Virus record (IMG/VR): IMGVR_UViG_3300036766_002289
Location: 186,001 to 250,000 of that record
Reading direction: 5' to 3' (one strand)
Length of the DNA: 64,000 nucleotides
Shown: positions 1 to 64,000 of the stretch, piece by piece
Layout of the letters: each line of letters starts with the position of its first letter
How positions within the stretch are numbered: position 1 is the first letter of the stretch
The notes under the pieces: generated by a model
Told to the model about the DNA's origin: nothing
The model's database searches: none
What the model saw: the letters and a program-made list of their open reading frames with translations, nothing else
Made by a program: the position numbers and the translations under genes

Positions 1-164
1 TGCATTTTCTTGCTGTCTGGACGGCAAACAATTTCAATGATTATTGCAGTCGTGGCAAACATAAGCAACTTGAGAACCCACCTTTTGAGGATGCAGTATT
101 CTTAGCTGCTCAAACTTGGGACAAGTTTCAAGAATTTTGTATCAATAGAACAAGGAATGAGTAA

Positions 165-419
165 ATGGCTGGATATCATCTGAATGACATTCCCCGTGGC
201 GAATACGGTGAGCTTTCTAAGGTAATTGAAGAAGCTTTAGAGCTAAAAGACGCTATGGAACAAGGGCAGAAATTGATGTGTCTTATTGAGCTTGCCGATA
301 TACTCGGGGCCATCGAAGGATATTTAGAAAAATATTATGAAGGCAAGATTACTGTTGATGATCTTTTTAACATGTCCTATGCTACCAAAAGAGCTTTTGA
401 GTCAGGATATAGAAAATGA
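165..419 (+). CDS. MazG-like/all-alpha NTP pyrophosphohydrolase
   Basis: KVIEEALEL...IELADIL (EExxE...ExxD) motif in an 84-aa helical protein. Confidence 0.6.
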   Translation: MAGYHLNDIPRGEYGELSKVIEEALELKDAMEQGQKLMCLIELADILGAIEGYLEKYYEGKITVDDLFNMSYATKRAFESGYRK

Positions 420-1309
420 GTATTGAAGATAAGAAACGTGGAGCATTCTGGGGCTTAATTATCGGGGACGCTCTTGGGGCACCCGTAGAATTTAAAATGC
501 CTGGTGAATTTGTTCCAGTAACAGATTACCAGAGTGGTGGCCCACATAGCCTTAATAAGGGCGAATGGACTGATGATACAAGTCTTGCTCTTGCTCTTGC
601 TGATAGTCTGGCCAATGGCTGGAATACTAAAGACCAACTTGACAAGTATTGTAGCTGGTATGAAGAAGGCAAGTACTCCGTCAATGGTTGGTGTTTTGAT
701 ATCGGTGGCACTACAAAACATGCCTTGGAAAACTATAGGGACAGTGGTAATCCAGAAACTTGTGGGCTAGCCGATGATGATTATTCAGGGAATGGTTCGA
801 TTATGAGATTGGCACCAGTGCCAATTAAATATTCAGAATTGTTTTTTGATCTAGATGAACTCATCAGATTAGCAGAAGAATCTAGTGCTACAACTCATGC
901 AAGTAAGAAATGTAGAGATTGTTGTGCATACCTAGCCACATTAATAGCTGGATTAATCAATGGAATTGATAGGGAAATCTTACTGAATGACCCTTATTAT
1001 ATTCCACCAAAAGTATGTACAGCCGTAAGACTAGTCGCAGAAGGTAGTTACCGCAAAAACAAGGTCAAAGGCAGTGGTTATGTAGTAGAAAGCTTGGAAG
1101 CTGCTTTATGGGCTTTTCACAAAGCTGAGAATTTCAGGAAAGCTGTCTTGGCTGCGGTTAATCTAGGAGATGATGCGGACACTACGGCGGCGGTCTGTGG
1201 GCAGTTGGCTGGGGCTTATTGGGGGTTTGAAGCTATTCCAGAGGAATGGCGTATTAATTTAGCTAAAAATGATTTAATAGAAGGCTATTTTAATGCCCTG
1301 ATAAAATAA
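416..1309 (+). CDS. ADP-ribosylglycohydrolase (DraG/ARH family)
   Basis: GDALGAPVEF, WTDDT, GNGSIMRLAP, TTH, NLGDDADTTAAVCGQLAGA motifs. Confidence 0.95.
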   Translation: MSIEDKKRGAFWGLIIGDALGAPVEFKMPGEFVPVTDYQSGGPHSLNKGEWTDDTSLALALADSLANGWNTKDQLDKYCSWYEEGKYSVNGWCFDIGGTTKHALENYRDSGNPETCGLADDDYSGNGSIMRLAPVPIKYSELFFDLDELIRLAEESSATTHASKKCRDCCAYLATLIAGLINGIDREILLNDPYYIPPKVCTAVRLVAEGSYRKNKVKGSGYVVESLEAALWAFHKAENFRKAVLAAVNLGDDADTTAAVCGQLAGAYWGFEAIPEEWRINLAKNDLIEGYFNALIK

Positions 1310-2393
1310 ATAAACACATGAAAACAAAGGATTATTATTGGTGTTTAACTGTAAAAAATGGAACTAATCTTGACTTTATCTTTGCAGAAACCGTCAAAGA
1401 AAACAATATAGTCGCAGCATGTATGACAAAGGATACTAAGGCTTCTATTTGGACAGAGGGCAAGACAGAAACAGAGGCGGTGGCAAGTTTAAAGGTCAAA
1501 TTAGAAGAAAAATTTGGTAAAATCCAGAGATGGAATGATATAATGTTCGAAGTATCCATCTTTGATAAGGATGGGAAGCACAAAGATATCGCACCTGGGC
1601 CTATATGGTGGACAGGCAGGAATGGTTATAGTCCTCAAGATGGAAGAAGGTTAACTCATGACTGATGAACAAGTTAAAAAAGAATTAGAGAAATTATTTT
1701 CGGAATGGAACATACTGCCTACACTGGAAAAGCTATATCAAGGGTTTGAGAAATATCAAGGTTGTTTTCATGATGTAGAATCACGCAGCGAGACAGTTTA
1801 TCCTTGGCCTTTTTCACCCAAAGGAGACGAAATGGAAAGCATTAAGAAACTTTTAGTAGGTAAAACTATTGCTAGTGTTGACTTTAGCAATTACAAAGCA
1901 ACTTCTGATACAATGGTTTTGAAATTCACAGACGGCACTAATATAAAGATTGTATCGGACCCCAATTGCACATTTGATGGTCTATCCTTCTACGTTCAAA
2001 AGAAGCGAACCATTGAACAAGAGTATGATGAGGAAATCAAGTGATTGAAGACCAAGTTGGCAAGACGCATGGCTCGAAAAATTATATTCAATTCCAAGTT
2101 ACTGGATATAATCCATTAACCAAAGAGTTGCATGTCTACATTGAGCATATAGGTGATCCACATTGGCACCGCTATATCGACGAAGGTAAGAACTACATAT
2201 TATTTCGGCACGGCAATAGTGACGATGATTTTTCTAATGAAGACCCGATGGAATTATGGGAGTTATCTACAGATCAGAAAAAATGGGTGGAAGGCGACCA
2301 TATCGCCATCCCAGAATATGATCTCGTTCTACCGCAAATTTTAATTTATTACTGGCATAAAGACGATAGACTAAGCATGGAATGGGACTGGTA

Positions 2394-2984
2394 ATGATTG
2401 ACTACTCTAAAATAGCTTCTGCCGTAACCTATTACGAAGCCAAAGGTTACAAACAAATTGAAGTGCCTTGGATTGTATCTTTAGATACTATGCTGGCAAC
2501 TAGACCAAAAGGCGCTCGTTTGTTCAGTACTTTTGCTGGGGAATTAGTTGCATCTGGGGAACAGTCATTTATTGAAATCAGAGATAGTCTAAAGCCAGGT
2601 AAGTATCAGTGTGTGACACCATGTTTTCGTGATGAGCCAGTTAAAGATGAATTGCACCGTCAGTATTTCATTAAAAATGAGCTTATATGGGTGTTAAATA
2701 GCTATGAATTTAGCCAGCCGCATCTTGAATCAGTGATACAAGATGCACTAAATTTCTTTAAACAATATGGAACCGCTGAAGTCGTAGATGCTCCGATTTT
2801 TAATGCTCACTACAACAAAGATATCGAACTCAACGGCATAGAAGTTGGCTCTTATGGTTTCAGGATTCATGAAGGTTTCCATTGGATTTACGGCACAGGT
2901 TGTGCAGAGCCTAGACTAACTATGGCTATGGATTTACTGAACATTCTTGCGAATAGTAATTCAACTCGACTACCCCTTCTTTAA
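2394..2984 (+). CDS. Stand-alone class II aminoacyl-tRNA-synthetase-like catalytic domain
   Basis: Motif 1 (GYKQIEVPWI), motif 2 (PCFRDE...HRQYFIKNEL), NGIEVGS, motif 3 (GTGCAEPRL); no anticodon-binding domain; start placed at the ATG overlapping the upstream stop. Confidence 0.75.
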   Translation: MIDYSKIASAVTYYEAKGYKQIEVPWIVSLDTMLATRPKGARLFSTFAGELVASGEQSFIEIRDSLKPGKYQCVTPCFRDEPVKDELHRQYFIKNELIWVLNSYEFSQPHLESVIQDALNFFKQYGTAEVVDAPIFNAHYNKDIELNGIEVGSYGFRIHEGFHWIYGTGCAEPRLTMAMDLLNILANSNSTRLPLL

Positions 2985-3621
2985 CCGTTAAGTAAGAACA
3001 AGGCAGTTCTGTCCACGACCCACTATTAAAGTATTTTTCCTGTTTTAGGGCTAAATGGGTATGTCCTGCAATTGCAATGTCACATTCCCATTTTATAGCA
3101 TATAATACAGATTCCTTTGCCACCGTATCAGAACAATGGAGGTAACTCTTACTACTATATTTGGCTAATTTGGCTATATGATGGCTTCTGTCAATCCTTT
3201 GTAAAAACCAATATATCCAATCAGATATCCATGTCAAGAATGGATGGTCACTTAAAAAAGTATCGAATATATCTCCGTGTAATACAATCACTTTCTTTTC
3301 ACCAGTTTCGAAGATGTGGTGAATTGGTTGAAATTCTGCACCTAACAAGTAGGAGACAGTTTTGGCCTCATGGAAGTCGTCATGGTTGCCTTTGACCCAT
3401 ACCACTTCTATGTCGTTAGATAAGGCCCTGATTGCTCCTAGAACTTTCCATTCTTCTTTACGGAGTCGAACATTGAAGGAATCAAATAAGTCGCCAGCAA
3501 TGATTAGCTTCTTTGTTTGATGAGTATTGCATTTGACTTCTCCGAGAAATTTTAGTAACATCTGACTTTGGCAGTTATGCGCCCCTAAATGTACATCTGA
3601 AATTATGGTTGCATCAAACAT
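2926..3621 (-). CDS. Calcineurin-like metallophosphoesterase, LpxH (UDP-2,3-diacylglucosamine hydrolase)-like
   Basis: SDVHLG, GDLFD, GNHD, HGD, GHTH, NSGSW motifs; likely start MFDATIISD at 3621. Confidence 0.85.
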   Translation of the reverse strand: MFDATIISDVHLGAHNCQSQMLLKFLGEVKCNTHQTKKLIIAGDLFDSFNVRLRKEEWKVLGAIRALSNDIEVVWVKGNHDDFHEAKTVSYLLGAEFQPIHHIFETGEKKVIVLHGDIFDTFLSDHPFLTWISDWIYWFLQRIDRSHHIAKLAKYSSKSYLHCSDTVAKESVLYAIKWECDIAIAGHTHLALKQEKYFNSGSWTELPCSYLTVKEGVVELNYYSQECSVNP

Positions 3622-4490
3622 TAATGTAACTATTCGTAATAAGGAGTAGTTTATTGTGAAGATTGCAAGAAAAAACAAATCCCATCCTACTAAAAAGGTA
3701 ATAATAAAAACCGCAAACATAGACAAGGAAATGATTTCCGTAGTTAAGTGGCTTAATAAATTTGAAGGTGTTGTAACCAAATATTGTTGTCAGGGTGGAC
3801 ACAAGTTCCCAACGGCAGAAGACCCTAATTATGTAGATCGCCCTTATGTCGTATTTTCCTGTGACCATTCTTTGGACCTACTTAAGATTGTGGAAAAGGT
3901 TGGATATACGGGGGAAGTGACAATCAGACCGCCATTAGACATAAGACTCATGGATTACTGCATAACATTCTCCAACAAAGAAAATTTGAAAATGTTCATA
4001 AAGGGGATTAAACATGACATTTAGTGAATTATCACCTGAGACAGTTTTCTTACTTGTGCCAGATGATGGCAAAAAATATATTAAGACCGCTGCTCCAAAT
4101 ATTACTGGACAGGCTTGGAATGCCATAGACTATTATGCTGATATTTATTTCAATTTTCCAGCAAATCAACAAATTGAAGTTCTGAACAATTCCAAGCGAA
4201 TTCCTCTTAAAGGGTTATGATATGGGTGGCCGTTGCAGGTATCCGTGCAATAAAATAAAACATACAGATATATTTATGGCCAAATTACATCTGGATTTTT
4301 TGCTCAACAAAAATCCAGATCATAAAATGGCAATCTACATCTGTGAAGAATGTGGTGCCAAAGATGGGGTTGAAGTATGGCACGTTGGCCATATAAGAAA
4401 AAATGGTACTGTATACGCAAAAACTCCAGATGGTAAAAGAATGTTGAAAAAAGTTATGATCGACCACGAAAATATGTCGAGCTATCTGTT

Positions 4491-4952
4491 ATGAATATAA
4501 CTCAGATTAGGATGGTTTTAAGAAAAATAGCCAAATGTTATGGTGCAAGGTATAAAATGTTAGAGCAAAAAGGCTGGGACTCTGCTGGTGGCTATCACAC
4601 TCACAAAAATTTAATACTTATAAACAAAAAATATTTATCTCATCCATCAATAATAATATCAACTATATTCCATGAATTAGGGCATCGTTACTGTATTTTA
4701 AATAACAAATTCGCAGTGTATCATAAACGACCTAAAAAGATATCCTTTAATCACTTAAAGAAAATAGCTGCAATTGCACTTAGAGCAGAATTGTATGTTG
4801 ACAAATGGGGCGAAAAAGAATTTAATAAATGGTTAGCTGAAAGCGGGCACGTCAATGACCTTTACTATTGTCGGTCTTATCAGTCAGTAATCGACAGAGA
4901 TTGGCTTAAAAATTTTTATCAACAACAATTAAATAAATTCATTAATATATAA
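4491..4952 (+). CDS. Putative zincin-like metallopeptidase
   Basis: IFHELGH (HExxH) motif with downstream E. Confidence 0.5.
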   Translation: MNITQIRMVLRKIAKCYGARYKMLEQKGWDSAGGYHTHKNLILINKKYLSHPSIIISTIFHELGHRYCILNNKFAVYHKRPKKISFNHLKKIAAIALRAELYVDKWGEKEFNKWLAESGHVNDLYYCRSYQSVIDRDWLKNFYQQQLNKFINI

Positions 4953-5556
4953 CTTCATGTTGGAACAAGGTGAGATTTTTGTAGTTTTCTTTCATGATGC
5001 TGGTATTCGAAGTAACAATTATCTGCACTTCATTCAAGACTGTTTTACTAATGTCCTTATTACAGGCGTTAGCGTTAAATTTGATGGACCAGTAGATACA
5101 ATTCTGTTTTTAACCGTTTCACTCGCAGGCACTACTTTACTTGAAGCAAAAGTCACTGCGTTTGGTGGGACTGTAATGATTGCTTAATAATTCTTTGGTT
5201 ATATCTAAATAGTTCGGAGGATAAGTTTGCCGAATTGTGAAGAACCTATCTTAGATTTTAGACATTTAGAAGAAGAAGACGTGGAAAATCTCATACATAT
5301 TGTTAGCAGAATTTGTGAGGACTTATTAGATAAAAACATTACCATTGTAATAAAAGTAGGCACGTATGAATACTAGTTTGTGCAATTGTTGCAAAGGATA
5401 TCTAGAAGAAGACTGTATTACCTGTGACTGTGGCTTATATTGGTGTTCGCCGCGTTGTGCTAGAAATGAAGGATATAAACGAACCAAGAAAAAGTCTTCC
5501 TGCAACCACTGTAGACATGTTAATATAAACGACCATTTTCTTTTTGAGAAGAAAAA

Positions 5557-6528
5557 ATGAAAGAAATACATGTGTTAGGCTGGTATGATACCCCTACTAG
5601 CGAGACCTTGAAATGCAATATAGGCGACGAAGCCTATAAACTCGCATTCCCAAAACTCTTCCCTAATAATCAGTTCATTTTTTGCGACACCCTTAAAGAC
5701 CTTGACCCCGAAATTGTGATTCTGGGTGGTGGTGATGTTCTCTACCCATCCTTCATTAATAAGATTAAAGCAAGTAAAGCTAGGAAAAAATACGCTTTTT
5801 CAATTAATGTAACTCCTGACATAGAACCAATATTCGACCGAGTAATTTCTAGAAACCGATTAAACAATTTCGAATATCTCCCAGACTTTGTATTTGCGCT
5901 AGAAGGTAATAAAGATCACGGTAAGGCCATTATCAAAAGACTATTTGACCAGAATAGATGTGAATTATATGAAAATGTTGTCATATTGGTAATGAATAGT
6001 TTTCTATGCACAAGAGAAAACACTTTAGCAAGAGATAAAGTTAATTTTGAAAAGGTATGTTTCGAATTAGCCTTAATTATGGATACAACACCCGCTAGTT
6101 TTATTTTACTACCTTTCGGTAATGGATTCCCACATAACGATAAAGTAACAAATGCTTGTGTCTACTCTAAATGCAAACACTGGAAAAAGAACTTATTAGT
6201 GTTTGATTCACTGAGCGTTCAAGAAACATTAGACGTATTTGCGGGTGCAGATGCCTCTATAAATACCAGATTGCACTCCAATATATTCAGTTGTATATCG
6301 GGCATCCCTTTCATTGATATAGGGCATCATGACAAAACCAGGATGTTCATGGAGTCTGTCAATAAACTTAAATGGAGATTTAATTATTGGCATTTCCCAT
6401 TTGGAGAAATAAAAAATCTACTAAATGCCTTCCTTAGTAATAAAGAACTCTATAAAAATGAATCTGCACAAATAAACATCAATAACAAGAAACTTCTAGG
6501 ACAATTAAGCGTGAATTTTGATATATAA
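5557..6528 (+). CDS. Polysaccharide pyruvyl transferase family protein
   Basis: NIGDEA, ILGGGD, PDFVF, TRLHSNI...GIPFI motifs. Confidence 0.8.
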   Translation: MKEIHVLGWYDTPTSETLKCNIGDEAYKLAFPKLFPNNQFIFCDTLKDLDPEIVILGGGDVLYPSFINKIKASKARKKYAFSINVTPDIEPIFDRVISRNRLNNFEYLPDFVFALEGNKDHGKAIIKRLFDQNRCELYENVVILVMNSFLCTRENTLARDKVNFEKVCFELALIMDTTPASFILLPFGNGFPHNDKVTNACVYSKCKHWKKNLLVFDSLSVQETLDVFAGADASINTRLHSNIFSCISGIPFIDIGHHDKTRMFMESVNKLKWRFNYWHFPFGEIKNLLNAFLSNKELYKNESAQININNKKLLGQLSVNFDI

Positions 6529-6531
6529 TTC

Positions 6532-7164
6532 ATGCGATTCAGCGACTGGTTATTAAAAGAAGAAGCACCACAGGTAACAACCGTAAAAGGCACTCCTGAT
6601 AATTTCTACTTGGTTTTCAATAATGGCCAACAAAGTGGCAAAGTCAATAACATCGTGGCCGTTCCTGGTAATCCAGGTATGTATCAAATTAAAAGCCAAG
6701 ATCAAATGAATCCCTATTCAGTCAGCATGAGTCCACAAATTGGTCAAAAATTAATCAGCTTTTCATGGAAACAACAGCCAAAACCCAATATGCAAAAAAT
6801 ATTGGCTTGGCCTACTCCCACTATCCCACAACCACCTCCATATTGGACCCCAGAAATGATGGAAATGAACCATGACAATGCTGGTAAGTACATATCCAAT
6901 AAGCTTTTACAACAAGGAATGGAAGCAAAGAAAGCTGGGATTATAGGAAATAAGATATCTGAATTTATATTTTACTATAGTCCATATCCACCTAGAGTTA
7001 AGAACAGGGTATTAATGAACTTAGGCAATAAGTATCCTGATGCGGATACAATGGAGTTGATTAAGGTTGCGGATGAACATGCAAAGCAGGCTGAGCCTTA
7101 CTTTAGGATGTTAAAGGCAAAGGGCTACGTTTCTGCTTTACAAAGTCCCAAACCAGTAGTATAA
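6532..7164 (+). CDS. Hypothetical protein, candidate head-internal virion protein
   Basis: N-terminus MRFSDWLLKE; ATATATA 4 nt upstream of ATG. Confidence 0.4.
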   Translation: MRFSDWLLKEEAPQVTTVKGTPDNFYLVFNNGQQSGKVNNIVAVPGNPGMYQIKSQDQMNPYSVSMSPQIGQKLISFSWKQQPKPNMQKILAWPTPTIPQPPPYWTPEMMEMNHDNAGKYISNKLLQQGMEAKKAGIIGNKISEFIFYYSPYPPRVKNRVLMNLGNKYPDADTMELIKVADEHAKQAEPYFRMLKAKGYVSALQSPKPVV

Positions 7165-7818
7165 TATTTGGATGATAATCTACAGCGAAGATGGCGACAT
7201 TTGGGAAGCCATGATTTGGATTGAGCGTGAAGTTTATATTGGTATGGGTCAATCCAAAGAAAAAGCTAAAATTGCTTTACTTGAGCATCTTAAAGGTATC
7301 AGGCCAATTTATTTGGAACAAATTAGAAATGCTCAAGAAATTATTGGCAAAATTGAGGAACTTATTCATGAATCAGTGTGATCTTTGTGACAAGCCTACG
7401 CCTATAAGCTCCTATTTCTGTGATGAATGTGGTAAGATTTGCCGAAGAAGTAAAAATAAGGCTCAGCCTGACGTATATTGTGGCAAGCCTGCTGCTTGGG
7501 GTAGTTGTGGATTCTGTCAAGAACACTGGCAGGAGGAATGTAACGAAATTGACACTGTGATGGAGTTTGCTGATGATGCATTCCATGCAGGAGAGTTTGA
7601 TAAGGTTAATAACCGTTTAAAGGAACTTAATGTGCCTAACTTGAGTTCCCAGATGTGTGTGACATGGCTCACTGTGAGTAAGTGGGCAGAAAAAAACCTT
7701 CCATATAGGCCAGAATTCTTCAAGAAGTGTTATGACAGATTAGTAGAAATTCGTGGCGTTGAAGCAGCTAATAAGTTGACAAAGTATCGTGGCGTGGATG
7801 AAGAAATTCAAAAAATGC

Positions 7819-8045
7819 TTAAGGGAATAGAATGAAAACACCGTGGGCCGAACACTATAGACATTGTGAGCAATGTAATCAGGCAACAGAAGTCCGACTT
7901 GCCGAAGCAAAAGATATTTATGATCCAGTTGGCGGTGCAAAGATGTTAAGAAACTGTTGTCCAGAAGGACGAAGGTTATGTATAGAGTCTAGTGAAAAAA
8001 GTACTCCACCTGACAGTATCACAATATATTAAGGGAATAGAATGA
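7819..8045 (+). repeat. 17-bp direct repeat TTAAGGGAATAGAATGA (7819-7835, 8029-8045) flanking ORF 7832-8032
   Basis: Exact match read from sequence; covers RBS and ATG. Confidence 0.85.
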
Positions 8046-8181
8046 GACTTCTTGGGCATTTATTCATGTGGAGTCTTGCTGCATTGCATCTGTTTATAGC
8101 AGAATGTGAACGGCAAAAAGAAAGAACCGCATTGGCGGTTATAATGCTTACTATATTCACCTTGTCTATGCTATTATTCTA

Positions 8182-9044
8182 AGGAAACTTGTGATTAATT
8201 ATAATGTAGATGATGTTAAGTGGTTGTTAAATAAGATTTTATATCTTGAAGAACAAAAGAATGCCCACCCATCTAATTGGCCAACCCACAGAAGAATCTG
8301 GCTGGGTTGTTATGATGTTTGGATGTGTGAACAAGACAGAATTGATGCTGTTGAAATTCCAAAGATGCGAATGAAAGAAGCGGAAGAAGCTGGGTTCATT
8401 AAGAATGAAATAAGGAAAATAGGAAAATTTGATTCCGTGGTTTGGACGGTGACAGAACTCGGCCACGATTTTTTGAAAGAGGAAACTTGTGATGGTTGAA
8501 AGTCGTGTTAAAACAGAATTTAAGGTAAGAAAACTTGAATTCAATATGGGTTTAAATGACCCCGTTGACATGCGTTGTGGTGGACCTGCATCCTTGGCTT
8601 TTTGGGTGTATTCCTCATTATCAGAAGAACATTTGCAATGTATTGCAGAAGACACCGAAGTTCAAAAAATAGTAAGGCAGCATGGTGGTGATGGAAGTTT
8701 TAATATAGCTAACTCAGTTTGGACTGAAAAATTTTGCCATACAGAAAACGAAGTTAAAGAAAACTTATTTAAACTCGCAAAACAATTCTAAAAGGAAAGT
8801 TTGTGATGGAATGTAAATTAGAATGGAAGAAAAATTTCTATCCAGAATCTGTGATGAAGTCTTTGAGCTATGGCTGTTATAACGAAGCATGTTTTGAATG
8901 TGCATCAGTAGATGGTGTCGAAGGTCGTTACGTCAATGAGGGAGTGTGTCCTATACACGGCATTGTGTGTTCTATGTTAGGCGGTGTGTGGGACACAAAT
9001 AGACCCGCACATCCCTGTGGAGCCTATAAAGAAAGTTTGTGATG
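8182..9044 (+). repeat. Junction direct repeats AGGAAACTTGTGAT (8182-8195, 8480-8493) and GAAAGTTTGTGATG (8795-8808, 9031-9044)
   Basis: Two exact 14-bp pairs, each flanking one ORF; the two pairs resemble each other. Confidence 0.8.
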
Positions 9045-9061
9045 AATGTCAAAGGTAATCT

Positions 9062-9823
9062 ATGGACAGAAAACAATACAATAAGGAATATAGAGAAAAA
9101 AGAATAAATCAAGGGCTCTGTGTCGGTTGCGGCTTCCCTAATAATGGAAAAAATCTATGCCAGGAATGTTTGGACAAAGCAACGGCTAAAAGAAAAGAAA
9201 ATATTTTAAAAAGGTTATGTGGATGTGGCAAGCCTAGAAGAGATGGATATCAATCATGTGAAATTTGCTCAAATAAATATAACAAAAATGAATACAACAA
9301 AAATAAAAGATTAATATCTTTGCAAAGGAAAAGTAAAAGAAATAAAAATAAAGAAAAAGGACTATGTGTTTTTTGCACTAAGCCTGCATTGCCCGATAAG
9401 ACCACATGCGAATATCATTTGCAAAAAAGAACAAACTTTAGAAAGCATTGTAGGGAAAAAGGAATTTGTCCTCAATGTGGAGAATTGAAGTCTAATCCAA
9501 AAAATACTTATTGTGATGAACACCAATCTCATTGGAAAATTCGCAAACATGCTGAGGGACTTCGAATCAAAAAAGAAGTAATAAATTATTACAATGAACT
9601 ATCTCAATGTGTATGTTGTGGGGAATCAAATTTGGTCTTTTTGACAATCGACCATATGGACAACAATGGTGCCGAACACCGAAAAAAAATTAATCGTTTT
9701 GGCGAAGGATTTTACAGATGGCTTATAAGCAATAATTTCCCAAATGGTTATCAAGTCTTATGTTTCAATTGTAATTGTGGTAGAAAGATTAATGGTGGTA
9801 TATGTCCTCACAAAATATTTTAG
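9062..9823 (+). CDS. HNH-type homing endonuclease with multiple Cys zinc-binding repeats
   Basis: Repeated CxxC...CxxC/H units; C-terminal CVCCGE...LTIDH...QVLCFNCN. Confidence 0.8.
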   Translation: MDRKQYNKEYREKRINQGLCVGCGFPNNGKNLCQECLDKATAKRKENILKRLCGCGKPRRDGYQSCEICSNKYNKNEYNKNKRLISLQRKSKRNKNKEKGLCVFCTKPALPDKTTCEYHLQKRTNFRKHCREKGICPQCGELKSNPKNTYCDEHQSHWKIRKHAEGLRIKKEVINYYNELSQCVCCGESNLVFLTIDHMDNNGAEHRKKINRFGEGFYRWLISNNFPNGYQVLCFNCNCGRKINGGICPHKIF

Positions 9824-10530
9824 AAAAACTCATTGATTTCCCCAGGATTTTCCATCTCCCGCATAAGCCTAATGCACAAAGAAGCGACCTTATTGCATCA
9901 CAAGAAGATGTGAAGGTTATTTTCGATAACGAAGAAACCATCGTTGAAGAAAAGCTTGACGCTGCAAACTCAGGAATACTTTTTAGTGAAGAAGGTAATT
10001 TTTCAATTCGAAATAGAAATAATATTCTAAATAAAGGCAAAACTGGCCATCTGCGAGGCCCTGCTAAAATGCAATTTGCTCCAATTTATAATTGGGCTTA
10101 CGAAAATAGAGATAAGTTTGAAACGCTTAATAATAATTTAGGATTTGAAGTAAGTGTATTTGGGGAATGGATGGTGGCACTTCATGGGGTTAAGTATGAC
10201 AAACTACCATCTTGGTTCATTCCTTATGAATTATATGATTGGGAACATAAGAAATTTATTTCTCACAAAATTGTTAGAAAATCTTTGCAGGAAGCAGGTT
10301 TTGTGACAGTGCCGTTATTGCATGAAGGACGATTGCCTAATTGGGAGATTTTTGATAAGTTTTGTGCAGAAAAGAGTCCCTATTCAACAACAGATTTAAG
10401 GGAAGGTGTGGTTGTGAAGGTGTCAGATGAGAAATATTTGACTCACAGATTCAAGATGGTTCGTAGGGGTTTTATACAGGGTTGCCACTGGAATGAACGT
10501 GCATTAACTAAGAATAAACTTTGTGATTGA
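9802..10530 (+). CDS. ATP-dependent RNA ligase family protein
   Basis: FPRIFHLP, motif I EEKLDAAN, FGEW, EGVVVK, RFKMVR. Confidence 0.8.
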   Translation: MSSQNILEKLIDFPRIFHLPHKPNAQRSDLIASQEDVKVIFDNEETIVEEKLDAANSGILFSEEGNFSIRNRNNILNKGKTGHLRGPAKMQFAPIYNWAYENRDKFETLNNNLGFEVSVFGEWMVALHGVKYDKLPSWFIPYELYDWEHKKFISHKIVRKSLQEAGFVTVPLLHEGRLPNWEIFDKFCAEKSPYSTTDLREGVVVKVSDEKYLTHRFKMVRRGFIQGCHWNERALTKNKLCD

Positions 10531-11170
10531 CATTATTTCACTTATTGACTCTGGTAAAATCCACCTTGGTATGACTAAGGCGGATTTACGTATTTTATTA
10601 GGCCCGCCGCATTGCTGGGGCAGTACTTCGCGTAAATACAGAGAGCCTTGTATATGGAAGTATGATAATGTAGAATTTTGGTGGCTTACTAAGAAATATA
10701 GAGTGCCTTATCCAGGGCCACCGCTAACTGGTGTGATGAGCGACACTGAAAGTCATGACAGCGAACATAAACTGCTATTAGGAGGCTGATATGGGCATTA
10801 GTTGTGCGGGTCGTAATTCTGATGCGCGATATGATGAGCAAAAAGGTTTTAAGGGCGGTTATATACCGCCACCCAGTTCCAACCCAGAAAATTATGAAAT
10901 TTTGAGAAGTCTACAGATGGGCAAATATCTGATTGTGGAGATTAAGTATCCTGACTGCAAGAATTACGAAGGGAAAAAGATAATGGTCTATGAGGGAGAT
11001 ATTAAACAGTTGGTATCGCAAAAGAAAATTGACCCACATTTTTCTGATAATTGTGCTTTTAAGTCACCAATAGGACGCTTTGAACCGACAAATCGAGGGT
11101 GGAATATGGCCAAAACATTTTGTGCTGGGATGGCTGGTCAGACTATCAATTGGACTGCGGAAGATTTCAA

Positions 11171-12013
11171 ATGATTAAACTAAGTAACGGGCATGAATTT
11201 AAATATTGTGCAGCATCAGGTGCATTAGGTTACGACGGAAAAGGATATTTTTGGGAAGCCCCTTTCCGATGGCTTAAAATACTACGCCCTGAAGAATTTA
11301 CAATAATCACAAAAACCATTACCCTTGAACCACGAAAAGGAGAGTATCGTTGGTGGAAGCCTTGGAAGACTATTAAGATTAAAAATGATTACGTCATCAA
11401 TGCAATGGGATTGCCAAATGATGGACTTAAATGGTGGTTGAAAAATGTTTATGGTAGATTAAACTATGATACAATTGTCTCAGTAGCCGCGTGGACTCCA
11501 TTTGAAGCCAGAACAATAGCACATGAGCTTAACTATTGTGGTATCCAAGCCATTGAACTTAATCTTTCTTGCCCAAATGTAGAACATCCAGACAGTTTCC
11601 CTATAATCAAGGAGTTTTTGAAATTTACTAGGCATCCTGTGATATTGAAAATCGAATATGATGAGGATTATATTGCCCTTTTAAAAGAATTTCATGGTAA
11701 GATTGAAGCCGTTGACGCAATTAATACTATCCCTTTTTATGATATGGCAGTAGGACAATCTCCACTTCACCCATTAGAAGGTGGAATTAGTGGTCCATTA
11801 ATTTCATTTAAATCAAAGAAAATTTTGCGTGATATTAAAGCCCATTATCCTGGTGTTCAGGTGATTAGTGGTGGTGGAATTTACACTCTTGAAGAGGCGA
11901 AACGCAGGATTGCTATGAAGGCAGATGCGATATCGTTTGGTACAGTTTTTCTTAAGAAATGTTGGTTGCCAAATTTAATAATTAAAAAGCTTGCCGAACA
12001 TGATAGAAAATAA
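11171..12013 (+). CDS. pyrD: Dihydroorotate dehydrogenase-like protein
   Basis: AASG, TKTIT, INAMGLPNDG, ELNLSCPN, AINT, GGISGP, SGGGI motifs. Confidence 0.85.
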   Translation: MIKLSNGHEFKYCAASGALGYDGKGYFWEAPFRWLKILRPEEFTIITKTITLEPRKGEYRWWKPWKTIKIKNDYVINAMGLPNDGLKWWLKNVYGRLNYDTIVSVAAWTPFEARTIAHELNYCGIQAIELNLSCPNVEHPDSFPIIKEFLKFTRHPVILKIEYDEDYIALLKEFHGKIEAVDAINTIPFYDMAVGQSPLHPLEGGISGPLISFKSKKILRDIKAHYPGVQVISGGGIYTLEEAKRRIAMKADAISFGTVFLKKCWLPNLIIKKLAEHDRK

Positions 12014-12034
12014 ATGCAATGCTTATATATTTAC

Positions 12035-12856
12035 ATGAAACAAAACTTAATTGGAAAAATTTATGGGTATCTTGAAGTAATTTCTTGCCTTGGTAGTGAT
12101 CGTAATGGTAAAAAGGCCGCTGTGCATTGGATGTGTAGGTGCAAATGTGGCAATACCGTTGCTGTAACCACTGCCAAACTTAATTTTGGTTTACGTAAAA
12201 GTTGCGGGTGTCTGAAAGTGGAAAAAGCGATAATAAATGGAAAAATAGGGAGTGAGAAGAATAAAACACATAATGGCACCTATACTCCAGAATATAAAAC
12301 ATGGACAATGATTAAAAGTAGATGTAATAATCCAAAATCAAGTGGCTACGAGAATTATGGAGGAAGGGGTATTAAAATTTGTGAGAGATGGAACAACTCA
12401 TTCCAGAACTTTTTAGATGATATGGGGAAGAAGCCAAATACAGATTTTTGCATTGATAGAATAAATGTCAATGAAGGATATTACAAGGATAATTGCCAAT
12501 GGACTAGTTTAAAATCTCAACAAAATAATAAAAGAACAAATATTTATATAGAATTTGGGGGCAATAAAGCAACGTTGGCAGAATGGGCCACCAAAATTGG
12601 AATATGCGGGGCCACTTTAAGAAAACGCATGAAGAATATGTCAATTGAAGACGCCCTAACATCGCCAAAGAAAATGGTGGGCCGCAGTCGTAAACTATCA
12701 ACTGATATTAACTTGAATGCGGTTATTAAAAATTTAAATTTAGCATTAAATCAGATTGGTAGAAATTGCCTTATTCAGCATTTTGGAGAAGCTGGTACTG
12801 ATTTGGTGAATTCTATTAAGGTTTTATCCGAGTTAGTCGATGTAAACATAGCTTAG
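12035..12856 (+). CDS. HNH-type phage homing endonuclease
   Basis: WMCRCKCG, KSCGC, RCNNP...YGGRGIKICERW, IDRINVNEGY...NCQW. Confidence 0.85.
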   Translation: MKQNLIGKIYGYLEVISCLGSDRNGKKAAVHWMCRCKCGNTVAVTTAKLNFGLRKSCGCLKVEKAIINGKIGSEKNKTHNGTYTPEYKTWTMIKSRCNNPKSSGYENYGGRGIKICERWNNSFQNFLDDMGKKPNTDFCIDRINVNEGYYKDNCQWTSLKSQQNNKRTNIYIEFGGNKATLAEWATKIGICGATLRKRMKNMSIEDALTSPKKMVGRSRKLSTDINLNAVIKNLNLALNQIGRNCLIQHFGEAGTDLVNSIKVLSELVDVNIA

Positions 12857-12863
12857 TTGTACC
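12848..12863 (+). promoter_or_regulatory. 16-bp motif copy 1 (ATAGCTTAGTTGTACC), putative phage-specific promoter
   Basis: Consensus copy; followed by AGGAG and ATG at 12875. Confidence 0.75.
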
Positions 12864-13092
12864 AGGAGACTCTCATGCGCATGAAAATTGCTGCCATTTC
12901 TGCTTGTCTGAGTGGAATTTCCCTGATCTCGACCGTGGTTTTTATCCATAATCCGAATATCTTGCTTACTTGTATTTGGCTGGCATCATTATTCATGGGA
13001 ATTACTACATTTTGTCTTTGGTTGGAATGTCGGAGTACCACAAGCCAACCGACACGGCCGACAAGATCAACGTCGAGGGACTTGGAAGAAAA

Positions 13093-13266
13093 ATGACTGT
13101 ACGCGAAGCATTACTTGAAGAATTAACTAATCTCTGGGCGTTAGAAGCCAGTCTTTGACCAGAAAATACTCTTCAGTGTCGTGAAGAGATTCGCTTGGTC
13201 GAAGCGAAATTGGATGAATGGGACAAACTTACTGCTGCTGTGGCAAAAGTATGCCTAAAGGAATGA
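13093..13266 (+). pseudogene. Short ORF interrupted by in-frame TGA (13156-13158); readthrough candidate or pseudogene
   Basis: Frame stays open 35 codons after TGA and ends 1 nt before the next ATG; two 7-bp hairpins follow the TGA. Confidence 0.45.
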
Positions 13267-13684
13267 AATGATGAAAAAATGGTATGAAGAAGTTGTAATT
13301 AATGGCCTATTGCATCATAAGTTTCTTGCAAATGGTTTACTTTATTTAATGGATGATTATAAAGTTACGCCACCGCTACCACAAATTTGCTATAACCACT
13401 ACTGCCGTAAGGTTTTAGGGGAAGAATACCATTCCACAATGTTTGGAACAAGAGAAACTGGTTTTCCAGATTGCTGGTTATGCAATGAGTGTTGGGCAAA
13501 GTTTGATGGCCAAAAGATGAGGGGACGATTTGCGATGATCGGATACTCCCACAATCAGAGTGTGTCTATATTAGCTGCCATTGAAAGAGATTGCGGGAAG
13601 GAATTATTTGAACTTGGTAGGCCAGAAGATGAATCTCGTTATACTGAATCTGTCACCGAATGGGTTGAATGGCAAAATCCCTGG

Positions 13685-13700
13685 ATAGCTTAGTTGTACC
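13685..13700 (+). promoter_or_regulatory. 16-bp motif copy 2
   Basis: ATAGCTTAGTTGTACC upstream of the sigma-like gene. Confidence 0.75.
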
Positions 13701-13739
13701 GATGTTGGCGTGAACAAATAATAGTTAAGAGGGCAAATC

Positions 13740-14753
13740 ATGCACGGCATCCGTAGTATTAATCTGAAGACTTCCGAAATGCAGGAAATGCAGGAAATCA
13801 TGTCCAAGGGCAATACTCTGCTCAAAGAGTGTGCTGAGATGTTGGGCATGAGCAAAGGGGAGTTTCGTGGCAAGCTTTTCAACCGAAAGCTCGACACTAG
13901 CAACCTTTCCGAAGAACAATTCCAAAAGCTAGAAGCAGCTAAGCCCCACATCATGGCAGTCCATGATAAGTGCGAGCTTAAGATTCTTAGTGGTTTCACC
14001 AGAATGGTGCAAAAGCAAGCTAAGGTTGCTGCTTCCAACAGTAGTGATCCCAAGAACGTTTTCTATGAATTCGAGCAAGTTGGTATGCTCGCAGTGTTAG
14101 ACTCCATTTATGGTTACACTAACACGAATATCAAGTTCATTACCTATGTCTGGAAGATTGTCCGCCGCCGCATTAATCTCACGATTAATCGTCTCAATCC
14201 GTTCTGTCCTTTGACGAATGAAGCTATGAATCTTGTGCAGGGTTTTGAAGCGACCAAGGTTAAGTTTAATCGTCAAGTCAATACTGAGGAAGTCGTTGAA
14301 GCGATGGGCATTACGGCTGCTCAGCGTGAAGTTTTGTTTGCTGCAACAACTAAGGTAGTGAACGAATTGCAGGCAGGGCCACAAAGTAATTCGGATCATG
14401 ATTTTGTTGCTAGTGACTACACTGCAATGCGTCGTGGAATTGATGGTGATTACCAAGAAGTTTCCCTTATCCGTAAGGATGCACGTCAAGCAATCAAGAA
14501 TGCAGAATTGAGCGATATTGAATTGCATCTTCTCTTGGGAGAAATGTTCCCTTACACTGGTTGGAGGGAAGATATTGCTGGCAAGTTCATCAATCCAAGG
14601 ACTGGCAAGCGGTATACTCGGGAAGTGACTGGCATCATCGACCGTGCCAAGGATAAGGTGCGCAAGGCTATCAAGTTCCCTCCTGAAGCCCCGAAGGAAA
14701 ATCCGATTATTGACCAGATTTTCGATGAATTGAGTGGCAAATTAGCAGTTTAA
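13740..14753 (+). CDS. Divergent sigma70-family RNA polymerase sigma factor
   Basis: Region 2-like EFEQVGMLAVLDSIYGY...KFITYVWKIVRRRI; region 3-like RQVNTEEVVEAMGIT; region 4-like LSDIELHLL...TREVTGIIDRAKDKVRKAI. Confidence 0.7.
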   Translation: MHGIRSINLKTSEMQEMQEIMSKGNTLLKECAEMLGMSKGEFRGKLFNRKLDTSNLSEEQFQKLEAAKPHIMAVHDKCELKILSGFTRMVQKQAKVAASNSSDPKNVFYEFEQVGMLAVLDSIYGYTNTNIKFITYVWKIVRRRINLTINRLNPFCPLTNEAMNLVQGFEATKVKFNRQVNTEEVVEAMGITAAQREVLFAATTKVVNELQAGPQSNSDHDFVASDYTAMRRGIDGDYQEVSLIRKDARQAIKNAELSDIELHLLLGEMFPYTGWREDIAGKFINPRTGKRYTREVTGIIDRAKDKVRKAIKFPPEAPKENPIIDQIFDELSGKLAV

Positions 14754-16239
14754 GGAGACAATATGGGTCTTCTACGGATGTTTTATCTTTGGATTGAAAA
14801 AATGCGAAAGCCTTCCTTGGAAGAAGACCTCGCATATATCCGCCAAAAAGAGGCTGAAAGACTTAAAAATCCACATGATCCAGATGCTTGCTTTTTTTGC
14901 ACACTAAGGAAAGAACAACAAGCCAAAGAGGATTTAAAATGAGTTTAGTATTAAATATCGACTCAGATGAAGGCTTGACTGCCATTTCTATTCCAGAAAT
15001 GGGAGCATCAAGCATTTGGCTTAAGGGGCCTCATGGTGAAGTCACCATCGGCCCTGAAGATTTTTGTGAACTTGTCATGTATTTTATGACAAATACAGAC
15101 ATTTACTTTGGAGAATCGCGCTACCTTCTGCAAGAAAGAATTGAAAGTCTGGCCTTAGTAGAAGGATTTAATGGCCCATGTACCAGGCGATTTAAAGAGG
15201 AATGATATGATTGACAGGGAAGCAATGCTACTGTATGACCGCATTCGTGCGTGCGGTCAAGATGCCAAAGATGATTTAATTAAGGCATGTGAGAAATGTG
15301 GTATTGAAGATCATTATGGTTTCTTGAAAACCGAACACGTTAAATCATACCTGGAAATCGGCAGCGAAATTCTTGCAAAATGGCATACAACCGATAAGTT
15401 TAAGGTTGGGGATAAGGTCTATGTAGACCCTGGCAAGCCAACTTTTGCCTTCAAGAATTATATCAGAGCGACAGTTACGGAAGTTACCACCGATGGTTGG
15501 GGCTATCATTTGAGGGCATTCGAGCAAGACCTCCCAGGTATTTATATGTTTAATATCTGGGATAAGGATTTACTACCAAGAACAAACAAGTCAAACAAAC
15601 CTCTTACAGAGAGTCATTTTGTATAGGAAATAAACATGGCAAAGAACATTGATGTTGCAGAGTATGTTTTCAAGCCTGATATGGCTTTACAAGTCGAAGG
15701 CCGACATTTAGGCAATCGCCCTTTGTTTAGTAGTAATATTGTATCAAATATCAGTTATGACTATGATAGGATAACTATTCGTCTTGATGACAAAGCGAAC
15801 CTTGCCTGGTGGCTTCAAATCCATCTGTCCAAGGAACAATTAAAGCAAATTTTACGCGAGGCGGAAGAACATGGCGCGTGATAGATTCATATGCTTTAAA
15901 AAAACAATCCCTACTAAAGATCAACTAAAAATGATCTTAGAGGATTATCTTGGTGGACTTGCTGTTGTAGAGTATGACGATATGCTTGAAGATGGGAATA
16001 ATGTTAAAAATTATTGGTTTGTAAAATTGCCAGGCAAGCCATCGTTTCCATTTGCAAGTAAAATTAATCCACTATGCCCTGCCGACCGCTGGTTTGAAGT
16101 CTATGTAGGCCAGCTTAATCAAGATAAAGAAGTGGCGTATGGCCCTAATATTGATGTAATGACTCGTGGTGCCGATGAGTTAACTAATGTAATTGCAGAT
16201 GGTTACGCTAATTTGATTGCTAGATATTTTGACGCCGAC

Positions 16240-16255
16240 ATAGCCTAGTTGTACC
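16240..16255 (+). promoter_or_regulatory. 16-bp motif copy 3 (ATAGCCTAGTTGTACC)
   Basis: One mismatch to consensus; upstream of RuvB-like gene. Confidence 0.75.
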
Positions 16256-16275
16256 AGTCTATGCGGAGGTGCTAT

Positions 16276-17346
16276 ATGAGTCAGCTTGAAAAGGTGTTTT
16301 TCCCGATTAATAGTGACCCGCCTTTTGCGGATGATCGACGTGCATATCTTGATTCCACTAATCCAGTTTCGCCTTACTTTGGATTTGTTGGAAATAAGCG
16401 TGCTGTCGATAAGCTAATTCGTATAGACTTTGAGGCCCTTGGCCGCTACAACCACTGTTGCAGTGACCTGTCCGTAGCTTTCCTTGGCCAAGCGGGTTGC
16501 GGTAAGACTGAATTGGCCCGCCGTCATGCCAAGGCCAATAAGCTTCCTTATGTGGAAATCTCTCCTAAAGCGATTAAGACTTGCCATGATCTTCTCATGG
16601 AAATTGCAAGAGTCTGTGCTGCTTCTGGTCTTCCCCTTATTGAAGTAGGTCGCGCACAAAACTATTGGATTCCCCCTTGTAACGTCTTTATTGACGAAGT
16701 TCATGCACTTGCACCGCCTGTAGTGCAAGGTCTACTTAAAGCAACCGAATACAATGACGCAATCCTTGTAACCGACAAGGGTTACACTGCCGACTGTAAA
16801 CGTGTTCACTGGCTCATTGCAACTACCGACCGTGGCAAGTTGTTCGATGCTTTTGATACTCGTTTCAGCAAGGTTATTCTTAATCTTTATACTAAAGATG
16901 AAGTTGCGAAGATTGTTCAGTTTAACAATCCAGATTGGACTTTTGATATCTGTCAGTTGGTTGCACATTATTGTGGACGGATTCCGCGTGAAGCATTGGC
17001 TTTTGCACGGGAAATGAAATTGGAACACAATATGCACTCTGATCTTACTTGGCGTCAAGTAGGGCAGCGTATTGCAAGTGACAACGAAATTGACGAATTT
17101 GGAATGAGTTACAAGCGTTTGGCTATCCTTAAGGCACTTGGGCATGGGCCAATTGCTGAGAAGCGACTGCCGCTTGTAATTGGTGTCAAGGTTGAAGAAC
17201 TAGATAAGTTTATCCTTCCTTGGTTGGTTGCTGATACAGACGATCAGCCAGCTTTGGTTGGGGTCTGTAATAAGGGATATTGCTTGACTGATGCTGGTAT
17301 TGCTGAGTTGAAGTTGAGGAAACTTCCCTATAAGGAGGCAGCATGA
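16276..17346 (+). CDS. ruvB: RuvB-like AAA+ ATPase (Holliday junction branch-migration helicase family)
   Basis: Walker A GQAGCGKT, Walker B FIDEVH, ATT, DTRF Arg finger, GRIPREA sensor II, IDEFG and winged-helix-like C-terminus; GGAGG before ATG 16276. Confidence 0.8.
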   Translation: MSQLEKVFFPINSDPPFADDRRAYLDSTNPVSPYFGFVGNKRAVDKLIRIDFEALGRYNHCCSDLSVAFLGQAGCGKTELARRHAKANKLPYVEISPKAIKTCHDLLMEIARVCAASGLPLIEVGRAQNYWIPPCNVFIDEVHALAPPVVQGLLKATEYNDAILVTDKGYTADCKRVHWLIATTDRGKLFDAFDTRFSKVILNLYTKDEVAKIVQFNNPDWTFDICQLVAHYCGRIPREALAFAREMKLEHNMHSDLTWRQVGQRIASDNEIDEFGMSYKRLAILKALGHGPIAEKRLPLVIGVKVEELDKFILPWLVADTDDQPALVGVCNKGYCLTDAGIAELKLRKLPYKEAA

Positions 17347-17523
17347 TTGTTTGCGACCGTTGTAAAACTGAATGTAGCCATTCGGCAGATTTAAATTTTG
17401 GTTGGTTTGCCCGTCCCTATGGCGTAGCGGCACATCGCTCTTTATTTAAAGGTGATTTATGCCAGCTTTGTAAAGATAATCTATTATTATCAGCAACGTG
17501 TTTTGTTGAAATTTGGCTTAAAA

Positions 17524-17865
17524 ATGAACAAAAAGAAAATTAGGGCGGTATTTAGAAATGCAGTCTTTAATAGAGACAGTCATAAGTGCGTGATGTGTGG
17601 CAAGACAGAACCTTTGGATGCACATCATATTACTGACCGAAATCTAATGCCTAATGGAGGTTACGTCAAAGAAAATGGAATAACTCTTTGTTCTGGTGAT
17701 GATGACAACGAACTGTATTATAAGAAAAGTTGCCATTGGAAAGCAGAACAGTTCCATATTCATGGCGAGGCTTACCCTGGCTTCAGTCCAGAAGAACTAT
17801 ATAAAAAGATTGGGTCTAGTTTAGAGTTAGCTATGAAAGCTTCAGAAAGAGAGGAATCGTTATGA
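17524..17865 (+). CDS. HNH endonuclease
   Basis: VFNRDSHKCVMCG...LDAHHI...NGITLC...CH. Confidence 0.8.
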   Translation: MNKKKIRAVFRNAVFNRDSHKCVMCGKTEPLDAHHITDRNLMPNGGYVKENGITLCSGDDDNELYYKKSCHWKAEQFHIHGEAYPGFSPEELYKKIGSSLELAMKASEREESL

Positions 17866-18172
17866 TGATTGAAACTTATCGTGAGTTGAGAGACATTCTG
17901 AATAAGATGGAAGATGGTCAGCTTAACCAACAGATTCAGGTCATGTTACCACAATTTGACCGTGATAAGCCATTCCCATTGCATCCCGTCATTAGTGCGG
18001 GAACGGTGAAGTATTTTGTTTCTTCAGAAGATGGTGTTCAACAGGATGAGACTCGCAGCAGCGTAGATAACAAGCATAATCCTGAAGAATTTATTTTATT
18101 AGTAGACTGGAATCCATACGATGAGGACGGAATTATCGCGTATGATTTAGGAACAGGGGAACCGATTGAGCC

Positions 18173-19060
18173 ATGAACTTAAGTGAACTAACCAGAGAGA
18201 CAATTAATCGTAAGATTATTAATGTATTAGAATCTAATCAAATGCCTTGGCAAAAACCTTGGTGTGGCTGGGGAAAGAATATTGGGTTCCACCGCAACGT
18301 TGGCTCTAATAGGAAATACTTTGGTATTAATTTCTTACTATTACAAATGTCGGCTAAACGTCATGGTTTTACCAGCAAATGGTGGGGTACCGTCCATGAC
18401 TTCAAGAAATTTGGTTATCAAGTAAGTGAACGTCCACCGAACGTTGAAACAGGAACTTGGGCCACAGAGATTATTTGTTATGCACATAATCGCTATACCA
18501 GCGACATTGAAACAATCTCAGAAGTAGTCTATAACTCTGAACAACTAACCCAGACTTTTGAAGCCTATAATCCAGCACCTAAGTTGAATGTAAATTATGA
18601 GTTATGTGAAAAAATTCTCAATAAAGTTCCAGTTAAGTTAGAAACTAATGATAGTGGACTTGCATTGTATCATTATCCGCCCCATGATTATATTACAATG
18701 CCTTCCCAAGTGGATTTTATGTTAGGATTGACTGGTTTACCTGGCTATTATGAATGTCTGGCACATGAATTGATTCATTATAGTGAAACAAGGTTAAATT
18801 TCCACACTGGATATGAAGCTATTAGAGAATTAAGGGCAGAGATTGGAGCGGCGATGTTGGTTCAAGAGTTAGGTTTGCCGCATAGCATTAACTTCATGAA
18901 TTTTAGGAAATGGTCAACCACCTGGATTAACTTTATGAATCGAGATACGGATTTGATTTTCAGGATTGCGGCAGCGGCTACCAAAGCAGTGGATTTTATC
19001 CTGGATTTCAGTAATATGAAAGAGGAAAGGTTCAATGAATTAAGTGAGGAAGCAGCATAA
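18173..19060 (+). CDS. ardC: ArdC-like antirestriction/ssDNA-binding protein with zincin domain
   Basis: PWQKPW, YFGINFLLL, W.T, DYITMP, AHELIH, ELRAEIGA, AAAATKAVDFI. Confidence 0.85.
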   Translation: MNLSELTRETINRKIINVLESNQMPWQKPWCGWGKNIGFHRNVGSNRKYFGINFLLLQMSAKRHGFTSKWWGTVHDFKKFGYQVSERPPNVETGTWATEIICYAHNRYTSDIETISEVVYNSEQLTQTFEAYNPAPKLNVNYELCEKILNKVPVKLETNDSGLALYHYPPHDYITMPSQVDFMLGLTGLPGYYECLAHELIHYSETRLNFHTGYEAIRELRAEIGAAMLVQELGLPHSINFMNFRKWSTTWINFMNRDTDLIFRIAAAATKAVDFILDFSNMKEERFNELSEEAA

Positions 19061-20444
19061 TGGCATTTAAGATAGAAAATTTATGGGCGTATGTTTCTGA
19101 GAACGATAATGGGGAAGAAGGACTTTGTGGTTATCAAGACCCACGGACTCAGCAATGGTTGCCTATGTGTGCAGGGAATCATAAGCATTTACAGGCCCTT
19201 CAACCATTTGCACATCAGATTGCAAAATTGACTAAGAAGAAGGTTAAGTTGGTTAAGTTCACAGTAAGGGAAGATTTAGGAGATATTGAGCCATGAGCAA
19301 TGTTTCAAATTTCAATCTGTCGGCATTTCGAGAGCGTATTAACAAGGCAAAGACAGATGTATCTTCAGAAAAAGTTGTTCGTTTTATGGTGGCTAATTCT
19401 GCTGAAGACTGTCCCATAGATTTGGTAATTATTCTTGCTCAGTGCATTCACGATTTCCGAGCGAACGAAATGCTTGACGAAGCAGAACGGAATTAAAATG
19501 ACTTGGGATGAACTTAAAGATTGGGTATTGAAGACACAAACGCCTGATGAACAGGTTGAAATGTATGTTCAGGAAGACGTTAAGGGCGAAGAAGAATGTA
19601 TCATTGAAGGAGTTGGACCAGTTTTCAATGTGCCTTTTGTAGGATATACGTGTGAATGGCCTGAAGGACCAAGTTCTAAATTGCATATTACTTTATGGGA
19701 AGATGAGTATTTTCAGAAGTATACATGGCAAAACTTGGTAGATTGGATTGAAACAATAGAAAATAAAGATGCAGATGCGATTTCATTATGTGCTTATCAT
19801 GCACTAAAGTTAAAGCCTATTTCTGAGGATCGTTTGTATGCTTACGAAGAAACTTAATGCTGGCGAGCATAGTCTTGAGGATGCATTTTCATTTGAGAAA
19901 GATGGGATTCAAGGACGAAAAGTAGTAGTGCGTTGTCCTTATTGCAAACGTAATACTATGCCTTATCTTTCTAGGAAAATGAAGACTATTTATGCTGACT
20001 GGAGGTGGGTTCTTACCTCCCATAAAGAGCCTTATAGTATTCATGAATATACCTGTCGCTGTGGAGAGACTTTTACTTTTACCACTCATGTTCCACAATA
20101 GGAGTTGAAATGAAGCAGGGTTGGCTAGGTAGACAACTGGAAAAGGCACATGAAACAATTCAATCTCTTCCATCTTGGATGAGAAGTAATCAAGGTGATC
20201 GTCCTATGAACATTGCTGATTTGGCAGTTAACGATTATTTTATCTGCTATCCATCAGAAGACTCGACAAGTTATTTTGTATTCAAAAAGTTCGACAAGAA
20301 TTCGACTGAACAGTTATCTGGCAATCTTGCTCTTGGTTGCAATGATGCTAACCGTATATTATTATTTGGCATTAATGCTGTAAGAGTTCAAGATAACTTG
20401 GGCGTGTCTATTGGGGATGATGAATCAGTTATAAAGGTGGAACT

Positions 20445-20897
20445 ATGATCGAATTTAAAACAGGCAATATTTTCGAGTCTGACTGCGAAGCTATCACCAA
20501 CACCGTGAATTGCGTGGGAATTATGGGTGGAGGCTTGGCAAAAGCATTCAAAAAGAACTACCCAGAAATGTTCAGGGAATATTCTGATGTTTGCTGCAAA
20601 TGTGAACTTTGGCCAGGCGTAATGCACATTTGGGAAAACCCTAATGGCACACCAAAATACATTGTTAATTTTCCAACCAAAGACGATTGGCGAAATCCTT
20701 CTGATATAGGTTTCATTATTGATGGTTTAGTGGCACTTAAAGATGAAATCATCAAAAGGGATATCAAATCAATTGCCATCCCTAGTTTGGGTTGTGGTTT
20801 AGGTGGCTTATCCTACGTGGACGTTAAAAAAGAAATTGAAAAATTCGCGGTCACATTACCTAATATTAAAATTATTGTTTATGAGCCATTAAGTTAA
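20445..20897 (+). CDS. Macrodomain protein (DarG-like ADP-ribose hydrolase)
   Basis: GNIF, NTVNCVGIMGGGLAKAFK, IVNFPTK..W, SIAIPSLGCGLGGL. Confidence 0.9.
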   Translation: MIEFKTGNIFESDCEAITNTVNCVGIMGGGLAKAFKKNYPEMFREYSDVCCKCELWPGVMHIWENPNGTPKYIVNFPTKDDWRNPSDIGFIIDGLVALKDEIIKRDIKSIAIPSLGCGLGGLSYVDVKKEIEKFAVTLPNIKIIVYEPLS

Positions 20898-20938
20898 TCC
20901 ATATTACTATCTTAATCCATACATTAGTTTGGATTAGG

Positions 20939-21595
20939 ATGGATAATATGAACAATATATGCTTATGTGGATGTGGACAATTAACATATGTGGACAACAA
21001 AGGAAGACCCAACAAGTATGTAGTTGGACATAAAGGCAACAGCAGAATTTCTTCTTATGAAACTCCCATAAAGAAGAGATGTAATTTTTGTAAAAAGCTT
21101 TTAAATATTGAGAATTTTAGTTTTAGAAATTTAAAAACTCTTAATGGTCGCAGTTACAAACGTCCCAGATCAAGGTGCAAAAAATGTGAAAGTGCAATAG
21201 TATGCACTTACCAAAGTAGGCCAGGTGTTAGGAAACATCGCAATGAGCAAAGAAAAAATGATAAAACGGTCAAAAGGTGGATTCAGGAAAGAATATCTGC
21301 ATGGCGGAAAAAGACACTTAATTCTGATTTAACAACTGAATATTTATTGAAAGTTTACGAAGGACAGTCAGGCAGGTGTTATTACACTAATGCTTTATTA
21401 GAAGTTTTCAAGGATGAAGAATGGAGATTAAGGTATCAGCAAAGTATATCCATAGACAGATTAGACCCTGATAAAGGATATATGCAAGGCAATGTTGCTT
21501 TTTGTTTATATGTAGTCAATACTATGAAGGGTACTCTTACAGAAAAACAATTCTATGATAGAATGAAGCACATTCTAATGAACCGTGGCATCTAA
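20939..21595 (+). CDS. HNH/His-Me-finger homing endonuclease-like protein
   Basis: CLCGCG, CNFCK, RCKKC, QSGRCYYT, SIDRLDPDKGY..GNV. Confidence 0.75.
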   Translation: MDNMNNICLCGCGQLTYVDNKGRPNKYVVGHKGNSRISSYETPIKKRCNFCKKLLNIENFSFRNLKTLNGRSYKRPRSRCKKCESAIVCTYQSRPGVRKHRNEQRKNDKTVKRWIQERISAWRKKTLNSDLTTEYLLKVYEGQSGRCYYTNALLEVFKDEEWRLRYQQSISIDRLDPDKGYMQGNVAFCLYVVNTMKGTLTEKQFYDRMKHILMNRGI

Positions 21596-21596
21596 C

Positions 21597-21624
21597 TTTA
21601 CAAACTGAAGTTTTGTAGTAGTAT
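21597..21624 (+). promoter_or_regulatory. Sigma70-type promoter TTTACA-N16-TAGTAT with GTAG before -10
   Basis: Intergenic; same architecture as three other sites. Confidence 0.6.
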
Positions 21625-22496
21625 TACATACAGGGGACAGACATGAAGCTTAATTACCAATTTTTCAATCGAACCAAAACTGTGCCGCCATTCCTGACCA
21701 AGCTCAATGAACGACTTTCTAGGTCGTGGGGGAGTTTGGGTAGCATTGGGATGAATGTTACTGAGAATTCCGATGGTTACGACATTATGTTTTTCCCAGC
21801 AGTAAGGGAAATTCATGGTGGGGCAATGGATGGGGAAAAATTTTTCCCAGGATTTAGTCTCAATATCGGAAAGTTTGTTCGGGTATTTGACAGGAATCCT
21901 GCTCCCAAGGTGGTTTTCGATTGTTTGCAGAATGGAGTCATTGACCATTTGGTATTCTCTGGTAAAATTGATGGGCATAATGTCAAGGTTGCAGTCCTTG
22001 CTGGTGCGCCGCCTACTCAGTCTCCTGTAGAACGGGTATATACACAAGGACCGAAAAAAGGTATGATTGAACCCATCTTGGAGGCGTAAATGAAAGAAAT
22101 AGATGATTTCTTTGCTGAACATGCAAGGAAAAACATGGAAGGCACGTTGACAGTCGGTGAGACTATTTTCGGATACTGTAGATTACTAGAAGGGATTCAT
22201 GCTGGCAAGGTTATCATTAAAACTTGTGCTAGGATTGATGACAAACCAATTATATTTTTTGCTAATGGACTAACATGGGCCTATGTTGATAGTCTTAAGG
22301 ATATACGTTGTGAGTGTGTTGGAGTTACTTTCTCGAAAGGCACTCATTCAATAGATCGAAGGCACGCCACTTGGTATAATGATAATCCAGGTGGACCACC
22401 GCAGTATTTTGATTGGTGATATAAAATGCTACATTATAACCTAATGCTATTAGGAGTGTTTCTACTCTTAATAGCCTATATTTGTTTAAGAAAGAA

Positions 22497-23138
22497 ATGA
22501 AAGACTATCCATCAATTCCGAAAGTTCTAAACGAACATATCAACTCTGATTGCATAGCCTTTCGGAAATACGACGGAAGCCAGATTCGTGTTGAATGGAC
22601 TAAAAAGAAAGGCTGGCATAAATTCGCCACCAGAGGCCAACTATTCGATGCTTCAGAGAAGACATTCGGCTGTGCTGTAGATATTTTTCGCAATATGTTC
22701 GTTGGAAATTTAACCCAAGTCATTGTTGGCGAGTATCCTAAAGCCACAGAAGTCCTAGCATTTCTAGAATTCTTCGGGCCACGTTCCTTTGCTGGAATGC
22801 ATGAACCTGATGATCCCAAAGAATTAGTCCTATTCGATATTAACATACATAAAAAAGGTATTTTAAGTCCAGTTGAGTTTGTCCAGAACTTTTCTCATCT
22901 TCGTTCTGCTGAGATTGTATATGAAGGTAAATTAACCGAAGGATTTATCAAAGACGTAAGGGATGGTGCCGTACCTAGCGAATCCGCTGACCGTCCACAT
23001 CCTCACATGCTTGATGAAGGCGTTGTTGTTAAGGGCGGAACTGGACACAAAATTTGGATGGCGAAAATTAAGACTTGGGAATATCTTAAAAAGATTCAGA
23101 AGTTTTTTGGGTCTACGTATGGCAGGTATTGGGAATGA
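22497..23138 (+). CDS. RNA ligase/nucleotidyltransferase-fold protein
   Basis: YPSI, KYDGSQ (motif I), EFFG, LFDI, EGVVVK, KIKT. Confidence 0.7.
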   Translation: MKDYPSIPKVLNEHINSDCIAFRKYDGSQIRVEWTKKKGWHKFATRGQLFDASEKTFGCAVDIFRNMFVGNLTQVIVGEYPKATEVLAFLEFFGPRSFAGMHEPDDPKELVLFDINIHKKGILSPVEFVQNFSHLRSAEIVYEGKLTEGFIKDVRDGAVPSESADRPHPHMLDEGVVVKGGTGHKIWMAKIKTWEYLKKIQKFFGSTYGRYWE

Positions 23139-26076
23139 AAAGTTTTCCGCAAAGTTGGATTCAGCCTGGTGAATTTAGTTGGTGTTATCGTTGTGGGGAA
23201 TACTTAACATGGAGTAAGGATGAACCCGACAACTCAAATTGGTGTGGTTATTGTAAGTATAGGATAGACATAGATGACATGTTATGTGGGATATGTGGCT
23301 TACCAGCAGTTATGTGGTTTATTCATGGTGCCCGTTGCGACGAACATAGTTTCCAAGAAAACCCAACAGATCAAGTTCTGGGAAAAATAACTTTTACTAT
23401 AATAAAGATTAGGTCCAATTTTCCATTTGAGGAAGCAGAGAAAGCAAAACAACAAACTGTTGAAATCCATAATAGATTGAAACAAGCAATGATAGATTTA
23501 GCTACAAATAGAAAAGACTTGCCCCCATTGTTTTGGATGAACAAACCATGTATTACCTAGACTGTTTTATTGAATCAGAGAAGAGTTTCCCCGTTAATAG
23601 TTATTACGACGCTGACCCTAAGTCTCTTGCAGAAGTGGGTGCAGATTTACTCTTAAGAAAAATGTCTGGAATTACTAGTATTACAATAAGCAAAGATACT
23701 AAAGGTGTGAGTCCAATAAGACTAATTCACAAAGTAATAGAAAGACCAATAAGATGACCAATGAAATGGTTAGAGGAGGTGAGAAATGGGAAGATTAATA
23801 ACGCCGATGTCTAAGGAAGAATATGAAAAACTCCCACCCCGACAGAAATGGATGGTGGATCATTCTTATCTAATAATGGGTTTTTTCATATTTGGTATGC
23901 TTTGTATGCTTTCTGCTATAGAATTTGTAATGTTTGTTTTCAGGGGATGGAAATGACAGACAATTACGTTCCTATTTGGGCCTGTAGTCAGTGGGGACAA
24001 TATGAACATGATTGGCTCGACTGTCCTGAATGTAACGAAGCTTATGAAAAATACCTGGAAGAGGGTGAAATGACGTTCCATGAAAAATTAATGTATCTAC
24101 GTGGACTGAGTGCGGCATATTTTACAGTTGAAGATTTAGGAACTTTATTGTTTAACCCTGTTAATTTAGTCCAACACGAATATGAAGAATATGTTTGTAA
24201 AATAGAAGAATTCTATGAAAAGCGTAAAGTTGCCGTTTTGGGATCGCATACATCAATTGAGAAATTTTTTGGCAAAATACAAGAGGCAAAATGAAGACGT
24301 ATATAAAAGAATGGCATAATTACGAGCGAACTATTCTAGCCGAACGCAAATGCGACCTTTGTGGTAAAATCGCAATGCGGGAAAAGGATTGGGGCGGTAG
24401 CTGCTATGATGTTAATGAAACTGAAATAACTGTTACTGTTAATCAGAAAAAAGGCTCAGAATACCCTGAAGGTGGTTCTGGCACCGCATATGAAGTTGAT
24501 TTATGCCCAGATTGTTTTAAGGATAAATTAATTCCCTGGCTCAATAGCCAAGGTGCAAATTTAAAAGAAAAGGATTGGGATTGGTAATTCATAATGGAGA
24601 ATGTATGTTAAACAAATATCAAATAAAAATAATTAATGAGTTCATGCAACCTGCTTGTACTTTACTGATGAGAAAAGATAACCTCCGTTGCAGCGTAACT
24701 GCCACCAGAGTAGTCTTTGATGTTCTCAGAAAGCATAATTTCAAAGTAACACCAATGGCTGTTGATGCAAGAGTATATAATCCCTTATACACTCAGAAGA
24801 TGCGTCCGCCAGAAACAGATGAAGAAGCTAATACTTGGTTAGAAGAAGGTTGTTGGAGTGTTGTTCTCGGCAATTCACCTAAAGTGGCTAATAAATGGCC
24901 TGGACATTTAGTTGCAATCGTCAATGACATATGTATAATTGACTTGGCAATTGTGCAGGCATATCGCCCTGACAAGAACATTATCGTCAATCCTGTATTT
25001 GCTGAGATTAATGAAGCATTTATCAATGGTGAAATTCAGCGTGGTGTAGACAATAATGGGTGTTTGATCGTTTATAAAACACTGCCAGAAAGCCAAGATT
25101 ACACCAAATACAAGGATTGGATTGATAAGAAGGCTATTGAAGGACTTGAAAAAGATATTGCACAGTTAATGCGACAGAATAAGAAATTCGTTGAAGCAAG
25201 GAAAGATTCTCCATTATTGAAGAACGAAAAGTTATTCAACCTGAAGGAAGGTGCGGAAGTTGCAGTCCCAATTCCACAAAGAACTGAAGAAGAGAAAGAA
25301 GTTGAAAAAGTCGTCTGCTCTCACTGCGTCGGGCACAAAGACTTGTTCTGTAACTGCCCCATCTGTCAAGGACATAAGCCCGTTCAATGCGGGGATGGCG
25401 TTGATGAAAATGTCCAGTGCAATGGATGAACTTGTATGGGCAAGCATGGGATATAAGCCTTCAGAATTCAACAATCTCACACATTTCATTGCTCGAATGG
25501 CATTGATTGTTCAGGTAGGACCGAGAAACACTGCGGCCAAAAAAGAACTTAAAATGCTACTAGATACTTATGAGGAGAAATACTCATGGATGGACGAAAT
25601 CTAGATAAAGAAACTTTCCGTTCTTATATTAAGAAGTTCTTAGCAAGGAAGCTACCAGATGTAGCCCTTTTTATCCATCACGAAATTGCGGATCATATTG
25701 TTGACGAAGTAATTTTCATCAATTATGAGGACATAACCGATGACACCAAAAGAACTTAGAGCGTTGGCAGACAAATTGGAACAAGAAGAAAAAATGGTCA
25801 AGGTAGGCTATGCAAAAGAAGATTTATATAATTTTGACGGACCTGGACCTGGAATTACTTATCATAGGGGATGGGGTGATTTCTGGCTACAGACAGGGAA
25901 AAAGAAAAACCTACTTATAGAAGACTTCATTAGTTCCTTTGCCCTTGTTATCCCTAAAGGCACTAAGTTTGTATGTTATATTAGGAATGGCAAAGAACTG
26001 TGGTATGATGATATCAACTACGGGATAGAAAACATGGATTCTAAATGGGCAGAAAAATACTTGGAGAATATAACTA

Positions 26077-26706
26077 ATGTTTGAATTATTTACTGATAGA
26101 GCTAGAAAAGTGGTCACGTTAGCCAGAGAAGAAGCTTTCAAATTTAATTTTGAATATGTGGGTACTGAACATATTCTAGCAGGCTTACTCAAAGAGAACA
26201 CTGGTGTCGCACACCATGTCCTTGAAGCACTTGGAATTAGTATTGGCAAAATTCACTTGGAAATAGAAAAAATTGTTCAACCCCCTGGTGATGTTGAAGT
26301 TGATAGAGAAAGACTTGCCTTCTCGCCAAGAGCAAGGAACGTTTTCACTTATGCTGTGGATGAGGCTAAATTATTAGGGCATACATACATTGGCACCGAA
26401 CATATTCTGCTAGGTTTGTTAAGAGAAGATAGCAGTACTGCTGGACAAATCCTACTAAACTTAGGCATTAATCTAAAAGAAACTCGTGCTGCCGTCTTAG
26501 AACTACTAGGCTTTACTGACGAACGGTATGAATTTGAACAAGTTTATAGTAATGGTGGCGACCTTTACAATGTAGTAAAGATTTTGTCCAATGGCGTTAA
26601 GGAACATATGGCTTTTTATGACAACAAAAATAAGAAGATAAGTGTTCCAAAAGCTGTAGACTTGGATGATTTGGGTAAGATTATTAACGCTATAAGGAAC
26701 CTATGA
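26077..26706 (+). CDS. Stand-alone ClpC/ClpA N-terminal (Clp_N repeat) domain protein
   Basis: MFELFTDRARKVV.LAREEA...GTEHILAGLL; second repeat FSPRAR...YIGTEHILLGLLRE; no AAA domain. Confidence 0.9.
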   Translation: MFELFTDRARKVVTLAREEAFKFNFEYVGTEHILAGLLKENTGVAHHVLEALGISIGKIHLEIEKIVQPPGDVEVDRERLAFSPRARNVFTYAVDEAKLLGHTYIGTEHILLGLLREDSSTAGQILLNLGINLKETRAAVLELLGFTDERYEFEQVYSNGGDLYNVVKILSNGVKEHMAFYDNKNKKISVPKAVDLDDLGKIINAIRNL

Positions 26707-26959
26707 TAACAGTAGATGATTTCAAAAAATTGATGAATTTAGAAACTGGATTATACGGCAAGTATAAAATCTTCATCAATGATGAAGAAATAGATGGTCT
26801 AAGGTATGATGAAGACCCATACCAAGACGTAATTGGGCAAGATATTAGATGCACTTTCGTATTCGCAAATGACAAGTATCTAATAACACATTACTTAAAT
26901 GATTACAAAGATAGCGATTGGACTGTAAGACAAAATATAGATATTGACTGGAGAAATTT

Positions 26960-27397
26960 ATGAATTGTAAGCAATTATTGGACCTAATAGCTGGAGAATT
27001 AGATTTTCAAATTAAAATTATGTTGCCAGATGGCAAATTTGTCCCAGAACATTTCCATATTACAGAAATAGGCATTGTAGAAAAAAATTTCATTGACTGT
27101 GGCGGAATAAAAAGATCACAAACTTGCGTAGTATTACAAGTTTGGGTTGCGCATGATACAGAACACCGTCTTACAAGGTTGAAATTAAATAAAATTTTAT
27201 CTATGGTAACATCACTAAGTCAACCACATCATAGATTTTACGCTGATGCATATCCTATTGAAATTGAATACGGCGCAGACCTAGTTTCACAGTATCCAGT
27301 AAAAGATGTTGAACTAACAGATGATAATGAATTATTATTCGTTCTTGGTGGCAAGCGAACAGAATGCCTGGCCCCTGATAAATGTGGATGTGCATGA
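26960..27397 (+). CDS. DUF6428-like protein
   Basis: VPEHFHITEIG...FIDCGG...LQVWVA.D.EHRL...TECLAPDKCG. Confidence 0.65.
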   Translation: MNCKQLLDLIAGELDFQIKIMLPDGKFVPEHFHITEIGIVEKNFIDCGGIKRSQTCVVLQVWVAHDTEHRLTRLKLNKILSMVTSLSQPHHRFYADAYPIEIEYGADLVSQYPVKDVELTDDNELLFVLGGKRTECLAPDKCGCA

Positions 27398-27602
27398 GGT
27401 TTAACATGATAAGAAACCCCGCTATTTGCCTTTTCTGTGATGGCAGAGGTCGCATCCTAACGATTTGGAAAAAGATAAAGCCGATGGGATTAATGTCCAT
27501 TGTTTTGCGAGACAACCCAGAGGTAATTAATTGTCCTTTGGGATGTGCAGTTAATGGAGAGCCACTAGACTTAACAAGCCAATCCTGGGAACATAAACCA
27601 CA

Positions 27603-27968
27603 ATGATAGTAGTGCCAGCTAAAGTGATGCCTAGCCAAATACACGAATACGGTGTATTTGCCATTTCCCCTATAATTAAAGGGACCGTCATATGGTTTTA
27701 CTGTTATCCACCTGACTTTCGTATCAAAGTTATTCCACCAGAAATGCAATTCTTTGCTGATCGTTACGCTTATAAGCCAATAGGTAAAGATTATTATGAA
27801 TTTGCTGGTGATATAGCAATGTATATTAATCATTCATCAAGTCCTAACATTTCTCATCTTGACGACGGCAGAAGTATTGCTAATAAAGACATTGCAATAG
27901 GCGAAGAATTAACGTATAATTACTTTGAGTTTGATAGTGACCCAGAAAGTGGTGGTAAACTAATATGA
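27603..27968 (+). CDS. SET domain protein (lysine methyltransferase fold)
   Basis: S.IH.YGVFA, YINHSSSPN, DIAIGEELTYNY. Confidence 0.9.
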   Translation: MIVVPAKVMPSQIHEYGVFAISPIIKGTVIWFYCYPPDFRIKVIPPEMQFFADRYAYKPIGKDYYEFAGDIAMYINHSSSPNISHLDDGRSIANKDIAIGEELTYNYFEFDSDPESGGKLI

Positions 27969-28590
27969 GTCTTAAAGATGCTGCACATAAACTACACAAA
28001 CAACTAAGTATAAAGCCTTGGTTTGCGATGCTTGGTGAAGGTAAGGATAAAATCATAGTTTATACTAAAAAGAAAATTAAACAGGATATATTCGAATTTG
28101 AAGGCTTTGAAGTGATATATCGCTACATGGGCAAAGTTAAACCAGCAGGTACATCATGAAACGTAAAGTAACCAGAAGCAAAGTTTACAGAGTTATAAGA
28201 AAACTACTTAAAACCTCTACCCCTGAAGACATAGCCAGCGACTTCCTTGAGCAAGTTACATTCGAGAAGTTATTAAAAATCTTCTGTAATCAGTGTGTAT
28301 TCAAATCTCACTCAGATCATAATAAAGCCAGACAAAAAACATGGTATGGAATGGCTCGCCTGTTCCATCGTGCAATGGATGAATTAAAGCTTGAAAAAGA
28401 AAAGAAATCTATCTTCAAGATATCTAAGTGCGAAGTCTACCAGTGTAAGTGCAAAAAGAAATTCTATGTTGACCCATTGAGTGAGAAGAATTGCATATTT
28501 GAAGTGGATCGTGGAGTAGTAGTGGTGACTTGTCCGCAATGTGGAAAATCGGAGTGAATCAATACATATTATAAACGTAATAGGAGGATA

Positions 28591-29082
28591 ATGATTTATT
28601 CAGAATATAAAGCATTGCAGAAACTTATACCAACAGGGGCAGATATCGAAGGTCCATTCTTCAAGCCCAATTCTCCACTATTGTCCACGTTAACCGTTGA
28701 ATACACTTTAACATTATCTGGAACGGTTAAAGATACTGATGGTAATTTATTAACAGGTATTAAACTAGATTTTTGGCAAGCTGACGCTGCTGGTATCTAT
28801 GACAATGATGGTTTTTATCTGCGTGGCCATCAATTGTCGGATCAAGATGGTAAGTATAGCCTAAATACAATTAGACCAGGACATTATCCCATTGGACCAA
28901 ATGAATATCGTTGCTCACATATCCATGTTAAATTGTCAGCGAATGGTTATAAATCATTAACAACACAACTCTACTTTACTGATGATAGTTTTGACGCTCA
29001 AGACCATTGGTTTGATGCAAAACGTTGTTTTAAACCTGATAATATATTTGATTTTGTGCTAGAAAAACTACCTACTGCATGA
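28591..29082 (+). CDS. Intradiol ring-cleavage dioxygenase-like protein
   Basis: EGPFF, DFWQADAAGIYD, LRG, TIRPGHY, RCSHIHVK, LTTQLYF. Confidence 0.85.
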   Translation: MIYSEYKALQKLIPTGADIEGPFFKPNSPLLSTLTVEYTLTLSGTVKDTDGNLLTGIKLDFWQADAAGIYDNDGFYLRGHQLSDQDGKYSLNTIRPGHYPIGPNEYRCSHIHVKLSANGYKSLTTQLYFTDDSFDAQDHWFDAKRCFKPDNIFDFVLEKLPTA

Positions 29083-29285
29083 GCAAAATATACGAAGCAG
29101 TGGAAAAACGAATGCCTAATGGCAGACTTGCTTACGGGTTTCATAGAGTTTTGTTAGTTGACGAATGGGCATATCCCTTTGGAGCATGGGTATGCCAAGA
29201 TTGCGGCAAGAGATGGCTTGCACGTCCTGATTGTTTTAATGCAATTAGAGAGGATAGAGTCTGTAATGAAAGTATATGTGGCTGA
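29079..29285 (+). CDS. Small Cys-containing protein, paralog A
   Basis: MPNGRLAYGFHR...FGAWVCQDCGKRW. Confidence 0.65.
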   Translation: MSKIYEAVEKRMPNGRLAYGFHRVLLVDEWAYPFGAWVCQDCGKRWLARPDCFNAIREDRVCNESICG

Positions 29286-29469
29286 ATCATGTGAAACAAT
29301 GCCCGATGGTTCACTAGCATTTGGCTTCCATAGATGTAATTTAATCATGAATGACCCACTCTACAAGTTCGGAGCTTGGGTATGCCAGGATTGTGGCAAG
29401 AAATGGCAGGCAGATGCCTCCAAACACACCTTTAATTCAATGAGAGAAGATCATGTCTGTAACACATAA
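29266..29469 (+). CDS. Small Cys-containing protein, paralog B
   Basis: MPDGSLAFGFHR...FGAWVCQDCGKKW. Confidence 0.65.
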   Translation: MKVYVAESCETMPDGSLAFGFHRCNLIMNDPLYKFGAWVCQDCGKKWQADASKHTFNSMREDHVCNT

Positions 29470-29891
29470 CTGCGAGAATCCTACATGTGGCGGACCTAAA
29501 AAAGGTCCAAGATCATACGAATTATCCTCACCATTTCCTATTTATTGGAATTTTTGTGATAGTTGTAGAAGTTTTGTTATTGGTGAAATTACCGCCAAGT
29601 TAGAAGATAAAAGAGATGAAGCCAAAATTCTATATAATAGGCTATTAGAGCAACACCCAATATTAGGTAATCTAATGGGTAAATTCTATTATAATAGATT
29701 TGGAGGTAAATTATGTGTTGTGGAAGGGGAAAAAGACCAGTTAGAAACACAGGAAGAAGCAGATTGATAAAAAAACAGCAGCAAGAAAAGATGCTTCTTG
29801 CTGCTGTTCCAGAAGTGCCCGATGTGCCAAGGCAAGAAACAGATTCTAATAAATCTGACGAACAAAAGCAAGACCAACCCTAAATATTTGC

Positions 29892-32057
29892 ATGTGGTTT
29901 GAGTTTTCTTTTCGTAAATGGGTATTAACCGAAGGTGTCAATACCGCCGTTCTAGCTGCACAATATAAGAAGAAATTCCCTCAAGCCCCTGACCAAGAAG
30001 CCAACGACAAAATCAATTTAGCCATCGCTGCCGATCCAACTCCCGATAAGAAGTATGTTCCTTGGATTTTCCGTGAACTTATCAATAATAGACTAAGATT
30101 GCCAGAAGATACTCCAGTTACTCTTCAACAATTAGATATATTTAATAAGAGCAAAGCAGTCTTAAAAGGACTTGGTAAAGAACTGGATATCAATAAATAC
30201 GACCGTCCACAACTCTGGCAGACTCTTGGCGAAATTGAAGGCAAGACTACTAAACGTCAAGAAAAAGCAAAAATTAAGCAAGAAGGCTCAGAAAGAATAT
30301 ATGAAGATAAGGAATGGTTGGTCATAAAAATGACTAAACCTGAAGCTTGTCAATATTATGCTAAAGGTACAAAATGGTGTACCTCCGACCCTGAAACTGC
30401 TGCTGGCTATCTAGAGCAAGGCCCATTATTCATGATTTATCATAATGGGCAAATATATGCGCAGGCTCATGTTGAGAGTGGCCAGTTAATGGACCCGCAG
30501 GATGTTCCAATACCACCTAATAAAGTCCCAGAAAAATTAAGGGACATTATAATGAACAACGTTCACCAACAGGACGAAGATGATGATACTTTCAGGGGAA
30601 AAAGAAATCAACTTTTTGGCATTAAAGAAAAGGTTATAACTTATCCAGATGGCTTTTATTGGGGCACTTCAGACCATAAAGATTTTTCTTTAATAGACCC
30701 TTCTGGCTCAGATGAAGTTAACTTAATGATAAGAGACGGATATCTCTATGTAGAAAGACCAAAAGATAAAGACCTAGAAGCCATGCTAAGCAAAAAAGGT
30801 AGTTTAAAAGACTCACTAGCTTCATATAGAACAGCTTCTGCGTGGAATAAATATATCGTCGATTTCATACTAAAAAATAAAGAAATTAGAAATATAAATA
30901 TCATTAGAAATGATTGGAATTTTGGCGACCTGTCCGAGGAAGATAGAAATAAGATATTCACCGCAAGAAAAGACTTAATGCCAGAAATTGATTTTAAGAC
31001 TTCAGACGGCAAATTATGGGCACATCAAGGTTTAAGATCGTATGTATTGTTATCCGATTGGTATCCAATACTTTCTATGCAATTAGAGACTAAAAACTAT
31101 TTAAATTATGGAAACTGGCTAAATCAGCCTAAATCTCAAATATTGAAAGATGAAGCACTTGATAAATCCAAATATAGCTTAGCAACAACGGAATTTTTAC
31201 TAAAAAACAAGATAGAACACGCTCCAGATAGAAATACAAAGCATTATAACAGTTGGAAATTTGAAGATTTAATGCCTGAGCATCGCGCAATTATACTAAA
31301 GAATTATCCAGATTTCTTAGATAATCTGACTTACCACACTAAAGAATCTGGCGATCAAGGTGAATTATTAAAAAGATTAGCCTCAAATAGTAGTTTTTAT
31401 GATATTAAACCATTTGATGACAAAACAGTGATTTTAAGACAAAATGATACAATTGCTAAAGACTCTTTAACCACTGGTGGTAGTGGTAGCTCATACTACA
31501 GTGGCACTCTGACAAATATCATAGGTGGCAGGGATGAGAGAGCAAAAATCATAAAAATACTGCGAGATAAAGTACATTCATTTGGAGATGATGAAACCAT
31601 TTCTTGGGGATTTGAAAAAGCTTTGAAAGATAACGACTTAGCAAAAATTAAAAGAGAACTACCCTTTTTTGATACCAATTTATTAGATAAAATAGACAAG
31701 AAATCTTTTAATGTGTCTTCATCCCTGGCTAATTCAATCGGTAAACATGTTTTATCTAAATTCATGGAAATTTTATACAATGACATTAAGCCCTTCGAGA
31801 ATCATAAATTTAAAATAAGGTTAAAAGATAATGCCATTCATTATGTTGTAAATTACGATAGTGCCATAGAAGCTTATAAGCAAGATAAGAGTTTGAAACC
31901 ACTTGAAAATGAATATCTAGCATGGAAAAATACGATCAAAATACCACCCGAAACTCTAGAACAACAAACAACAAATATTCCTAGAGGAATGGATAAAGAA
32001 GCGTTTGTTAATGGAATAAAGGACTATCACAGAAATAATTATGAGTTCGTATATTAA
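29892..32057 (+). CDS. Large hypothetical protein (721 aa), candidate head-internal protein
   Basis: Long ORF; DPT..KKY..W and YYAKGTKWCTS motifs; N-terminus FSFRKWVLTE; CTAAATA upstream. Confidence 0.6.
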   Translation: MWFEFSFRKWVLTEGVNTAVLAAQYKKKFPQAPDQEANDKINLAIAADPTPDKKYVPWIFRELINNRLRLPEDTPVTLQQLDIFNKSKAVLKGLGKELDINKYDRPQLWQTLGEIEGKTTKRQEKAKIKQEGSERIYEDKEWLVIKMTKPEACQYYAKGTKWCTSDPETAAGYLEQGPLFMIYHNGQIYAQAHVESGQLMDPQDVPIPPNKVPEKLRDIIMNNVHQQDEDDDTFRGKRNQLFGIKEKVITYPDGFYWGTSDHKDFSLIDPSGSDEVNLMIRDGYLYVERPKDKDLEAMLSKKGSLKDSLASYRTASAWNKYIVDFILKNKEIRNINIIRNDWNFGDLSEEDRNKIFTARKDLMPEIDFKTSDGKLWAHQGLRSYVLLSDWYPILSMQLETKNYLNYGNWLNQPKSQILKDEALDKSKYSLATTEFLLKNKIEHAPDRNTKHYNSWKFEDLMPEHRAIILKNYPDFLDNLTYHTKESGDQGELLKRLASNSSFYDIKPFDDKTVILRQNDTIAKDSLTTGGSGSSYYSGTLTNIIGGRDERAKIIKILRDKVHSFGDDETISWGFEKALKDNDLAKIKRELPFFDTNLLDKIDKKSFNVSSSLANSIGKHVLSKFMEILYNDIKPFENHKFKIRLKDNAIHYVVNYDSAIEAYKQDKSLKPLENEYLAWKNTIKIPPETLEQQTTNIPRGMDKEAFVNGIKDYHRNNYEFVY

Positions 32058-32077
32058 GCTTGTCTACTAAATAATAT

Positions 32078-32923
32078 ATGTTAGATTTCCGTAGTTTTGT
32101 AGAAATGCCTATACAGGTTAACCTGTTAGGCAATTGGCAAGATAAAGACAAAACTTACCGTTGGGATAAGCCAAGTATCGGTATTTTAACATCTCCAGTC
32201 GGAGTAGAGAAAATTACTCAAAAATGGAGTAAGCTACCACAGCAATTCAACGCTTGGATGCTTAAAGGACCAGGAGCTTCAAAATATAGAGAAGTTGGCG
32301 AAGTTCAACCTGAATTCATAACTAATAATTTAAAATTGAAAATAGTTCCTAATCCACAAAAGCCTGATGAAATTAGTATTGACCCCAACGCTATAAACGT
32401 GATATATACACAAAATGTAGGTGCTGAGAAGGTTCCTTTTACGGCTTGGTTAATAGCCCACCGTTTTGGTCATGCAATTAAGAATGACCAAGTTTTCAAG
32501 CATTTATCCACAGAACTAGAAAGAGATGTAAAAGAAATAATGCAAAGCATGTTCGGCAGACAACCATCTAAATCTAGTTGGGGTGGCTATGATTCTAAAG
32601 GTTATAAGTTCCTCACACAATTCGTAAATGCTTTGGGGACAATGGGTTCTGCTAGAAAGGGTGCGATAAGGACATTCTTTGAGTTTCCTTATGAATTATT
32701 GGCACAATTCATGCTCACTGGTAAGATTAGGTTTAATCGTCTTCCATTTAAAATATTAGACTATTATACTTGGGGCAGACCACAATATATTAGACCACAA
32801 TGGGCGTTGAAAGAAGATGATTTTGAGCGATGGAATGGTTATATTTCCCATATGGAAGAGAAATATCAACAACTTTTAGAAGAAATTGTTGAGCGTTGTG
32901 TTGGACATATTTTTGTTATGTGA
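32078..32923 (+). CDS. Hypothetical protein, candidate head-internal protein
   Basis: N-terminus MLDFRSFVE; CTAAATA 4 nt upstream; AHRFGH motif. Confidence 0.5.
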   Translation: MLDFRSFVEMPIQVNLLGNWQDKDKTYRWDKPSIGILTSPVGVEKITQKWSKLPQQFNAWMLKGPGASKYREVGEVQPEFITNNLKLKIVPNPQKPDEISIDPNAINVIYTQNVGAEKVPFTAWLIAHRFGHAIKNDQVFKHLSTELERDVKEIMQSMFGRQPSKSSWGGYDSKGYKFLTQFVNALGTMGSARKGAIRTFFEFPYELLAQFMLTGKIRFNRLPFKILDYYTWGRPQYIRPQWALKEDDFERWNGYISHMEEKYQQLLEEIVERCVGHIFVM

Positions 32924-32929
32924 AATAAT

Positions 32930-33745
32930 ATGCAAATTCGTAGTATTAAAGAAAAAGAAAAAAGAGATAATTGGAAAAAACTCAACCTTTGCCTAAAATG
33001 CGGGTCGTCAGTATTTGACAATAAATCTATGTGTGAATATCACTGGAATAAATATAAAGAAAGACATAACATAATCAGGAAAGAAAAAAGAGAAAAAGGA
33101 ATATGTTATGATTGTCTTCAACCATCTGTTGAAGGTAAGCATTATTGCGAACTCCATATTCGGCATCATAGAAACAAAGGCAGACTTTACAAAAATAATA
33201 ACCCCCAAAAAGTGAGAGCGGATAGTAGAATTTCTTCGGCCAAAATGCGTGCGCAATGTCAAACTAATAATATATGTTTTGGATGTAAATTATCTAATGA
33301 TAGAAAGACTTTATATTGTTCAGCGTGCCTACTTATAAGAAATCAATCTAAAATAAATAGAATGCAAAAAAGATTAGCTGAGGGATTATGCAAAACATGC
33401 GGCCAAAATAAATTTGTCACAAAAGAAGGACAACAATGTGAAATTTGCTATTTAAAATGGATTAATAGAACTTCCCTAAATAATGAACAAAATTATTCAA
33501 ATTTGAAAATACTACTCGAAAGTCAAAACGGAATTTGTCCTTACACTGGCAGAGAACTTATATTAACTGTTAATGCGTCAATCGACCATAAAATACCAAA
33601 ATCAAAAGGCGGCAATAATAATTTAGCAAACTTGCAATGGGTTTATTATGGTGAGGATTTCAACGTTAATTTCATGAAAAGTAATTATCTGGAACAAGAT
33701 TTTCTTGCGGCAATTAGAATAATTTATAAGTACTGTATTACTTAA
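32930..33745 (+). CDS. HNH endonuclease with Cys zinc-binding repeats
   Basis: QNGICPYTG...SIDHKIPKSKGG.N...NLQWV...N..K. Confidence 0.85.
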   Translation: MQIRSIKEKEKRDNWKKLNLCLKCGSSVFDNKSMCEYHWNKYKERHNIIRKEKREKGICYDCLQPSVEGKHYCELHIRHHRNKGRLYKNNNPQKVRADSRISSAKMRAQCQTNNICFGCKLSNDRKTLYCSACLLIRNQSKINRMQKRLAEGLCKTCGQNKFVTKEGQQCEICYLKWINRTSLNNEQNYSNLKILLESQNGICPYTGRELILTVNASIDHKIPKSKGGNNNLANLQWVYYGEDFNVNFMKSNYLEQDFLAAIRIIYKYCIT

Positions 33746-33800
33746 ATACCATACGCTGTACATTTTTGTTATTCCCACTATATACCTAACAAGGAGGAAC

Positions 33801-34031
33801 ATGCAGAAATTAATTACCAGAATTGCTTTGTCTAGGTTCGGTGTAGAAGCTTTCCAAAATGAAGTAAACTCTTACATGGAAGCAGGTTGGGACTTGGTTG
33901 AATACGATGTTGAGCCTGGTTTCTTGAGAATTGTCTGCACTGCATTATTTGAAAAAGCTTGTGATTGTGCCTGTTGCCAGGAAAAATGCTCCTGCGACTG
34001 TGATTGCTGCAAAAAACATCAAGAACCGTAA
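33801..34031 (+). CDS. Small protein with Cys-rich metallothionein-like tail
   Basis: AAGGAGG RBS; C-terminus CDCACCQEKCSCDCDCCKKH. Confidence 0.6.
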   Translation: MQKLITRIALSRFGVEAFQNEVNSYMEAGWDLVEYDVEPGFLRIVCTALFEKACDCACCQEKCSCDCDCCKKHQEP

Positions 34032-34038
34032 TTTTCAG

Positions 34039-34066
34039 TTTACAAAAAATGAATCCGTAGTATACT
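34039..34066 (+). promoter_or_regulatory. Sigma70-type promoter TTTACA-N16-TATACT with GTAG before -10
   Basis: Intergenic; ATG at 34074 directly downstream. Confidence 0.65.
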
Positions 34067-34581
34067 AGGTGAGATGAATCCTTGGTTTATTGCTGGTGTT
34101 CTGCTAGGGCTATTGGACTTAATAGCCTTGTGGGTCTGTGCCCATACTGAGTACTTTGCTCAGTTTATGTGGGTTCATAGCCTCATCCTCGCCATTTCCG
34201 TTGCCTGGGTCTGGTTGGTTCGGCCCATGAGGAAAAAATGAAAACCTACGTCCTTATAGGAAACGTGGATGAAAGCAATGCAAATTGCCTTACTGAAAAA
34301 GGACAAAACATCCGCGAGTTGATTCCTGGCACCACAGAAATTAAAAAAGAGTTTGATGCACCTAGTTGGGAGATTGCCAGATTTGTGTATGACGAATACA
34401 ATGGGTATTGTTCAGTAGCGTCTGAATACATTCCAGCATTGGCGGCATATTACGGATACAAAGTAGAAAAAATTTCAAGTAAAAATGAAAAAGAAGCCGT
34501 TGTGTTTTTGTATATTTCATTGTTCATTAGTGCTGTTGTTGGCGCATTTATAAATTTTCTATTCTCGGTTTTTGTTGGCTG

Positions 34582-34597
34582 ATAGCTTAGTTGTACC
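34582..34597 (+). promoter_or_regulatory. 16-bp motif copy 4
   Basis: ATAGCTTAGTTGTACC followed by GAGGT and ATG at 34610. Confidence 0.75.
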
Positions 34598-34609
34598 AGT
34601 GAGGTCTCA

Positions 34610-34771
34610 ATGGCTAGTAAAAATGACGAAGGCGCAGCATTTTTGATTCTTGTGTTTGTAAGTGCTGTAATTGGTGCCTGCATAAGTTTTGGTATCAATG
34701 GCACAATACAATCCGCCTTCCTTGGGTTTGGCATAGGTGCAGTAATACCGATTATCATGTTGATGCTATAG
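34610..34771 (+). CDS. Small two-TM membrane protein (not in the ORF track)
   Basis: MASKNDEGAAFLILVFVSAVIGACISFG...MLML; RBS present; bracketed by two motif copies. Confidence 0.7.
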   Translation: MASKNDEGAAFLILVFVSAVIGACISFGINGTIQSAFLGFGIGAVIPIIMLML

Positions 34772-34783
34772 CTTAGTTGTACC
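34768..34783 (+). promoter_or_regulatory. 16-bp motif copy 5
   Basis: ATAGCTTAGTTGTACC upstream of rIIB-like gene. Confidence 0.75.
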
Positions 34784-34822
34784 AGTGGATTTGTTCTGAA
34801 ACCTAAAAACAGGAGAACTTTC

Positions 34823-35725
34823 ATGATTCCTAGTGGCGTTATCATCTCGGATTCTGGCACCATCACTGTCTCTGTCAATGGCAAGCTATTTTCTTTTGCC
34901 AATGACCACATGAACTACAATCTTGTGAAGGAAGCACTCAAGAAGAATGATTTAGATTCTATTGAAAAGCTTGCCGATATTCCCAAATCTGTTACCGCAT
35001 ATACGGGTGCTGCGGTGGTTGTCAAGGATGGCATGGTCCTTTATAAGGACAAACCGCTTGACAATAGTTTAACTCGCCGCATTCTTAACCTTATGAATGA
35101 AGGCTTCCCGTTTGAACCTATGCTTAAGTTCCTTGAGAATTTGATGCTCAATCCTTCGTGTCATGCGGTCAAGGAACTTTATGGTTTCCTTGTTCATCGC
35201 AACCTGCCGATTACTGTGGATGGGTGCTTTCTGGCATATAAGTCGGTTACGCCTGAATACCTGGATTGGAACTCTCGGTCTATCGACAATAAGGTTGGTG
35301 CTAAGATTGAGCCTATGGAACGTAATGAAGTCGATGATAACTGGCGTGAAGCCTGCTCCAGTGGTTATCATGTTGGCTCAATCGAGTATGTTGATGGTTT
35401 CCATCGCCATGATGGGCATATTATGATTGTTAAGGTCAATCCGAAGGATGTGGTTAGCGTGCCTGTCAATGAATGCACTAAATGCCGCACCTGTTGGTAT
35501 GAAGTCGTGGGTGAAATGCAAGAGGAAGAATTGGTTCGTCCTGTCTACGCCACTACCGATACCAGCTATACCCCGTCTGTGCCTACCACTTGGTCTGACG
35601 GCGCGGCTTGGCCAGATAGTGACGATGAAGAAAATGATGAAGATGATTATGAAGATTGGGGCGGTGACGAAGACGACGATGATGACGATGAAGACGATGA
35701 TGAATTCGGCCCCGCTGAGCATTGA
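34823..35725 (+). CDS. rIIB: T4 rIIB-like protein
   Basis: FLENLMLNPS, ELYGFL, ITVDGCFLAYK, M.R..VDD....CSSGYHVG, VKVNPKDVVSVP, KCRTC.YEVV; acidic tail. Confidence 0.85.
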   Translation: MIPSGVIISDSGTITVSVNGKLFSFANDHMNYNLVKEALKKNDLDSIEKLADIPKSVTAYTGAAVVVKDGMVLYKDKPLDNSLTRRILNLMNEGFPFEPMLKFLENLMLNPSCHAVKELYGFLVHRNLPITVDGCFLAYKSVTPEYLDWNSRSIDNKVGAKIEPMERNEVDDNWREACSSGYHVGSIEYVDGFHRHDGHIMIVKVNPKDVVSVPVNECTKCRTCWYEVVGEMQEEELVRPVYATTDTSYTPSVPTTWSDGAAWPDSDDEENDEDDYEDWGGDEDDDDDDEDDDEFGPAEH

Positions 35726-35741
35726 TTGATTTTGTAACATT

Positions 35742-35779
35742 AAATGGGGACTAGAGTTTTTCTAGTCCCCATTTTCTTT
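35742..35779 (+). terminator. Rho-independent terminator
   Basis: 14-bp stem AAATGGGGACTAGA/TCTAGTCCCCATTT with T-rich tail after rIIB-like gene. Confidence 0.85.
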
Positions 35780-36673
35780 AGAAAGGAATATAAAAATGAT
35801 TGTTGTGGGGAGAAACGATACCAAGCCAATCAGTCCTGAAATCAGGATTAAGTATTTCAATACTTTGAACGAAGCTGAAGATTTCATTGATTGGATTGAA
35901 AACAACATTGATAGAGAAGGCGTCCGTAAGGGTGATTACTACATTGACGGTCCTGAAAGTGGTATGCCTGAAATTAAGGAGGCAATGGTGATTTTGAGTT
36001 CAGCTTGTGATAAGGTTTATCTTGAAACAGATTTGCCTTGTCCGTTTGTTAAGAATTTCTTGCCTAAGCAACCGCCATTGACTATCCAGTTTGATACGAC
36101 CTATGATACTGGTGTTCAGTATGTGCGGGATAATTTTGGTTTGGACCCTGAAGTAATTAATACTCGGAACTAACAGGAGAATAATCATGGGTATTGACCA
36201 TAATGCTTATATTGGACCTTATCTCCGCGTAACGGGGACTGTTGAAAAAAGAGAAGTGGATTATTGTGCAGATCATAACCGTGGTGATGCTGCTTATTGC
36301 CCGCAATGCGGCAAATCTAAAAAGGACCGCATTAGTGTTAAAGAAGGCAATAATGCACCAGGCGATTGGCAAGGTGAATATCCCAAGGGCGAATTCTACA
36401 ATTATTTAAGTTCTACCGCTCATTACTCAGACCCTGATATTAAGGATGGTAAGAGAACATATATTTATATCCCAAATCGCTATTACAAGGAAATGAGTAT
36501 TCCATCCATTGAAGGTGGTAAGTATTCTGAGGAAGAAGTTGACTTGGAAGCCCTGAATGTTGCAGAAATGAAGAAAAAATTCACCAAACTCTTCAAGGAC
36601 GAAATTGCTTATTTGAAGCAGTGGTTTGAAGTGGAAATAAAATTCGGCTATATCAGCTATTGTTCATAGACGG

Positions 36674-36689
36674 ATACCTTAGTTGTACC
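36674..36689 (+). promoter_or_regulatory. 16-bp motif copy 6 (ATACCTTAGTTGTACC)
   Basis: One mismatch; upstream of rIIA-like gene. Confidence 0.75.
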
Positions 36690-36735
36690 AGTAGAGTCAG
36701 AGTTGAGAACAAGGGTTTTACTTGGAGTAATAAAT

Positions 36736-38862
36736 GTGAAGCTGGAAGACAAGGTTGGCAAGGTCATTATTTCCGCTGGTATGAAGGTTACTAATTTCCG
36801 CATCAAGGTCAACAAGCATTCTTTTAAGCAGCTTTATAGCGGTCTTTACAGCGATAAGATTCACGCTATCATTCGTGAACTTTCCACTAATGCCGCTGAT
36901 GCGCATGTTTCTGCTGCCAAGCCCGATGTTCCCTTTGAAGTTCACCTGCCTTCTGAAATGGAACCATATTTCTCTGTCAAGGACTATGGTACTGGCCTTT
37001 CCCCAGAGCAAATCGCTGGTGAGAACGGCATTTATATCACTTTCTTTGAATCTGACAAGTCCCACAGTGACGATTTTACTGGTTGTTTGGGCTTGGGGTC
37101 CAAGTCTCCCTTCGCTTATACTGATAACTTCATGGTCGAAAGTCGTTATAATGGCAAGCGTTACAGCTATGTTTGTTTCCATAACGAATCTGGTGAACCG
37201 TGTATTGCTCAAATGGGCGAATGCGATACGGATGAGCCTAATGGTCTTAAGGTCGAATTTGCCGTTAAGACGGATGATTTCTATGAATTTCATGGTAAGG
37301 CTGAAGACGTTTTGAGTTGGTTTAAGGTCAAGCCTAACGTTTATGGCAAGGAATTCAAGCCTAACGTGCATGAATATCTCCGTAAGACGGAGCGTTATGG
37401 TGTTCGCAAGGAACGCGAAGGGCATTCTATGGTGGTCATGGGCAATGTTGCCTATAAGGTTAGTGCTGGAGATTTCTCTTATAATAAGCTTAATGACGTT
37501 GAGCGGGATGTTCTTGAATGGGGCGTTGATCTTTTCGTGGACATTGGGGACGTTGAATTCGTTCCTAGCCGTGAAAAGCTGGCAATGACTGATAAGACGA
37601 TTCGTGGCGTTCGCAAATTTCTTGGTGACGCCATCAAGTCTATTCAGGAAGAATTGGAAATTCATGTGCAGAAGTCGCCTTCGGTTTGGAAGGCGCGTCG
37701 AATGCTTCACGATATTAAGCATTCGATTTTGGGCAAGGTCCGTAGTATGACTACGGTAATGTATAATGGTAAGGAAATTTGTGACTATATTAGTCTAAAT
37801 AAGTTCTTTGCGGATAAATTGGTTGCTCGGCCTTTGTTTGAGTCTCTTTCGCTCAAGAAGTCGCATTACAGGCGAGCTAGTGAAGAGAAGATTTACTGCG
37901 ATACGACTAAGATTTATTTTAATGATTTGGAGCATGGCGGCTATGCTCGAATCACGAATGATCTTCGCAATAATGACACTAGTAAGGCTTATTGCGTGAG
38001 TGGTGCCACCAAGGAGTTTCTTGAAGAAACTGGTATTGGGGAAGTGGCAATTAGGGCTTCCAGTCTGCCTAAGACGGAGCGCGCCAAGCGTGAACGGGTC
38101 GAGGGTGAAGCTGGCGGGTATGTTAAGCGGACTGTCTTGCAGGAATATGTTCCTAATGGTGGTTCCTACGCTGGTAATTGGTGGAATGACGTTGAGGTTG
38201 ACCTCAATGCTGGTGGGGTTTACGTTGTAATTTCCTATGGTCAGATTGTTATGGAAGGCGAGGGCCGTAAGCGCACGCCAGAAGACTATCGGGAGAGGTA
38301 TAATGTTGTTAAGGCTTTGAATCCAGCCTTTAAGTTGCTTGCAATCCGTCCCGCTCACTTGGAGAAGATGGGCAAGCATAAGAGCAAGTGGATTAAGTTT
38401 GAAGATTACCTTAACATTCTGCTCAAGGAAAAGGAACATTTGATTGCGGTTACGTTGGCATACTTGCAGTATGAAGAGTGTGAGAACAGGGACCATTACG
38501 AACGTTTTAGTAAGGAAGACTTTGAAGATCATTCTTTGTTTGGTGAATTCCTTGAAAAGTTGGTCGATGCTAAGGCTCAATGTAAGAATACTGAAGCGAT
38601 TGCCTATTCGGAGTTAAATCGGTATGCTTCGGCCAAGTGCCCTGTTCTTGTTAAGAAGCTTGGCCTTGACCACATGCGGCGTAAGGTTGAAGAAGAATAT
38701 CCTCTTCTTCCTATGGTTGACTGGTATGGTCGTAATAAGCCTGAGTTTGTTAAATCGGTTTCTGAGTATATTCGGGCTTTGGATGATCGACGTTTAGATG
38801 GTATTATCGCACACCATTCTTCCGTTAGGGAGGCGGAAGTGCATCTTGAGGAAGCGGTGTAA
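36736..38862 (+). CDS. rIIA: T4 rIIA-like protein with N-terminal GHKL ATPase domain
   Basis: LYSDKIHAIIRELSTNAADAH, VKDYGTGLS, GCLGLGSKSPFAYTD, VVMGNVAY, PSREKL; GTG start after GGAG. Confidence 0.9.
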   Translation: MKLEDKVGKVIISAGMKVTNFRIKVNKHSFKQLYSGLYSDKIHAIIRELSTNAADAHVSAAKPDVPFEVHLPSEMEPYFSVKDYGTGLSPEQIAGENGIYITFFESDKSHSDDFTGCLGLGSKSPFAYTDNFMVESRYNGKRYSYVCFHNESGEPCIAQMGECDTDEPNGLKVEFAVKTDDFYEFHGKAEDVLSWFKVKPNVYGKEFKPNVHEYLRKTERYGVRKEREGHSMVVMGNVAYKVSAGDFSYNKLNDVERDVLEWGVDLFVDIGDVEFVPSREKLAMTDKTIRGVRKFLGDAIKSIQEELEIHVQKSPSVWKARRMLHDIKHSILGKVRSMTTVMYNGKEICDYISLNKFFADKLVARPLFESLSLKKSHYRRASEEKIYCDTTKIYFNDLEHGGYARITNDLRNNDTSKAYCVSGATKEFLEETGIGEVAIRASSLPKTERAKRERVEGEAGGYVKRTVLQEYVPNGGSYAGNWWNDVEVDLNAGGVYVVISYGQIVMEGEGRKRTPEDYRERYNVVKALNPAFKLLAIRPAHLEKMGKHKSKWIKFEDYLNILLKEKEHLIAVTLAYLQYEECENRDHYERFSKEDFEDHSLFGEFLEKLVDAKAQCKNTEAIAYSELNRYASAKCPVLVKKLGLDHMRRKVEEEYPLLPMVDWYGRNKPEFVKSVSEYIRALDDRRLDGIIAHHSSVREAEVHLEEAV

Positions 38863-41800
38863 TTATGCGTGAAGATATGGACAAAGTTGTTGGGGACAAA
38901 TCTCGCCGTGGAAGGAAGGTTAAGACCCAAAAGGGGGAGAACCGCAAAAAGACTTGGGAAGAGACTCACGAAATTGAGTCTAAAACCGAACCAGTGCGGG
39001 ACAAATGGGGTAGCAGGCGGTATTACGGACGGAGCAAACCACTCTATAATTTCCTAAAGAGCAAAATTGGTTGCAAATGGGATGATGTTTATTCCGAGAT
39101 TTGTGCCCAGATGAGCAAGGATTCAATTGCTCAAAAATGGGTCCGTGACCAAGTTTTTAACTTTGTATATGTGCATTGTTTCGAGTACAATGGACAAGTA
39201 TACGATGCAAAGGGCCTACCAATAAGCGGTGGGCGGGTGTGGCACACCTTGTATGTCTTGGACGGAATTCTTTACAAAGTTCCTGACCGAGAAAAGAAAT
39301 ACAGAAGGCCAAAAGCAAAATTCCAAGCAGGAATTTGCCCATTACTGTATAATGGCATCTGGTATGAAGTAACATTGCGAGAGGTTAGGTCGAAATATAG
39401 GGCCGCAATGCCAAAGGATGGTTTGCGAGACAAATTCTTGGGCTTTGTTACTGAGCAAAGCGTATTAAACAATTTCTATGGGACGGACTACAGCAATACT
39501 GTATACTGCACCGAGAAACGCCAGATGAACAAACGAGAAATTAGGAGAATAGCAAATGCATAAGTGGTTGTTTTTACTTGCCTTTATCGGCGGATGCCAT
39601 ACTCAGGTTGGTATTAATCAGCAACAGGTTAATCATAAGCCAACCGTGGAGTATGAAGCAGAAACGCCTTTCGTTCTTAAACAGGTTGAAAGAAATGCTC
39701 TTGTTTTTGAAAGTGAAAACGGCTTTGCCGTGATGCGTGGATTTCATATAGACAAGAAGCTCATTGGTGGTGTATACTACTTTACGAAGAAAGATGGAGT
39801 TGTCAAATCCATCAGGTTTGTTGGTGAACTTGCTCCATTCCCTAGAGATACCTATGAAAAAAATTGAGTTTGAAGGCTTATTAAGTGGTGATTATGAATG
39901 TTTTTGTTGGGACGTGACGAAGGAAGTATTCAAGCAAGTTACTGGTAAAAATCCTTGCAAATGGGACAAATCTACTTTTAACAAGAAATTTTTCAAGCTG
40001 TATCCTGGGGCGGTATTAGAAGCCTTGGGCATTCAATCCAATGCTAAGTGCAAGATTAAGATTAGTGGTGGAACGGTAAAAGAGGGTAAAGCACTACCCA
40101 TTACTTCTCACCAAGACTTGATTAATAAATTATGAACACTCCAATGACTAAAGCTGCCAGAAAGCGTTACATACAAAGTGCGGGGACGGATGGTTGCCCC
40201 TATTGTAAGGCAGACATGGAACAATTCGATTATGGGGAAATGGACCCTGTAGAAGATGGGTCCGTTGAACAAAAAGTCAAGTGTTTACAATGCAAGCGGG
40301 TATGGATGGATGTGTTTCTCCTTAAAGAAGTGCGTGAACTTTGTTGCTGGTGATTTATGAAAAACTGTCATTGTGAAGCTTGTCATGATCTTCGAGATGT
40401 TGAACGTTATTTAATTCTTTGTCCAAAATGTGGCAACAAACGATGTCCGCACGCTGAAAACCATAAGTATAAGTGTACTAGCAGTAATGAGTTAGACCAG
40501 ATTGGTGAAGAAGAATTAATTACTTGTGGGATGGAATGCAAGCCTGGTAAAATCAGTAAGATAGTGGCCGAAAAACTCGACCAGCTTATTGAAATGTATG
40601 AAGATGGGTCGATTACCAAATCTACTTTAGTTGTCATGATCGACGAATTTTACGAAAGAAGGCATCTAGATGGCCAGAACTAAGTTGGAAATTAATAAGG
40701 TTGAATTCCAGACATTAGTGACTGCTTTAGAGGCTAAGCAGACTTTTGCCAATCCTAGTCATCTTTGGAAGGCGGTTGAGGATAGTGCTTGGGCAAAGCA
40801 ACAGCAACCCCGTGCTTTGACGGCATCTGTGGCTTTTGCCCGTGCTAAAGAGCTTGGTATTGTCTCAGTGACACCTCCAGGCAAGAAAGGTCGCGGCGGT
40901 AATCCTAATCTTGGCAATTATGTAAGGGGGCCAAGGATTCCCCGTAGTCAAAAGATGAAGGCTTTTGGTGAATCTTTCACTATTATGCGGGAAGAAGTCC
41001 CAGAACAATATCAAGGATTGATTGATAAGATTGAAAAGGGTAGTATTAAGGCTGCTATTAAGTTGAAGTGTTTAGATTGTTCTGCGTGGGATATGAAGGA
41101 AGTTAGGGGCTGCGTCTGTCCTGGTTGTTCTTTATACCCATTCCGTCCAGGGGCTAATAAGAAGGTGGTGGCAAATGTATCTGAAGTTGAAGATGAAAGT
41201 GATGATTAATGAACACAGAAGTTGACCATGAATATACTAATTGTATTGTTTGTCCATATTGCGGCCATCAGTTCAAAGATTCATGGGAATATGGCAGGGG
41301 TGAAGGATATTTAGGAGAAATTGCCTGTGAACTTTGCGAGGAGTCTTTCCATGCAAGAAGGATGATAACGGTTACATACACTACTAGTAAGGACTGATAT
41401 GAAAGTTGAAAAAGTTAAAAATGTTTGGGATGGTGCAGTAAACGGGCTTGATGAAATTACTTTTACTGCCACTAAAGAAGAAACGGACGAGTTAAGGAAT
41501 GCTTTGGCCATCGTGAATAAATGGCAAAAGCAAGCTTTGAAGGAAGTCCCAGGTGCTAAGGGTGCTGATTGGACAATGGTAAAATACGCGGTTAAAACCG
41601 ATAGAGTGATAGTCGGTGTTGAATCAGGAGCATGTGGATAATGTATTACGTTCAAAGTGCGAGCAATATGCTTTACAAAGTCAGTGATGCCCTGAAAGTG
41701 TTGTTTGGGGATAAGGCTGATGTGCAATGGTCTAATGGTAAAGTATATGTAAGGGTTAAGAGTGGGTTTCCGTCAGAAGACCATTATCTTACTCCTGCAC

Positions 41801-42150
41801 AAATATCGCAGGGCGTAATTGGTGGCGGAAGAATTGATGGTCTTGATGGGAAAATGTTTGTAATTGATACTAACGAAATTAAGGAATGGCCTTGGAAGGA
41901 TTAAGTATGGACCCTAAATTTATTAAAGTAATCCATAGGCGTTTGTCGCAATTGACTTATTTAACTGAAAATGGAGCCTCAGAGGATTTAATCCAATTTC
42001 AATTTACTCAATTTGTAGCTATGGTTGCTGAGGAAGCCCAGAAATTGTATGGTAAATTAGAGTATGGTGACTTAATAATTGAAGTGAAAAAGAAAGACCC
42101 AGAACAGTATCGGGCAGAACAGAAAAAGCTCTTAGAACAAATGGTAAAAA

Positions 42151-42309
42151 ATGAATAATTTTGGTTTCACTATAGGTGGCGTAATTGGTTTCCTGATTAT
42201 TGTAATTTTTATTTTTGCTGGTATATTTGAGCGGTCAGCATTGATTGGTTCAAGTATTGGCATTTTCATTTGCATGATCTTGGACTTTATGCTTATGGGA
42301 AGGAAATAG
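42151..42309 (+). CDS. Small two-TM membrane protein, paralog A (not in the ORF track)
   Basis: MNNFGFTIGGVIG...ICMILDFM. Confidence 0.6.
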   Translation: MNNFGFTIGGVIGFLIIVIFIFAGIFERSALIGSSIGIFICMILDFMLMGRK

Positions 42310-42311
42310 AA

Positions 42312-42473
42312 ATGGGAATTTATGATTTTGGTTATACTTGCGGCGGATTAATCGGGACAGCAATTTCCTTTGGCTGTGTCTATTTTGGTTTGATGGCTCC
42401 CTTGTTTCTATGGGGGACGCTTTTCGGACTTGCTGTCTGTATTGTTTTGGATGTTATGAGCTATCGGGGATAA
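42312..42473 (+). CDS. Small two-TM membrane protein, paralog B
   Basis: MGIYDFGYTCGGLIG...VCIVLDVM. Confidence 0.6.
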   Translation: MGIYDFGYTCGGLIGTAISFGCVYFGLMAPLFLWGTLFGLAVCIVLDVMSYRG

Positions 42474-42637
42474 ATATAACATGCATAGTAATCACCATCC
42501 AGAGCATAATACTTTCCCTGCTGATAAGATGCTCCCTGTAGCTGAATCCAGCAATCCATTTATCTCAAAAAGATACAAAAAGTTTCTTAAACTAGAACAT
42601 AGTCGTAGGTCAAGGAGGTTTCTGAAGAGGCAATTAA

Positions 42638-43126
42638 ATGATCCAAATAGCAATTATACTAAGTAAAAGACTCTGTGAACCAAGGGCCGCTCATGCCGAA
42701 AGAGTCGCTAATTTATTAGGCAACGCTTCCGAGGTTGAAATCTCCGCTGCGTATCTCCATGATATCATTGAAGATAGGGCGATGGATGAAGACGAACTAC
42801 TAGAAATAATGGGAGAGGAAGTAACTGATATTGTTTTAGAGCTTACAGACACTTCTTTTAGTAAGATCAGGGAATATGAATATTTAAGGTGGGCGAGTCA
42901 TTCGGCCAAGAGGATTAAGTTGGCAGATCGTATTGACAATATTAAGAAGAGAATGACCAGTAATCATGTAATGTATTATGCATTGGAGTCTGAGAGGTTA
43001 TTGGGGGTTCTCAAGGGCACGGATAGGTGTTTAGAATGTATTTTACGTTCATTTGTGGTAGAATTGAAGGCAAGGTGTGCTAAATACCCACATGAAAACC
43101 TTCTTGGAAAGTTTGGTTCAGCCTAG
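42638..43126 (+). CDS. RelA/SpoT-type HD hydrolase (small alarmone hydrolase-like)
   Basis: HAERVA, AAYLHDIIED, V.ELTD, IKLADRIDN. Confidence 0.75.
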   Translation: MIQIAIILSKRLCEPRAAHAERVANLLGNASEVEISAAYLHDIIEDRAMDEDELLEIMGEEVTDIVLELTDTSFSKIREYEYLRWASHSAKRIKLADRIDNIKKRMTSNHVMYYALESERLLGVLKGTDRCLECILRSFVVELKARCAKYPHENLLGKFGSA

Positions 43127-43691
43127 AACAAGAGTCTGGTGTGAAGCCGACAATCTTTCCCCTACAGATATTTATGATTTTTATTTTCTTTGCACTGGAT
43201 TGAGCTACAATCAGATAGATGTTAAGGACTATAATTTAGCTGAATTTTATTTGAGAGAAATCAAAGATAATTACCTTAGAACTTTCGGTAATATGCTTGC
43301 TGAACAGATCAAGAAGTATTATTCTAGGAAAAGGGTTGATCCTAATTTCAACATTAGTCAGTTAAACGCTGGAGACTTTGCAGGTTTGAAGGCACTTATG
43401 GCACAGACCTGGCGTAGTGATATGCGTAGAAGGAATGAAGTATGGAATAGCTTAGCGGATTATGTCTACAAGCTGTCCATGACTAATAATGCAAGGGATA
43501 TTTGTAGTATACTCGATAGGATTAATAATGCTGTTCACAATACAGAAGAAATAATGCTTTCTAAGTTAGGACATTCTTTCCAGCAAGCTTATGACAATGT
43601 TCATAGGTCTAGGACGCCTAAAGATTATGTTAAGTATGTGAGTCCAGAAGTTCGGCGGTTAATGAAGATTTGGTTTGGGCCTGGGAGATAA
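43092..43691 (+). CDS. Hypothetical protein, candidate head-internal protein
   Basis: Start MKTFLESL, 5 nt after CTAAATA. Confidence 0.5.
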   Translation: MKTFLESLVQPRTRVWCEADNLSPTDIYDFYFLCTGLSYNQIDVKDYNLAEFYLREIKDNYLRTFGNMLAEQIKKYYSRKRVDPNFNISQLNAGDFAGLKALMAQTWRSDMRRRNEVWNSLADYVYKLSMTNNARDICSILDRINNAVHNTEEIMLSKLGHSFQQAYDNVHRSRTPKDYVKYVSPEVRRLMKIWFGPGR

Positions 43692-44423
43692 AGATGAGTA
43701 CTCATCAATTAAAACATCTTCAGACTCAGCGTAATGCTATGGAAGCATTGGTTGTCAGTGCTAGAGCGAAGATGGTCGAATCTCAGCGGCAGATGGAAGC
43801 TCATTTAAAAGAACTTAAGCGTATTGATGCCGAAATTGGGAAATTGCAACGTAAGGTTATTGTAAGTGAACATGCGATTGTTCGGTATTTTGAGCGTGTT
43901 TTAGGGTATGATATAGAAGACATTAAGACACAGATTCTTCCGCCCGATGTAAAACAACTAGTGAATGGAACATTTCAAGTTGGCATTCATAAAGTCAAAG
44001 TTAAGGACAATACCATTGTAACGGTATTGACGAATAGCGATGAAACTTAGTAATATTATTCCTGAACATGTTGATTCCCCGACAAGGCTTTCCCTTGTAA
44101 GGCTTGATGTTTTTGTACAATGGCTCAAAAAGAACAAACCAGACATTGTTAAGGAAGCTTATAGCGATTTAGGTAAGAAGCAACTTCAGGAAGCGTTCGA
44201 CGAGCTTGGAAATGCTACTGAACTTTGGAGACCATGATGCACAAATTTCTTGAAGAGGCTAAGGGAATGTCTAGTTGTACAGCGAGTGCTATGATGCTAG
44301 AGAAGCTGGTCGGAGAAGTGTTATGGATGGATAAGATGTTTACCAAACACCAATCAGCTATACTCCTTGAGTCTGTGCATCTTCGTATGCTTCTGAATTA
44401 GCAGAATTGTATGGAGAAAAATA

Positions 44424-45392
44424 ATGATTATTACACTGAATGATAAGTTGAAAGAATTGGATTACAATCCGACCTCAACAGGTCAAATTATTGACATACT
44501 AGAAAACAAAAAGACCGAGTATGTCAATAAAGGCAAGACTGTAAAGCAAAGTCTCTTTTACATTGAAGACAATATAGAAGGCAAGATTGGCCACAAAAAC
44601 TATGTAGAATATCTACTTGCTGCATGGGATTCCCATTACGGTATTGTCGTTAGTCCTGATATTATTTGGTATCTACTTCAATGCGAATTAACCAGCATTG
44701 TTGCTACCAATGCCGAAACATACCGTGATTTGTTTACTACTTCCAAGGAAAAGAAAACCATTACCATCCAGTCTAATTCCTTGACAGTAATGCCTTTAGA
44801 TGCTTTAATGCAAGCTCTCATAAAAGAGATTCCTTCTGAAGTAACGTCATTTCTGCCTGAATTCTCAACATCGAGTCAGCGAGCTATTTTTGCTCGTTTT
44901 GCTGCATTCGCAGACATGGTATCGCCGTATTACAATTACTGTATGTATTGCTGTGGGTTTCCAGCTATTGACGTGCGTGGCGACCAAGCAGATTGGGCGA
45001 AATTACATTATAAATGGAAATGTCTTGGTAAGATGTTTTCCAAACACCAAGACTACATTTCTCGCGTGGATAATGCTATTGCTCAAATTTGCGGGTCACT
45101 TAATGATGCTGACTTCTGGCGGGATATGTTTAATCTGGACAGGTGTGGGTCTGGCCACCAATATGAAGTTAGTGGTTGGTTGACCAATCTATATTTGCAG
45201 GAACCAGACACTCGTTTCCCTGAAAACTATCCTTCTCATGTATCTTTAGTGGCTTATAAACAACTCAATACGCAGAAGGATTATGAAATGAAGTCAGGGT
45301 TACTCGCAAGTAAGAAAGAAGGAAGTTTCTTGATTCCTGATTTTGCTCATATCATTTATGAGAAGCGTCCAGAGGTCACGATGCATGTATAA
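44424..45392 (+). CDS. DUF4419-like protein
   Basis: AWDSHYGIVVSPDIIW, NAETYR..F, PEFST, CGFP.I...G...DW, GSG...VSGW. Confidence 0.7.
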   Translation: MIITLNDKLKELDYNPTSTGQIIDILENKKTEYVNKGKTVKQSLFYIEDNIEGKIGHKNYVEYLLAAWDSHYGIVVSPDIIWYLLQCELTSIVATNAETYRDLFTTSKEKKTITIQSNSLTVMPLDALMQALIKEIPSEVTSFLPEFSTSSQRAIFARFAAFADMVSPYYNYCMYCCGFPAIDVRGDQADWAKLHYKWKCLGKMFSKHQDYISRVDNAIAQICGSLNDADFWRDMFNLDRCGSGHQYEVSGWLTNLYLQEPDTRFPENYPSHVSLVAYKQLNTQKDYEMKSGLLASKKEGSFLIPDFAHIIYEKRPEVTMHV

Positions 45393-48047
45393 GACAAAGT
45401 TACAAATTGCAAGGGATAAAGAACGTCTGAAAAAGCAGATGGAAGCACTTGATAAGGAAATGAAAGCGATTGACGCTGATCCTATCAGGGAAGTTGCACA
45501 TGCTATTCATAATACAACGTGTCGTCAAAAACATGATGATGATTGTTCATTCTTTTATGATACTTGGGATAATTCAAGCGGTGTTAGGCAAATATATGTA
45601 AAACGGGCGATTCAAATGTTGAAGGTTTGTGATAAAAAAGACGTATTAATGATTCTGGACATTATAGGGGGAAATCGTTAAAATGGCTAGCGATATGCTG
45701 AGTATTAAGCCTGGGCAGAAATGCAATCGTTGCACCCGTAGTCTAGATGAAAAACCGTATTGTACCATCTTTGGCGATGATGATAAGGTCAAAGAAATAA
45801 TCTGCGAGATTTGTTACGAATCTGAATACTTAGAAGAATATAAGAAAGATGGCATCATAACCACTAGGGTCATGATGGAAGGGTCGATGGCTAAGTATTA
45901 CTTTGAAGAAGGTGATTTAACCCGTTTACGTCCTGAAAGACAGGAGTTTTATTATCAGAATAAAACTCCTTTGCTCAACGTGGCCAAGGATGTAGAAGAG
46001 ATTCAGAAATTGGTTGATAAGTTCGATGAAAAGCACTGGTCCCCTTATTTGAAAAAGTATTGGAATGATAGTTCTGCCCGTGGACATAAATATAATTCTA
46101 AAAATTGCACTGTTATGATGTGGGGGTGTGCAGGTCGTGTTCTTATTACAGCCGAAGAACCTGCTGGCAATGTCACAATGATTTTTAGTGATTATGACTA
46201 TTCTAAGGCAGATGAATGGACGAAGCAGTGCTGTGGTGACACGAAGCCGCGTGGCGGGATTCAAGGTATTTGTGCGACCAAGGAAGTTGCAGTGGCAATT
46301 ATGGAAGATTTGATTAAGATTAAGAAGATCAAATTTAGTCCTGATGATAAAGTAACAATGGCGGGTTTGTAATGCAACTTAAACAAAATATATGTGGTGT
46401 GGATATAGAATTCCATCAAGCACCATTCCACAAAACTAATACTGCCATTTCTTTTAAGCAGGGCAGTATCGAGATTATGTTAGAGAATGTTGATACAAAT
46501 AAGGACTATGTTCCACTATTTACAGCACTGCACGCTAGGGAAACATATGCATATAGAGATATTGTGTTCTCCTGGCCGATTGAAACTACTATGCAAGTCG
46601 CTCAGGGTGATTATAAAATTAATCTAGAAAATATCACGTATAAGCCCCCAGGCCATGAAATGTCTTTTTACGAAATGTTTTGTTTTATTGCTATGCTACG
46701 TTGTATTGACCCGTATTAAGGGGAAATTATGAGGATCGCACAAATCATGCATGTTACAAAAGACATGAAATTGGCGATGGCTAGGTATTATCTAAATCGA
46801 CACAAGAATTGGGGCAGAAAAGAAGATTTGGAGTATGTTTCGAAGGTCGCCCAGCAGTGGGGTTTTAGTTGTATTGCAATAGAAGGCATTTTTCAATTTG
46901 AAAAGCCACGTAAATGGAGTAAGGTTGTTATTACCTGTAATCATGATAATTTCCTTGATGGCGGCGAGAAAATGGTATATGGTCCAGCAGCTAATGAATG
47001 GAAGTGAATAATGCTAAAAGTATTGATTGCGGCAGGAATTTTGTTTTACATGTTTCTTTTCTGGTGGTTTAAGCCAGCAAGGATTTTCATACCTTGTTGT
47101 CGTAGAATTTATCCTGTTATGAGTGAATGTAGTAACGAAAAGGATAAGCAAGTTGTTGTGTGGAATGAATCGCTCCAATGTTTAACTCTTAATAAGGGTG
47201 ATACACATGAAAATCCGTAAAGATTCTTGGCATTACCGCTTACTTAAGTGGTCATTTCCAAATGATAAATTGGTTGGGTTTGCCCGTAAGGGTATTCGTT
47301 ATGAAACCGCCGAAGAAATGAAGGAAGCAACTGGTTTTGGACCATTTCACACTGAAATAGGTGAATCTTTACCAAAAATGAGTCTTTGTAGGTATTGCAA
47401 TGAATTAATACTTACAATTTGTATAGGTTTGCCGATACTTAGTATGATGGTTATTCTTACTAGTCCTTTGTTTATTGCTTGTTATGTTGGTGAGTGGTGG
47501 GATATACGGAAGAGTAAACAGCCAGTTAAATCCAAAGCACCTAAGTTGTCAAGAGAACCAAGGACTTTACTCGGTAAGTGGCTCAAGGCAAAGAAGGATA
47601 AAGTTTGTCCTATTTTGGAGTATGAATAATGCCAATTTTAGTCTCGCAGAAATTGTTATTGCTCAAGGACGATAAAGGTGCAATAGTAAGTTGCAAACTT
47701 TTGGAAAAGAGAATTAATATGTCTTTTACCCCTTTTAAGGGATTAAACATAAGGGATGAGTTTGGGGATGTGTATTTCTTTGGAGACTATAATCATCATG
47801 AATATTATGCCCCCGCAGATTCTCTTTATGTTCTTTCAAACGAAGATTTTTATGACGAAAAATCAAGGGAAGATGTGGCTAAGATTCATATTAGTCAAAG
47901 GTGGAAATTAGTCGATAGTCCTAAGTTTAGAAAAAGGCACATGTATGGTCCGTTATATCCAATCGCGGATGAACTAGCATTGCCTTCGCATTACTTCTCA
48001 TTAGAAGGCGAAAACTATCATTTTCATGCACCTGTGGCGGCACACAA

Positions 48048-48503
48048 ATGATAACAATTTATACAGATGGTTCCGCTTGGCCTAATCCAGGTCCAGGCGG
48101 TTGGGCCGCTATCATTGATAAAGAAGAAATATCTGGCTCAGAGAAACAAACCACTAATAACCGCATGGAAATGACTGCTGTACTACGCAGTCTTCAGTAT
48201 GTACCAAAGAATTCTAGCGTCAAAATACATTCTGACAGTCAATATGTGGTAAATGGTATTGGTTGTTGGGCTAATGGCAAACCAACTAAGAAAGGTTGGA
48301 TGGTTAATTGGCGTAAGCGTGGTTGGCGGCTTTTCGATGGTGAAGTAAAAAATGTTGATTTGTGGAAAGAATTATATGAGCTTGTAAGACTCTATGATAG
48401 TGTAGAACTTGTATGGATCAGAGGTCATAACGATGACCCATTAAACGAACGCTGCGATGAATTGGCACTAAAGGCGAGATTAAATAATGAAACAAGAACT
48501 TGA
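48048..48503 (+). CDS. rnhA: Ribonuclease HI
   Basis: IYTDGS..PNPGPGGW, TTNNRMEM, SDSQYV, VKNVDLW, WIRGH...NERCDELA. Confidence 0.95.
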   Translation: MITIYTDGSAWPNPGPGGWAAIIDKEEISGSEKQTTNNRMEMTAVLRSLQYVPKNSSVKIHSDSQYVVNGIGCWANGKPTKKGWMVNWRKRGWRLFDGEVKNVDLWKELYELVRLYDSVELVWIRGHNDDPLNERCDELALKARLNNETRT

Positions 48504-48882
48504 AAAACAATTGCAAGATAAATTCCCAAAGCAATTCAGGGACTTATACGGACATAAAGCTGAAACTTGCATGGCCTGGGGTTTAACTTGCGGCGAAGGT
48601 TGGTTCCCTATCATTGAGCAAGCCTGCACTAAAATCCAAGAAGTATTGGATAAACACCCCGACATGGATTTTAAGTGGTTGCAAATTAAGGAAAAATTTG
48701 GGCAATTAACACTGTATGGTGGCTTTACCAATGAAGAAGGTATGCCGAACGAAATTTGCGATATTATCAAAGAGACTCAAAAGGATTCGTTAAAGGTTTG
48801 TGAGATTTGCGGGACAAGGGAAGGCGAAATAACTACAAAGGGCATATGGATCAGGACACTATGTAACGGATGCAGGTATTAG

Positions 48883-48910
48883 TTGACAATGCGGAAATTT
48901 GTAGTAAGAT
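48883..48910 (+). promoter_or_regulatory. Sigma70-type promoter TTGACA-N16-TAAGAT with GTAG before -10
   Basis: Intergenic; perfect -35. Confidence 0.7.
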
Positions 48911-48945
48911 AGGTGTAGTGAAGTTTTTAATTTATAGGAGAAAAC

Positions 48946-50130
48946 ATGGATACGTTTGAATGGAAACCAGGGTTCAGTTTAGTTAAGTATGGTAGCGTTT
49001 ATACGCTTAGTTGTAATCAAGAGTTTGTACAGCGTTTCAGCAACGTTATGCGTGACTGTGGCGACCCCACAATGGCACATTTGGCAGAAGATTTGAAGTA
49101 TTGCATGGATTCCGTTGGGGATATTGTTGATCCCGACTCCGACAACAACGAATTTATGTTGTCCAAGTATGCTCATGTCTATCTTTTGACATGCAAGCGG
49201 GAATTCATGCAACAGCTTAATGCAGCTATTCAGAATTTCCTTCTCACAAATCGAGTCTCCCCAGCACTGGGGGAGGTAGTTGAAGCCTCAAATAGTGGCT
49301 ATTCCATAACATATAAATTTGCCCACACGCCTTTATCAGGAACAACTAGGGGTCGCATTGAGATTGATACAGAAAAAATAGTATATTTTCGTATCAACGG
49401 ATTTGGGGAATTTAGAGTTATTGAAACTAAAATGGGTGATCCACTTACAGAAATTGTTGTTCTTGATAATAAGTTCATAAAAGGTGGTAAACCAACTCGA
49501 AATGGAATAACAATAGACTATTACGATAAGCAAACGCCCAAATCTCACAAAGTAATGGTTTCTTATGAGTATTATAATCCAGACCCGCCACAGAAGGAAG
49601 AAATAACAGGTGCAGATATCCTAATTAGGTGGTATAAAGCCCATAAGATAGCAGAAGAAAATCCACGATTGCTGATGCGTTTTACGACTGCTGAAGAAGC
49701 TACCAATGTTAGCAATCTTTGTAGTGACCGCATGAAGGAATGCGATGCCGCTGATATAGAGCTTTTCAAACTAACTAATGTCCCACTTCTTAATTTGTTC
49801 AGGGCAGCACAGGCAAATTTGCCAGACTGTAGTTGCAGTTTTCATTCTTCCCCTAGTATGCAGCACCCTGAATGCATGGAAAAATTGACAGCGTGGTTTG
49901 CCTACAGGGAAGCTTTAATGGCCTATGTTTTTGCACGGTATGTTCTTAATACGGAACATATGAAGGAAATAAGGTACACTCACAGAGAAAGAGCAGAAGA
50001 AATTGTAGAAGAATTACTTATTAAGTTAAGTCATACTAGTATTGTAGGTGAGGCTTTGGAGAGCATCCCTATGGAAAATTATGAAGATTTAGAAGAGTTT
50101 ATGACATTTATAGTCGAGAAGGCATTATGA
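48946..50130 (+). CDS. Multi-domain hypothetical protein with internal N-terminal repeat
   Basis: AGGAG RBS; FSLVKYGSVYTLSCNQEFVQ resembles FMLSKYAHVYLLTCKREFMQ. Confidence 0.6.
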   Translation: MDTFEWKPGFSLVKYGSVYTLSCNQEFVQRFSNVMRDCGDPTMAHLAEDLKYCMDSVGDIVDPDSDNNEFMLSKYAHVYLLTCKREFMQQLNAAIQNFLLTNRVSPALGEVVEASNSGYSITYKFAHTPLSGTTRGRIEIDTEKIVYFRINGFGEFRVIETKMGDPLTEIVVLDNKFIKGGKPTRNGITIDYYDKQTPKSHKVMVSYEYYNPDPPQKEEITGADILIRWYKAHKIAEENPRLLMRFTTAEEATNVSNLCSDRMKECDAADIELFKLTNVPLLNLFRAAQANLPDCSCSFHSSPSMQHPECMEKLTAWFAYREALMAYVFARYVLNTEHMKEIRYTHRERAEEIVEELLIKLSHTSIVGEALESIPMENYEDLEEFMTFIVEKAL

Positions 50131-50514
50131 TTCTTCCAACGTGTCAGCACTGTGGCTTTATGCATTCTGGAGTTTGTTCCAGAATAAAAAGTATTGAATA
50201 TTACGCAAATGGTACCATAAAGCGAGTAGAGTATCATCAATGGCTTACTGTTGCTGGCTGTATTGGTGAACCGCAAAAGTCGGAACCAGTAGAATATACC
50301 TATAACTGCGCAAAATGTGGCCATTTTTGTACTAAAGATTCTCCACCTCCAGATAATCTTTGTTACGTTTGTGAACAATATAATACGGAAAACTTATGAG
50401 TCAGTATATGCAGGCTACAGTGTTGGTCAGTTTTATGGGGAGTCCATAATTAGAAGAGGCTTAAACAAAAACAAAGGTTAAATCATATATATTGTATTAA
50501 GAGAAAGGAGTTTC

Positions 50515-51675
50515 TTGATACTAACAGGGACGTATAATACCGCTAAATCAGCTTGGTATGCAACAACAGAACCAGGCCAAGGAGTCAATAATTTAGGCAG
50601 AATCCAAGCCGCACATGCTGCACTTGCTAGCTACCCTTATGCTGCCCTCAATTTTCTATTATCCACTCCTACCGAGTACATACCAGTTAATGATGACGAG
50701 AATAGACAGGCAGGACATGATGCAGGTGTTGCTGGCGGCGGCGGTGTTACAGGCGGTTATGATTTCCTTTTAAGGGGAAATTATGTCCACCCATGTATCG
50801 TGGTCAATCTTGTTGACGGCACCTCAATAGCAGGTGGTAAGGCTTATTATGCAGGTAGTGTTACTAGTTTTACTCCAACTATGGGCACCATAACAAGAAA
50901 TTGGATAGAAGTATTTAGCACAGACGATTTAGTTAATACTCTTGGACTTTTTAATGGTGGTAGTTACGATATTAAGATTGATCCTTGTATCACTAGAGTT
51001 GCTTTAGGCACTACTACAAGCTTGGGTTCTCAGACATTAACACTTTCTAATATTAGTGTAAAAGCCAATGAAAGATTGGTAGTATTGGCTGGTGGAACTA
51101 GTCATTCTTCTGGATTTCCAGCCGATGGTGGGCAGACTTGTACTTATGATGGCAATTCGATGAATCAGGATTCTACTAGTCCAGTATATCAAGTTAATAA
51201 CATTATGGAGAGTTCAGTTTTTAGTATCCAACCTGGAGCAGATACAACAAATAAAAGTATTGTTTTCACTAATACTTCTACTAATGTAGATGTATTTTAT
51301 AGTAATGTAATTTTAGCATTGAAGATTCAAGGTCTGCCTATCAATGCCTTAGATGTAGCTGCGTTTCCTGTTGGCGGTCTTGGTGGTGATTTAGGCCCAT
51401 CAGGTGGCGCATTTACAAGTGAAAATGATGAGATGTTAATAGGTGCTGGATTCTGTATGGGGCCAGTCACGGATACTGACGGAAGCTGGAGTTTTAGCTT
51501 TAATGCAGGACAAATTGATGGAAGTGCGAGCGGTCCAGATATGCAGAACATTAAAGCATCTGAAGGGTATTTGGCAGTAACAACAACAGGTTCGCCTTAT
51601 ACAGCGAAAAAGACTGGTATCGGCGGTACTTCAGCCCAAAGTTACAACATTATGCATCTTTGCACATATAAGTAA
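50515..51675 (+). CDS. Gly/Thr/Ser-rich protein, possible virion structural or decoration protein
   Basis: Composition typical of beta-rich structural proteins; AAGGAG before TTG start; ATATATA upstream. Confidence 0.45.
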   Translation: MILTGTYNTAKSAWYATTEPGQGVNNLGRIQAAHAALASYPYAALNFLLSTPTEYIPVNDDENRQAGHDAGVAGGGGVTGGYDFLLRGNYVHPCIVVNLVDGTSIAGGKAYYAGSVTSFTPTMGTITRNWIEVFSTDDLVNTLGLFNGGSYDIKIDPCITRVALGTTTSLGSQTLTLSNISVKANERLVVLAGGTSHSSGFPADGGQTCTYDGNSMNQDSTSPVYQVNNIMESSVFSIQPGADTTNKSIVFTNTSTNVDVFYSNVILALKIQGLPINALDVAAFPVGGLGGDLGPSGGAFTSENDEMLIGAGFCMGPVTDTDGSWSFSFNAGQIDGSASGPDMQNIKASEGYLAVTTTGSPYTAKKTGIGGTSAQSYNIMHLCTYK

Positions 51676-51687
51676 CTATTATAATGA

Positions 51688-52275
51688 ATGCACAACCCGT
51701 TCGATATAGTGAAGACTTTCGAGAAATCGGTCGCAGAATATGCAAATAGCCCCTATGCTGTTGCTGTAGACACTTGCACCATTGCCTTATTCCTTTGTTG
51801 CAAATACTTAAAAGTAGAAGAAGTAACCATACCATGTAAAACCTATGTCTCCGTTCCATGCTCAATTATTCATGCTGGTGGAAAAATAAGATTTGAAAAT
51901 TATGAATGGGAAGGCACGTATAGACTAGACCCATATCCAATTGTGGACGGTGCATGTCGTTTCCGTAAAGGAATGTACCAAAAAGGTACACATCACTGTC
52001 TTTCTTTTCAGTATAGGAAACATTTGCCTATTGGTAGGGGTGGAATGATCCTTACAGATGATTGTAATGCAGCGGAATGGTTTAGATTGGCCAGGTTTAG
52101 TGGCAGACATGAAGTTCCATTGACAGAAGATAAACCAGTTATGGTAGGTTGGCAATGTTATATGGAGCCTGAAAGAGCGGCAAGGGGTTTATCTTTTATG
52201 ATGCATATGAAAGAGGATAATCCCGACCTTAGATTTGAGTATCCAGATTTGTCTCAGTTTGGTTTGTATGCTTGA
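51688..52275 (+). CDS. Short DegT/DnrJ/EryC1/StrS-family PLP aminotransferase
   Basis: FEK..AEY...YAVAVDTCT.ALFL, TYVSV, SFQYRKHLPIGRGGMILTD. Confidence 0.8.
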   Translation: MHNPFDIVKTFEKSVAEYANSPYAVAVDTCTIALFLCCKYLKVEEVTIPCKTYVSVPCSIIHAGGKIRFENYEWEGTYRLDPYPIVDGACRFRKGMYQKGTHHCLSFQYRKHLPIGRGGMILTDDCNAAEWFRLARFSGRHEVPLTEDKPVMVGWQCYMEPERAARGLSFMMHMKEDNPDLRFEYPDLSQFGLYA

Positions 52276-52299
52276 CAAATGCCATTTTCGTAGTAAGAT
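52272..52299 (+). promoter_or_regulatory. Sigma70-type promoter TTGACA-N16-TAAGAT with GTAG before -10
   Basis: Shares GTAGTAAGATA with the 48883 site; AGGAG and ATG follow. Confidence 0.7.
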
Positions 52300-53708
52300 A
52301 AGGCAGGAGACTTAAAATGATTACTGGAAAAGCATGGTCAGATGTGAATACGCTGCTAGCCTTTCTAAGGGGTGGCGGCATGGATGTGGTGGAGCTAGTT
52401 GAGCAGTATTTTAGTAGATTCAATAATCCCGCCCCCGCCGAGCTATTGGCAGAACAAATTGAAAAAGTTCAGAAGCATTTGGATGAAGGAACTAGAGAGG
52501 ATTGTCTCTAATGGAATGTTCAGAATTCATGCATATCGTCAAGAATTTCCAACCTCAAGACATTGCCCAAGTAGAGCGGATCGCAATGATCTGCCATTTG
52601 CAAGAATGTACAGAATGCAGTCAATTCATCCTTGAACAAATCGAAGAACATGGTATACAGGATAATCCCGAAGTGAAATCTTTGGCGGAAATGGATAGGA
52701 TGGTGGTCTAATGGCTACTGTATTTTGCCAGAAATGGATCGAAAGTGAACGTGGTTGGGGTATGCGAGACGATGGAGTTTCCTTACACTTAACAGAAGCT
52801 GACCTTACAGCGTTCATCAAGGAATATTGGGCTGCTATGCCAAAGGAAGTTCCTGACGAATATGCAAGGCCAGATGGTTTGCCGAAGCGTATCGAACTTG
52901 ATAAAAGAACTAAACTTTACAAGTCCTTAGCTAAGTCCCCGCAAGGTATTTGGCATTATGGTGAAGTAAAATGTTAGACATAAACAATCTTCAATTGCAG
53001 TATAAATGCCCAAAATGTTATGGGACAGGTAAACTAAGTGATAGTTGCTACCAAGCACGAAATTTGTATGAAAATTGTTATGAATGCGGCGGATTTGGCT
53101 ATAAGCTCAATCCTTTAGGTGAAGAGATTCTAGAATTGGTAAAACATCGTTTAGGACTTACAATTAGGACTGAAGCCAATGAATAAGATTTTGTTAGTAT
53201 TTGTGCTGATTCTCTGTGGATGTTCAGGAAATTTCAAAGAGAATAAAACAGTGGGTAACGAACTACAGCTTGAGGGCAGTAGTTTTCACCTTAAAATTAG
53301 AGAATTTGAGTACCAAGGCTGCGAATATATTGCTATTGGTTCTGGATGTTATCTTACAATTACTCATAAAGGTAATTGCAAACATTGTATGGAGCGTAAC
53401 AAGCAATGAAATGGCTCGTAACTAAGAATCCATTGACCTTAAATTTAACTCCGCTTGAAGCGGGGGTTTGGGTTCTTACAGGAGTATGTTTCTATTTTTA
53501 TCTTAGGAGTTAGAGATGCGAACAGCACAATTAGACAGTAAGACCCCGATGGCGTTTTCTATTGATGATACTGTTGCGGCTAATCTTATTCAAAAGGCCA
53601 CAGAGTATTCCAAGAAGTCCAAGAAGACGGCATCCAGTTTTGTAAGTAACCTGTTAAAGACGGCGATGGAAAACCAAGACATTCTTAACAAGATCGAAGG
53701 GGAATGAC

Positions 53709-54254
53709 ATGGATAGGAAAGCAAAGGCTCGTGTCGCAATCGCATTTGACGTTCTTCAAAGCGTCGATTCATTAAAAGTTGACAATCATGGCTATTATTT
53801 GTCTGACCTGGATGGGACTGTAACTATAGATAAGTACGGCGATGATGTTGATGTACGTAGGCAATTTAAGGGTGACATTAAAGAAGATGCTACCAAACAT
53901 TTGCCAAGATTGCAGAAATGCCATGTTTGTGCCCTTGGCGCATGTCTTATTAGCCAAGTAAAATTGTTTAATAAGATGTCGATTAGCAAGCTTGTAGTGG
54001 AAGATAGAAGCAATCCTAAGCACCAAGCGATTGATCCTAACCGACAAATAATTTCTAAATTACTTTCTAAGTTCTTTTGTCAAAGTCAACTAGACTTAAT
54101 TGAGTCAGCATTTGAAATAGGTGGGGACTATTACTCTCAGGCTCCATATTCTGTTGATGCGGAAGACTTTGGAAGAAATTATGATGACCCGAAAAAGCGT
54201 TTGAAAGCAATCATGGCCAATATCATTGTGAACGATGGTGAATTTTGTCCTTAA
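53709..54254 (+). CDS. Hypothetical protein, tandem paralog A
   Basis: MDRKAKARVAIAFDVLQ...CHVCALGA...IIVNDGEFCP. Confidence 0.8.
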   Translation: MDRKAKARVAIAFDVLQSVDSLKVDNHGYYLSDLDGTVTIDKYGDDVDVRRQFKGDIKEDATKHLPRLQKCHVCALGACLISQVKLFNKMSISKLVVEDRSNPKHQAIDPNRQIISKLLSKFFCQSQLDLIESAFEIGGDYYSQAPYSVDAEDFGRNYDDPKKRLKAIMANIIVNDGEFCP

Positions 54255-54265
54255 AGGTGATTAAC

Positions 54266-54805
54266 ATGGATAGGAAAGCAAAGGCTCGTGTCGCAATCGC
54301 ATTTGACGTTCTTCAAAGCGTTGATTCATTAAAAGTCACTAATGATGGTTGGTACCTAGCGGACCCAACTGGCAAGTATTATAAAGACCAAAATGGTGAG
54401 GAATGCATTGATCTTAGGGATTTTAAGGGCGATGTAAAAGAAGAGGCGACTAAACACTTATCCAAATTGCAGAAATGTGAAGTCTGCGCTCTTGGGGCAT
54501 GTGTAATTAGTCAAGTTAAGCTGTTCAATAAACTGCCAATGAGTAAGTTACTATCTGGGGACAGACCTAATACGAGAGAAATTAATCCTAACAGAGATAT
54601 GGTTTCTAAATCACTATCAAGGTTCTTTTCCCAGGAACAACTTAATTTGATCGAGACAGCATTTGAAGCAGGCGGTCATCATCTTATAGTGGCTAACCCT
54701 GACCCTAATGCTGTTGAGTTTGGAAGAAATTATGATAGCCCGAAAAAGCGTTTAAAAGCAATTATGGGCAATATCATAGTGAACGATGGTGAATTCTGTC
54801 CTTAA
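54266..54805 (+). CDS. Hypothetical protein, tandem paralog B
   Basis: Same N- and C-termini as paralog A. Confidence 0.8.
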   Translation: MDRKAKARVAIAFDVLQSVDSLKVTNDGWYLADPTGKYYKDQNGEECIDLRDFKGDVKEEATKHLSKLQKCEVCALGACVISQVKLFNKLPMSKLLSGDRPNTREINPNRDMVSKSLSRFFSQEQLNLIETAFEAGGHHLIVANPDPNAVEFGRNYDSPKKRLKAIMGNIIVNDGEFCP

Positions 54806-57800
54806 AGGTGTCCAATGGAAACGGTTGTCCTAGACTCCAACATAGTAAGAACTATGTTGGAGGATGCTTTGTGCGATTATTACCTTGTGGATACATTCTT
54901 TAATCGTTTGTTCCATAGTGGACTAATTGCCAAGTATAGAACTGATATATTCAGGAAATATCAATTTGCTCGTTTGCAACTTGATATACGGCATAATGAT
55001 GAGTTGCAAGAACTGATTGATGATGTAGAAAGGGAGATTCTTTAGAATGAGAAAGAAAATTGATTTATCTATGAGCTTGCAGGATATTATTGTCTTGATG
55101 GCAGAAGGGAATCCTGGTGGACTCACCACACTAATAAAATTGGTGAAATTAAAAGGTGATGATGCTTTCCTTTCACTTCTTGCTTTAGATGATATGAATA
55201 TTCGTGGTTCACAGATTTGGGTAGGCTATAAGGACTTCGCTGGAGAAGATATCAACGAATTCCACGAAGCGATTCATCATCGACAGCAAGAAATGATTGT
55301 TAAGATTAATTCTGTTTGCGTAGAAGAAACTGCTGTTATTGGGGGCGCTTCTTGGGAACGGTAAGGACTATTATACTGAGGTAATCAAGAATGTGCGAGC
55401 ATTGCAAGAGGAAGCGTGAAGTTACTACATGCACTGTTTGTGGAAAACAAACTTGTAATAGGTGCGGTCTTAATGTTGGCCCAGATGATGGCCCTTGGGT
55501 TTGCACTGGTGGTGGCAAGTGCCATTTCATCGTTAGACAGGAAATGCTCAAAATGGTGCGGAAATGATAATTAAAATATTAAAGCCATGTTGGACTGAGG
55601 TTTCAGATGAATTGTACGAAGTAATTGAGAAATATTTCTCTGATGGCAGACTTATTTGTTGCCAGGATATCCAAGAAGCAACTGAAGTTGGAACGAAGAT
55701 AAGCAATGAGGCGGATGCTTTACGTAAAGAGCATGGACAATTTTTGTTTATGACAGATGAATCTGGAGCATTTTCATGACACATCATATATCAGGATTCA
55801 TTGGGCCAACCGCTCATTTGCAGGAACAAACAAAGGATTTAGCTAATGCTAAAGTGATTCCTTTGGCACAGGGATTGGCATTTCTCCCATTGGGTAACGC
55901 ATTATATGAAGAGATTTGGAAGATTAATCCACATCCAATGAAATGGCTATCCAAAAAGTTCTCTGTCCCTGTTGCTTGGATTGAAACTGATTACTTTGGT
56001 GGTGCAGGTAATCAAAATGCTATTCTTTGGAAAGATGGCAAGAAACGAAGATACCGTGACAGTATAGATGCTGCCCTAGATGCATTAGGAGTTGTTTGCG
56101 AAGGTGATAAGGATGAATTTGATACATTAGGCTTGGGGCACCATCGCACCAATGAATCTTGGTTAGGCATAGATGAATAAGAGAAGTAAAAAGATTTGCC
56201 CAAATTGCCACGTTTCTGGCTACATTCATGATGGCTGGACATGCACGGGTATTCCGCATTTCACTTGTCAAAGCTGCAAATCGGATTGGACTGCTGGCAT
56301 TTACGGTAATCCTTACTACGAAAATGCTCTGAGCCATCCAAAACAAATCATTATTCTTGGCTGGACACAAGAGGACTACAATGAGTATAATCTAAAATTG
56401 GATGGTAGAGCAGTCCATTTTGAAAGGAAAGAAAGATGAATAGAAGAGAAGTTTTAGGAAGTATTGGTGGGGTTATTGGTTCCGCCGCAATTGCGGTGGC
56501 AGCAGACACTACCGAACCAACCGAAATTAGAATATTCTGATTTATTCCCAAGTCATCAGCGATATACACCATCAAAATGTGCTTATTCACATCATCCAGG
56601 TTGGAAGCCAGTGATGAATGCCAAGGAAATGGCACACCTTCTTGCATACTCAATAAGTGCAAATCCAGAAAATCAATGCCAAGTATTTCCAGTTTACAGG
56701 ACAGCATAATGGGAAATCATGAATATTGTACAGATTGCGGGGCTAATGACTTTCATCATGGACGCCCATGTGACCCAGACAGATTAGCAAAGAAAAAAGC
56801 AAAAGAAGATATTCAAAACAAGGCTCAAGCTGATGCTCTTAAAAGATTAGTAGCATTGAAAGAACAACTAGAAAGCCAAGGAATAAAAGTACAATGGGAT
56901 TGGCATGGTGAGGGTTTAGTAATATATTGGTGGGATAACTAATGAAAGTTTTCGTATTAATATCGGTAGGTTCATGGGGACCAATACCAGCCAATTTTGA
57001 AGAAGATGGTGTTTATCGGCATTATGAAGACAAACTTCATATCTATAAAGATGATGATGGAAAATTCGGCGTCACTGAAGCTTGTGCATTAGGTTATTTA
57101 AGAGATTTGCGTTGGATTCCAGAGAATGAGTATTTGCCTTTTATTCAGAACGCGGAAGTTGGAGAAATGATTTTGTTAAAGAATATATATGCCCTTATTA
57201 GATTAAAGGACTACTCAGAATGAAAAACTACTTCAAAAACTTGGCAAAATTCCTTTACGTTTCATTCATCTATGGTGTCATCCTAGTGTCTGGCATTATA
57301 GTTTCGTTTATTTTAATAACTGCTGGTGCATTTTGGCTGGCGTGGCCATACTTCCTACTTCATTACTCGCCTTGGTGCGCCTTATTGTTCATACTTAGCT
57401 TTGGGTCGTTCCTTTATCTTACTTCTAAATTGGATGATTATTGATGACAGTATCGCATAGAAAACCAATGCGGTCAATTCTCGGGGCTATTGGCAAAAGA
57501 CCCTGTGAAGTCAAACTACAAGCCATCCTGCAAGAACTTGGTAACAGAGTCATTGTTAATAAAGTATTCCGTACTCTTGGTGACTTCCGCATAGGGCTTA
57601 AACAATTAGGACATATCCCAGACTGGAAATGGGAATACCGTTTCTTACTAGATTTTAAGGAAAAAACTATTGCCCAACTCGCAAACACGGCTAAAGAACA
57701 GAATATACCAGAAATAGTACACACTCATGCTCTTTGCTGTCTAGCAGCCTATTTCCGTGAAACAGTGCGAAAACGTTCACCACATTAGAAGAAATATGAA

Positions 57801-58415
57801 CTACTTCCCACCACCGAATGCGAAAGCCAATTGGACTTACGGGGACCGTAGGACTACCCTTTATAAGCATTGGTATATGTCCGTAACCCATACTGTTAAA
57901 GACTTTAGGGCTATGGTGTGGCAGTTTGCCCAAAATAAATGCATATCTAGAAGGAAAAGTGGTTTCAAAACAGAAGAACTAGCAGTAAAATGGTGTGAGA
58001 ACAAAGTAGAAATGGAAATAGTAGACGCCAGTTTAACTCCGCAGTATGCAGGTTCAGGAATATGACATATTTAGTTTTGTATCTAGCAATTGGCTTTTTT
58101 GTTGCTGTTTCATCTTTATCATTGATAGATGACGCACCAACTTGGGCCAAAGTTACGTGTTTTTTAATTGACTTGTTTTTGTGGCCATTACACCTGTTGG
58201 TTGCAGCAGGCATATGGATATTACAGAGGACTAAAAAATGACAATCGAAGAAATGATTAAGCGGGATAACAGAACTTGGGAAGAAATGTCTTTAAGGGAA
58301 AGAGTTAGTCTTTTTCTTAGGCATAGCAGAGATTGTGAAGTTCATAATAGATGGCCAGTAAAACCATGTGATTGTGGCTTAAGCATAGTCAGTGCTGAAT
58401 TGGATAAGATTCTTG

Positions 58416-58560
58416 GCGGTTGATGGTAAGTGGCAAACCAACGGTGAAGGGCCGCTCTGGGACCAATACAACGACAAAAAGTATTCGAGTGATTCGCGGT
58501 GACTCGGAAAAAGTATGTCAATACGTACCTGGCGAGAAGGTTCGATTCCTTCCAACCGCA
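58416..58560 (+). ncRNA. tRNA-like RNA (145 nt) with expanded central region
   Basis: Acceptor stem GCGGTTG/CAACCGC plus discriminator A; D arm GGT-AAGTGGCAA-ACC; T arm GAAGG-TTCGATT-CCTTC; about 95 nt between D and T arms; no encoded CCA. Confidence 0.75.
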
Positions 58561-58563
58561 CTT

Positions 58564-58579
58564 ATACCTTAGTTGTACC
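58564..58579 (+). promoter_or_regulatory. 16-bp motif copy 7 (ATACCTTAGTTGTACC)
   Basis: Directly after the tRNA-like RNA; ATG at 58581. Confidence 0.75.
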
Positions 58580-58778
58580 AATGATGATAAGAAACGAACA
58601 ACGTGATAAAGAAATTGAACTAGGTGGTGCTGTTTACGCTGCCTGTATCAAGATTTTTGAAGATATGGAACATGAAGAAGAAGTTTATGGGAATGGACAC
58701 CACATGGCCCAAGATGTAGCTGCTTTTGCTGAACATTTGTTAAATGAGCGATGGCGAGATAAATTAGGTGGAGCCTAC

Positions 58779-58794
58779 TTAGCTTAGTTGTACC
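58779..58794 (+). promoter_or_regulatory. 16-bp motif copy 8 (TTAGCTTAGTTGTACC)
   Basis: Followed by AGAGGA and ATG at 58805. Confidence 0.75.
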
Positions 58795-59160
58795 AGAGGA
58801 AAGCATGGATACCGATAATTTGATCCTTCTTTTGGACAAATTGACCAAGCATTGCTACGTCAAGCAAAAGTATTGCATAGATGATTGTAAGGGATGTGGT
58901 GGGTTGCGCGGCAACCATGCAATGAGTTGCTATGTAGAGGAAGCAGAAAAAATCGTAAAGCAATATAACACTAAAACAGAAGAATTTGCTTTAGAGGAAG
59001 TGAAATGAAACTGTTTCTTTTTGGTCTTTGGCTAGGTCTAACCTTCGGCAGTACAATAACTTACATCGTTTGTGACCTTAATCGGCCTAAGATCAGAATT
59101 GAAGTGCGGACTTTACCTTCACCCTGTTATGTTCCAGTTGGGCGATGAACGGAGAGTATA

Positions 59161-59694
59161 ATGAATATTGTAGAAAATGCCGATAAGATTGCTGAAAAAG
59201 CCCATAAGGGGCAGCTTCGCAAGTGGAGCAATAATGTGCCGTACATTGTCCACCCAATTGGAGTTACCGAAAAAGTTAAGACTCTTGATGGTGTTGACGA
59301 TATTGATCTGGCGGCGGCAAAATTGCATGATGTTCTTGAAGATTGCGGCGAACATTGGGCCGCTGTTATTGAGGAAGAATGCGGCAAGGAAGTTCTCGAT
59401 TTAGTTAAGGAATTAACGTTCCCGACAGAAGGCGCGGAATGGGCCAATCGTTCCCGCGCAGAAAAGAATGTTATTCGATTTGCTCAAATGGAGCGAATGA
59501 CGCAAAGGGCCAAGCGTATTAAGATGGTTGATCGTTGGTATAATCTCAACGACATGAAGAATGCTCCCTATAAGCTTATCAAGAAGACCACTGAGGAATC
59601 TTGGAAGCTTTTGGAAATCTGCGGCGGTGCAGATAAGGCAATGGCCAAAGAACTTGAGGAAGCAATTAAAAACTTGGAAAGGCGGCTCAACTAG
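59161..59694 (+). CDS. RelA/SpoT-type HD hydrolase (small alarmone hydrolase/Mesh1-like)
   Basis: AHKGQLRK...PYIVHP..V, AAKLHDVLED, VKELT, IKMVDRWYNL. Confidence 0.85.
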   Translation: MNIVENADKIAEKAHKGQLRKWSNNVPYIVHPIGVTEKVKTLDGVDDIDLAAAKLHDVLEDCGEHWAAVIEEECGKEVLDLVKELTFPTEGAEWANRSRAEKNVIRFAQMERMTQRAKRIKMVDRWYNLNDMKNAPYKLIKKTTEESWKLLEICGGADKAMAKELEEAIKNLERRLN

Positions 59695-59697
59695 CTC

Positions 59698-59713
59698 ATA
59701 GCTTAGTTGTACC
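59698..59713 (+). promoter_or_regulatory. 16-bp motif copy 9
   Basis: ATAGCTTAGTTGTACC, intergenic. Confidence 0.75.
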
Positions 59714-60146
59714 GTTGTTCTTAGAAAGGCGGTTGAATTAACATGGGCTATTGTGCGTGGATTCAAAAGGCTGAGTTCAGCATTCTTTCGGAACGAATCC
59801 CAGAAGCTTTTGCTGCTGTAATGGCTTCTAAAGGCTGTTATCATTCTCCGAAGAATGCTGTCAAAGATGTTAAACATTTTGAACATCTTCCGCTTTTGCT
59901 TCAGTTTACCGAGGCTGTCAAAGCCACATATGGTTTTGTGTTGACGCCTAATAAGTCTGGGGATATTGACAAGATTTCCCATGAATGGGAAAAGGTGCAT
60001 GGTGATGAACTTTGGGAAGCACTTGCACCCTTCGTCAAAAGTGGTTCTTATATTCAATGGTGCGGTGAAGATGGTGAAAAATGGCGGAATGTATTCCAAG
60101 GTGGGAAAACCAAGCAAGTTAAGCCAGTTTTAACCTGGCCCGAGTG

Positions 60147-60162
60147 ATAGCTTAGTTGTACC
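60147..60162 (+). promoter_or_regulatory. 16-bp motif copy 10
   Basis: ATAGCTTAGTTGTACC, at gene junction. Confidence 0.75.
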
Positions 60163-60207
60163 TTTACAAATGTGGTTTTTGTGGTAGAATATAAAAGGAG
60201 GCTCATT

Positions 60208-60513
60208 GTGGATGATCTGTTGCAGTATCTTCGGAAGCGACGTGGCGGCAAGCGTATGCGTGCTGGTGTTATGATTGCACGCAAGGTCAAGAAGAACAAG
60301 AAGGTTAAGGTTCTGATTGGCTGGAGTAAGTGTAAGCTTGCCGTCGATAAGTTTGATGTTGTTCTTGGTAAGGAAATTGCTGAGGGTCGTATCTTTCAGA
60401 AGTTGCTTGGCAAGAGCAAGAGTAAGGTTCCGCATTCCATCAGGGATTCGGTCAAGGAATTCGTGGAGCGGGCCAAGCGTTACTTCAAGACTGAGAATGT
60501 CAAGGTTGCCTAA
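60208..60513 (+). CDS. Small highly basic protein
   Basis: AAGGAGG RBS before GTG; Lys/Arg-rich; lies between motif copy 10 and a terminator. Confidence 0.7.
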   Translation: MDDLLQYLRKRRGGKRMRAGVMIARKVKKNKKVKVLIGWSKCKLAVDKFDVVLGKEIAEGRIFQKLLGKSKSKVPHSIRDSVKEFVERAKRYFKTENVKVA

Positions 60514-60519
60514 ATCAAG

Positions 60520-60556
60520 AGCCTTTGTGCATACGATATGCACAAAGGCTTTTCTT
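60520..60556 (+). terminator. Rho-independent terminator
   Basis: 14-bp stem AGCCTTTGTGCATA/TATGCACAAAGGCT followed by TTTCTT. Confidence 0.85.
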
Positions 60557-62372
60557 GGATTGTTTTATGAAAACATATCGTGAAGAAGTAATCGTTAAAA
60601 AGGTTGTTCAGGACACAATTTGTAATTGTTGTGGAAAACCTGCCGTCTTTCGAGATAATAGTGATTATTGTAGTCTGCACTGGTATTGTGAAGTTAAAAT
60701 TAATTGGCAAAATCATGGGTCGTTTCCTGGTCAACAATCAGGCGTGTCAGAGTATGATATTTGTCAAACGTGTTTTACCGAAAAGGTAAAACCACTTTTT
60801 ACACTGCCCCCAAATGCACGAGTATATGATTCCGATAGTAATTCCACTACGGTTACACCTTAAAGGAGTCTTAAATGCCTGAAAGTATTTTGCATCGTGA
60901 AGTCTTTGTTTTCAATAAACATGACAATGGCGGCGAAAGTTTGTCGCTTGCCATTGAATACTTTGACAATGGGGATGCTGCTGCTGGTCTGCCAGATGGC
61001 ATTATCATGAATCAAAAATTGTCTCTGCAAAGTTATTGTAATACTGCCTCTTTTGAGCTTGCAGGTGCCCAATTCACTCCTGAAAATCTGCGTGAACTCG
61101 CCAATGTTATGGAACGTGGACAGAATATTGCCCTTAGCAAGGTAAATCAATGAACTACGAAGCCTTAAAACCATTTTTGGAAGCTGCGATTGAAGGCTAC
61201 GTTGCGTCAGACCGTGGGCAATTTATGCCAAATAATCCATATGCTCAATTTGGGATACAACCTGGGATGGAAGATAAGGCTTTAATGGGTGCGGCGTGGT
61301 TCTTTGGTTATTGGGAACGTGCTTACTGCCGTAACGGGGAAGAAGGAGTTTTCAAATGATAGCATATACCATATTGCCGAAAGATAGTAATTTTACGGAT
61401 GGTCTAGTTGATTTTTCTCTTAAACTCGGCATGATTTATCCTACTTTGAATCTTGCGATGCAAGAATTCATGACTGTTCCATATGCTGTTAAAGAGCATG
61501 TGGTTTTAGAATTTGAATTCACTAAGGATGAAGAACTCATTGCTGCCGTGAATTCAACCAATATGGGAAGTCATATGCATAAATTCCATGTTAAATGGCT
61601 GGCTGTTTATGATAGGAAGAAATTGTCATGAATGACTGGACTTATGATGAAGTTGCCGATACCTGGCTATATGGCACAGAAAACTGTGGCTGTGGCGTCT
61701 TTAATGACGGCAACGGTTGGGAAGGCAATGTTGTTATCAGTAGTGAACATATGATTTTAGGCATCGGTCCCCTGCCCACCAAAGAACAAACAATGGAAGA
61801 GTGTATTAAACAATTGAATAAACTAAAGGAGGATTTATGCTGAGTTTAGTTAACCTAATCCTTATTCCGTTCCTTATGCTTTATGAAGGGTGGGTTATCC
61901 ACCTTATGTGGGGTTGGTTTGTCACTTATACTTTCGGTGTAATCCAACCTAATGTCTTGACCTGCGTTGGGTTAAGTGCGCTTAATTCACTATTATTTCC
62001 ATCTGCAATTCCATCAACCGATACTTCCCCAGAGAAGGCTTTTGACGCCATTTTAGGTATTTTTGCAAAAGTTACGGTCGTCTTGGTTACTGGATTTGTC
62101 TTGCATTTCTTTATTTAAGGGGATGTAATGACTGACGAACAAATTGATTTCTTGTACAAAGTTCTGAGTCTAACCAAGATGAAGGTATTTCTCAGGGATG
62201 ATGGCGTGTTTATCCCCGTTACTGCCATTTCCATGAATTTCGTGGATAAGGATTCAGAGTTTGCCGAACCAGTTGCATGGTTGGGTGGTCTACCTGGCTC
62301 GGGCCGTTGTGCTGCATTAAGTTGTGTTGAGCCTAGTGATTTCCAAATTATGAGTAGTGGGGAGTGTTTCTA

Positions 62373-63332
62373 ATGGGACTTAGTAACGAAGAACGCTATA
62401 ACAAAATCATTTATAGCATCAATAATATCGTTGAACTTTCAGATTCCTTAAGCCAAGATACAGCTAAGCTTAAGAAGCTTGCTGGAAGTCTTTGGTATGC
62501 TTTCCTGAAAAAGGATTCCAACGGGGCATTCTGGATTTTTGGGTCTGAACTTTCTAATGACTATATGCCAGCAGGTTCCCTTGTTGGGGCAGCTTTTGAG
62601 GCCCATAAGCCACATAAAGAGGCTTTTGAAGCCGACAGTGAAGAAGACACGTATTACGATCATTATAAGGTTTTGAAGCACTTTGTTGATATTGAACAAT
62701 TACTTGATAAGGAAAAGCGTGCAGTATTGCTGATTCATCTTCATACGCAGAATATCGCGTATGCCCTATGTCGATATAAAGATGAATTCATGGATAGGTT
62801 TGAAGACCTGAATTTTCTCATTAGAACCATGCAGGGTGAATGCTTCAATTTAATGAAGGAAGACAATGATTATGTTCATGCCTGGATGCTGCATAATCTC
62901 TGCGATAAAGTCTACACCATGAAGGAAGATGATATCGTAAATCAATGGTGGACCAATGATTGTAATTCCCACGATATCCGTATCCATCATGATAAGTTTG
63001 ATGAAGTGTTCAATCTTTTCAAGAAGTATCAGTTTCGCACGTTGACAGTGCAAGACCGTATTGACATAACTCTTGTCTTAATGGGTGCAAAATATGGTGA
63101 GTTTGAACACCAACACAAGAAGTTCGTTGAAACGGTAAATGCTTACAATGAAAAGCATGTCTCTCGCGGAGAAGACTCCGTTCCATTGGTTAATGTCCAA
63201 GCCATTGAAGATGCTTTCAAGGCTGGCAAGGAAGCAAAGGCTAAGAAATTGGATGAGCCTTATGAGCGTGAATGTAGTTTCACTCATAACTATGTTAATC
63301 GTAAGGGCGAAGTGGAGAATTACTTTGAATAA
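62373..63332 (+). CDS. Hypothetical protein (about 319 aa)
   Basis: Long ORF in the tiled operon; start MGLSNEER overlaps the upstream stop. Confidence 0.65.
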   Translation: MGLSNEERYNKIIYSINNIVELSDSLSQDTAKLKKLAGSLWYAFLKKDSNGAFWIFGSELSNDYMPAGSLVGAAFEAHKPHKEAFEADSEEDTYYDHYKVLKHFVDIEQLLDKEKRAVLLIHLHTQNIAYALCRYKDEFMDRFEDLNFLIRTMQGECFNLMKEDNDYVHAWMLHNLCDKVYTMKEDDIVNQWWTNDCNSHDIRIHHDKFDEVFNLFKKYQFRTLTVQDRIDITLVLMGAKYGEFEHQHKKFVETVNAYNEKHVSRGEDSVPLVNVQAIEDAFKAGKEAKAKKLDEPYERECSFTHNYVNRKGEVENYFE

Positions 63333-64000
63333 GTTACCAGCACAATTTGCTCATATTGGAGATGAAGCTGAATTTCAACAAACATTGATGAGCAATGCCG
63401 TTGTAATTTATGAATCGGTCAAGGAAAATCCAGGCATTAAACTCCTTGATGGGACGGATCATCTTACAGCTTTAACCTTCAGGCGGCTGGTCTATTAGAG
63501 GAAAAAGATAGTAAATGGTCCGTTACAGGCAGGGACGCTTTGCAAGTTGCCTATCCTAAAATTATGCCAATCCAAGGTGGTTTATACCATATTTGGTCAC
63601 GCAACTTTAATTTAGGCGTTTTTAGGAAAGGTAGATTCATAGGCATTCGTGAAAAGTTTGGTAGTATGCGTTTGGATTGTGAGCATAATTTTAATGTAAA
63701 GGAATTTCTTGAGCAATGTCCCACAGAAGTTCTAGAAAGCGCTCAATTCAATCTTGAGAACATAGCTTTATTTAATTGGTTGTCGCAGAAAGTAATTCAA
63801 TATGGGAGCAAAATCCAATAAGATGAAGAAAAAGGAACTTCAAGAAAAGAAGTTCCGTTTAGAACAACAACAGGTGGTTCCACCCCCACCTGTTGTTCAT
63901 GTTTTTAAGACCAAAGTGCGTAATATCGCAAAAGCAATTGAAGAGATTTTTGCTGGCACGACTAAATTTGAGTATGGAGAGCAAAAACTACGTAATATTG

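What the first reader, a model, noticed from the sequence alone, without database searches (positions are those of the whole stretch)
7819..9044. Successive small genes are each bracketed by direct repeats covering RBS and start codon
Seen: TTAAGGGAATAGAATGA (7819, 8029) flanks ORF 7832-8032; AGGAAACTTGTGAT (8182, 8480) flanks ORF 8191-8499; GAAAGTTTGTGATG (8795, 9031) flanks ORF 8803-9042, with similarity continuing beyond the exact match. Three exact 14-17-bp pairs within about 1.2 kb, each one gene apart, seem unlikely from RBS bias alone. Inference: single-gene cassettes are gained or lost by recombination at translation-initiation regions, so an incoming gene is automatically expressed.
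Basis: partly seen in the sequence, partly recalled or inferred. Interest (0 to 1): 0.65.

Follow-up and report, generated by a model that had tools for sequence, protein, structure and literature searches.

The report
Gene insertions duplicate phage start sites
In a variable stretch of a huge phage genome, small genes have been inserted one at a time into the short ribosome-binding/start sequences between neighbouring genes, and each insertion left that sequence duplicated on both sides, which suggests how such phages can add a gene and have it translated at once.

Summary
All three exact repeat pairs are real and not chance. A Markov null gives about 4 such local pairs in the whole 390-kb record; three lie within 1.2 kb (P about 4e-7). 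They are not the genome's general RBS: the motifs occur nowhere else in the record.

The repeats are duplicated gene junctions (Shine-Dalgarno, start codon and the overlapping end of the upstream gene). They sit in a stretch with no internal promoter-like site above background, between conserved gene D and an RNA ligase.

Related huge phages supply the predicted empty sites:
- One relative (L004) has D running straight into F through an ATGA overlap, with no E.
- Two relatives have G running straight into I through a single junction copy, with no H.
- Homologues of E, G and H sit in other contexts in relatives and lack these repeats.
- The copy at 9031 is the RNA ligase's ancestral start site, stranded by an HNH endonuclease gene insertion.
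- A second locus elsewhere in the genome shows the same structure, also with an empty site.

Best reading: ORF-sized insertions duplicate the resident junction, so both the incoming and the downstream gene keep a start site. The repeat copies probably recombine afterwards. The closest known system is PeSL-mediated shuffling in T4-type phages; this would be a translational, recombinase-free variant. The pattern is rare genome-wide.

The parts
7137..7165 (+). Promoter-like site (TTTACA, 17 nt, TATAAT) ending 7 nt before the start of gene C; probable start of the transcription unit that holds the cassettes
   Evidence: 11 of 12 matches, the best site in 6400-11200. No + strand terminator-like site up to 11200. 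The equivalent TATAAT box lies before C in L004.
7368..7835 (+). Gene D (155 aa, Cys-rich), the conserved left anchor of the variable island. Its last codons (KGIE, stop) are the first 17-mer copy.
   Evidence: Homologues in L001, L004 and L007. L001 and L007 end ...KGLE-stop at the homologous place.
7819..7835 (+). Repeat 1, left copy: the native 3' end of D, now also the Shine-Dalgarno and start (ATG 7832) of E
7832..8032 (+). Gene E (66 aa, CxxC motifs): inserted cassette. Its start codon lies in the left repeat copy and its stop codon in the right copy.
   Evidence: Absent between D and F in L004. Present in the X3 relative. A 79%-identical homologue in L007/L008 is fused behind the N-terminus of an unrelated gene. 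pN 0.22 against pS 0.73.
8029..8045 (+). Repeat 1, right copy: a duplicate of D's 3' end that supplies E's stop codon and F's Shine-Dalgarno and start (ATG 8042)
8042..8182 (+). Gene F (46 aa, hydrophobic). In L004 it follows D directly through an ATGA overlap.
   Evidence: the L004 homologue shares the start ATGAGAC and 13 of its last 17 residues.
8182..8195 (+). Repeat 2, left copy (junction J3): the start region downstream of F, which drives G (GTG 8191)
   Evidence: The homologous junction after F in L004 drives a different gene, Y1.
8191..8499 (+). Gene G (102 aa). Its C-terminal tail (KEETCDG) is encoded by the next gene's start region.
   Evidence: 57% identity to L004 G. A 59% homologue lies at another locus in G001 with a different, context-specific tail.
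8480..8495 (+). Repeat 2, right copy (junction J4): the end of G plus the start region of H. It also forms the left arm of the imperfect pair around H.
8492..8791 (+). Gene H (99 aa; 100 aa from GTG 8489): a cassette inserted in the window's lineage
   Evidence: Skipped in the X3 contig (joint 8457 to 8797) and absent in L004. The only homologue lies in an unrelated context 131 kb away in G001, and in L006.
8793..8809 (+). Repeat 3, left copy (junction J5): the start region of I; right arm of the pair around H
8806..9042 (+). Gene I (78 aa; 79 from GTG 8803). Its last codons and stop (KESL, TGA) are encoded by the RNA ligase's ancestral start region.
   Evidence: 85% identity to L004 I, which is followed directly by the RNA ligase. 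Absent from L001, L003, L007 and G001.
9031..9044 (+). Repeat 3, right copy (junction J6): the relic start region of RNA ligase K, now separated from K
   Evidence: The same sequence directly starts K in L004, and near-identical sequences do so in L001, L003 and L007. Here it opens only 22 codons.
9062..9823 (+). Gene J, an HNH-endonuclease-like gene inserted between K's start region and K's body. Its 3' end supplies K's new start codon.
   Evidence: PHROG HNH endonuclease, E 0.0023. Absent in L001, L003, L004 and L007. Paralogues elsewhere in the record.
9802..10530 (+). RNA ligase K, the conserved right anchor of the island
   Evidence: Pfam RNA_ligase, E 9e-23. Homologues at 62-85% identity in all relatives.
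10513..10528 (+). K-L junction, a further member of the TTTGTGAT junction family (start GTG 10523); it encodes K's tail (KLCD)
   Evidence: conserved in L001, L003, L004 and L007.

Best explanation
The repeats are duplicated gene junctions left by single-ORF insertions into a tightly packed stretch that has no internal promoter-like site above background.

In this operon the start region of each gene (Shine-Dalgarno, start codon) overlaps the last codons and stop of the gene before it. When an ORF-sized piece of DNA lands between the Shine-Dalgarno and the first codons of such a junction, the product found here carries the junction twice. The left copy keeps the upstream gene's end and now initiates the incoming ORF. 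The right copy gives the incoming ORF its tail and stop, and restores the start region of the resident downstream gene.

Shown: E and H (and a 143-aa gene at a second locus) are present or absent between relatives exactly at such junctions, the empty sites hold one junction, and the same genes sit elsewhere in relatives without these repeats.

Inferred:
- The joints formed at microhomologies: stop codon plus Shine-Dalgarno on one side, the start codon on the other. Template switching or break repair against an ectopic donor would do this.
- Repeated insertion upstream of the RNA ligase built an array of near-identical start regions (8182, 8480, 8795, 9031, 10520).
- These copies later exchange by short-homology recombination or gene conversion.
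- The incoming gene is translated at once.
For: 1. E. The left 17-mer is D's native 3' end (L001 and L007 end with a 13-of-17 matching sequence). L004 has D's stop overlapping F's start with no E. E's own start and stop codons lie inside the two repeat copies. In L007, homology to E runs only from the ATG to the stop.

2. H. The X3 contig skips 8458-8796 and joins G's tail to I through one junction. That junction is identical over 19 nt to the G-I junction of outgroup L004, so H is a gain in the window's lineage. H's only homologue lies between unrelated genes in G001 and L006. Homology there starts a few codons in and ends just after the stop plus AAAGGA.

3. Second locus. The gene at record positions 256041-256472 (G000 coordinates) is flanked by a 17-nt repeat with one mismatch. 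G001 has the empty site, and its homologue lies 27 kb away.

4. G's homologue in G001 lies between an RNase H-like gene and a 133-aa gene. Those two genes are adjacent in the window (48430-48540). The protein tails differ by context and are encoded by the resident junction.

5. The repeat sequences differ between loci: each is simply the local junction. No tyrosine integrase was found in the record, and the junctions show no significant RNA structure.

6; no + strand terminator-like site and no promoter-like excess over shuffles in 6400-11200; all four cassettes have pN well below pS, so they are real genes.
Against: - No insertion event was observed directly and the donors are unknown. The microhomologies are read from homologues that are only 72-79% identical.
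- The exact 14-nt identity of 8182 and 8480 does not follow from simple duplication. The ancestral G-I junction, shared by X3 and L004, differs from it at 2 of the 14 positions. A later conversion or a homologous exchange between copies is therefore needed.
- The pair around I is conserved in L004 even though synonymous sites are near saturation. It is maintained by function, and reading it as an insertion scar is an extrapolation.
- L004's D is 10 codons shorter, so no relative shows the literal single 17-mer.
- The X3 evidence is one assembled contig.
- Only about 4 loci among about 460 junction pairs show the pattern.
Confidence: 0.62

Rival explanations
1. Portable-linker model. The start-region motif is a pre-existing conserved linker. 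Cassettes move by homologous recombination between linker copies, within a genome or between co-infecting relatives, possibly through excised circles. On this view the repeats cause the mobility rather than result from it.
For: - Four to five consecutive junctions share one motif that occurs nowhere else in the record. TTGTGATG clusters here with P 2e-8.
- The same motif starts K, L, X3 and other island genes in L001, L003, L004 and L007.
- Synteny with the X3 relative ends immediately after TTGTGATG at 9031-9044.
- At least three different genes lie upstream of this one junction in different relatives.
- The 8182 = 8480 identity is easiest to explain by exchange between copies.
- I (82% nucleotide identity to L004) is more similar than its neighbours G and K (69%).
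Against: - The repeats around E and around the 143-aa gene have unrelated sequences that are just the local junctions.
- Homologues of H, G and the 143-aa gene at their other loci carry no such linker, so nothing portable travels with the gene.
- A single resident junction cannot accept a linear cassette by two ordinary crossovers.
- No circles or back-joints were seen, although contigs could not show them.
Confidence: 0.28
2. Regulatory convergence only. The shared motif is a translational signal (coupled UGAUG stop-start, or an operator for a repressor) kept alike by selection. Gene-boundary breakpoints would reflect only survival of viable recombinants, and the repeats would have no historical link to insertions.
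For: - The motif is conserved between the window and L004 although pS is 0.54-0.73.
- It places a TGA stop one base before or overlapping the ATG.
- The junctions are unstructured, as accessible start sites should be.
Against: - The right 17-mer copy reproduces D's last five codons in a frame that is not read there. No regulatory need explains that.
- The empty sites match removal of exactly one copy.
- No RegA-type repressor was found, but the control genomes also gave no match, so this says little.
- Random junction pairs never reach this similarity.
Confidence: 0.1
3. Site-specific or transposon-type insertion: integron-like cassettes, or target-site duplications made by a mobile element's enzyme.
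For: Direct repeats flanking an insert resemble target-site duplications. Several HNH endonuclease genes are present, one of them at this hot spot.
Against: - No tyrosine integrase in the 390-kb record, with working controls.
- The inserts are bare ORFs without terminal inverted repeats or an enzyme gene.
- Repeat length (14-19 nt) and sequence differ between sites.
- There is no attC-like fold.
Confidence: 0.03
4. Chance or generic RBS similarity, or diverged tandem paralogues that kept their 5' ends.
For: All start regions share a purine-rich stretch and ATG or GTG.
Against: (P about 4e-7; 0 of 6000 random junction pairs). No similarity among proteins D to J.
Confidence: 0.01

Closest known systems
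PeSL (promoter-early stem-loop) cassettes of T4-type phages (Arbiol et al. 2010, PMC2839356; Comeau et al. 2014, PMC4122927)
   Same: Short conserved expression signals repeated between small ORFan genes in a hyperplastic region. Insertions, deletions and replacements between close relatives have their breakpoints at these signals. An incoming gene is expressed from the signal.
   Different: PeSLs are strong sigma-70-like promoters plus terminator stem-loops, and recombination between copies was shown physically (mini-circles). Here the unit is a 14-19-nt translation-initiation region inside an operon, without promoter or stem-loop. It also encodes the tail of the upstream protein. At two loci it is simply a duplicate of the local junction rather than a genome-wide motif.
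Morons of lambdoid and other phages (from my own knowledge: Juhala, Hendrix and colleagues)
   Same: Single extra genes are found between two genes that are adjacent in relatives.
   Different: Morons typically bring their own promoter and terminator. These cassettes bring neither, and use a duplicated resident start region.
Short boundary homologies and relaxed homologous recombination in phage mosaicism (Martinsohn et al. 2008, PMC2327257)
   Same: Exchange at short or diverged homologies at module boundaries.
   Different: That work concerns exchange of alleles or modules between temperate phages by Red-type recombinases. Here the signature is duplication of a junction around a newly inserted ORF, and no recombinase has been identified.
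Integron gene cassettes
   Same: An array of promoterless single-gene cassettes inserted at one hot spot and expressed from resident signals.
   Different: No integrase, no attC or attI, and no folded recombination site. Expression is supplied at the level of translation.
Free-standing homing endonuclease insertion (as for T4 seg and mob genes; from my own knowledge)
   Same: Gene J (HNH-like) sits exactly between the RNA ligase's start region and its body, where relatives have an uninterrupted gene.
   Different: This explains only J and the stranded copy at 9031, not the duplicated junctions around E, G, H and I.

Membership tests
PeSL-type mobile regulatory cassette | Sigma-70-like early promoter inside the repeat | tested here: not met
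   no promoter-like site at any of the six repeat copies. The only strong site is 7137-7165, upstream of C.
PeSL-type mobile regulatory cassette | Stem-loop terminator inside the repeat | tested here: not met
   z-scores of -1.7 to +2.1 for 61-nt windows on all six junctions; no + strand terminator-like site.
PeSL-type mobile regulatory cassette | Indels and replacements between close relatives bounded by the repeats | tested here: met
   E, H and J, and the genes upstream of K, differ between relatives with breakpoints in the junctions.
PeSL-type mobile regulatory cassette | Circular excision products from recombination between neighbouring copies | not testable with these tools
   All three runs are held as contigs, and contigs cannot show rare circles.
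Integron cassette array | Tyrosine integrase (IntI) next to the array | tested here: not met
   no PF00589 match in the 390-kb record; all 14 control genomes matched.
Integron cassette array | attC-type imperfect inverted repeat at each cassette end | tested here: not met
   no significant fold. The repeats are direct, and their sequence differs between loci.
Transposon target-site duplication | Insert carries terminal inverted repeats and/or a transposase; duplication of fixed length | tested here: not met
   The inserts are single ORFs with no Pfam or PHROG hit. The duplications measure 17, about 16 and 17 nt, and their ends coincide with stop/Shine-Dalgarno and start codons.
Moron | Own promoter and terminator flanking the inserted gene | tested here: not met
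Translationally coupled overlapping junction (ATGA / TGATG) | Stop codon of the upstream gene overlapping or within a few nt of the downstream start | tested here: met
   D/E share ATGA. G ends 8 nt after H's ATG. I's TGA overlaps the relic ATG at 9042. In L004, D/F share ATGA.

The most novel reading that the evidence does not exclude
Operon-internal start regions of huge phages act as recombinase-free docking sites. Bare ORF cores copied from elsewhere in the genome or from other phages are captured at a junction, which is duplicated each time. A junction that reads as a stop in one frame and a start in another (the TTGTGATG type) spreads into an array upstream of the RNA ligase. That array would be a translational analogue of an integron or of PeSL shuffling, and would give these phages a standing mechanism for trying out ORFan genes.
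Probability: 0.25. Interest if true: 0.8.

Novelty: new variant of a known kind. Interest (0 to 1): 0.6.

Why it matters
Huge phages carry hundreds of small ORFan genes, and how these are acquired and expressed is poorly understood. This locus gives base-level before-and-after states for several single-gene gains. They show that a promoterless ORF can be added inside an operon without damaging either neighbour, because the shared stop/start junction is duplicated.

If the pattern is general, it explains three things: why mosaic breakpoints in phages fall so exactly at gene boundaries, why the terminal residues of cassette proteins depend on context, and how arrays of identical start regions arise. 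It also gives annotators a practical signature, flanking junction repeats, for spotting recently gained genes.

Tried and rejected
- Phage GenBank collection: only a remote 66% match to a 595-kb uncultured phage.
- IMG/VR and JGI metagenome scans: with protein A, with the K alignment, and with E-start and I-start DNA patterns. These added nothing beyond L001.
- Pfam and PHROG on E, F, G, H and I: no family.
- Tandem-paralogue idea: no similarity among proteins D to J.
- Genome-wide RBS consensus idea: rejected, because the motifs are unique to this place.
- RegA-type translational repressor: no match, but the control genomes did not match either, so this is uninformative.
- Tyrosine integrase and RecA: absent from the 390-kb record, which is only part of a 590-kb contig.
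- RNA structure at the junctions: none.
- DNA was not retrievable for three other relatives of K: the contigs holding P0003 and P0004, and the second contig holding P0001.
- My first genome-wide junction test was swamped by an unrelated promoter-like motif and by repeat proteins. I redid it with those excluded.

Full report
WHAT THE WINDOW IS. The window is positions 186001-250000 of a 390,039-bp virus record. That record is identical over 20.5 kb to part of a 590,099-bp JGI sediment-metagenome contig. Relatives carrying the same RNA ligase lie on contigs of 587, 595 and 596 kb. This is therefore a huge phage, and the 390-kb record is only part of the contig. No tyrosine integrase was found in the record.

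CHECK OF THE OBSERVATION.
- An order-5 Markov null gives about 4 exact local pairs of 14 nt or more per whole record. Three within 1.3 kb has P about 4e-7.
- The motifs are not the genome's standard RBS. GGAAA.TTGTGAT and the core of the 17-mer occur only here. Four of the twelve + strand TTGTGATG copies fall within 1 kb (P 2e-8).
- A first genome-wide comparison of adjacent junctions was dominated by an unrelated intergenic motif and by repeat proteins. With those removed, 3 of 461 adjacent pairs reach an ungapped score of 14, against 0 of 6000 random same-strand pairs. Two of the three are in this region, and the third is a separate locus discussed below.

ANATOMY.
- The best promoter-like site (7137-7165) ends 7 nt before gene C. 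Promoter-like sites in 6400-11200 are no more frequent than in shuffles, and no + strand terminator-like site follows up to 11200. C, D, E, F, G, H, I, J, K and L therefore look like one transcription unit, and the small genes have no promoter-like site of their own above background.
- The junctions are compact and dual-use. The 17-mer at 7819 encodes D's last residues and stop, and holds E's start. The copy at 8029 holds E's stop and F's Shine-Dalgarno and start.
- The junction at 8480 encodes G's tail (KEETCDG) and H's start. The one at 8795 is I's start. The one at 9031 encodes I's last codons and stop.
- The junctions at 8182, 8480, 8795 and 9031, and the K-L junction near 10520, form one family.
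- None of the junctions folds better than shuffled sequence.
- Proteins E to I have no Pfam or PHROG family and are not paralogues of one another. All have pN far below pS against their homologues, so they are real genes.

COMPARATIVE EVIDENCE. I found five relatives with usable DNA, plus one contig seen only through laid runs.
- L001/G001: IMG/VR record of 373 kb, K 84% identical.
- L003: K 85% identical.
- L007/L008: found through the E homologue.
- L004: K 62% identical; used as the outgroup.
- L005: K 63% identical.
- The X3 relative: a 7.9-kb contig from an unrelated sediment study, with 10 of its 14 laid pieces 90-95% alike and 4 under 90%.

Gene D and RNA ligase K are conserved anchors. 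What lies between them differs in every lineage:
- Window: E, F, G, H, I, J.
- X3 relative: E, F, G, I, then something else.
- L004: F, Y1, Y2, G, I.
- L001: X1, X2, X3.
- L007: X1, an X2-E fusion, X3.
- L003: X2, a tiny hydrophobic ORF and an unrelated 69-aa gene.

GENE E.
- The left 17-mer is D's native end: L001 and L007 have a 13-of-17 matching sequence encoding KGLE-stop.
- In L004, D's TGA overlaps the ATG of the F homologue (ATGA, followed by the same GAC as in the window), with no E. This is the architecture predicted by deleting E and one repeat copy.
- E's homologue in L007/L008 sits in a different place, fused behind about 30 codons of X2. Homology to the window runs only from E's ATG to its stop.
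- The two ends of the 17-mer coincide with E's stop region (TTAAGGG) and E's start (ATGA). That is what a joint at those two microhomologies would produce. This step is inference.

GENE H.
- The X3 contig skips 8458-8796. G's tail there (…EKEVCDGM, stop) runs into I's start through a single junction.
- Outgroup L004 has the same junction, identical over 19 nt. H is therefore a gain in the window's lineage.
- H is bracketed by 8480-8495 and 8793-8809 (15 matches, 1 mismatch, 1 gap).
- H's only homologue (72%) lies in G001 at 63.5 kb, and in L006, between unrelated genes. Those flanking genes have no counterpart in the window's record. Homology begins a few codons into H and ends just after the stop and AAAGGA. 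No TTGTGATG motif is present at that locus.

GENES G AND I.
- G's homologue in G001 (59%) lies between an RNase H-like gene and a 133-aa gene. Those two genes are directly adjacent in the window at 48430-48540.
- G's C-terminal tail differs by context and is encoded by whichever junction it sits in.
- The I-K adjacency, with both flanking junction copies, is conserved in L004 even though pS is 0.54-0.73. This pair is therefore old and kept by selection.
- I is absent from the L001 clade.

THE COPY AT 9031.
- In L004 the same sequence directly starts K. Near-identical sequences start K in L001, L003 and L007.
- In the window, the HNH-like gene J is inserted right after ...GTGATGAAT, and J's 3' end supplies K's new ATG. 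The copy at 9031 is thus a stranded start region that now opens only 22 codons.
- In the X3 relative, similarity to the window ends immediately after the same TTGTGATG.
- This one junction therefore has at least three different upstream partners and three different downstream continuations among relatives. It is a hot spot.

A SECOND LOCUS. Outside the window, at record positions 256041-256472, a 143-aa Zn-ribbon gene is flanked by a 17-nt repeat with one mismatch (TAAGGArTAAACATGGA). The repeat again spans the upstream stop, the Shine-Dalgarno and the start. In G001 the upstream gene's end runs directly into the downstream 69-aa gene, and the 143-aa homologue lies 27 kb away. This repeats the pattern with a different junction sequence.

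INTERPRETATION.
- The repeat sequences differ between loci, and in each case they equal the local junction. The same genes at their other loci carry no such flank. The simplest account is that insertion duplicates the resident junction, rather than a portable linker travelling with the gene.
- Because a junction serves both neighbours, the insertions found here carry it twice. The incoming ORF then inherits a working start region.
- The serial array of one motif upstream of K points to a second layer. So does the exact identity of 8182 and 8480: the ancestral G-I junction differs from it at 2 of those 14 positions, and by a rough estimate of my own the chance of both changing to match by independent substitution is of the order of 1e-3. 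The higher similarity of gene I to L004 (82% against 69% for G and K) points the same way.
- I rank junction duplication on insertion first (0.62) and pure linker recombination second (0.28). The two are not exclusive.

LIMITS.
- The molecular mechanism (template switch, break repair, or a role for the many HNH genes) is inferred.
- Donors are unknown.
- The X3 evidence is one assembled contig.
- Circles could not be looked for.
- Expression was not tested.
- The record searched for enzymes is only two thirds of the contig.

Noticed in passing
window 12854, 13691, 16246, 34588, 34774, 36680, 44272, 58570, 58785, 59704, 60153; densest at record positions 256-317 kb: A motif (T)ATAGCTTAGTTGTACCAA occurs 101 times on the + strand and 6 times on the - strand. 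It typically lies 10-25 nt before an ATG and in places follows GC-rich hairpin-like sequences. It looks like a phage-specific promoter, possibly a PeSL-like promoter/terminator unit separating many small genes.
   Followed up: partly
window 7137-7172; L001 9020-9040 and 9425-9445; L004 about 3475-3494: Several island genes (C, X1, X2) have a TATAAT-type box ending about 6-8 nt before the ATG. This suggests leaderless or near-leaderless transcripts at the heads of operons, in contrast to the coupled TTGTGATG starts inside them.
   Followed up: no
window 9048-9816: The HNH-like gene J is inserted a few bases after the RNA ligase's original start codon. J carries its own Shine-Dalgarno, and its 3' end supplies a new start and four new N-terminal codons for the ligase. 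Paralogues lie at record positions 113.5-114.2 kb and 218.9-219.2 kb.
   Followed up: partly
window 12014-13267: Gene O (280 aa, Cys-rich N-terminus) and the stretch after it are absent in L004, where the DHO_dh-family (dihydroorotate dehydrogenase-like) gene N is followed after 127 nt by the homologue of window 13268-13693. This is probably another mobile insertion.
   Followed up: no
window 48430-48540: The RNase H-like gene and the following 133-aa gene overlap here. The relative G001 has a homologue of cassette gene G inserted at this junction, flanked by a weak (9 of 14) direct repeat of the junction.
   Followed up: yes
record positions 256024-256494 (outside the window; L012 1524-1994): Second instance of a single gene flanked by a duplicated stop/Shine-Dalgarno/start junction (17 nt, one mismatch), with an empty site in G001. 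The upstream 136-aa gene is reduced to a 19-codon remnant in G001.
   Followed up: yes
window 7556, 8850; L001 9324, 9940: In-frame TGTGATG (Val-Met) sequences with an upstream purine-rich stretch occur inside ORFs (D, I, X1, X3). They may be internal starts or relics of junctions absorbed by gene fusion.
   Followed up: no
L007 1908-2204 (also L008): The E homologue is fused in frame behind the first 30 or so codons of X2 and replaces the rest of that gene. The right breakpoint lies at the start region of X3.
   Followed up: partly
L001 9940-10000; L007 2405-2463: Two copies of the K start region lie 40 nt apart, with a 3-codon ORF and a conserved GCCTATAAA between them. The same nonamer lies inside gene I's 3' end in the window (9022-9030). 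This may be the remnant of a lost cassette or a promoter.
   Followed up: no
window 53705-54803 (record positions 239.7-240.8 kb): Tandem paralogous genes with a 551-557-nt period share exact stretches of up to 58 nt.
   Followed up: no
whole record: IMG/VR classes both the 390-kb and the 373-kb records as proviruses. The trimming is probably an artefact, and the true genome is likely near 590 kb.
   Followed up: partly
window 6532-7164 and 8806-9042 against L004: Mosaic similarity to L004: genes B and I are 82% identical at nucleotide level, while A, D, G and K are 69-74%. This suggests gene-by-gene exchange between lineages.
   Followed up: partly

What the first reader, a model, noticed from the sequence alone, without database searches (positions are those of the whole stretch)
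12848..60162. Ten co-oriented copies of a 16-bp motif (ATAGCTTAGTTGTACC) mark a candidate phage-specific early regulon
Seen: copies start at 12848, 13685, 16240, 34582, 34768, 36674, 58564, 58779, 59698 and 60147. All are on +, at gene junctions, with at most 1 mismatch and an invariant TAGTTGTACC core, 1-46 nt before a start codon (usually with an RBS in between). The motif is non-palindromic and does not resemble -35/-10 or T4 TATAAATA. Downstream genes include the sigma-like factor, RuvB-like ATPase, rIIB and rIIA. Inference: a contiguous promoter read by a phage-encoded (possibly virion-delivered) RNA polymerase or factor, at the top of a transcription cascade. A recombination-site role is the alternative.
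Basis: partly seen in the sequence, partly recalled or inferred. Interest (0 to 1): 0.85.

Follow-up and report, generated by a model that had tools for sequence, protein, structure and literature searches.

The report
Phage-specific promoter of a megaphage
The 16-base motif is very probably the core promoter of a large gene set in an uncultured phage of about 590 kb; it occurs about a hundred times per genome and has changed in step across related phages, which points to a phage-made factor steering the host RNA polymerase.

Summary
The window is bases 186001-250000 of a 390-kb IMG/VR contig from a sediment phage of about 590 kb. In the 164 kb of that genome I could read, the invariant core TAGTTGTAC occurs 98 times (93 on +, about 1.3 expected). 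About 53 copies form an array of small single-gene units.

Copies sit at gene junctions and track the downstream gene. Many follow hairpins or tRNA genes, and two lie 11 nt before tRNA genes. Relatives carry the same element at orthologous junctions (sigma, AAA ATPase, rIIB, rIIA), with a complete lineage-specific switch from AGTTGTAC to AGCTGTAC.

In the complete 595-kb relative LR756511.1 the element fills one half of the genome and is absent from the replication and structural modules. No phage RNA polymerase was detectable there. The 'sigma-like' gene is a genuine full-length sigma70-family factor, conserved across the clade.

Best reading: a monopartite phage-specific promoter read by host core polymerase with a phage specificity factor, probably this sigma. 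Timing (early or middle) and the reader protein are inferred, not shown. No RNA data were available.

The parts
12848..12863 (+). Motif copy (exact). The upstream HNH-endonuclease ORF stops on the motif's second TAG. AGGAG follows at once, and the ATG of a 73-aa lipoprotein-like ORF lies 11 nt after the motif.
13685..13700 (+). Motif copy (exact), 39 nt before the sigma70-family gene. Orthologous junctions in relatives carry the lineage's own variant.
13740..14753 (+). Sigma70-family factor (337 aa, regions 2 to 4). It is the candidate reader of the motif and is itself a member of the regulon.
16240..16255 (+). Motif copy (1 mismatch, ATAGCC...) before the AAA ATPase gene (start 16261 or 16276, end 17346). 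The same junction carries the motif in relatives.
34582..34597 (+). Motif copy (exact) before a 53-aa ORF (34610-34771). The junction is conserved in the relative L128 (8459).
34768..34783 (+). Motif copy (exact) 39 nt before rIIB (34823-35725). The junction is conserved in L128 (8664) and LR756511.1.
36674..36689 (+). Motif copy (ATACC...) 46 nt before rIIA (GTG 36736 to 38862). The junction is conserved in L128 (9948) and LR756511.1 (L019 19959).
44266..44281 (+). Eleventh, degenerate copy (core TAGTTGTACA with a diverged 5' part) in the gap before the DUF4419 gene (44424-45392). Its function is doubtful.
58564..58579 (+). Motif copy (ATACC...) directly after a tRNA-like remnant. An ATG lies 1 nt after the motif (68-aa ORF).
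58779..58794 (+). Motif copy (TTAGC...). AGAGGA follows at once, and the ATG of a 67-aa ORF lies 10 nt after the motif.
59698..59713 (+). Motif copy (exact), after the HD-domain gene and 29 nt before a 134-aa ORF.
60147..60162 (+). Motif copy (exact), immediately followed by a sigma70-type promoter. The gene starts at GTG 60208.
60163..60190 (+). Host-type promoter TTTACA-16-TAGAAT with a TG extension. The orthologous gene in LR756511.1 has TTGACC-16-TATAGT and no motif. This shows that a separate host-type promoter class exists beside the motif class.

Best explanation
The motif is the core promoter of a phage-specific transcription class. It is a single contiguous element of 16-18 bp: (A/T)(T/A)A(G/C)C(T/C)TAGTTGTAC(C), followed by A and then A or G. 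Transcription probably starts at the A residues 2-3 nt after GTAC.

The phage appears to have no RNA polymerase of its own. The element is therefore most likely read by the host core enzyme carrying a phage-encoded specificity factor. The best candidate is the conserved full-length sigma70-family protein encoded at 13740-14753, which is itself transcribed from a motif copy (positive feedback).

The regulon comprises about 100 or more transcription units in the accessory, host-takeover half of a genome of about 590 kb. It includes rIIA, rIIB, the sigma gene, an AAA ATPase operon with ArdC, RNA ligases, tRNA genes, and an array of about 50 tiny genes that each have their own promoter.

Shown: location, orientation, copy number, conservation and lineage-specific variation, absence of a recognisable polymerase in a complete relative, and the sigma fold.

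Inferred: that it is a promoter at all, the start site, the reader protein, and the timing class.
For: 1. Real and hugely over-represented. Ten copies in the window against 0.03 expected. The 9-mer core occurs 98 times in 164 kb of the same genome against about 1.3 expected, 93 on the gene strand.

2. At gene junctions. Only 2 of 92 copies lie inside a continuous ORF. The gap to the next start codon is tight (median 27-28 nt, about 80% within 50 nt), while the gap to the upstream stop varies. In LR756511.1, 41 of 51 long junctions have the motif nearer the downstream gene; in the own genome only 12 of 21 do.

3. A Shine-Dalgarno sequence can begin 1-2 nt after the motif, so the RNA must start at or before the motif's 3' end.

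4. Copies lie 11 nt before tRNA-Glu (L005 6041) and tRNA-Pro (L012 4150), and directly after other tRNA genes. The signal therefore acts on transcription, not translation.

5. Stable hairpins lie in the 50 nt upstream in 23-34% of copies against about 10% of random windows. Several are textbook terminators.

6. Relatives carry the element at the same junctions. Four of five window genes that have LR756511.1 orthologues have it upstream there, and three of three junctions match in L128. It is also present before the sigma and AAA genes in seven further contigs.

7. Complete base switch. The own genome has 98 AGTTGTAC and 0 AGCTGTAC; LR756511.1 has 134 AGCTGTAC and 6 AGTTGTAC. The T type is shared only by the phages whose sigma is 74-75% identical to ours; all more distant ones are C type.

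8. In the complete LR756511.1 genome the element fills 0-300 kb and is absent from 300-595 kb, where DNA polymerase III alpha, ribonucleotide reductase, helicase, portal and baseplate genes lie.

9. No polymerase found there. Pfam or PHROGs on 21 ORFs of 650 aa or more, signature-motif regexes, and phmmer --max with RpoB, RpoC and T7 polymerase all gave nothing.

10. The 337-aa protein is a sigma70-family factor. Its family profile hits PDB sigma factors (SigH 6e-6, SigA 3.5e-4). All top 50 Foldseek hits are primary sigma chains aligned over the full length. Atlas look-alikes are sigma families.

11. The published overview of jumbo phages states that T4-like 'group 2' jumbo phages lack a polymerase and encode sigma factors (PMC7824862; PMC13282480).
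Against: - No transcript data. No RNA run holding this genome could be listed, so neither the start site nor promoter activity is shown.
- A full-length sigma with region 4 would normally use a bipartite promoter. Here no position upstream of the block or at -10 distance downstream is conserved.
- The sigma shows only two conservative T-type-specific replacements at otherwise invariant positions, L17M and L163M, so co-variation of sigma and motif is not demonstrated.
- If sigma reads its own promoter, something else must make the first sigma. A host-type promoter upstream of the sigma operon is seen in relatives but not in this window.
- Only 164 of about 590 kb of this genome was read. The polymerase search was exhaustive only for a relative with 48-54% protein identity, and very divergent polymerases would escape it.
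Confidence: 0.65

Rival explanations
1. The motif is a promoter for a phage-encoded RNA polymerase that escaped detection. This could be a very divergent single-subunit or two-barrel enzyme, possibly carried in the virion. It is the first reader's main idea.
For: The architecture is that of T7-group promoters: one contiguous, high-information block ending at the likely start, with a lineage-specific base switch. Several large ORFs of the relative have no family match at all: 824, 975, 1060, 1077, 737 and 1641 aa. So does the 721-aa ORF of the window.
Against: The complete relative genome has no Pfam or PHROG polymerase hit, no NADFDGD or T7 A/B/C signature, and no phmmer --max hit to RpoB, RpoC or T7 polymerase. 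The clade has a T4-like portal and a conserved sigma factor, which is the make-up of polymerase-less jumbo phages.
Confidence: 0.12
2. The motif acts in RNA rather than DNA. It could be a cleavage or binding site that cuts long polycistronic transcripts into single-gene units, or that marks 5' leaders for stability or translation.
For: It lies between nearly all genes of the arrays, on the sense strand only, just before ribosome-binding sites. Conserved blocks follow it in the arrays.
Against: Terminator-like hairpins directly upstream imply that transcripts end before it. It precedes tRNA genes at a fixed 11 nt. It has no secondary structure of its own, and the proposed hairpin in the following leader has no covariation support. 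No other promoter-like element is conserved in these junctions.
Confidence: 0.08
3. The motif is read by an unmodified host holoenzyme, using the primary sigma or an alternative sigma of an unknown host. That would make it an ordinary host-type early promoter.
For: Early genes of polymerase-less phages are normally read by the host holoenzyme. The dense array of small genes resembles the SPO1 and T4 early regions (own knowledge).
Against: It bears no resemblance to -35/-10, to the Bacteroidota -33/-7 consensus (a comparison by eye with consensus sequences recalled from my own knowledge, not a tool result), or to sigma54 (by eye, from memory) or sigma28 (not compared). Its information content is far above that of housekeeping promoters. 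Canonical TTGACA/TATAAT promoters also occur in these phages as a separate class. A fixed T/C difference across about 100 sites between close relatives fits a phage-borne reader better.
Confidence: 0.07
4. The motif is a recombination or cassette-boundary site, such as a shuffling hot spot or integron-like site.
For: It flanks many small, variable genes, and gene content of the arrays differs between relatives.
Against: It is non-palindromic and strictly co-oriented with genes, at a constrained distance from start codons. It is conserved at orthologous junctions of core genes such as rIIA, rIIB and sigma. The genes it flanks are not paralogues. A whole-genome base switch is not expected of recombination sites that lack a dedicated enzyme.
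Confidence: 0.03

Closest known systems
T4 late promoters (TATAAATA, read by host core polymerase with phage sigma gp55, gp33 and the gp45 clamp)
   Same: A monopartite phage-specific element near -10 with no -35 partner, in a T4-related phage without its own polymerase.
   Different: The sequence is different and about twice as long. Here the element serves accessory and early-type genes and is absent from the structural module. TATAAATA is not enriched. No gp55 or gp45 homologue was detected by phmmer. The candidate reader is a full-length sigmaA-like protein, not a minimal sigma.
T7-group promoters of single-subunit RNA polymerases
   Same: One contiguous, highly conserved block of about 17-23 bp ending at the start site, many near-identical copies per genome, and specificity switched by single bases between relatives (as with T7 and T3).
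   Different: No single-subunit polymerase gene is detectable in a complete relative genome. The copy number is about ten times higher.
SPO1 transcription cascade and host-takeover module (host sigmaA, then phage sigma gp28, then gp33/34)
   Same: Phage sigma factors redirect the host core enzyme. A compact block of many small genes each has its own promoter and terminator.
   Different: The SPO1 small-gene block uses host-type early promoters, and its phage-sigma promoters are bipartite. Here the small-gene array uses the phage-specific monopartite element.
phiKZ and AR9 early promoters read by a virion multisubunit polymerase
   Same: Dozens of copies of a phage-specific motif before early genes of a giant phage, independent of host sigma.
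   Different: No beta or beta' homologues are found. Those motifs are AT-rich and shorter (own knowledge; PMC13282480 reports 28 early promoters in phiKZ).
T4 middle promoters (MotA box at -30 plus a sigma70 -10 element)
   Same: A phage-specific 9-bp box that replaces the -35 element. The 5' part of the motif, A(T)AGCTTAG, loosely resembles the MotA box (own knowledge).
   Different: No -10 element lies 11-13 bp downstream. Start codons lie as close as 1-12 nt after the motif.

Membership tests
Sigma70-type bipartite promoter | Two hexamers (-35 and -10) separated by 16-18 bp, with the start about 7 nt after the second | tested here: not met
   Conservation is one contiguous block. No position upstream of it or 15-20 bp downstream is conserved. 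Ribosome-binding sites and start codons lie 1-12 nt after it in about a third of copies. The sigma70 scan of the array is not above shuffles.
T7-group single-subunit polymerase promoter | A contiguous, highly conserved block of about 17-23 bp ending at the start site | tested here: met
   A block of 16-18 conserved positions with a purine-rich +1/+2. This is anatomy only; the start site is not mapped.
T7-group single-subunit polymerase promoter | A single-subunit polymerase gene in the genome | tested here: not met
   None in the complete relative LR756511.1 by Pfam, PHROGs, motif regex or phmmer --max with T7 polymerase. None in the 164 kb read of the own genome. The rest of the own genome was not read.
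phiKZ/AR9-type promoter of a phage multisubunit polymerase | Split beta and beta' homologues encoded by the phage | tested here: not met
   No NADFDGD-type motif and no phmmer hit to RpoB or RpoC at E up to 10 in any ORF of 60 aa or more of LR756511.1.
T4 late promoter | TATAAATA near -10, before late structural genes, with gp55 and gp45 | tested here: not met
   TATAAATA is not enriched. The motif is absent from the structural module. There is no significant gp55 or gp45 hit, although a very divergent homologue cannot be excluded.
T4 middle (MotA-dependent) promoter | A box centred at -30 plus a sigma70 -10 element 11-13 bp downstream | tested here: not met
   No -10-like conservation downstream outside the dense array. 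MotA and AsiA homologues were not searched.
Promoter class of a phage-encoded sigma70-family factor on host core polymerase | The phage encodes a sigma70-family protein and lacks its own polymerase | tested here: met
   Sigma. It is conserved in 31 relatives. No polymerase: (relative only).
Promoter class of a phage-encoded sigma70-family factor on host core polymerase | A conserved element upstream of, and co-oriented with, many genes, varying with the phage lineage | tested here: met
Promoter class of a phage-encoded sigma70-family factor on host core polymerase | The sigma directs initiation at the element | not testable with these tools
   This needs in vitro transcription or a reporter assay. 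The sequence co-variation test was weak, with only L17M and L163M.
Sigma70 family (protein at 13740-14753) | Regions 2, 3 and 4 with the sigma fold | tested here: met
   The family profile against PDB gives SigH 6e-6 (region 2) and SigA 3.5e-4 (regions 2-3), plus a sub-threshold, negative-scoring local stretch that resembles region 4.2 by eye (TRxxxxxIxxxAxxKxR). The AlphaFold model has pLDDT 76. All top 50 Foldseek PDB hits are sigmaA chains aligned over about 345 columns, although TM is only 0.33 because the domains are arranged differently. Pfam itself gave no hit.
Intrinsic terminator | A G+C-rich hairpin followed by a U tract within the element | tested here: not met
   The motif has no self-complementarity. 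Hairpins lie upstream of it.
Site-specific recombination or cassette site | Inverted-repeat core, a dedicated recombinase, and variable cassettes bounded by sites | tested here: not met
   The motif is non-palindromic. It is conserved at orthologous junctions of core genes, and the flanked genes are not paralogues. A recombinase link was not examined.

The most novel reading that the evidence does not exclude
A full-length sigmaA-like phage factor, or an as yet unrecognised phage enzyme, recognises a single contiguous 16-18 bp element without any -35 partner. It is available at the moment of infection, for example delivered with the DNA. A 590-kb phage would then run more than 100 transcription units independently of host sigma from the start. 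The T-type and C-type lineages would be naturally orthogonal factor and promoter pairs.
Probability: 0.2. Interest if true: 0.8.

Novelty: new member of a known kind. Interest (0 to 1): 0.58.

Why it matters
Genomes of 'huge phages' of about 0.6 Mb are known only from metagenomes, and nothing is known about how they are transcribed.

- This element gives a sequence-level map of one whole transcription class: about 100-130 units covering half the genome, including arrays of about 50 tiny genes that each have their own promoter. These tiny genes are prime candidates for host-takeover and anti-defence proteins.
- It gives a concrete, testable factor and promoter pair: the sigma gene at 13740-14753 and the motif.
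- The clean T/C switch between lineages is a natural experiment in promoter-specificity evolution.
- The motif can be used to annotate gene starts, small genes and operon structure in this clade.

Tried and rejected
- RNA evidence. No RNA run could be listed for the window stretch or for the dense array.
- Literature. Full-text searches for the core sequences and for promoter motifs of huge or jumbo phages found no description of this element. Only the general statement that polymerase-less jumbo phages carry sigma factors was found.
- A 5' leader hairpin after the motif in the dense array. RNAalifold predicts nothing, and a named helix (TTAGGG/CCCTAA) is 72% paired, no better than shuffles. 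Rejected as a supported structure.
- Treating TTGTAC as a -35 element with the conserved T(G/A)T(G/A)AT block of the array as -10. The spacer is only 9 nt and the block is absent outside the array. Rejected.
- T4-late-like TATAAATA and genome-wide sigma70 matches in LR756511.1 are not enriched overall. Restricted to intergenic DNA, sigma70-like sites are mildly enriched (25 against 13 +/- 3.5) and scattered.
- No other long conserved word was found in the motif-free half of LR756511.1.
- Single exact matches to the 16-mers in about 130 unrelated IMG/VR contigs are chance hits inside coding-like sequence. The one exception is L027, on contig _002288 of the same sample.
- Sigma and motif co-variation. 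Only two conservative replacements were found. Inconclusive.
- A tRNA at 58496-58561 is not confirmed by ARAGORN or Rfam.
- The tool's terminator scan, which requires a U tract, shows no enrichment in L001. The hairpin enrichment comes from my own folding of the upstream 50-mers.

Full report
**1. The observation**

All are on the + strand. Six are exact and four have one mismatch. Dinucleotide-preserving shuffles give 0.03 matches. The 10-mer TAGTTGTACC is invariant in all ten. An eleventh, degenerate copy with the core TAGTTGTACA lies at 44266-44281.

Aligning the flanks shows no conservation upstream of the 16-mer. Downstream there is only a preference for A, then A or G. All credible genes of the window are on +.

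Each copy sits at a gene boundary. In five copies the upstream ORF stops on one of the motif's two TAG triplets, and in two more a TGA overlaps its first base. The next start codon follows after 1 to 46 nt, in most cases behind a Shine-Dalgarno sequence.

**2. What the window is**

The window is bases 186001-250000 of IMGVR_UViG_3300036766_002289, a 390,039-bp contig from a sediment metagenome. The sigma protein of the window is also recorded on a contig of 590,099 bp, so the phage genome is about 0.59 Mb.

No phage record matches the DNA. By protein, the nearest GenBank record is LR756511.1, an unannotated 595,163-bp 'uncultured phage' with rIIA 54% identical. IMG/VR holds a closer relative, IMGVR_UViG_3300003310_000099 (373 kb, rIIA 74% identical).

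**3. The motif genome-wide**

Pattern scans of IMG/VR brought in other pieces of the same contig. Together with the window I could read 164,452 bases of it. These hold 98 copies of the 9-mer TAGTTGTAC, 93 on + and 5 on -, where about 1.3 are expected.

- The consensus is (A/T)(T/A)A(G/C)C(T/C)TAGTTGTAC(C), followed by A (79 of 93) and then A or G. Nothing is conserved further out.
- Only 2 of 92 copies lie inside a continuous ORF.
- Between contig positions 293.8 and 316.7 kb, 53 copies lie in 20.9 kb of known sequence at a median spacing of 357 bp. Each precedes a small ORF, mostly of 38-113 aa.
- These small ORFs are not paralogues of one another. Many have orthologues in the corresponding arrays of the two relatives. 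The repeated element is therefore not a by-product of gene duplication.
- The two commonest exact 16-mers (23 and 13 copies) occur nowhere in contig regions 1-33 kb, 57.5-158.8 kb and 317.7-390 kb.

**4. Anatomy that points to transcription initiation**

(a) The distance from the motif to the next start codon is constrained (median 27 nt; 82% within 50 nt). The distance to the upstream stop varies. In LR756511.1 the motif is nearer the downstream gene in 41 of 51 junctions of 100 nt or more; in the own genome this holds for only 12 of 21.

(b) In many copies a Shine-Dalgarno sequence begins 1-2 nt after the motif, as at 12848 and 58779. The RNA must therefore begin at or before the 3' end of the motif. 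This excludes a role as a -35 element.

(c) Copies precede tRNA genes at a fixed 11 nt (tRNA-Glu at L005 6041 and tRNA-Pro at L012 4150). Others directly follow tRNA genes (L003 1851, L012 7494). The signal therefore does not act in translation.

(d) The 50 nt upstream fold into stable hairpins (-12 kcal/mol or lower) in 23% of copies in the own genome and 34% in LR756511.1, against about 10% of random windows. Several are textbook terminators a few bases before the motif. A unit of terminator, motif, leader and gene, repeated dozens of times, needs a promoter after each terminator. The motif is the only conserved element there.

**5. Comparative evidence**

In the 42 kb around rIIA of LR756511.1 the exact motif is absent. 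A related one, n-T-T-G-(C/A)-AGCTGTAC-(A/T/C), stands directly before the orthologues of the sigma gene, the AAA ATPase, rIIB and rIIA.

I fetched the whole record. AGCTGTAC occurs 57 times on + and 77 times on -, against about 9 per strand expected.

- Fifty-five + copies lie between 0.7 and 19.2 kb. They form an array of about 50 small genes, each with a hairpin, a T-rich stretch, TTATAAAGCTGTACT, a conserved leader and a Shine-Dalgarno sequence.
- The - copies are spread over 19-300 kb.
- The region 300-595 kb has essentially none. That half holds DNA polymerase III alpha, a DEAD helicase, SbcC, ribonucleotide reductase, a T4-type portal and baseplate proteins. It contains no other long conserved word.

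The closer relative has ATAGCTTAGCTGTACC, AAAGCTTAGCTGTACC and ATACCTTAGCTGTACC at the same three junctions as window 34582, 34768 and 36674. It has at least 25 exact copies and two dense arrays of 27 and 28 copies.

The base switch is complete. The own genome has 98 AGTTGTAC and no AGCTGTAC. LR756511.1 has 134 AGCTGTAC and 6 AGTTGTAC.

I then used homologues of the sigma protein to fetch further relatives. The variant follows relatedness:

| Sigma identity to ours | Motif variant |
|---|---|
| 100%, 75%, 74% | ...TTAGTTGTACC |
| 70%, 67%, 64% | ATAGCTTAGCTGTACC |
| 59% | ATCTTAGCTGTACC |
| 53% | TT(A/G)CAGCTGTACC |
| 49% | TTAGCTGTACA |
| 48% | LR756511.1 form |
| 31% (G+C 57%) | no recognisable copy |

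About a hundred sites changing together along the phage tree is what is seen when a promoter co-evolves with one dedicated reader protein.

**6. Who reads it**

The complete relative genome shows no RNA polymerase.

- Pfam on the 20 other ORFs of 650 aa or more (all 21 of that size except the rIIA orthologue), with PHROGs added for the nine that had no informative Pfam match, found none.
- No ORF of 60 aa or more carries a NADFDGD-type or T7 A/B/C signature.
- phmmer --max with E. coli RpoB and RpoC and with T7 polymerase finds nothing at E up to 10.

The T4-type portal and the lack of a polymerase place the clade with the 'group 2' jumbo phages. These are described as lacking a polymerase and encoding sigma factors (PMC7824862; PMC13282480).

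The 337-aa product of 13740-14753 has no Pfam hit and only a weak PHROG hit. A profile of 20 family members matches PDB sigma factors: SigH at 6e-6 over region 2 and SigA at 3.5e-4 over regions 2-3, plus a sub-threshold, negative-scoring local stretch that resembles region 4.2 by eye. The AlphaFold model (pLDDT 76) gives only primary sigma chains among its top 50 Foldseek hits, aligned over the full length. ESM Atlas neighbours are sigma families. It is single-copy in LR756511.1 by its own family profile.

It is therefore a genuine, divergent, full-length sigma factor. It is conserved wherever the motif is found, and it is itself preceded by the motif.

A test for T-type-specific residues found only L17M and L163M at positions invariant in seven C-type sigmas, which is weak. 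A sigma with region 4 reading a monopartite element would be unusual. If the start is at the A residues after GTAC, the block would span roughly -16 to +2. That is the stretch a sigma can contact through regions 3, 2 and 1.2 without a -35 element (own knowledge).

**7. Place in the cascade**

Host-type promoters exist as a separate class.

- Right after motif 60147 lies TTTACA-16-TAGAAT with a TG extension. The orthologue in LR756511.1 has TTGACC-16-TATAGT and no motif.
- Sigma70-like sites are about twofold enriched in intergenic DNA of LR756511.1 (25 against 13 +/- 3.5) and scattered over the genome.
- In four relatives, a conserved CTTGACAAACC...TGGTATACT or TATATT promoter stands before the DUF6166 gene that immediately precedes the sigma gene.

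This suggests a sequence: the host holoenzyme makes the first sigma, and sigma then turns on the motif regulon, including its own gene. That arrangement is not present in this window. The order of events is a hypothesis.

Gene content of the regulon fits early or delayed-early functions: rIIA, rIIB, an AAA ATPase operon with ArdC, HD-domain and RNA-ligase genes, tRNAs, and dozens of tiny proteins.

**8. Rivals**

- An undetected phage polymerase remains possible, because several large ORFs have no assignment.
- An RNA-level site is disfavoured by the upstream terminators and the tRNA cases.
- A host-sigma promoter is disfavoured by the high information content, the separate canonical class and the lineage switch.
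- A recombination site is disfavoured by orientation, spacing, and conservation at core-gene junctions.

**9. Verdict**

The promoter reading is well supported by anatomy and comparison, but no start site has been mapped. 'Early' and 'top of the cascade' remain open.

In kind, this is a phage-specific promoter class, which is a known kind. It is newly described for an uncultured clade of phages of about 0.6 Mb. Its notable features are monopartite high-information architecture, 100-130 copies, arrays of single-gene units, and a clean specificity switch.

Noticed in passing
window 58496-58561: A tRNA-like 3' half (T arm GAAGGTTCGATTCCTTC plus acceptor end) lies directly before motif copy 58564. 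ARAGORN calls no tRNA and Rfam gives no tRNA hit. It is probably a remnant or an aberrant tRNA gene. Similar uncalled tRNA-like pieces flank motifs at L013 about 3560-3589, L001 about 1577 and L003 about 1361.
   Followed up: partly
window 60163-60190: A canonical host-type promoter (TTTACA-16-TAGAAT with TG) lies immediately after a motif copy, so the gene at 60208-60513 has two promoters. Its orthologue in LR756511.1 has only a host-type promoter (TTGACC-16-TATAGT).
   Followed up: partly
L159 about 9592-9640; L178 about 535-585; L180 about 40-90; L160 about 9437-9480: A conserved CTTGACAAACC...TGGTATACT or TATATT sigma70-type promoter follows a motif copy in front of the DUF6166 gene that precedes the sigma gene in four relatives. 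This is a possible host-polymerase bootstrap of the phage sigma. It is absent from the window.
   Followed up: partly
L005, L003 and L001 (contig 293.8-316.7 kb); L116 700-19200; L154 and L135: Arrays of about 30-55 tiny genes (mostly about 40-110 aa), each with its own motif and often its own hairpin. The genes are not paralogous within a genome but are partly orthologous between phages. A T4 Rnl1-like RNA ligase sits inside the array (L001 2200-3333). These are candidate host-takeover or anti-defence genes.
   Followed up: partly
L001 (array copies, e.g. 6836-6874); L116 (e.g. 17080-17110): Within the arrays the motif is followed by a conserved leader block: AATTAGG(G/T)TGT(G/A)ATT...CCCTAAC...GGAG here, and TTACCTCTAAC...AAGGAG in LR756511.1. 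A hairpin is not supported by covariation and the function is unknown.
   Followed up: yes
L012 3093-9342; L013: The same genome has a tRNA array of 25 tRNA genes in 6.3 kb, plus six more nearby, with motif copies inside the array.
   Followed up: partly
L010 6801-7967; L006 3126-4760 and 7918-8907: A TnpB / IS605 OrfB gene, a PARP-like protein with a WGR domain, and an ADP-ribosylglycohydrolase lie in the motif-bearing part of the genome.
   Followed up: no
window 29892-32057: The largest ORF of the window besides rIIA (721 aa) has no Pfam or PHROG match at all.
   Followed up: no
L124 44141-48052; L126 31017-33593 (LR756511.1): The ribonucleotide reductase large subunit (with LAGLIDADG and Hom_end endonuclease domains) and the T4-type portal gene of the relative both carry inteins.
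   Followed up: no
LR756511.1 415292 (+), 287330 (-), 171921 (-); L019 about 18640: A second recurring promoter-like word, TTGACAAAC-N13-TAGTAAAGT (-35 TTGACA, 16-nt spacer, -10 TAAAGT), occurs in the relative.
   Followed up: no
window 34784-34822 and L128 8680-8720: The rIIB leader between the motif and the ATG is almost identical in two phages whose rIIA proteins are 74% identical. This suggests a regulatory role for the leader.
   Followed up: no
L027 2534-2549 (IMGVR_UViG_3300036766_002288, 187 kb, same sample): One good motif copy (ATACCTTAGTTGTACC, then a Shine-Dalgarno sequence and ATG of an RNA ligase gene) lies on a second large contig of the same sample. The sum 390 + 187 kb is close to the 590-kb assembly, so this contig is probably the rest of the same genome.
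   Followed up: no

What the first reader, a model, noticed from the sequence alone, without database searches (positions are those of the whole stretch)
13740..14753. Divergent phage sigma70-like factor placed directly under the 16-bp motif
Seen: recognisable but degenerate regions 2, 3 and 4, with an apparent insertion (FINPRTGKRY) in the region-4 HTH and a novel N-terminus. Inference: an early-expressed sigma that redirects host RNAP, either to the GTAG-extended promoters or back to the 16-bp motif (autoregulation).
Basis: partly seen in the sequence, partly recalled or inferred. Interest (0 to 1): 0.6.

Follow-up and report, generated by a model that had tools for sequence, protein, structure and literature searches.

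The report
Divergent megaphage sigma factor gene
This gene encodes a real but very divergent sigma factor of a roughly 590-kb sediment phage that has no RNA polymerase of its own, so it most likely steers the host polymerase to phage promoters; this is an expected strategy for giant phages, carried out here by an unstudied variant.

Summary
The ORF at 13740-14753 (+, 337 aa) is real and conserved: 31 metagenomic homologues, plus the 595-kb phage LR756511.1. Family scans stay below their cut-offs. A family profile, an AlphaFold model and two fold searches all place it in the sigma-70 family, with the layout sigma1.2/sigma2, sigma3, 3.2 linker, sigma4.

- **N-terminus:** it is not novel. Residues 1-154 superpose on Thermus sigmaA regions 1.2-2.4.
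- **HTH insertion:** confirmed. It is a hairpin of about 8-14 residues in the region-4 HTH turn, with invariant residues across the family.
- **Core binding:** a controlled complex prediction supports binding to the beta' clamp helices (0.76 against 0.03).
- **Phage RNAP:** none was found in this record or in two relatives.
- **The 16-bp motif:** it is real (97 forward, 4 reverse) and lies at 13686-13701, 38 nt before the ATG. It is a single block that abuts 5' leaders. Relatives carry variants of it (AGCTGTAC).
- **An extra element in relatives:** all relatives also have an ECF-like GAACC-N15-17-GTCT promoter before this gene.
- **Other sigmas:** the phage has two more sigma genes.
- **GTAG-extended promoters:** these are canonical sigma-70 type and fit the host sigma or the 275-aa phage sigma better than this protein.

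Which promoter this sigma reads is unresolved. The 16-bp motif, which would make the gene autoregulated, is the leading candidate at about 40%.

The parts
13686..13701 (+). Copy of the 16-bp motif (core CTTAGTTGTACC). It contains the stop codon (13691-13693) of the upstream ORF and ends 38 nt before the sigma ATG. It is a candidate promoter block spanning about -17 to +2.
   Evidence: Genome-wide it occurs 97 times forward and 4 times reverse. It is a single conserved block with no second element.
13724..13729 (+). Shine-Dalgarno-like AGAGGG, 10 nt before the ATG.
   Evidence: Read directly from the sequence.
13740..14753 (+). Sigma-70-family gene, 337 aa (P0001).
13740..13970 (+). Residues 1-77: helical N-terminal part that superposes on sigmaA region 1.2 and its short non-conserved region.
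   Evidence: model 1-154 against Taq sigmaA 99-271. In one search, residues 2-4 and 40-48 touch beta' 284-288 in the predicted complex.
13971..14198 (+). Residues 78-153: sigma2 (regions 2.1-2.4). The helix 104-125 is predicted to bind the beta' clamp helices. The Y136 and W138 region corresponds to sigma-70 region 2.3/2.4.
   Evidence: (profile alignments to 3mzy, 9dvs, 8b3z).
14196..14219 (+). Residues 153-160, NPFCPLTN: the family's most conserved block (C156, P157, L158, T159 invariant), at the region 2.4/3.0 junction. In sigma-70 this position reads the extended -10.
   Evidence: The functional reading is an inference.
14217..14348 (+). Residues 160-203: sigma3 three-helix domain.
   Evidence: Sigma70_r3, E 0.12; alignment to SigA1 through region 3.
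14349..14471 (+). Residues 204-244: low-confidence linker (region 3.2, the 'sigma finger') with the invariant D226-Y227-T228 and R231.
14472..14675 (+). Residues 245-312: sigma4 four-helix domain containing the HTH.
   Evidence: top rows are region-4 domains, Z 5.5-6.8. Negative controls: a sequence profile finds no sigma4 in the PDB, and Foldseek finds nothing significant.
14586..14627 (+). Residues 283-296: conserved basic hairpin inserted in the HTH turn (about 8 extra residues compared with sigma-70). It has a weak likeness to the NPxTxxPYT loop of SBDS domain II.
7137..7165 (+). Strong sigma-70-type promoter (TTTACA-N17-TATAAT, 11 of 12 matches, preceded by GTAG). No terminator-like site lies on the + strand between it and the sigma gene, so read-through could supply the first sigma transcripts.

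Best explanation
The gene encodes a functional alternative sigma factor of a roughly 590-kb phage. The domain order is sigma1.2/sigma2, sigma3, sigma finger, sigma4.

**Shown or directly supported.**
- It has the sigma fold.
- It belongs to a conserved family that sits in a conserved gene module.
- Its region-2.2-like helix (residues 104-125) is predicted to dock on the beta' clamp helices of a bacterial core RNAP.
- No phage RNAP was detected.

**Inferred.**
- It displaces the host primary sigma on host core and directs it to phage promoters.
- In this genome it is transcribed from the 16-bp motif at 13686-13701. That motif behaves as a single-block promoter running up to the transcription start. 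Read-through from the sigma-70-type promoter at 7137-7165 is a possible initial source of transcript.

**Most likely target, at about 40%: the 16-bp motif class itself.** That is about 100 sites, mostly before arrays of small ORFs, and it would make the gene positively autoregulated. The reasons are:
- It is the only one of the three phage sigmas with a sigma3/3.0 region and a 1.2-like part. Promoters that lack a -35 element and carry a conserved block down to +1 normally need these parts.
- In the relative that lacks both the motif and the small ECF-like sigma, this family is, by elimination, the best candidate reader of that phage's main promoter class.
- The same class of promoter precedes this gene in all relatives.

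The conserved basic hairpin in the HTH turn would add DNA contacts next to the recognition helix.

**What the confidence covers.** The figure given is for the core claim: a working sigma that binds host core RNAP and is expressed from the motif. It does not cover the choice of target promoter.
For: **Fold and domains:**

**Family and synteny:** RNA ligase, DUF6166, sigma, AAA ATPase, ArdC-N/MPTase, Macro.

**Core binding:** predicted complex 0.76 against a best control of 0.03. That mark was reached by 58 of 80 solved complexes and 2 of 110 mismatched pairs. Runs agree in at least 84% of contacts, and partner pLDDT is at least 86. The interface is beta' 278-298 with sigma 102-120.

**No RNAP genes:**

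**Motif properties**
- 97 forward and 4 reverse.
- A single block, tATAGCTTAGTTGTACCAa, with no second element.
- The commonest gap from the motif to a start codon is 9 nt, and in some copies the SD follows the motif directly.
- It is concentrated at 240-320 kb of the record, among small ORFs.
- Variants lie before the orthologous sigma gene in four relatives.
- LR756511.1 has 134 copies of AGCTGTAC against 8 in the control.

**Relative G002**
- It has only two recognisable sigmas.
- Its 322-aa one keeps sigma-70-like -35-reading residues.
- Its main promoter class is TTTCCGAACC-N16-GGTCTTCC: 55 sites against 16 in the control.

**GAACC-N15-17-GTCT:** it lies directly before this gene in six relative loci. 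L021 repeats L015's site, and the element is otherwise at chance level in LR756511.1 and G001.

**Literature:** RNAP-less jumbo phages encode sigma homologues thought to use the host RNAP (PMC7824862; PMC13282480).
Against: - No experiment or transcript data exist: no RNA run holds this DNA.
- The host is unknown. E. coli beta' was used, and the complex score may reflect memory of solved sigma-beta' complexes.
- The presence pattern favours another reader. The motif and the 160-aa ECF-like sigma are both present in G000, G001 and LR756511.1 and both absent from G002. That small sigma sits behind a canonical sigma-70 promoter, as an early gene would.
- In this genome the GAACC/GTCT element before the gene is degenerate, and the class is at chance level.
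- The likeness between the motif and the G002 -10 block is weak (CTTnnTTG only) and fades in LR756511.1.
- The key sigma-70 melting residues are only partly kept (Y kept; the W433/W434 pair replaced).
- The region-4 fold matches are of middling Z, and the sequence profile finds no sigma4.
- About 200 kb of the source contig lies outside the held record and was not searched.
Confidence: 0.6

Rival explanations
1. Second-tier sigma in a cascade. Host sigmaA transcribes the 160-aa ECF-like phage sigma. That sigma reads the 16-bp motif, and in relatives the ECF-like promoter before this gene, and so switches this gene on. This protein then reads a later class, such as the TATATA sites that lack a -35 element and lie before large genes.
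For: - The small sigma has TTGACT-N17-TATACT here and TTGCAT-N17-TATAAC in LR756511.1.
- The motif and the small sigma co-occur in three genomes and are both absent from G002.
- TATATA is enriched upstream of genes in all three genomes: 26 against 1, 48 against 4, and 22 against 0. In G002 it lies before large genes at 300-420 kb, with no -35 element.
- This sigma family is present in all three genomes.
- A clamp-loader-like AAA gene is conserved just downstream. This recalls clamp-coupled late transcription in T4, but that is an analogy only.
Against: - The co-occurrence pattern rests on one negative genome.
- ECF-type sigmas lack sigma3 and normally need a -35 element, which the motif lacks.
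- It does not explain who reads the 55 ECF-like promoters of G002, which has no small sigma.
- TATATA may simply be the -10 element of host-type promoters.
Confidence: 0.27
2. It directs host RNAP to the GTAG-extended sigma-70-type promoters.
For: These promoters exist: about 8-10 good ones, for example at window 7137-7165, near 43055 and near 60181. The protein has the full sigma2, sigma3 and sigma4 layout of primary-type sigmas.
Against: - Their -35 and -10 elements are canonical.
- This protein lacks three of the five sigma-70 residues that read the -35 element, and it lacks the W433/W434 pair (read from the sequence and from the alignments).
- The phage's 275-aa sigma and its orthologues keep (S/T)KER(V/I)RQ and FSTYA.W.
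- The host sigmaA would read these promoters unaided.
Confidence: 0.05
3. The 16-bp motif is not a promoter. It could be an RNA-level signal (a processing site or a translation signal between genes) or a recombination/cassette boundary. In that case its position before the gene says nothing about which factor starts transcription.
For: - The motif often contains the stop codon of the preceding gene.
- It sits at a fixed 9 nt from start codons that have no SD.
- It has no recognisable -35/-10 pair.
Against: - Its strict strand bias, position and copy number fit a promoter.
- The three phage sigmas need promoters, and no other abundant motif was found in this genome.
- No conserved hairpin follows it: mean folding energy is -6.2 against -5.3 kcal/mol for shuffles.
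Confidence: 0.1
4. It has the sigma fold but does not act as a sigma. It could be a decoy that occupies host core, or a DNA-binding regulator that has lost initiation activity.
For: - Every single-sequence match is far below the curated cut-offs.
- The melting residues are partly replaced.
- The HTH turn is disrupted by an insertion.
Against: - All four sigma modules are kept and conserved over 31-75% identity.
- The invariant residues lie at the DNA-facing 2.4/3.0 junction, the finger and the recognition helix.
- The phage lineage has no RNAP and has abundant non-host promoters.
Confidence: 0.06

Closest known systems
Primary and primary-like (group 1/2) sigma-70 factors, e.g. Thermus sigmaA and cyanobacterial SigA
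   Same: Same domain order. Residues 1-154 superpose on regions 1.2-2.4. Sigma3, a 3.2 linker with an acidic/aromatic tip motif, and sigma4 follow. It is predicted to dock on the beta' clamp helices.
   Different: - It has no region 1.1 and only 337 aa, with 12-19% identity in the structural alignments.
- The W433/W434 pair, Q437 and T440 are replaced.
- Three of the five -35-reading residues are replaced.
- The HTH turn carries a conserved insertion of about 8 residues.
- It scores below the Pfam and NCBIfam cut-offs.
RpoD-like sigma factors of RNAP-less ('group 2') jumbo phages (PMC7824862; PMC13282480)
   Same: It is encoded by a phage that lacks an RNAP. It is presumed to recruit host core to phage promoters. 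It coexists with other phage sigma genes.
   Different: That literature describes the RpoD-like versions as close to cellular RpoD. Here the 275-aa paralogue fits that description, not this protein. This family was found only in metagenomic megaphages of about 0.53-0.6 Mb. Among 50,697 deposited phage records, only LR756511.1 has it.
Phage sigma cascades: Bacillus phage SPO1 gp28 and gp33/34, T4 gp55, phiEco32 gp36 (recalled from the literature, not tested here)
   Same: Phage-encoded sigmas replace the host sigma in turn. Some read a single element near -10 without a -35 element.
   Different: Those proteins are small and lack sigma3/sigma4 or are ECF-like. This one keeps all the modules. No sequence match to any of them was seen.
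ECF (group 4) sigma factors and their GGAAC/GTCT-type promoters
   Same: The promoter conserved before this gene in relatives, which is also the main class in G002, looks ECF-type: GAACC-N16-GTCT with fixed spacing. The sigma4 fold matches include many ECF region-4 domains.
   Different: The protein has a sigma3 domain and a 1.2-like N-terminus, which ECF sigmas lack.
SBDS domain II (Pfam PF09377)
   Same: The loop NP-x-T-x-x-(P/R)-Y-T between two helices matches weakly: 19 of 28 members, best E 5e-4, and E 0.2 against PDB SBDS.
   Different: Only about 33 residues match. The fold search of the domain gives sigma4, not SBDS. It is probably a convergent loop.

Membership tests
Sigma-70 family | Sigma2 domain fold with the region 2.1-2.4 helices | tested here: met
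   The profile hits 3mzy at E 4e-6 and 8b3z at E 7.5e-4 over regions 2.2-2.4. VIA gives Z 12.2, rmsd 3.2 A over 145 residues, against sigmaA domain 2. 15 of 28 members hit Pfam Sigma70_r2.
Sigma-70 family | Scores above the curated family thresholds (Pfam, NCBIfam) | tested here: not met
   The best scores are 24.9 bits against a cut-off of 189.6 (TIGR02479), 13 against 25.3 (Sigma70_r3) and 11.8 against 42.9 (TIGR02937). The Sigma70_r2 genome scan also missed this gene.
Sigma-70 family | Sigma4 domain with an HTH that reads the -35 element and binds the beta flap | tested here: inconclusive
   The domain model's top rows are region-4 domains, but Z is only 5.5-6.8. Foldseek and the sequence profile give nothing significant. 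The HTH turn carries an insertion. Flap binding was not tested.
Sigma-70 family | Binds core RNAP through the beta' clamp helices | tested here: met
   This is a prediction only. ipSAE is 0.76 against a best control of 0.03. The interface is beta' 278-298 with sigma 102-120. E. coli beta' was used because the host is unknown, and the score may reflect memory of solved complexes.
Sigma-70 family | Confers promoter-specific initiation on core RNAP | not testable with these tools
   This needs in vitro transcription or in vivo 5'-end mapping. No RNA run holds this DNA.
Group 1 (primary) sigma | Region 1.1, plus the canonical residues that read the -10 and -35 elements | tested here: not met
   The model starts at the equivalent of region 1.2. 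W433/W434, Q437, T440, R586, R588 and Q589 are replaced (sequence and the alignments).
Group 4 (ECF) sigma | Only sigma2 and sigma4, with no sigma3 and no region 1.2 | tested here: not met
   A three-helix sigma3 (residues 160-203) and a 1.2-like N-terminus are present.
Group 3 (FliA/WhiG-type) sigma | Membership of the FliA/WhiG subfamily model | tested here: not met
   TIGR02479 gives 24.9 bits against a cut-off of 189.6, for residues 104-223 only.

The most novel reading that the evidence does not exclude
This sigma family reads a contiguous 16-19-bp promoter block that has no -35 element and runs to the transcription start. It would do so with its 1.2-like part, sigma2, the invariant NPFCPLTN junction and the basic hairpin inserted in its HTH, and it would activate its own gene. 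Within one phage lineage, the same family would have switched between a strictly spaced ECF-like bipartite promoter (G002 type) and this single-block promoter (G000 and LR756511.1 type).
Probability: 0.3. Interest if true: 0.6.

Novelty: new variant of a known kind. Interest (0 to 1): 0.42.

Why it matters
Phages of 0.5-0.6 Mb are known almost only from metagenomes, and how they programme transcription is unknown. This locus offers three things to work with.

- **A testable parts list:** three phage sigma genes, no phage polymerase, and three or four separable promoter classes. These are the 16-bp block, canonical sigma-70-type promoters with a GT(A/G)G extension, TATATA sites without a -35 element, and, in relatives, an ECF-like bipartite class.
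- **An orthogonal sigma/promoter pair:** if this protein reads the 16-bp block, the pair would have an unusual architecture.
- **A case of promoter-specificity change:** the change would have happened within one sigma family.

If it does not read the block, the finding is still a correct functional annotation for a family that is now mostly labelled hypothetical.

Tried and rejected
- **Near-identical DNA in deposited phages:** none found.
- **RNA evidence:** the one run search found only DNA runs from sediment and freshwater metagenomes and no RNA holder. Read laying was therefore not used, and no transcription starts could be mapped.
- **Paralogues of this family in the record:** none.
- **Phage RNAP:** Pfam Rpb2_6, Rpb1_2 and the T7-type RNA_pol family gave no significant match in G000, LR756511.1, G001 or G002. 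The T7-type model rang in no control genome, so that negative is weak. Very divergent phage polymerases could also escape.
- **Second conserved element near the motif:** information content showed none upstream or downstream.
- **5' hairpin after the motif:** tested in the subclass with the AATTAGG extension. Mean energy was -6.2 against -5.3 kcal/mol for shuffles, so it is not supported.
- **C-terminal domain by sequence profile and by Foldseek:** nothing significant. Only the exhaustive structural search showed sigma4.
- **ECF-like pattern in this genome:** at chance level, 2+3 against about 1 per shuffle. The best candidate before the gene is a two-mismatch GAATC-N16-GTCA, which I do not count.
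- **The most abundant 10-mer of G002:** it turned out to be a 33-bp coding tandem repeat, not a promoter.
- **More genomes carrying the small sigma in IMG/VR:** only G001 was found, so the co-occurrence test stays at four genomes.
- **The large representative-protein search:** not run. The word search and the fold evidence settled the family, and no claim here rests on absence of relatives.
Full report
**Where the window comes from.** The window is bases 186,001-250,000 of a 390,039-bp IMG/VR virus record. That record is the last ~390 kb of a 590,099-bp contig from a JGI sediment metagenome (run search). The IMG/VR label 'provirus' is probably a trimming artefact, because relatives are single contigs of 595-597 kb. 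GC content is 39%. Nearly all genes in this part lie on the + strand.

**The ORF and its family.** ORF 13740-14753 (+) encodes 337 aa.
- Single-sequence scans give only sub-threshold sigma hits: TIGR02479 E 1.4e-5, phrog_15865 E 2e-4, Sigma70_r3 E 0.12.
- The word-indexed search found 31 proteins at 31-75% identity. All come from metagenomes, and two are labelled sigma subunit by JGI.
- Among 50,697 phage records, only the 595-kb uncultured phage LR756511.1 encodes a relative, at 48% identity.
- The 28-sequence alignment has 24 invariant columns. They cluster at Y126, at N150-T159 (NRLNPFCPLT), at D226-Y227-T228 and R231, and at Y272-G274-W275, N285, T293-R294.

**Fold.**
- A profile of the family hits solved sigma factors: sigma-H 3mzy at E 4e-6 over regions 2.2-2.4, and Synechococcus SigA1 9dvs at E 8e-5 from region 2.1 through region 3 into the 3.2 motif.
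- The AlphaFold2 model (pLDDT 77) has helices in the sigma pattern and a disordered stretch at 205-244.
- Foldseek's best 50 rows are nearly all primary or group-2 sigma chains, aligned over the full length. The best E is 1.9e-5. TM scores are low because the model's domains are not arranged as in holoenzyme.
- VIA gives Z 12-13.
- Model residues 1-154 superpose on Thermus aquaticus sigmaA 99-271 at rmsd 3.2 A over 145 residues. The N-terminus is therefore the region 1.2/non-conserved-region module, not a new domain.
- The C-terminal 81 residues folded alone have pLDDT 85. Foldseek and the sequence profile found nothing significant for them.
- An exhaustive structural comparison with 48,161 chains put region-4 domains in almost all of the top 23 rows: WhiG, SigW, SigH, sigma32, sigmaE region 4 on -35 DNA, Taq sigmaA 364-431. 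Z is 5.5-6.8, which is middling, so I treat the sigma4 assignment as likely rather than proven.

**The insertion.** In the model, helix 275-282 and helix 297-312 are the two HTH helices. Between them lies a short two-stranded hairpin.
- Read against the sigma-70 pattern, the flanks match: the first HTH helix ends in ...GKF, and the recognition helix begins TRE.
- About 8 residues (INPRTGKR) are extra.
- The loop is basic, and its N285, T288, R291, T293 and R294 are invariant or nearly so.
- It weakly resembles the NPxTxxPYT loop of SBDS domain II. I take that to be convergence.
- Of the five sigma-70 residues that read the -35 element, only the R584 and E585 equivalents remain. This comes from the sequence and from textbook knowledge of sigma-70.

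**Core binding.** Residues 1-160 were tested against E. coli beta' 240-330.
- The score was 0.76 in three runs against a best control of 0.03.
- Runs agreed in at least 84% of contacts, and partner pLDDT was at least 86.
- The mark was reached by 58 of 80 solved complexes and by 2 of 110 mismatched pairs.
- The interface, beta' 278-298 with sigma 102-120, is the canonical region-2.2/clamp-helix contact.
- This supports binding but does not show it, and it may reflect memory of solved holoenzymes.

**No phage polymerase.** No beta-like, beta'-like or T7-type polymerase was detected in G000, LR756511.1, G001 or G002. This fits what reviews say of RNAP-less jumbo phages (PMC7824862; PMC13282480).

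**The 16-bp motif.**
- The core CTTAGTTGTACC occurs 97 times forward and 4 times reverse at up to one mismatch.
- Its logo is tATAGCTTAGTTGTACCAa, with no second conserved block within 30 nt upstream or 60 nt downstream.
- It usually overlaps or follows the previous gene's stop codon.
- The commonest distance to a start codon is 9 nt, and in some copies a Shine-Dalgarno sequence follows it directly. If it is a promoter, the start site must therefore lie at its 3' edge.
- It is concentrated at 240-320 kb of the record, in arrays of small ORFs.
- The copy at 13686-13701 contains the stop of ORF 13268-13693 and ends 38 nt before the sigma ATG.
- No + strand terminator-like site lies between the strong sigma-70-type promoter at 7137-7165 and the gene.

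**Relatives.** Gene order around the sigma gene is conserved: RNA ligase, DUF6166, sigma, AAA ATPase, ArdC-N/MPTase, Macro.
- A variant of the motif precedes the sigma gene in four relatives.
- LR756511.1 carries 134 copies of AGCTGTAC against 8 in the control.
- Six relative loci have a match to GAACC-N15-17-GTCT directly before this gene: L014, L015, L016, L017, L018 and L022. L021 carries the same upstream sequence as L015.
- In L014, L015, L016 and L018 it is the only + strand match in 12-41 kb.
- Across the whole of LR756511.1 and G001 the pattern is at chance level.
- In the 533-kb relative G002, whose sigma is 35% identical, the same ECF-like promoter is the main class. It has a tight consensus and fixed spacing, with 55 sites against 16 in the control, including arrays of small genes. 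The AG[CT]TGTAC motif is at control level there.
- In this genome the ECF-like element before the gene is not recognisable.

**Other sigmas.**
- G000 also encodes a 275-aa sigma (regions 2 and 4, no room for sigma3) at 160,245-161,072, and a 160-aa ECF-like sigma at 11,801-12,283.
- The 275-aa protein and its orthologues keep sigma-70-like -35 and -10 reading residues.
- The 160-aa gene lies behind canonical sigma-70 promoters both here and in LR756511.1.
- G002 has orthologues of the 337-aa and 275-aa proteins but none of the 160-aa one.

**Promoter classes.**
- About 8-10 canonical promoters with a GT(A/G)G extension before the -10 element.
- TATATA without a -35 element, which is enriched upstream of genes in all three genomes. 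In G002 it lies before large genes.

**Assignment.** The evidence splits.
- **Mechanism favours this protein as reader of the motif.** It is the only phage sigma with sigma3/3.0 and a 1.2-like part. In G002 it is, by elimination, the candidate reader of the main phage promoter class. That class also precedes its own gene, which implies autoregulation.
- **Co-occurrence favours the 160-aa sigma as reader of the motif.** That would make this protein a later-tier sigma.
- **My estimates for the target of the 337-aa sigma:** the 16-bp motif class about 40%; a later class in the cascade rival about 27%; the GTAG-extended promoters about 5%. Separately, I put the motif not being a promoter at all at about 10%, and the protein not acting as a sigma at about 6%.

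**Verdict.** It is unproven on timing and target, and its GTAG option is unlikely.

Noticed in passing
window 12852, 13689, 16244, 34586, 34772, 36678, 58568, 58783, 59702, 60151 (starts of the 12-nt core): Ten copies of the 16-bp motif lie in the window, all on the + strand. Genome-wide the motif is densest at record positions 280-316 kb, where nearly every small ORF has one. A subclass there carries a further conserved extension, AATTAGGnTGTGATT, directly after the motif.
   Followed up: partly
window 7137-7165; also near 43055 and 60181: Canonical sigma-70-type promoters (TTTACA/TTGACA-N17-TAnAAT) are preceded by GT(A/G)G. At 60151-60190 one follows a 16-bp motif directly.
   Followed up: partly
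G000:160245-161072 and G000:11801-12283 (outside the window; loci L019, L020): There are two further phage sigma genes. One is a 275-aa protein with sigma-70-like -35-reading residues, downstream of a ClpX-like gene and an M50 peptidase gene. The other is a 160-aa ECF-like protein behind a TTGACT-N17-TATACT promoter.
   Followed up: partly
LR756511.1 about 190,500-191,300 (- strand): The orthologue of the 275-aa sigma is split between two reading frames, between region 2 and region 4. This could be a frameshift, an assembly error or a pseudogene.
   Followed up: no
L014, L015, L016, L017, L018, L022, just upstream of the sigma orthologue: An ECF-like GAACC-N15-17-GTCT promoter is conserved before the sigma gene in all relatives. 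In L016 its -10 position coincides with the motif (GTCTTAGCTGTAC).
   Followed up: yes
G002:294,600-299,100: A long array of a 33-bp repeat inside coding sequence (an 11-residue protein repeat). It is the most abundant 10-mer of that genome and is not a promoter.
   Followed up: partly
G000, LR756511.1 and G002, upstream regions genome-wide: TATATA without a -35 element is strongly enriched upstream of genes. In G002 it lies mostly before large genes at 300-420 kb, on both strands. It is a candidate late-promoter class.
   Followed up: partly
window 12014-12856: An HNH endonuclease gene (phrog_374, E 5e-63) sits two genes upstream of the sigma gene. It is followed directly by a copy of the 16-bp motif at 12852.
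   Followed up: no
window 16249-17346: An AAA+ ATPase with a weak clamp-loader/RuvB-like signature. It is conserved downstream of the sigma gene in all relatives and is itself preceded by a motif copy at 16244.
   Followed up: no
whole record: IMG/VR labels the record a 390-kb 'provirus', but it is the 3' two-thirds of a 590,099-bp contig, and relatives are 595-597 kb. About 200 kb of the phage is missing from the held genome.
   Followed up: partly

What the first reader, a model, noticed from the sequence alone, without database searches (positions are those of the whole stretch)
58416..58560. 145-nt tRNA-like RNA with the anticodon/variable region replaced by a multi-hairpin domain
Seen: perfect 7-bp acceptor stem, D arm with GG, and canonical T arm (TTCGATT). 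Between them lie about 95 nt that can form CGGT/GCCG, AATAC/GTATT, CGAGT/ACTCG and GTATGT/ACGTAC hairpins, the last three possibly closed by CTGGG/CCTGG. There is no canonical 7-nt anticodon loop and no CCA. The insert is too short for tmRNA or a group I intron. Inference: either a tRNA-scaffolded ncRNA (decoy for anticodon nucleases, RelA or synthetases) or a tRNA with a non-canonical protein-spliced intron. The window also encodes two RNA-ligase-fold proteins and an orphan aaRS-like domain, but any link to them is speculative.
Basis: partly seen in the sequence, partly recalled or inferred. Interest (0 to 1): 0.75.

Follow-up and report, generated by a model that had tools for sequence, protein, structure and literature searches.

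The report
Anticodon-less phage tRNA-like RNA, giant arm
A jumbo phage carries a conserved 145-base RNA gene built on a transfer-RNA frame whose anticodon loop is gone and whose side arm has grown into a long rod; similar genes occur in other phages, so it is probably a stable non-decoding RNA of a little-described kind.

Summary
The tRNA-like element at window 58416-58560 (+) is real. It has a perfect 7-bp acceptor stem, a 3-bp D stem with a GG loop, a canonical T arm, discriminator A and no encoded CCA. This acceptor/T-arm combination occurred 0 times in 20 random genomes.

ARAGORN and Rfam do not call it. It lies in a 157-nt gap between ORFs of a 390-kb phage.

A roughly 91%-identical variant in other metagenomes (runs X2 and X7) gives the fold. 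It carries three compensatory double changes (53:111, 59:103, 122:136), one U.G to U:A change, and a 1-nt indel that rules out coding.

The interior is not three separate hairpins. It is a short hairpin at the anticodon-arm position with a 5-nt loop, followed by one 76-nt rod at the variable-arm position. The distal 43 nt of the rod are invariant and contain a symmetric AAAAGUA/AAAAGUA internal loop.

No deletion restores a canonical tRNA. tmRNA and Y-RNA features are absent.

The same architecture recurs in a Chitinophagaceae prophage element derived from host tRNA-Leu, and in a minority of at least 114 long tRNA-Leu-frame genes on IMG/VR phage contigs, some of them in arrays.

Best reading: a non-decoding ncRNA on a tRNA scaffold. 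Its function is unknown. The closest named analogue is T4 RNAC.

The parts
58416..58560 (+). Whole tRNA-like RNA gene ('D', 145 nt including discriminator A; D index = window coordinate minus 58415).
   Evidence: Sequence. It fills the gap between ORF 58238-58423 and ORF 58581-58787. In runs X2 and X7, homology resumes at 58415, one base before D's first base, after a 146-nt deletion upstream. Six G.U pairs in the fold would be A.C mismatches on the other strand, so the RNA strand is +.
58416..58422 (+). Acceptor stem, 5' strand (GCGGUUG). It pairs with 58553-58559.
   Evidence: Seven Watson-Crick pairs. Together with the T arm this occurred 0 times in 20 random genomes.
58425..58439 (+). D arm. 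The 3-bp stem is G10-C24, G11-C23, U12-A22. The 9-nt loop is AAGUGGCAA, with A14, G18G19 and A21 equivalents. A 3-bp D stem is a class II tRNA trait.
   Evidence: Invariant in X2 and X7. Model R1 scores T4's two class II tRNAs (Leu, Ser) highest among T4 tRNAs.
58442..58454 (+). Short hairpin at the anticodon-arm position: CGGU-GAAGG-GCCG. The loop is 5 nt. Read as a 7-nt loop it would be UGAAGGG with G at position 33. There is no usable anticodon loop.
   Evidence: Invariant in X2 and X7. ARAGORN takes it as the 'anticodon arm (aag)' once the rod is shortened.
58457..58532 (+). 76-nt rod at the variable-arm position. P1 is 58457-61/58528-32. P2 is 58467-69/58525-27. P3 is 58473-76/58516-19. 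P4 is 58484-90/58502-08. The apical part is 58491-58501.
   Evidence: Consensus fold of the window and X2 sequences. Compensatory changes are 58468 A>G with 58526 T>C, and 58474 A>G with 58518 T>C. The change 58531 G>A turns U43.G116 into U:A.
58477..58483 (+). 5' strand of the symmetric 7x7 internal loop (AAAAGUA). The partner strand, also AAAAGUA, is at 58509-58515. The loop lies inside the 43-nt block 58475-58517 that is identical in X2.
   Evidence: That it is a protein-binding site is inference only.
58536..58552 (+). T arm GAAGG-UUCGAUU-CCUUC.
   Evidence: A compensatory A:U to C:G change is seen in X2 (58537 A>C with 58551 T>G).
58553..58560 (+). Acceptor stem 3' strand (CAACCGC) plus discriminator A. 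The next bases are CTT, so no CCA is encoded.
   Evidence: The other tRNA genes of this phage also lack an encoded CCA. The genome encodes a CCA-adding-family enzyme.
58568..58580 (+). Promoter-like phage motif CTTAGTTGTACCA directly after D and directly before the ATG at 58581. It marks the 3' limit of the element.
   Evidence: About 100 copies on the + strand of the genome, nearly all just upstream of start codons or tRNAs. The same arrangement is seen after ordinary tRNAs, for example at genome 40805 and 302461.
58581..59008 (+). Two small orphan ORFs (68 aa at 58581-58787; 67 aa at 58805-59008) that travel with D as one cassette.
   Evidence: The X2 contig is collinear over 58415-59013 and diverges beyond. 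Relatives G001/L002 and L061 lack the whole cassette. No homologues or families were found.

Best explanation
D is a gene for a stable, non-decoding RNA built on a class II (tRNA-Leu-like) tRNA frame.

Shown:
- The frame is intact: a 7-bp acceptor stem, discriminator A (A73), a 3-bp D stem with a GG loop, and a canonical T arm.
- The arm at the anticodon position is capped by a 5-nt loop.
- The variable arm is expanded into a 76-nt rod whose pairing is maintained by compensatory changes.
- The distal 43 nt of the rod are invariant between the two known variants.

Inferred:
- The RNA is made as part of a longer + strand transcript. No promoter or terminator flanks it.
- It is cut out like a tRNA, by RNase P at the 5' end and RNase Z or exonucleases at the 3' end.
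- It receives CCA from the phage's own or the host's CCA-adding enzyme and is thereby stabilised.
- It cannot read codons.
- The working part is the rod, in particular the two-fold symmetric AAAAGUA/AAAAGUA internal loop and the apical hairpin. This part most likely binds a protein, possibly a dimer, of the host or the phage.

In short, it is a natural 'tRNA scaffold' that presents an effector or decoy RNA. The variable-arm position is where an insertion least disturbs the tRNA elbow and acceptor end.
For: - Anatomy.
- Non-randomness: 0 hits in 20 random genomes.
- Conservation in at least four samples from different studies (X1, X2, X5, X7). An upstream deletion ends at the base before D's first base.
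- Of 12 substitutions between the variants, 6 form three compensatory pairs and 1 turns U.G into U:A. The other 5, and the 1-nt insertion, lie in unpaired positions. No pair is broken.
- Random-mutation controls: at least 3 compensatory pairs in 3 of 1000 runs when the structure is re-predicted each time. P about 1e-4 on the fixed consensus structure. P about 0.007 for the 2 pairs already present in the fold predicted from the window sequence alone.
- The 1-nt indel excludes coding through D. In X2 a TAG also arises in the frame of the 90-aa gene call that overlaps D (and sequence).
- ARAGORN accepts D as a tRNA as soon as the rod is shortened anywhere within D index 42-120. Only the arm length blocks detection.
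- The phage encodes a CCA-adding-family enzyme, and its tRNA genes also lack CCA.
- Independent example 1: L032:5717-5854. Its D and T arms are nearly identical to host-family tRNA-Leu(CAA). Its acceptor stem is entirely re-paired. Its anticodon loop is reduced to CCGG. Its variable arm is about 70 nt. It has A73.
- Independent example 2: at least 114 long tRNA-Leu-frame genes on IMG/VR contigs. Of these, 92 have perfect acceptor stems, and 79 of the 95 best-formed have A73. 8 of 80 distinct sequences have a hairpin with a 3-4-nt loop right after the D arm, followed by a further 64-90 nt that in several folds as one long arm.
- Precedent: T4 RNAC, 139 nt with a canonical T arm, stable, function unknown.
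Against: - There is no expression data. No RNA run holds the sequence.
- Only one diverged variant of D is available, so covariation rests on three pairs. That variant was rebuilt from a list of differences, not read directly.
- The 5' 43 nt do not vary, so the D arm and the short hairpin are supported only by analogy. RNAalifold prefers an alternative pairing of 14-19 with 36-41.
- Position 8 is A, not the near-universal U.
- The whole-molecule fold energy is not unusual (z = -1.05).
- The closest full-genome relative G001 and the related contig L061 lack the element, so it is dispensable.
- The protein-binding role of the rod is pure inference. No partner was identified, and the neighbouring ORFs have no recognisable domains.
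- Homology between D and the other long tRNA-like genes is not shown. The resemblance is in architecture only (R1 gives 11.2 bits for L032).
Confidence: 0.55

Rival explanations
1. Chargeable tRNA-Leu mimic. D is aminoacylated, most plausibly by the host LeuRS, which in bacteria needs A73 and the tRNA elbow but neither the anticodon nor the variable arm. It would then act as a sink for the synthetase or EF-Tu, or as an amino-acid donor outside translation.
For: A73 and a class II frame. The L032 element is visibly derived from tRNA-Leu(CAA) and keeps A73. 79 of 95 IMG/VR elements have A73. The LeuRS identity rules are from my own knowledge of the E. coli system.
Against: A8 replaces U8. The acceptor sequences differ freely between elements; in L032 the first pair is C1:G72. 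The phage has no class I Leu/Ile/Val-type synthetase and no L/F-transferase. Nothing here explains the conserved rod.
Confidence: 0.12
2. Cis-acting processing or boundary element. The tRNA-like fold only serves as an RNase P/RNase Z cutting site that separates the upstream message from the downstream cassette, or as a recombination boundary for swapping cassettes. The released RNA has no role of its own.
For: There is no promoter or terminator around D, so it must be cut from a longer transcript. D sits at the edge of a variable cassette, and the X2 deletion ends one base before its 5' end. In L111 similar tRNA-frame elements alternate with small ORFs.
Against: A cutting site needs only the acceptor/T minihelix. 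It does not explain a 76-nt rod with three stems kept by compensatory or conservative changes and a 43-nt invariant core. D is single-copy in its genome, so it has no recombination partner.
Confidence: 0.12
3. Precursor of a decoding tRNA whose insert is removed by an unknown splicing route, like the 'enigmatic introns' of megaphage tRNAs.
For: Huge-phage tRNAs with unexplained inserts are reported (PMC6784885). This phage and its relative have tRNA genes with inserts, for example L008:9431-9578, which scores 43 bits with the Rfam tRNA model. An RNA ligase gene is in the window.
Against: I tried all single deletions that keep the D arm and leave 66-101 nt. Most ARAGORN calls with a 3-nt anticodon (395 of 432) were the non-canonical hairpin read as 'Leu(aag)', with G at position 33 and three secure stem pairs. 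The few others (Phe, Arg and so on) were not examined further, and none restored a canonical anticodon arm. After removal of the rod the loop is still 5 nt. The insert is not at position 37/38. There is no group I match, and 76 nt is too short for one. The genome has no RtcB.
Confidence: 0.05
4. Decaying tRNA pseudogene with a chance insertion; no function.
For: Not called by tRNA finders. Absent from the closest relatives. Overall identity between the variants (about 91%) is no higher than in the neighbouring ORFs.
Against: Three compensatory pairs and no broken pair. Two 43-nt invariant blocks. A perfect acceptor stem and T arm. The upstream deletion spares D to the base.
Confidence: 0.05
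5. Miniature tmRNA.
For: Relative G001 has a 140-nt tmRNA (Rfam 49.8 bits, threshold 47), so very small tmRNAs exist in this phage group. The rod leaves the frame where tmRNA helix 2 does.
Against: The third acceptor pair is G3:C70, not G3:U70. There is no UUCGAC box. D has a true D stem. Any tag frame is shifted by the 1-nt indel in X2. There is no Rfam or ARAGORN tmRNA call. The phage has no SmpB.
Confidence: 0.01

Closest known systems
Phage T4 RNAC (species 1 RNA, rnaC; NC_000866 70908-71046)
   Same: A phage-encoded RNA of about 140 nt with a canonical T arm (CCGGG-UUCGAAU-CCCGG), an acceptor-like pairing of its ends and long internal hairpins instead of an anticodon arm. It accumulates during infection and its function is still unknown (PMC3014915, PMC9697503).
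   Different: No detectable sequence relation: R1 gives 12.5 bits, E 0.06, over part of rnaC. RNAC has an imperfect acceptor stem and no recognisable D arm, and it lies inside the tRNA cluster. D has a complete class II frame, a single rod at the variable-arm position, and lies about 58 kb from the nearest tRNA gene called in this genome.
Class II tRNAs (bacterial tRNA-Leu, Ser, Tyr)
   Same: 7/5 acceptor/T geometry, a 3-bp D stem with a long GG loop, an extra arm between the anticodon and T arms, and A73 as in tRNA-Leu. The L032 element is demonstrably a tRNA-Leu(CAA) derivative.
   Different: Natural variable arms are about 11-24 nt (own knowledge). Here the arm is 76 nt. The anticodon loop is reduced to 5 nt, so decoding is not possible.
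tRNAs with 'enigmatic introns' in Lak megaphages (Devoto et al. 2019, PMC6784885)
   Same: Over-long tRNA genes in very large phages that tRNA finders cannot classify. Their inserts are highly conserved, and one insert is itself tRNA-like. Compare genome 169289-169473 here.
   Different: Those were read as anticodon-loop introns of otherwise normal tRNAs. D has no restorable anticodon arm, and its insert sits at the variable-arm position.
tmRNA tRNA-like domain with helix 2
   Same: Acceptor stem and T arm with a long irregular helix leaving in the direction of a class II variable arm (own knowledge of TLD-SmpB structures). The RNA does no decoding of its own.
   Different: D lacks G3:U70, a tag reading frame, pseudoknots, and any Rfam or ARAGORN call.
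Bacterial Y RNA YrlA with Ro/Rsr
   Same: A non-coding RNA with a tRNA-like module that tRNA enzymes recognise. It is also found in some jumbo phages (PMC7824862).
   Different: In YrlA the RNA ends form the Ro-binding stem, not the acceptor stem (own knowledge). This phage has no TROVE/Ro gene and D has no Rfam match.
Engineered 'tRNA scaffold' for expressing recombinant RNA in E. coli (for example PMC3753655 and PMC5397188, seen)
   Same: A foreign structured RNA is grafted into a tRNA body so that it is processed and protected like a tRNA.
   Different: That is a laboratory design, usually grafted into the anticodon stem. D would be a natural counterpart grafted at the variable arm.

Membership tests
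Canonical decoding tRNA | 7-bp acceptor stem, D arm with G18G19, T arm with the TΨC loop | tested here: met
Canonical decoding tRNA | 5-bp anticodon stem with a 7-nt loop, U33 and a purine at position 37 | tested here: not met
   No such hairpin anywhere in D. At the correct position the loop is GAAGG, 5 nt. The 7-nt reading has G at position 33.
Canonical decoding tRNA | Recognised by ARAGORN or the Rfam tRNA model (RF00005); length about 70-95 nt | tested here: not met
   D is 145 nt.
Intron-containing tRNA (group I, or protein-spliced) | Removal of one contiguous insert restores a canonical cloverleaf | tested here: not met
   I tried all single deletions leaving 66-101 nt. No canonical product resulted. 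The dominant call was a non-canonical 'Leu(aag)' with G at position 33.
Intron-containing tRNA (group I, or protein-spliced) | Group I intron core, or an insert at position 37/38 with a splicing ligase available | tested here: not met
   No Rfam intron match. The insert follows a complete hairpin, at the variable-arm position. The genome has no RtcB.
tmRNA | G3:U70 in the acceptor stem; a conserved tag reading frame; a match to the tmRNA models | tested here: not met
   The pair is G3:C70. The 1-nt indel in X2 shifts every frame. No ARAGORN or Rfam tmRNA call, whereas the relative's 140-nt tmRNA is called.
Y RNA / YrlA | Ro-binding stem formed by the RNA ends; a Ro (TROVE) gene in the genome | tested here: not met
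   The ends form a tRNA acceptor stem. TROVE is absent. No Rfam match.
Class II tRNA frame (Leu-like) | 3-bp D stem with a long GG loop, an extra arm between the anticodon-position arm and the T arm, A73 | tested here: met
   R1 ranks T4 tRNA-Leu and tRNA-Ser first among T4 tRNAs. In G001, however, the best matches were the suppressor and Gly tRNAs, so the Leu assignment itself is tentative.
Class II tRNA frame (Leu-like) | Aminoacylation by LeuRS | not testable with these tools
   Needs a charging assay.
Phage stable tRNA-like RNA of the T4 RNAC type | Phage-encoded, about 120-150 nt, tRNA-like acceptor end and T arm, non-decoding interior | tested here: met
Phage stable tRNA-like RNA of the T4 RNAC type | Sequence or structure homology to rnaC; accumulation as a stable RNA | tested here: inconclusive
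   R1 gives 12.5 bits, E 0.06, on part of rnaC. No expression data.
Long tRNA-Leu-frame genes of IMG/VR phages (found here) | Intact acceptor, D and T arms; a central region that is too long and has no consistent anticodon; in a subset, a small-looped hairpin followed by a long arm | tested here: met
   D shares the architecture. It does not share the GGCGGAAYTGG D arm or the AGTCAGG frame, so homology is not shown.

The most novel reading that the evidence does not exclude
D is one instance of a widespread and so far uncharacterised design in phages. The design uses a class II (Leu-type) tRNA frame as a natural scaffold. The anticodon loop is deleted so that the RNA cannot decode. A variable, structured 'cargo' of 20-120 nt is grafted at the anticodon or variable-arm region. 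Some phages carry arrays of such genes that share one constant frame but have different cargos (13 copies in 5 kb in L111). The cargos would be the effectors, for example protein sponges, decoys or antisense RNAs. The frame would supply processing, CCA addition and stability.
Probability: 0.35. Interest if true: 0.8.

Novelty: new variant of a known kind. Interest (0 to 1): 0.68.

Why it matters
- Phage tRNA genes are usually read as codon-usage helpers or as a way around tRNA-cleaving defences. This element shows that a tRNA frame can be kept under selection while decoding is abolished and a new structured domain is grown from the variable arm.
- If the RNA is stable and binds a partner, it would be a natural counterpart of the laboratory 'tRNA scaffold'.
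- It might also offer a lead on the 50-year-old question of what T4 RNAC-type RNAs do.
- The side finding may matter more than this single locus. More than a hundred long tRNA-Leu-frame genes occur on phage contigs, some in arrays with one constant frame and variable inserts. This suggests a whole class of phage small RNAs that tRNA finders and Rfam largely miss or mislabel.
- Practically, the current gene call overlapping D (a 90-aa ORF from 58515) is probably wrong.

Tried and rejected
- Standard detectors. ARAGORN with and without introns and tmRNA mode and Rfam at gathering score and at E <= 10 gave nothing for D.
- Homologue searches that found nothing:
  - blastn against 50,697 phage records;
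  - three exact or gapped patterns from D in IMG/VR and JGI metagenomes;
  - flanking ORFs in IMG/VR and in the 5.8-billion-protein set (self only);
  - covariance model R1 on the own genome, on the full relative G001, and on contigs L061/L062 (only ordinary tRNAs);
  - D against 400 Bacteroidota genomes (chance-level hits only).
- The relative of the upstream membrane ORF (P0003) led to contigs without D.
- Intron hypothesis: exhaustive single deletions, rejected.
- tmRNA, Ro/Y RNA, RtcB splicing, L/F-transferase and a phage LeuRS-type enzyme: the genes or features are absent.
- Stop-codon recoding as an explanation for the suppressor tRNA(CUA): no excess of long frames when TAG is read through.
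- The twin-AAAAGUA pattern as a family signature: of 10 pattern hits, several look like tmRNA 3' ends or unrelated DNA and only L032 is tRNA-like. In L032 the two motifs are not opposed across a helix. The motif may therefore be coincidental.
- The L032 element has no full-length relatives in 400 Chitinophagaceae genomes.
- Pfam and PHROGs on the neighbouring small ORFs gave nothing.
- The X2 variant could not be passed to the alignment tools, because it has no reference. Covariation was therefore computed in scripts.
Full report
**Setting.** The window is positions 186001-250000 of a 390,039-bp IMG/VR virus record with 39% G+C. It is a jumbo phage from a sediment metagenome. ARAGORN tRNA genes in it, mostly between 21 and 74 kb. 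These include a suppressor tRNA(CUA), but no tRNA-Ser or tRNA-Tyr. The finding, called D here, lies at window 58416-58560, which is genome 244416-244560. D index means window coordinate minus 58415.

- Acceptor stem GCGGTTG/CAACCGC, seven Watson-Crick pairs.
- D arm with a 3-bp stem (G10-C24, G11-C23, U12-A22) and the loop AAGUGGCAA.
- T arm GAAGG-TTCGATT-CCTTC.
- Discriminator A, followed by CTT rather than CCA.

A strict scan for this acceptor plus T-arm combination finds 32 places in the real genome. It finds none in 20 first-order Markov genomes of the same size.

D fills the 157-nt gap between ORF 58238-58423 and ORF 58581-58787. Neither ARAGORN nor Rfam reports anything for it. The whole-molecule fold energy is unremarkable (z = -1.05).

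**Related sequences.**
- The closest full-length relative is G001, a 373-kb record whose neighbouring HD-domain protein is 85% identical. G001 lacks D. The segment holding D and two small ORFs is replaced there by two unrelated ORFs. A third relative, L061, shows the same replacement.
- Pattern and protein searches in IMG/VR, JGI metagenomes and the large protein set found no other copy.
- The index of sequencing runs shows that D itself is held in three further samples from other studies: X5 (freshwater, 61% of D's sampled words), and X2 and X7 (sediment, 31% each).
- I laid their contigs on the window. In X2 and X7 the homology skips 58269-58414, where most of the upstream 61-aa ORF is replaced by 12 nt. 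It resumes at 58415, one base before D begins. It then runs through D and both downstream ORFs to 59013.
- Within D the X2 variant differs by 12 substitutions and one inserted G. X7 covers D only to 58525 and shows the same changes there.
- The counts of differences per contig piece match the listed rows, so the list for D is complete. Still, I rebuilt the variant from that list rather than reading it directly.

**The fold.** I folded the two variants together, with and without tRNA constraints.
- Acceptor stem, D arm and T arm as above.
- A short hairpin where the anticodon arm should be: C27-G39, G28-C38, G29-C37, U30.G36, with the loop GAAGG.
- One long rod where a class II tRNA has its variable arm:
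  - P1 is 42-46/113-117.
  - P2 is 52-54/110-112.
  - P3 is 58-61/101-104.
  - A symmetric 7x7 internal loop follows. Both of its strands read AAAAGUA (62-68 and 94-100).
  - P4 is 69-75/87-93.
  - A small apical stem-loop closes the rod.

The differences between the variants fit this fold closely:
- A53:U111 becomes G:C.
- A59:U103 becomes G:C.
- A122:U136 in the T stem becomes C:G.
- U43.G116 becomes U:A.
- The remaining five substitutions and the inserted G fall in unpaired positions.
- No pair is broken.
- D index 1-43 and 60-102 are identical in both variants.

Controls:
- When random mutations of the same kinds are placed on D and the structure is re-predicted each time, three or more compensatory pairs arise in 3 of 1000 trials.
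- On the fixed consensus structure the probability is about 1e-4.
- For the two pairs already present in the fold predicted from the window sequence alone, it is about 0.007.

Three further conclusions follow:
- Six G.U pairs fix the strand as +.
- The 1-nt indel excludes a reading frame through D. In X2 the change at 58531 also creates TAG in the frame of the 90-aa gene call (P0001) that overlaps D.

**What it is not.**

*Decoding tRNA or intron-bearing precursor.*
- I removed every possible single stretch that keeps the D arm and leaves 66-101 nt.
- Most ARAGORN calls with a 3-nt anticodon (395 of 432) took the short hairpin as the anticodon arm, 'Leu(aag)'. That reading has G at position 33 and three secure stem pairs.
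- ARAGORN makes this call wherever in D index 42-120 the cut is made.
- So only the arm length blocks detection, and no splice restores a canonical anticodon loop.
- There is no group I signature, and the genome has no RtcB.

*tmRNA.*
- The third acceptor pair is G3:C70.
- There is no conserved tag frame and no model match.
- Size alone would not exclude it, because relative G001 has a 140-nt tmRNA that passes Rfam's threshold.

*Y RNA.*
- The ends form an acceptor stem.
- The genome has no Ro gene.

**What it most resembles.**

*A class II frame.* A 3-bp D stem, an extra arm between the anticodon-position hairpin and the T arm, and A73 are class II (Leu-type) traits. Model R1, built from D, ranks T4's tRNA-Leu and tRNA-Ser first among T4's eight tRNAs. 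In G001, however, it ranks the suppressor and Gly tRNAs first, so the Leu label is tentative.

*A second instance in a prophage.* A pattern search for the twin AAAAGUA motif plus a T loop found a 138-nt element in a Chitinophagaceae MAG, L032:5717-5854.
- It sits in a prophage-like early region with an HTH repressor, an AAA_23 ATPase, RecT and a metallo-beta-lactamase-fold gene.
- Its D arm and T arm are almost identical to the tRNA-Leu(CAA) genes of that bacterial family.
- Its acceptor stem has been replaced on both strands with pairing kept.
- Its anticodon arm is now TCGAC-CCGG-GTCGA.
- Its variable arm is about 70 nt and folds as one arm.
- It keeps A73.
- This is the same architecture as D, and its origin from tRNA-Leu is visible.

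- 92 elements have a perfect 7-bp acceptor stem and 107 have a full T stem.
- 79 of the 95 best-formed elements have A73.
- There are 80 distinct sequences of about 120-150 nt.
- ARAGORN assigns them no consistent anticodon.
- Rfam's tRNA model reaches some of them just above threshold, and no other family matches the inserts.
- Eight distinct elements have a hairpin with a 3-4-nt loop right after the D arm, followed by 64-90 nt more that in several folds as one long arm.
- The largest subgroup has constant ends (AGTCAGG ... ACAGGTTCGAATCCTGT-CCTGACT-A) and very different middles of 20-120 nt.
- Many contigs hold several copies. L111 holds 13 in 5 kb, interleaved with small ORFs and next to a normal tRNA cluster.
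- D does not share these sequences, so I claim shared design, not shown homology.

*Named precedents.*
- T4 RNAC is 139 nt with a canonical T arm. Its function is still unknown (PMC3014915, PMC9697503).
- Lak megaphage tRNAs carry 'enigmatic introns' (PMC6784885).

**How it most likely works.**

What is shown is a conserved, structured, non-coding tRNA-frame RNA gene without an anticodon loop.

The rest is inferred:
- No promoter or terminator flanks D.
- A phage promoter-like motif, CTTAGTTGTACCA, starts eight bases after D. It occurs about 100 times on the + strand, just upstream of start codons or tRNAs.
- D is therefore probably cut from a longer transcript by RNase P and 3' processing enzymes.
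- It would then receive CCA. The phage encodes a CCA-adding-family enzyme, and none of its tRNA genes encodes CCA.
- The variable-arm position is where a large graft least disturbs the elbow and the acceptor end.
- The invariant distal rod, with its two-fold symmetric purine-rich loop, is the likely working surface, probably for a protein.

I put about 0.55 on this scaffold-plus-effector reading. Much less can be said about the partner. Rivals are listed separately:
- a chargeable Leu mimic (0.12);
- a mere processing or boundary signal (0.12);
- a spliced pre-tRNA (0.05);
- a pseudogene (0.05);
- a tmRNA (0.01).

**Context genes.** The window is an accessory region. It encodes:
- an ADP-ribosylglycohydrolase;
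- a macro domain protein;
- an ArdC-like protein;
- an RNA ligase (9802-10527);
- a weak class II synthetase-like fragment (2382-2981);
- two HD_4 proteins, one of them 600 nt downstream of D.

None is close enough or co-inherited with D. Only the two orphan ORFs at 58581-59008 travel with it, and they have no recognisable domains.

**Verdict.** It is a new variant of a known but poorly understood kind, the phage tRNA-like stable RNAs. The survey suggests the kind is much larger than the literature I could search indicates.

Noticed in passing
window 58568-58580, 58783-58795, 59702-59714, 60151-60163, 12852, 13689, 16244, 34586, 34772, 36678 (motif starts); about 100 copies genome-wide: A highly conserved motif (a)TAgCTTAGTTGTACCA occurs almost only on the + strand. 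It lies 0-25 nt upstream of start codons and of some tRNAs, so it is probably a phage-specific promoter. No copy lies between window 36678 and 58568, so D sits at the edge of a 22-kb block without the motif.
   Followed up: partly
G000 genome (outside the window): 21124-21241, 21378-21501, 22949-23079, 169289-169473, about 306848-306990: Further over-long tRNA-like genes not called by ARAGORN. The first three share an internal motif (ACTTGGAC-hairpin-GTCCCC ... CTTACAAAC) that also follows some ordinary tRNAs. The 185-nt element at 169289 contains nested T-arm-like and D-arm-like pieces, like the 'tRNA within an intron' reported for Lak phages. The element near 306848 has two hairpins inserted in the anticodon stem.
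   Followed up: partly
L021:8082-8221 (G001:305082-305221): The relative phage encodes a miniature tmRNA of about 140 nt. It has G3:U70 and a GGUUUCGAC box, and scores 49.8 bits with Rfam RF00023 (threshold 47). A possible tag ends in ...QVA. It has no counterpart in the window's genome, and that genome has no SmpB gene.
   Followed up: partly
L008:9431-9578 (G001:49031-49178): A 148-nt gene that Rfam calls a tRNA (43.3 bits). It has the anticodon loop CUUUAAG (anticodon UUA, an ochre-suppressor type, or UAA) followed by an insert of about 88 nt before the 3' half of the anticodon stem.
   Followed up: no
L111:7183-12206 (IMGVR_UViG_3300042888_001929); also L170, L171, L101, L103, L073, L112, L160: Arrays of tRNA-frame genes with a constant acceptor stem and T arm (AGTCAGG ... 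ACAGGTTCGAATCCTGTCCTGACTA) and different middles of 20-120 nt. L111 has 13 copies in 5 kb, alternating with small ORFs beside a normal tRNA cluster. At least 114 IMG/VR contigs carry long tRNA-Leu-frame genes.
   Followed up: partly
L032:5717-5854 (-), Chitinophagaceae MAG JAYRZH010000016.1: A 138-nt derivative of host tRNA-Leu(CAA) in a prophage-like early region. It has a new but fully paired acceptor stem, an anticodon loop reduced to CCGG, and a variable arm of about 70 nt.
   Followed up: yes
G000 genome 170512-170586 (outside the window): A suppressor tRNA(CUA) is present, but there is no sign that TAG is read as sense. TAG read-through lengthens ORFs less than TGA or TAA read-through does, and TAG ends 91 ORFs of at least 100 aa on the + strand.
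   Followed up: partly
window 58515-58787: The 90-aa gene call on record (P0001) starts inside D. The promoter-like motif ending at 58580 and the TAG created at 58530-58532 in the X2 variant indicate that the true start is ATG 58581, giving 68 aa.
   Followed up: yes
window 58238-58423: The 61-aa ORF upstream of D, whose stop codon lies inside D's acceptor stem, is almost wholly deleted in the X2 and X7 variants. There, 146 nt are replaced by GACAAGGCTTTA. The ORF is therefore dispensable and independent of D.
   Followed up: yes
window 416-1306, 2382-2981, 9802-10527, 18173-19057, 20445-20894, 26077-26703, 42638-43123, 59161-59691: Accessory genes of the window, in coordinate order: ADP-ribosylglycohydrolase; a weak class II aaRS-like fragment (E 2e-5, below the cut-off); RNA ligase (PF09414); ArdC-like protein with a zincin domain; macro domain protein; Clp_N protein; two HD_4 (RelA/SpoT-type hydrolase) proteins.
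   Followed up: no
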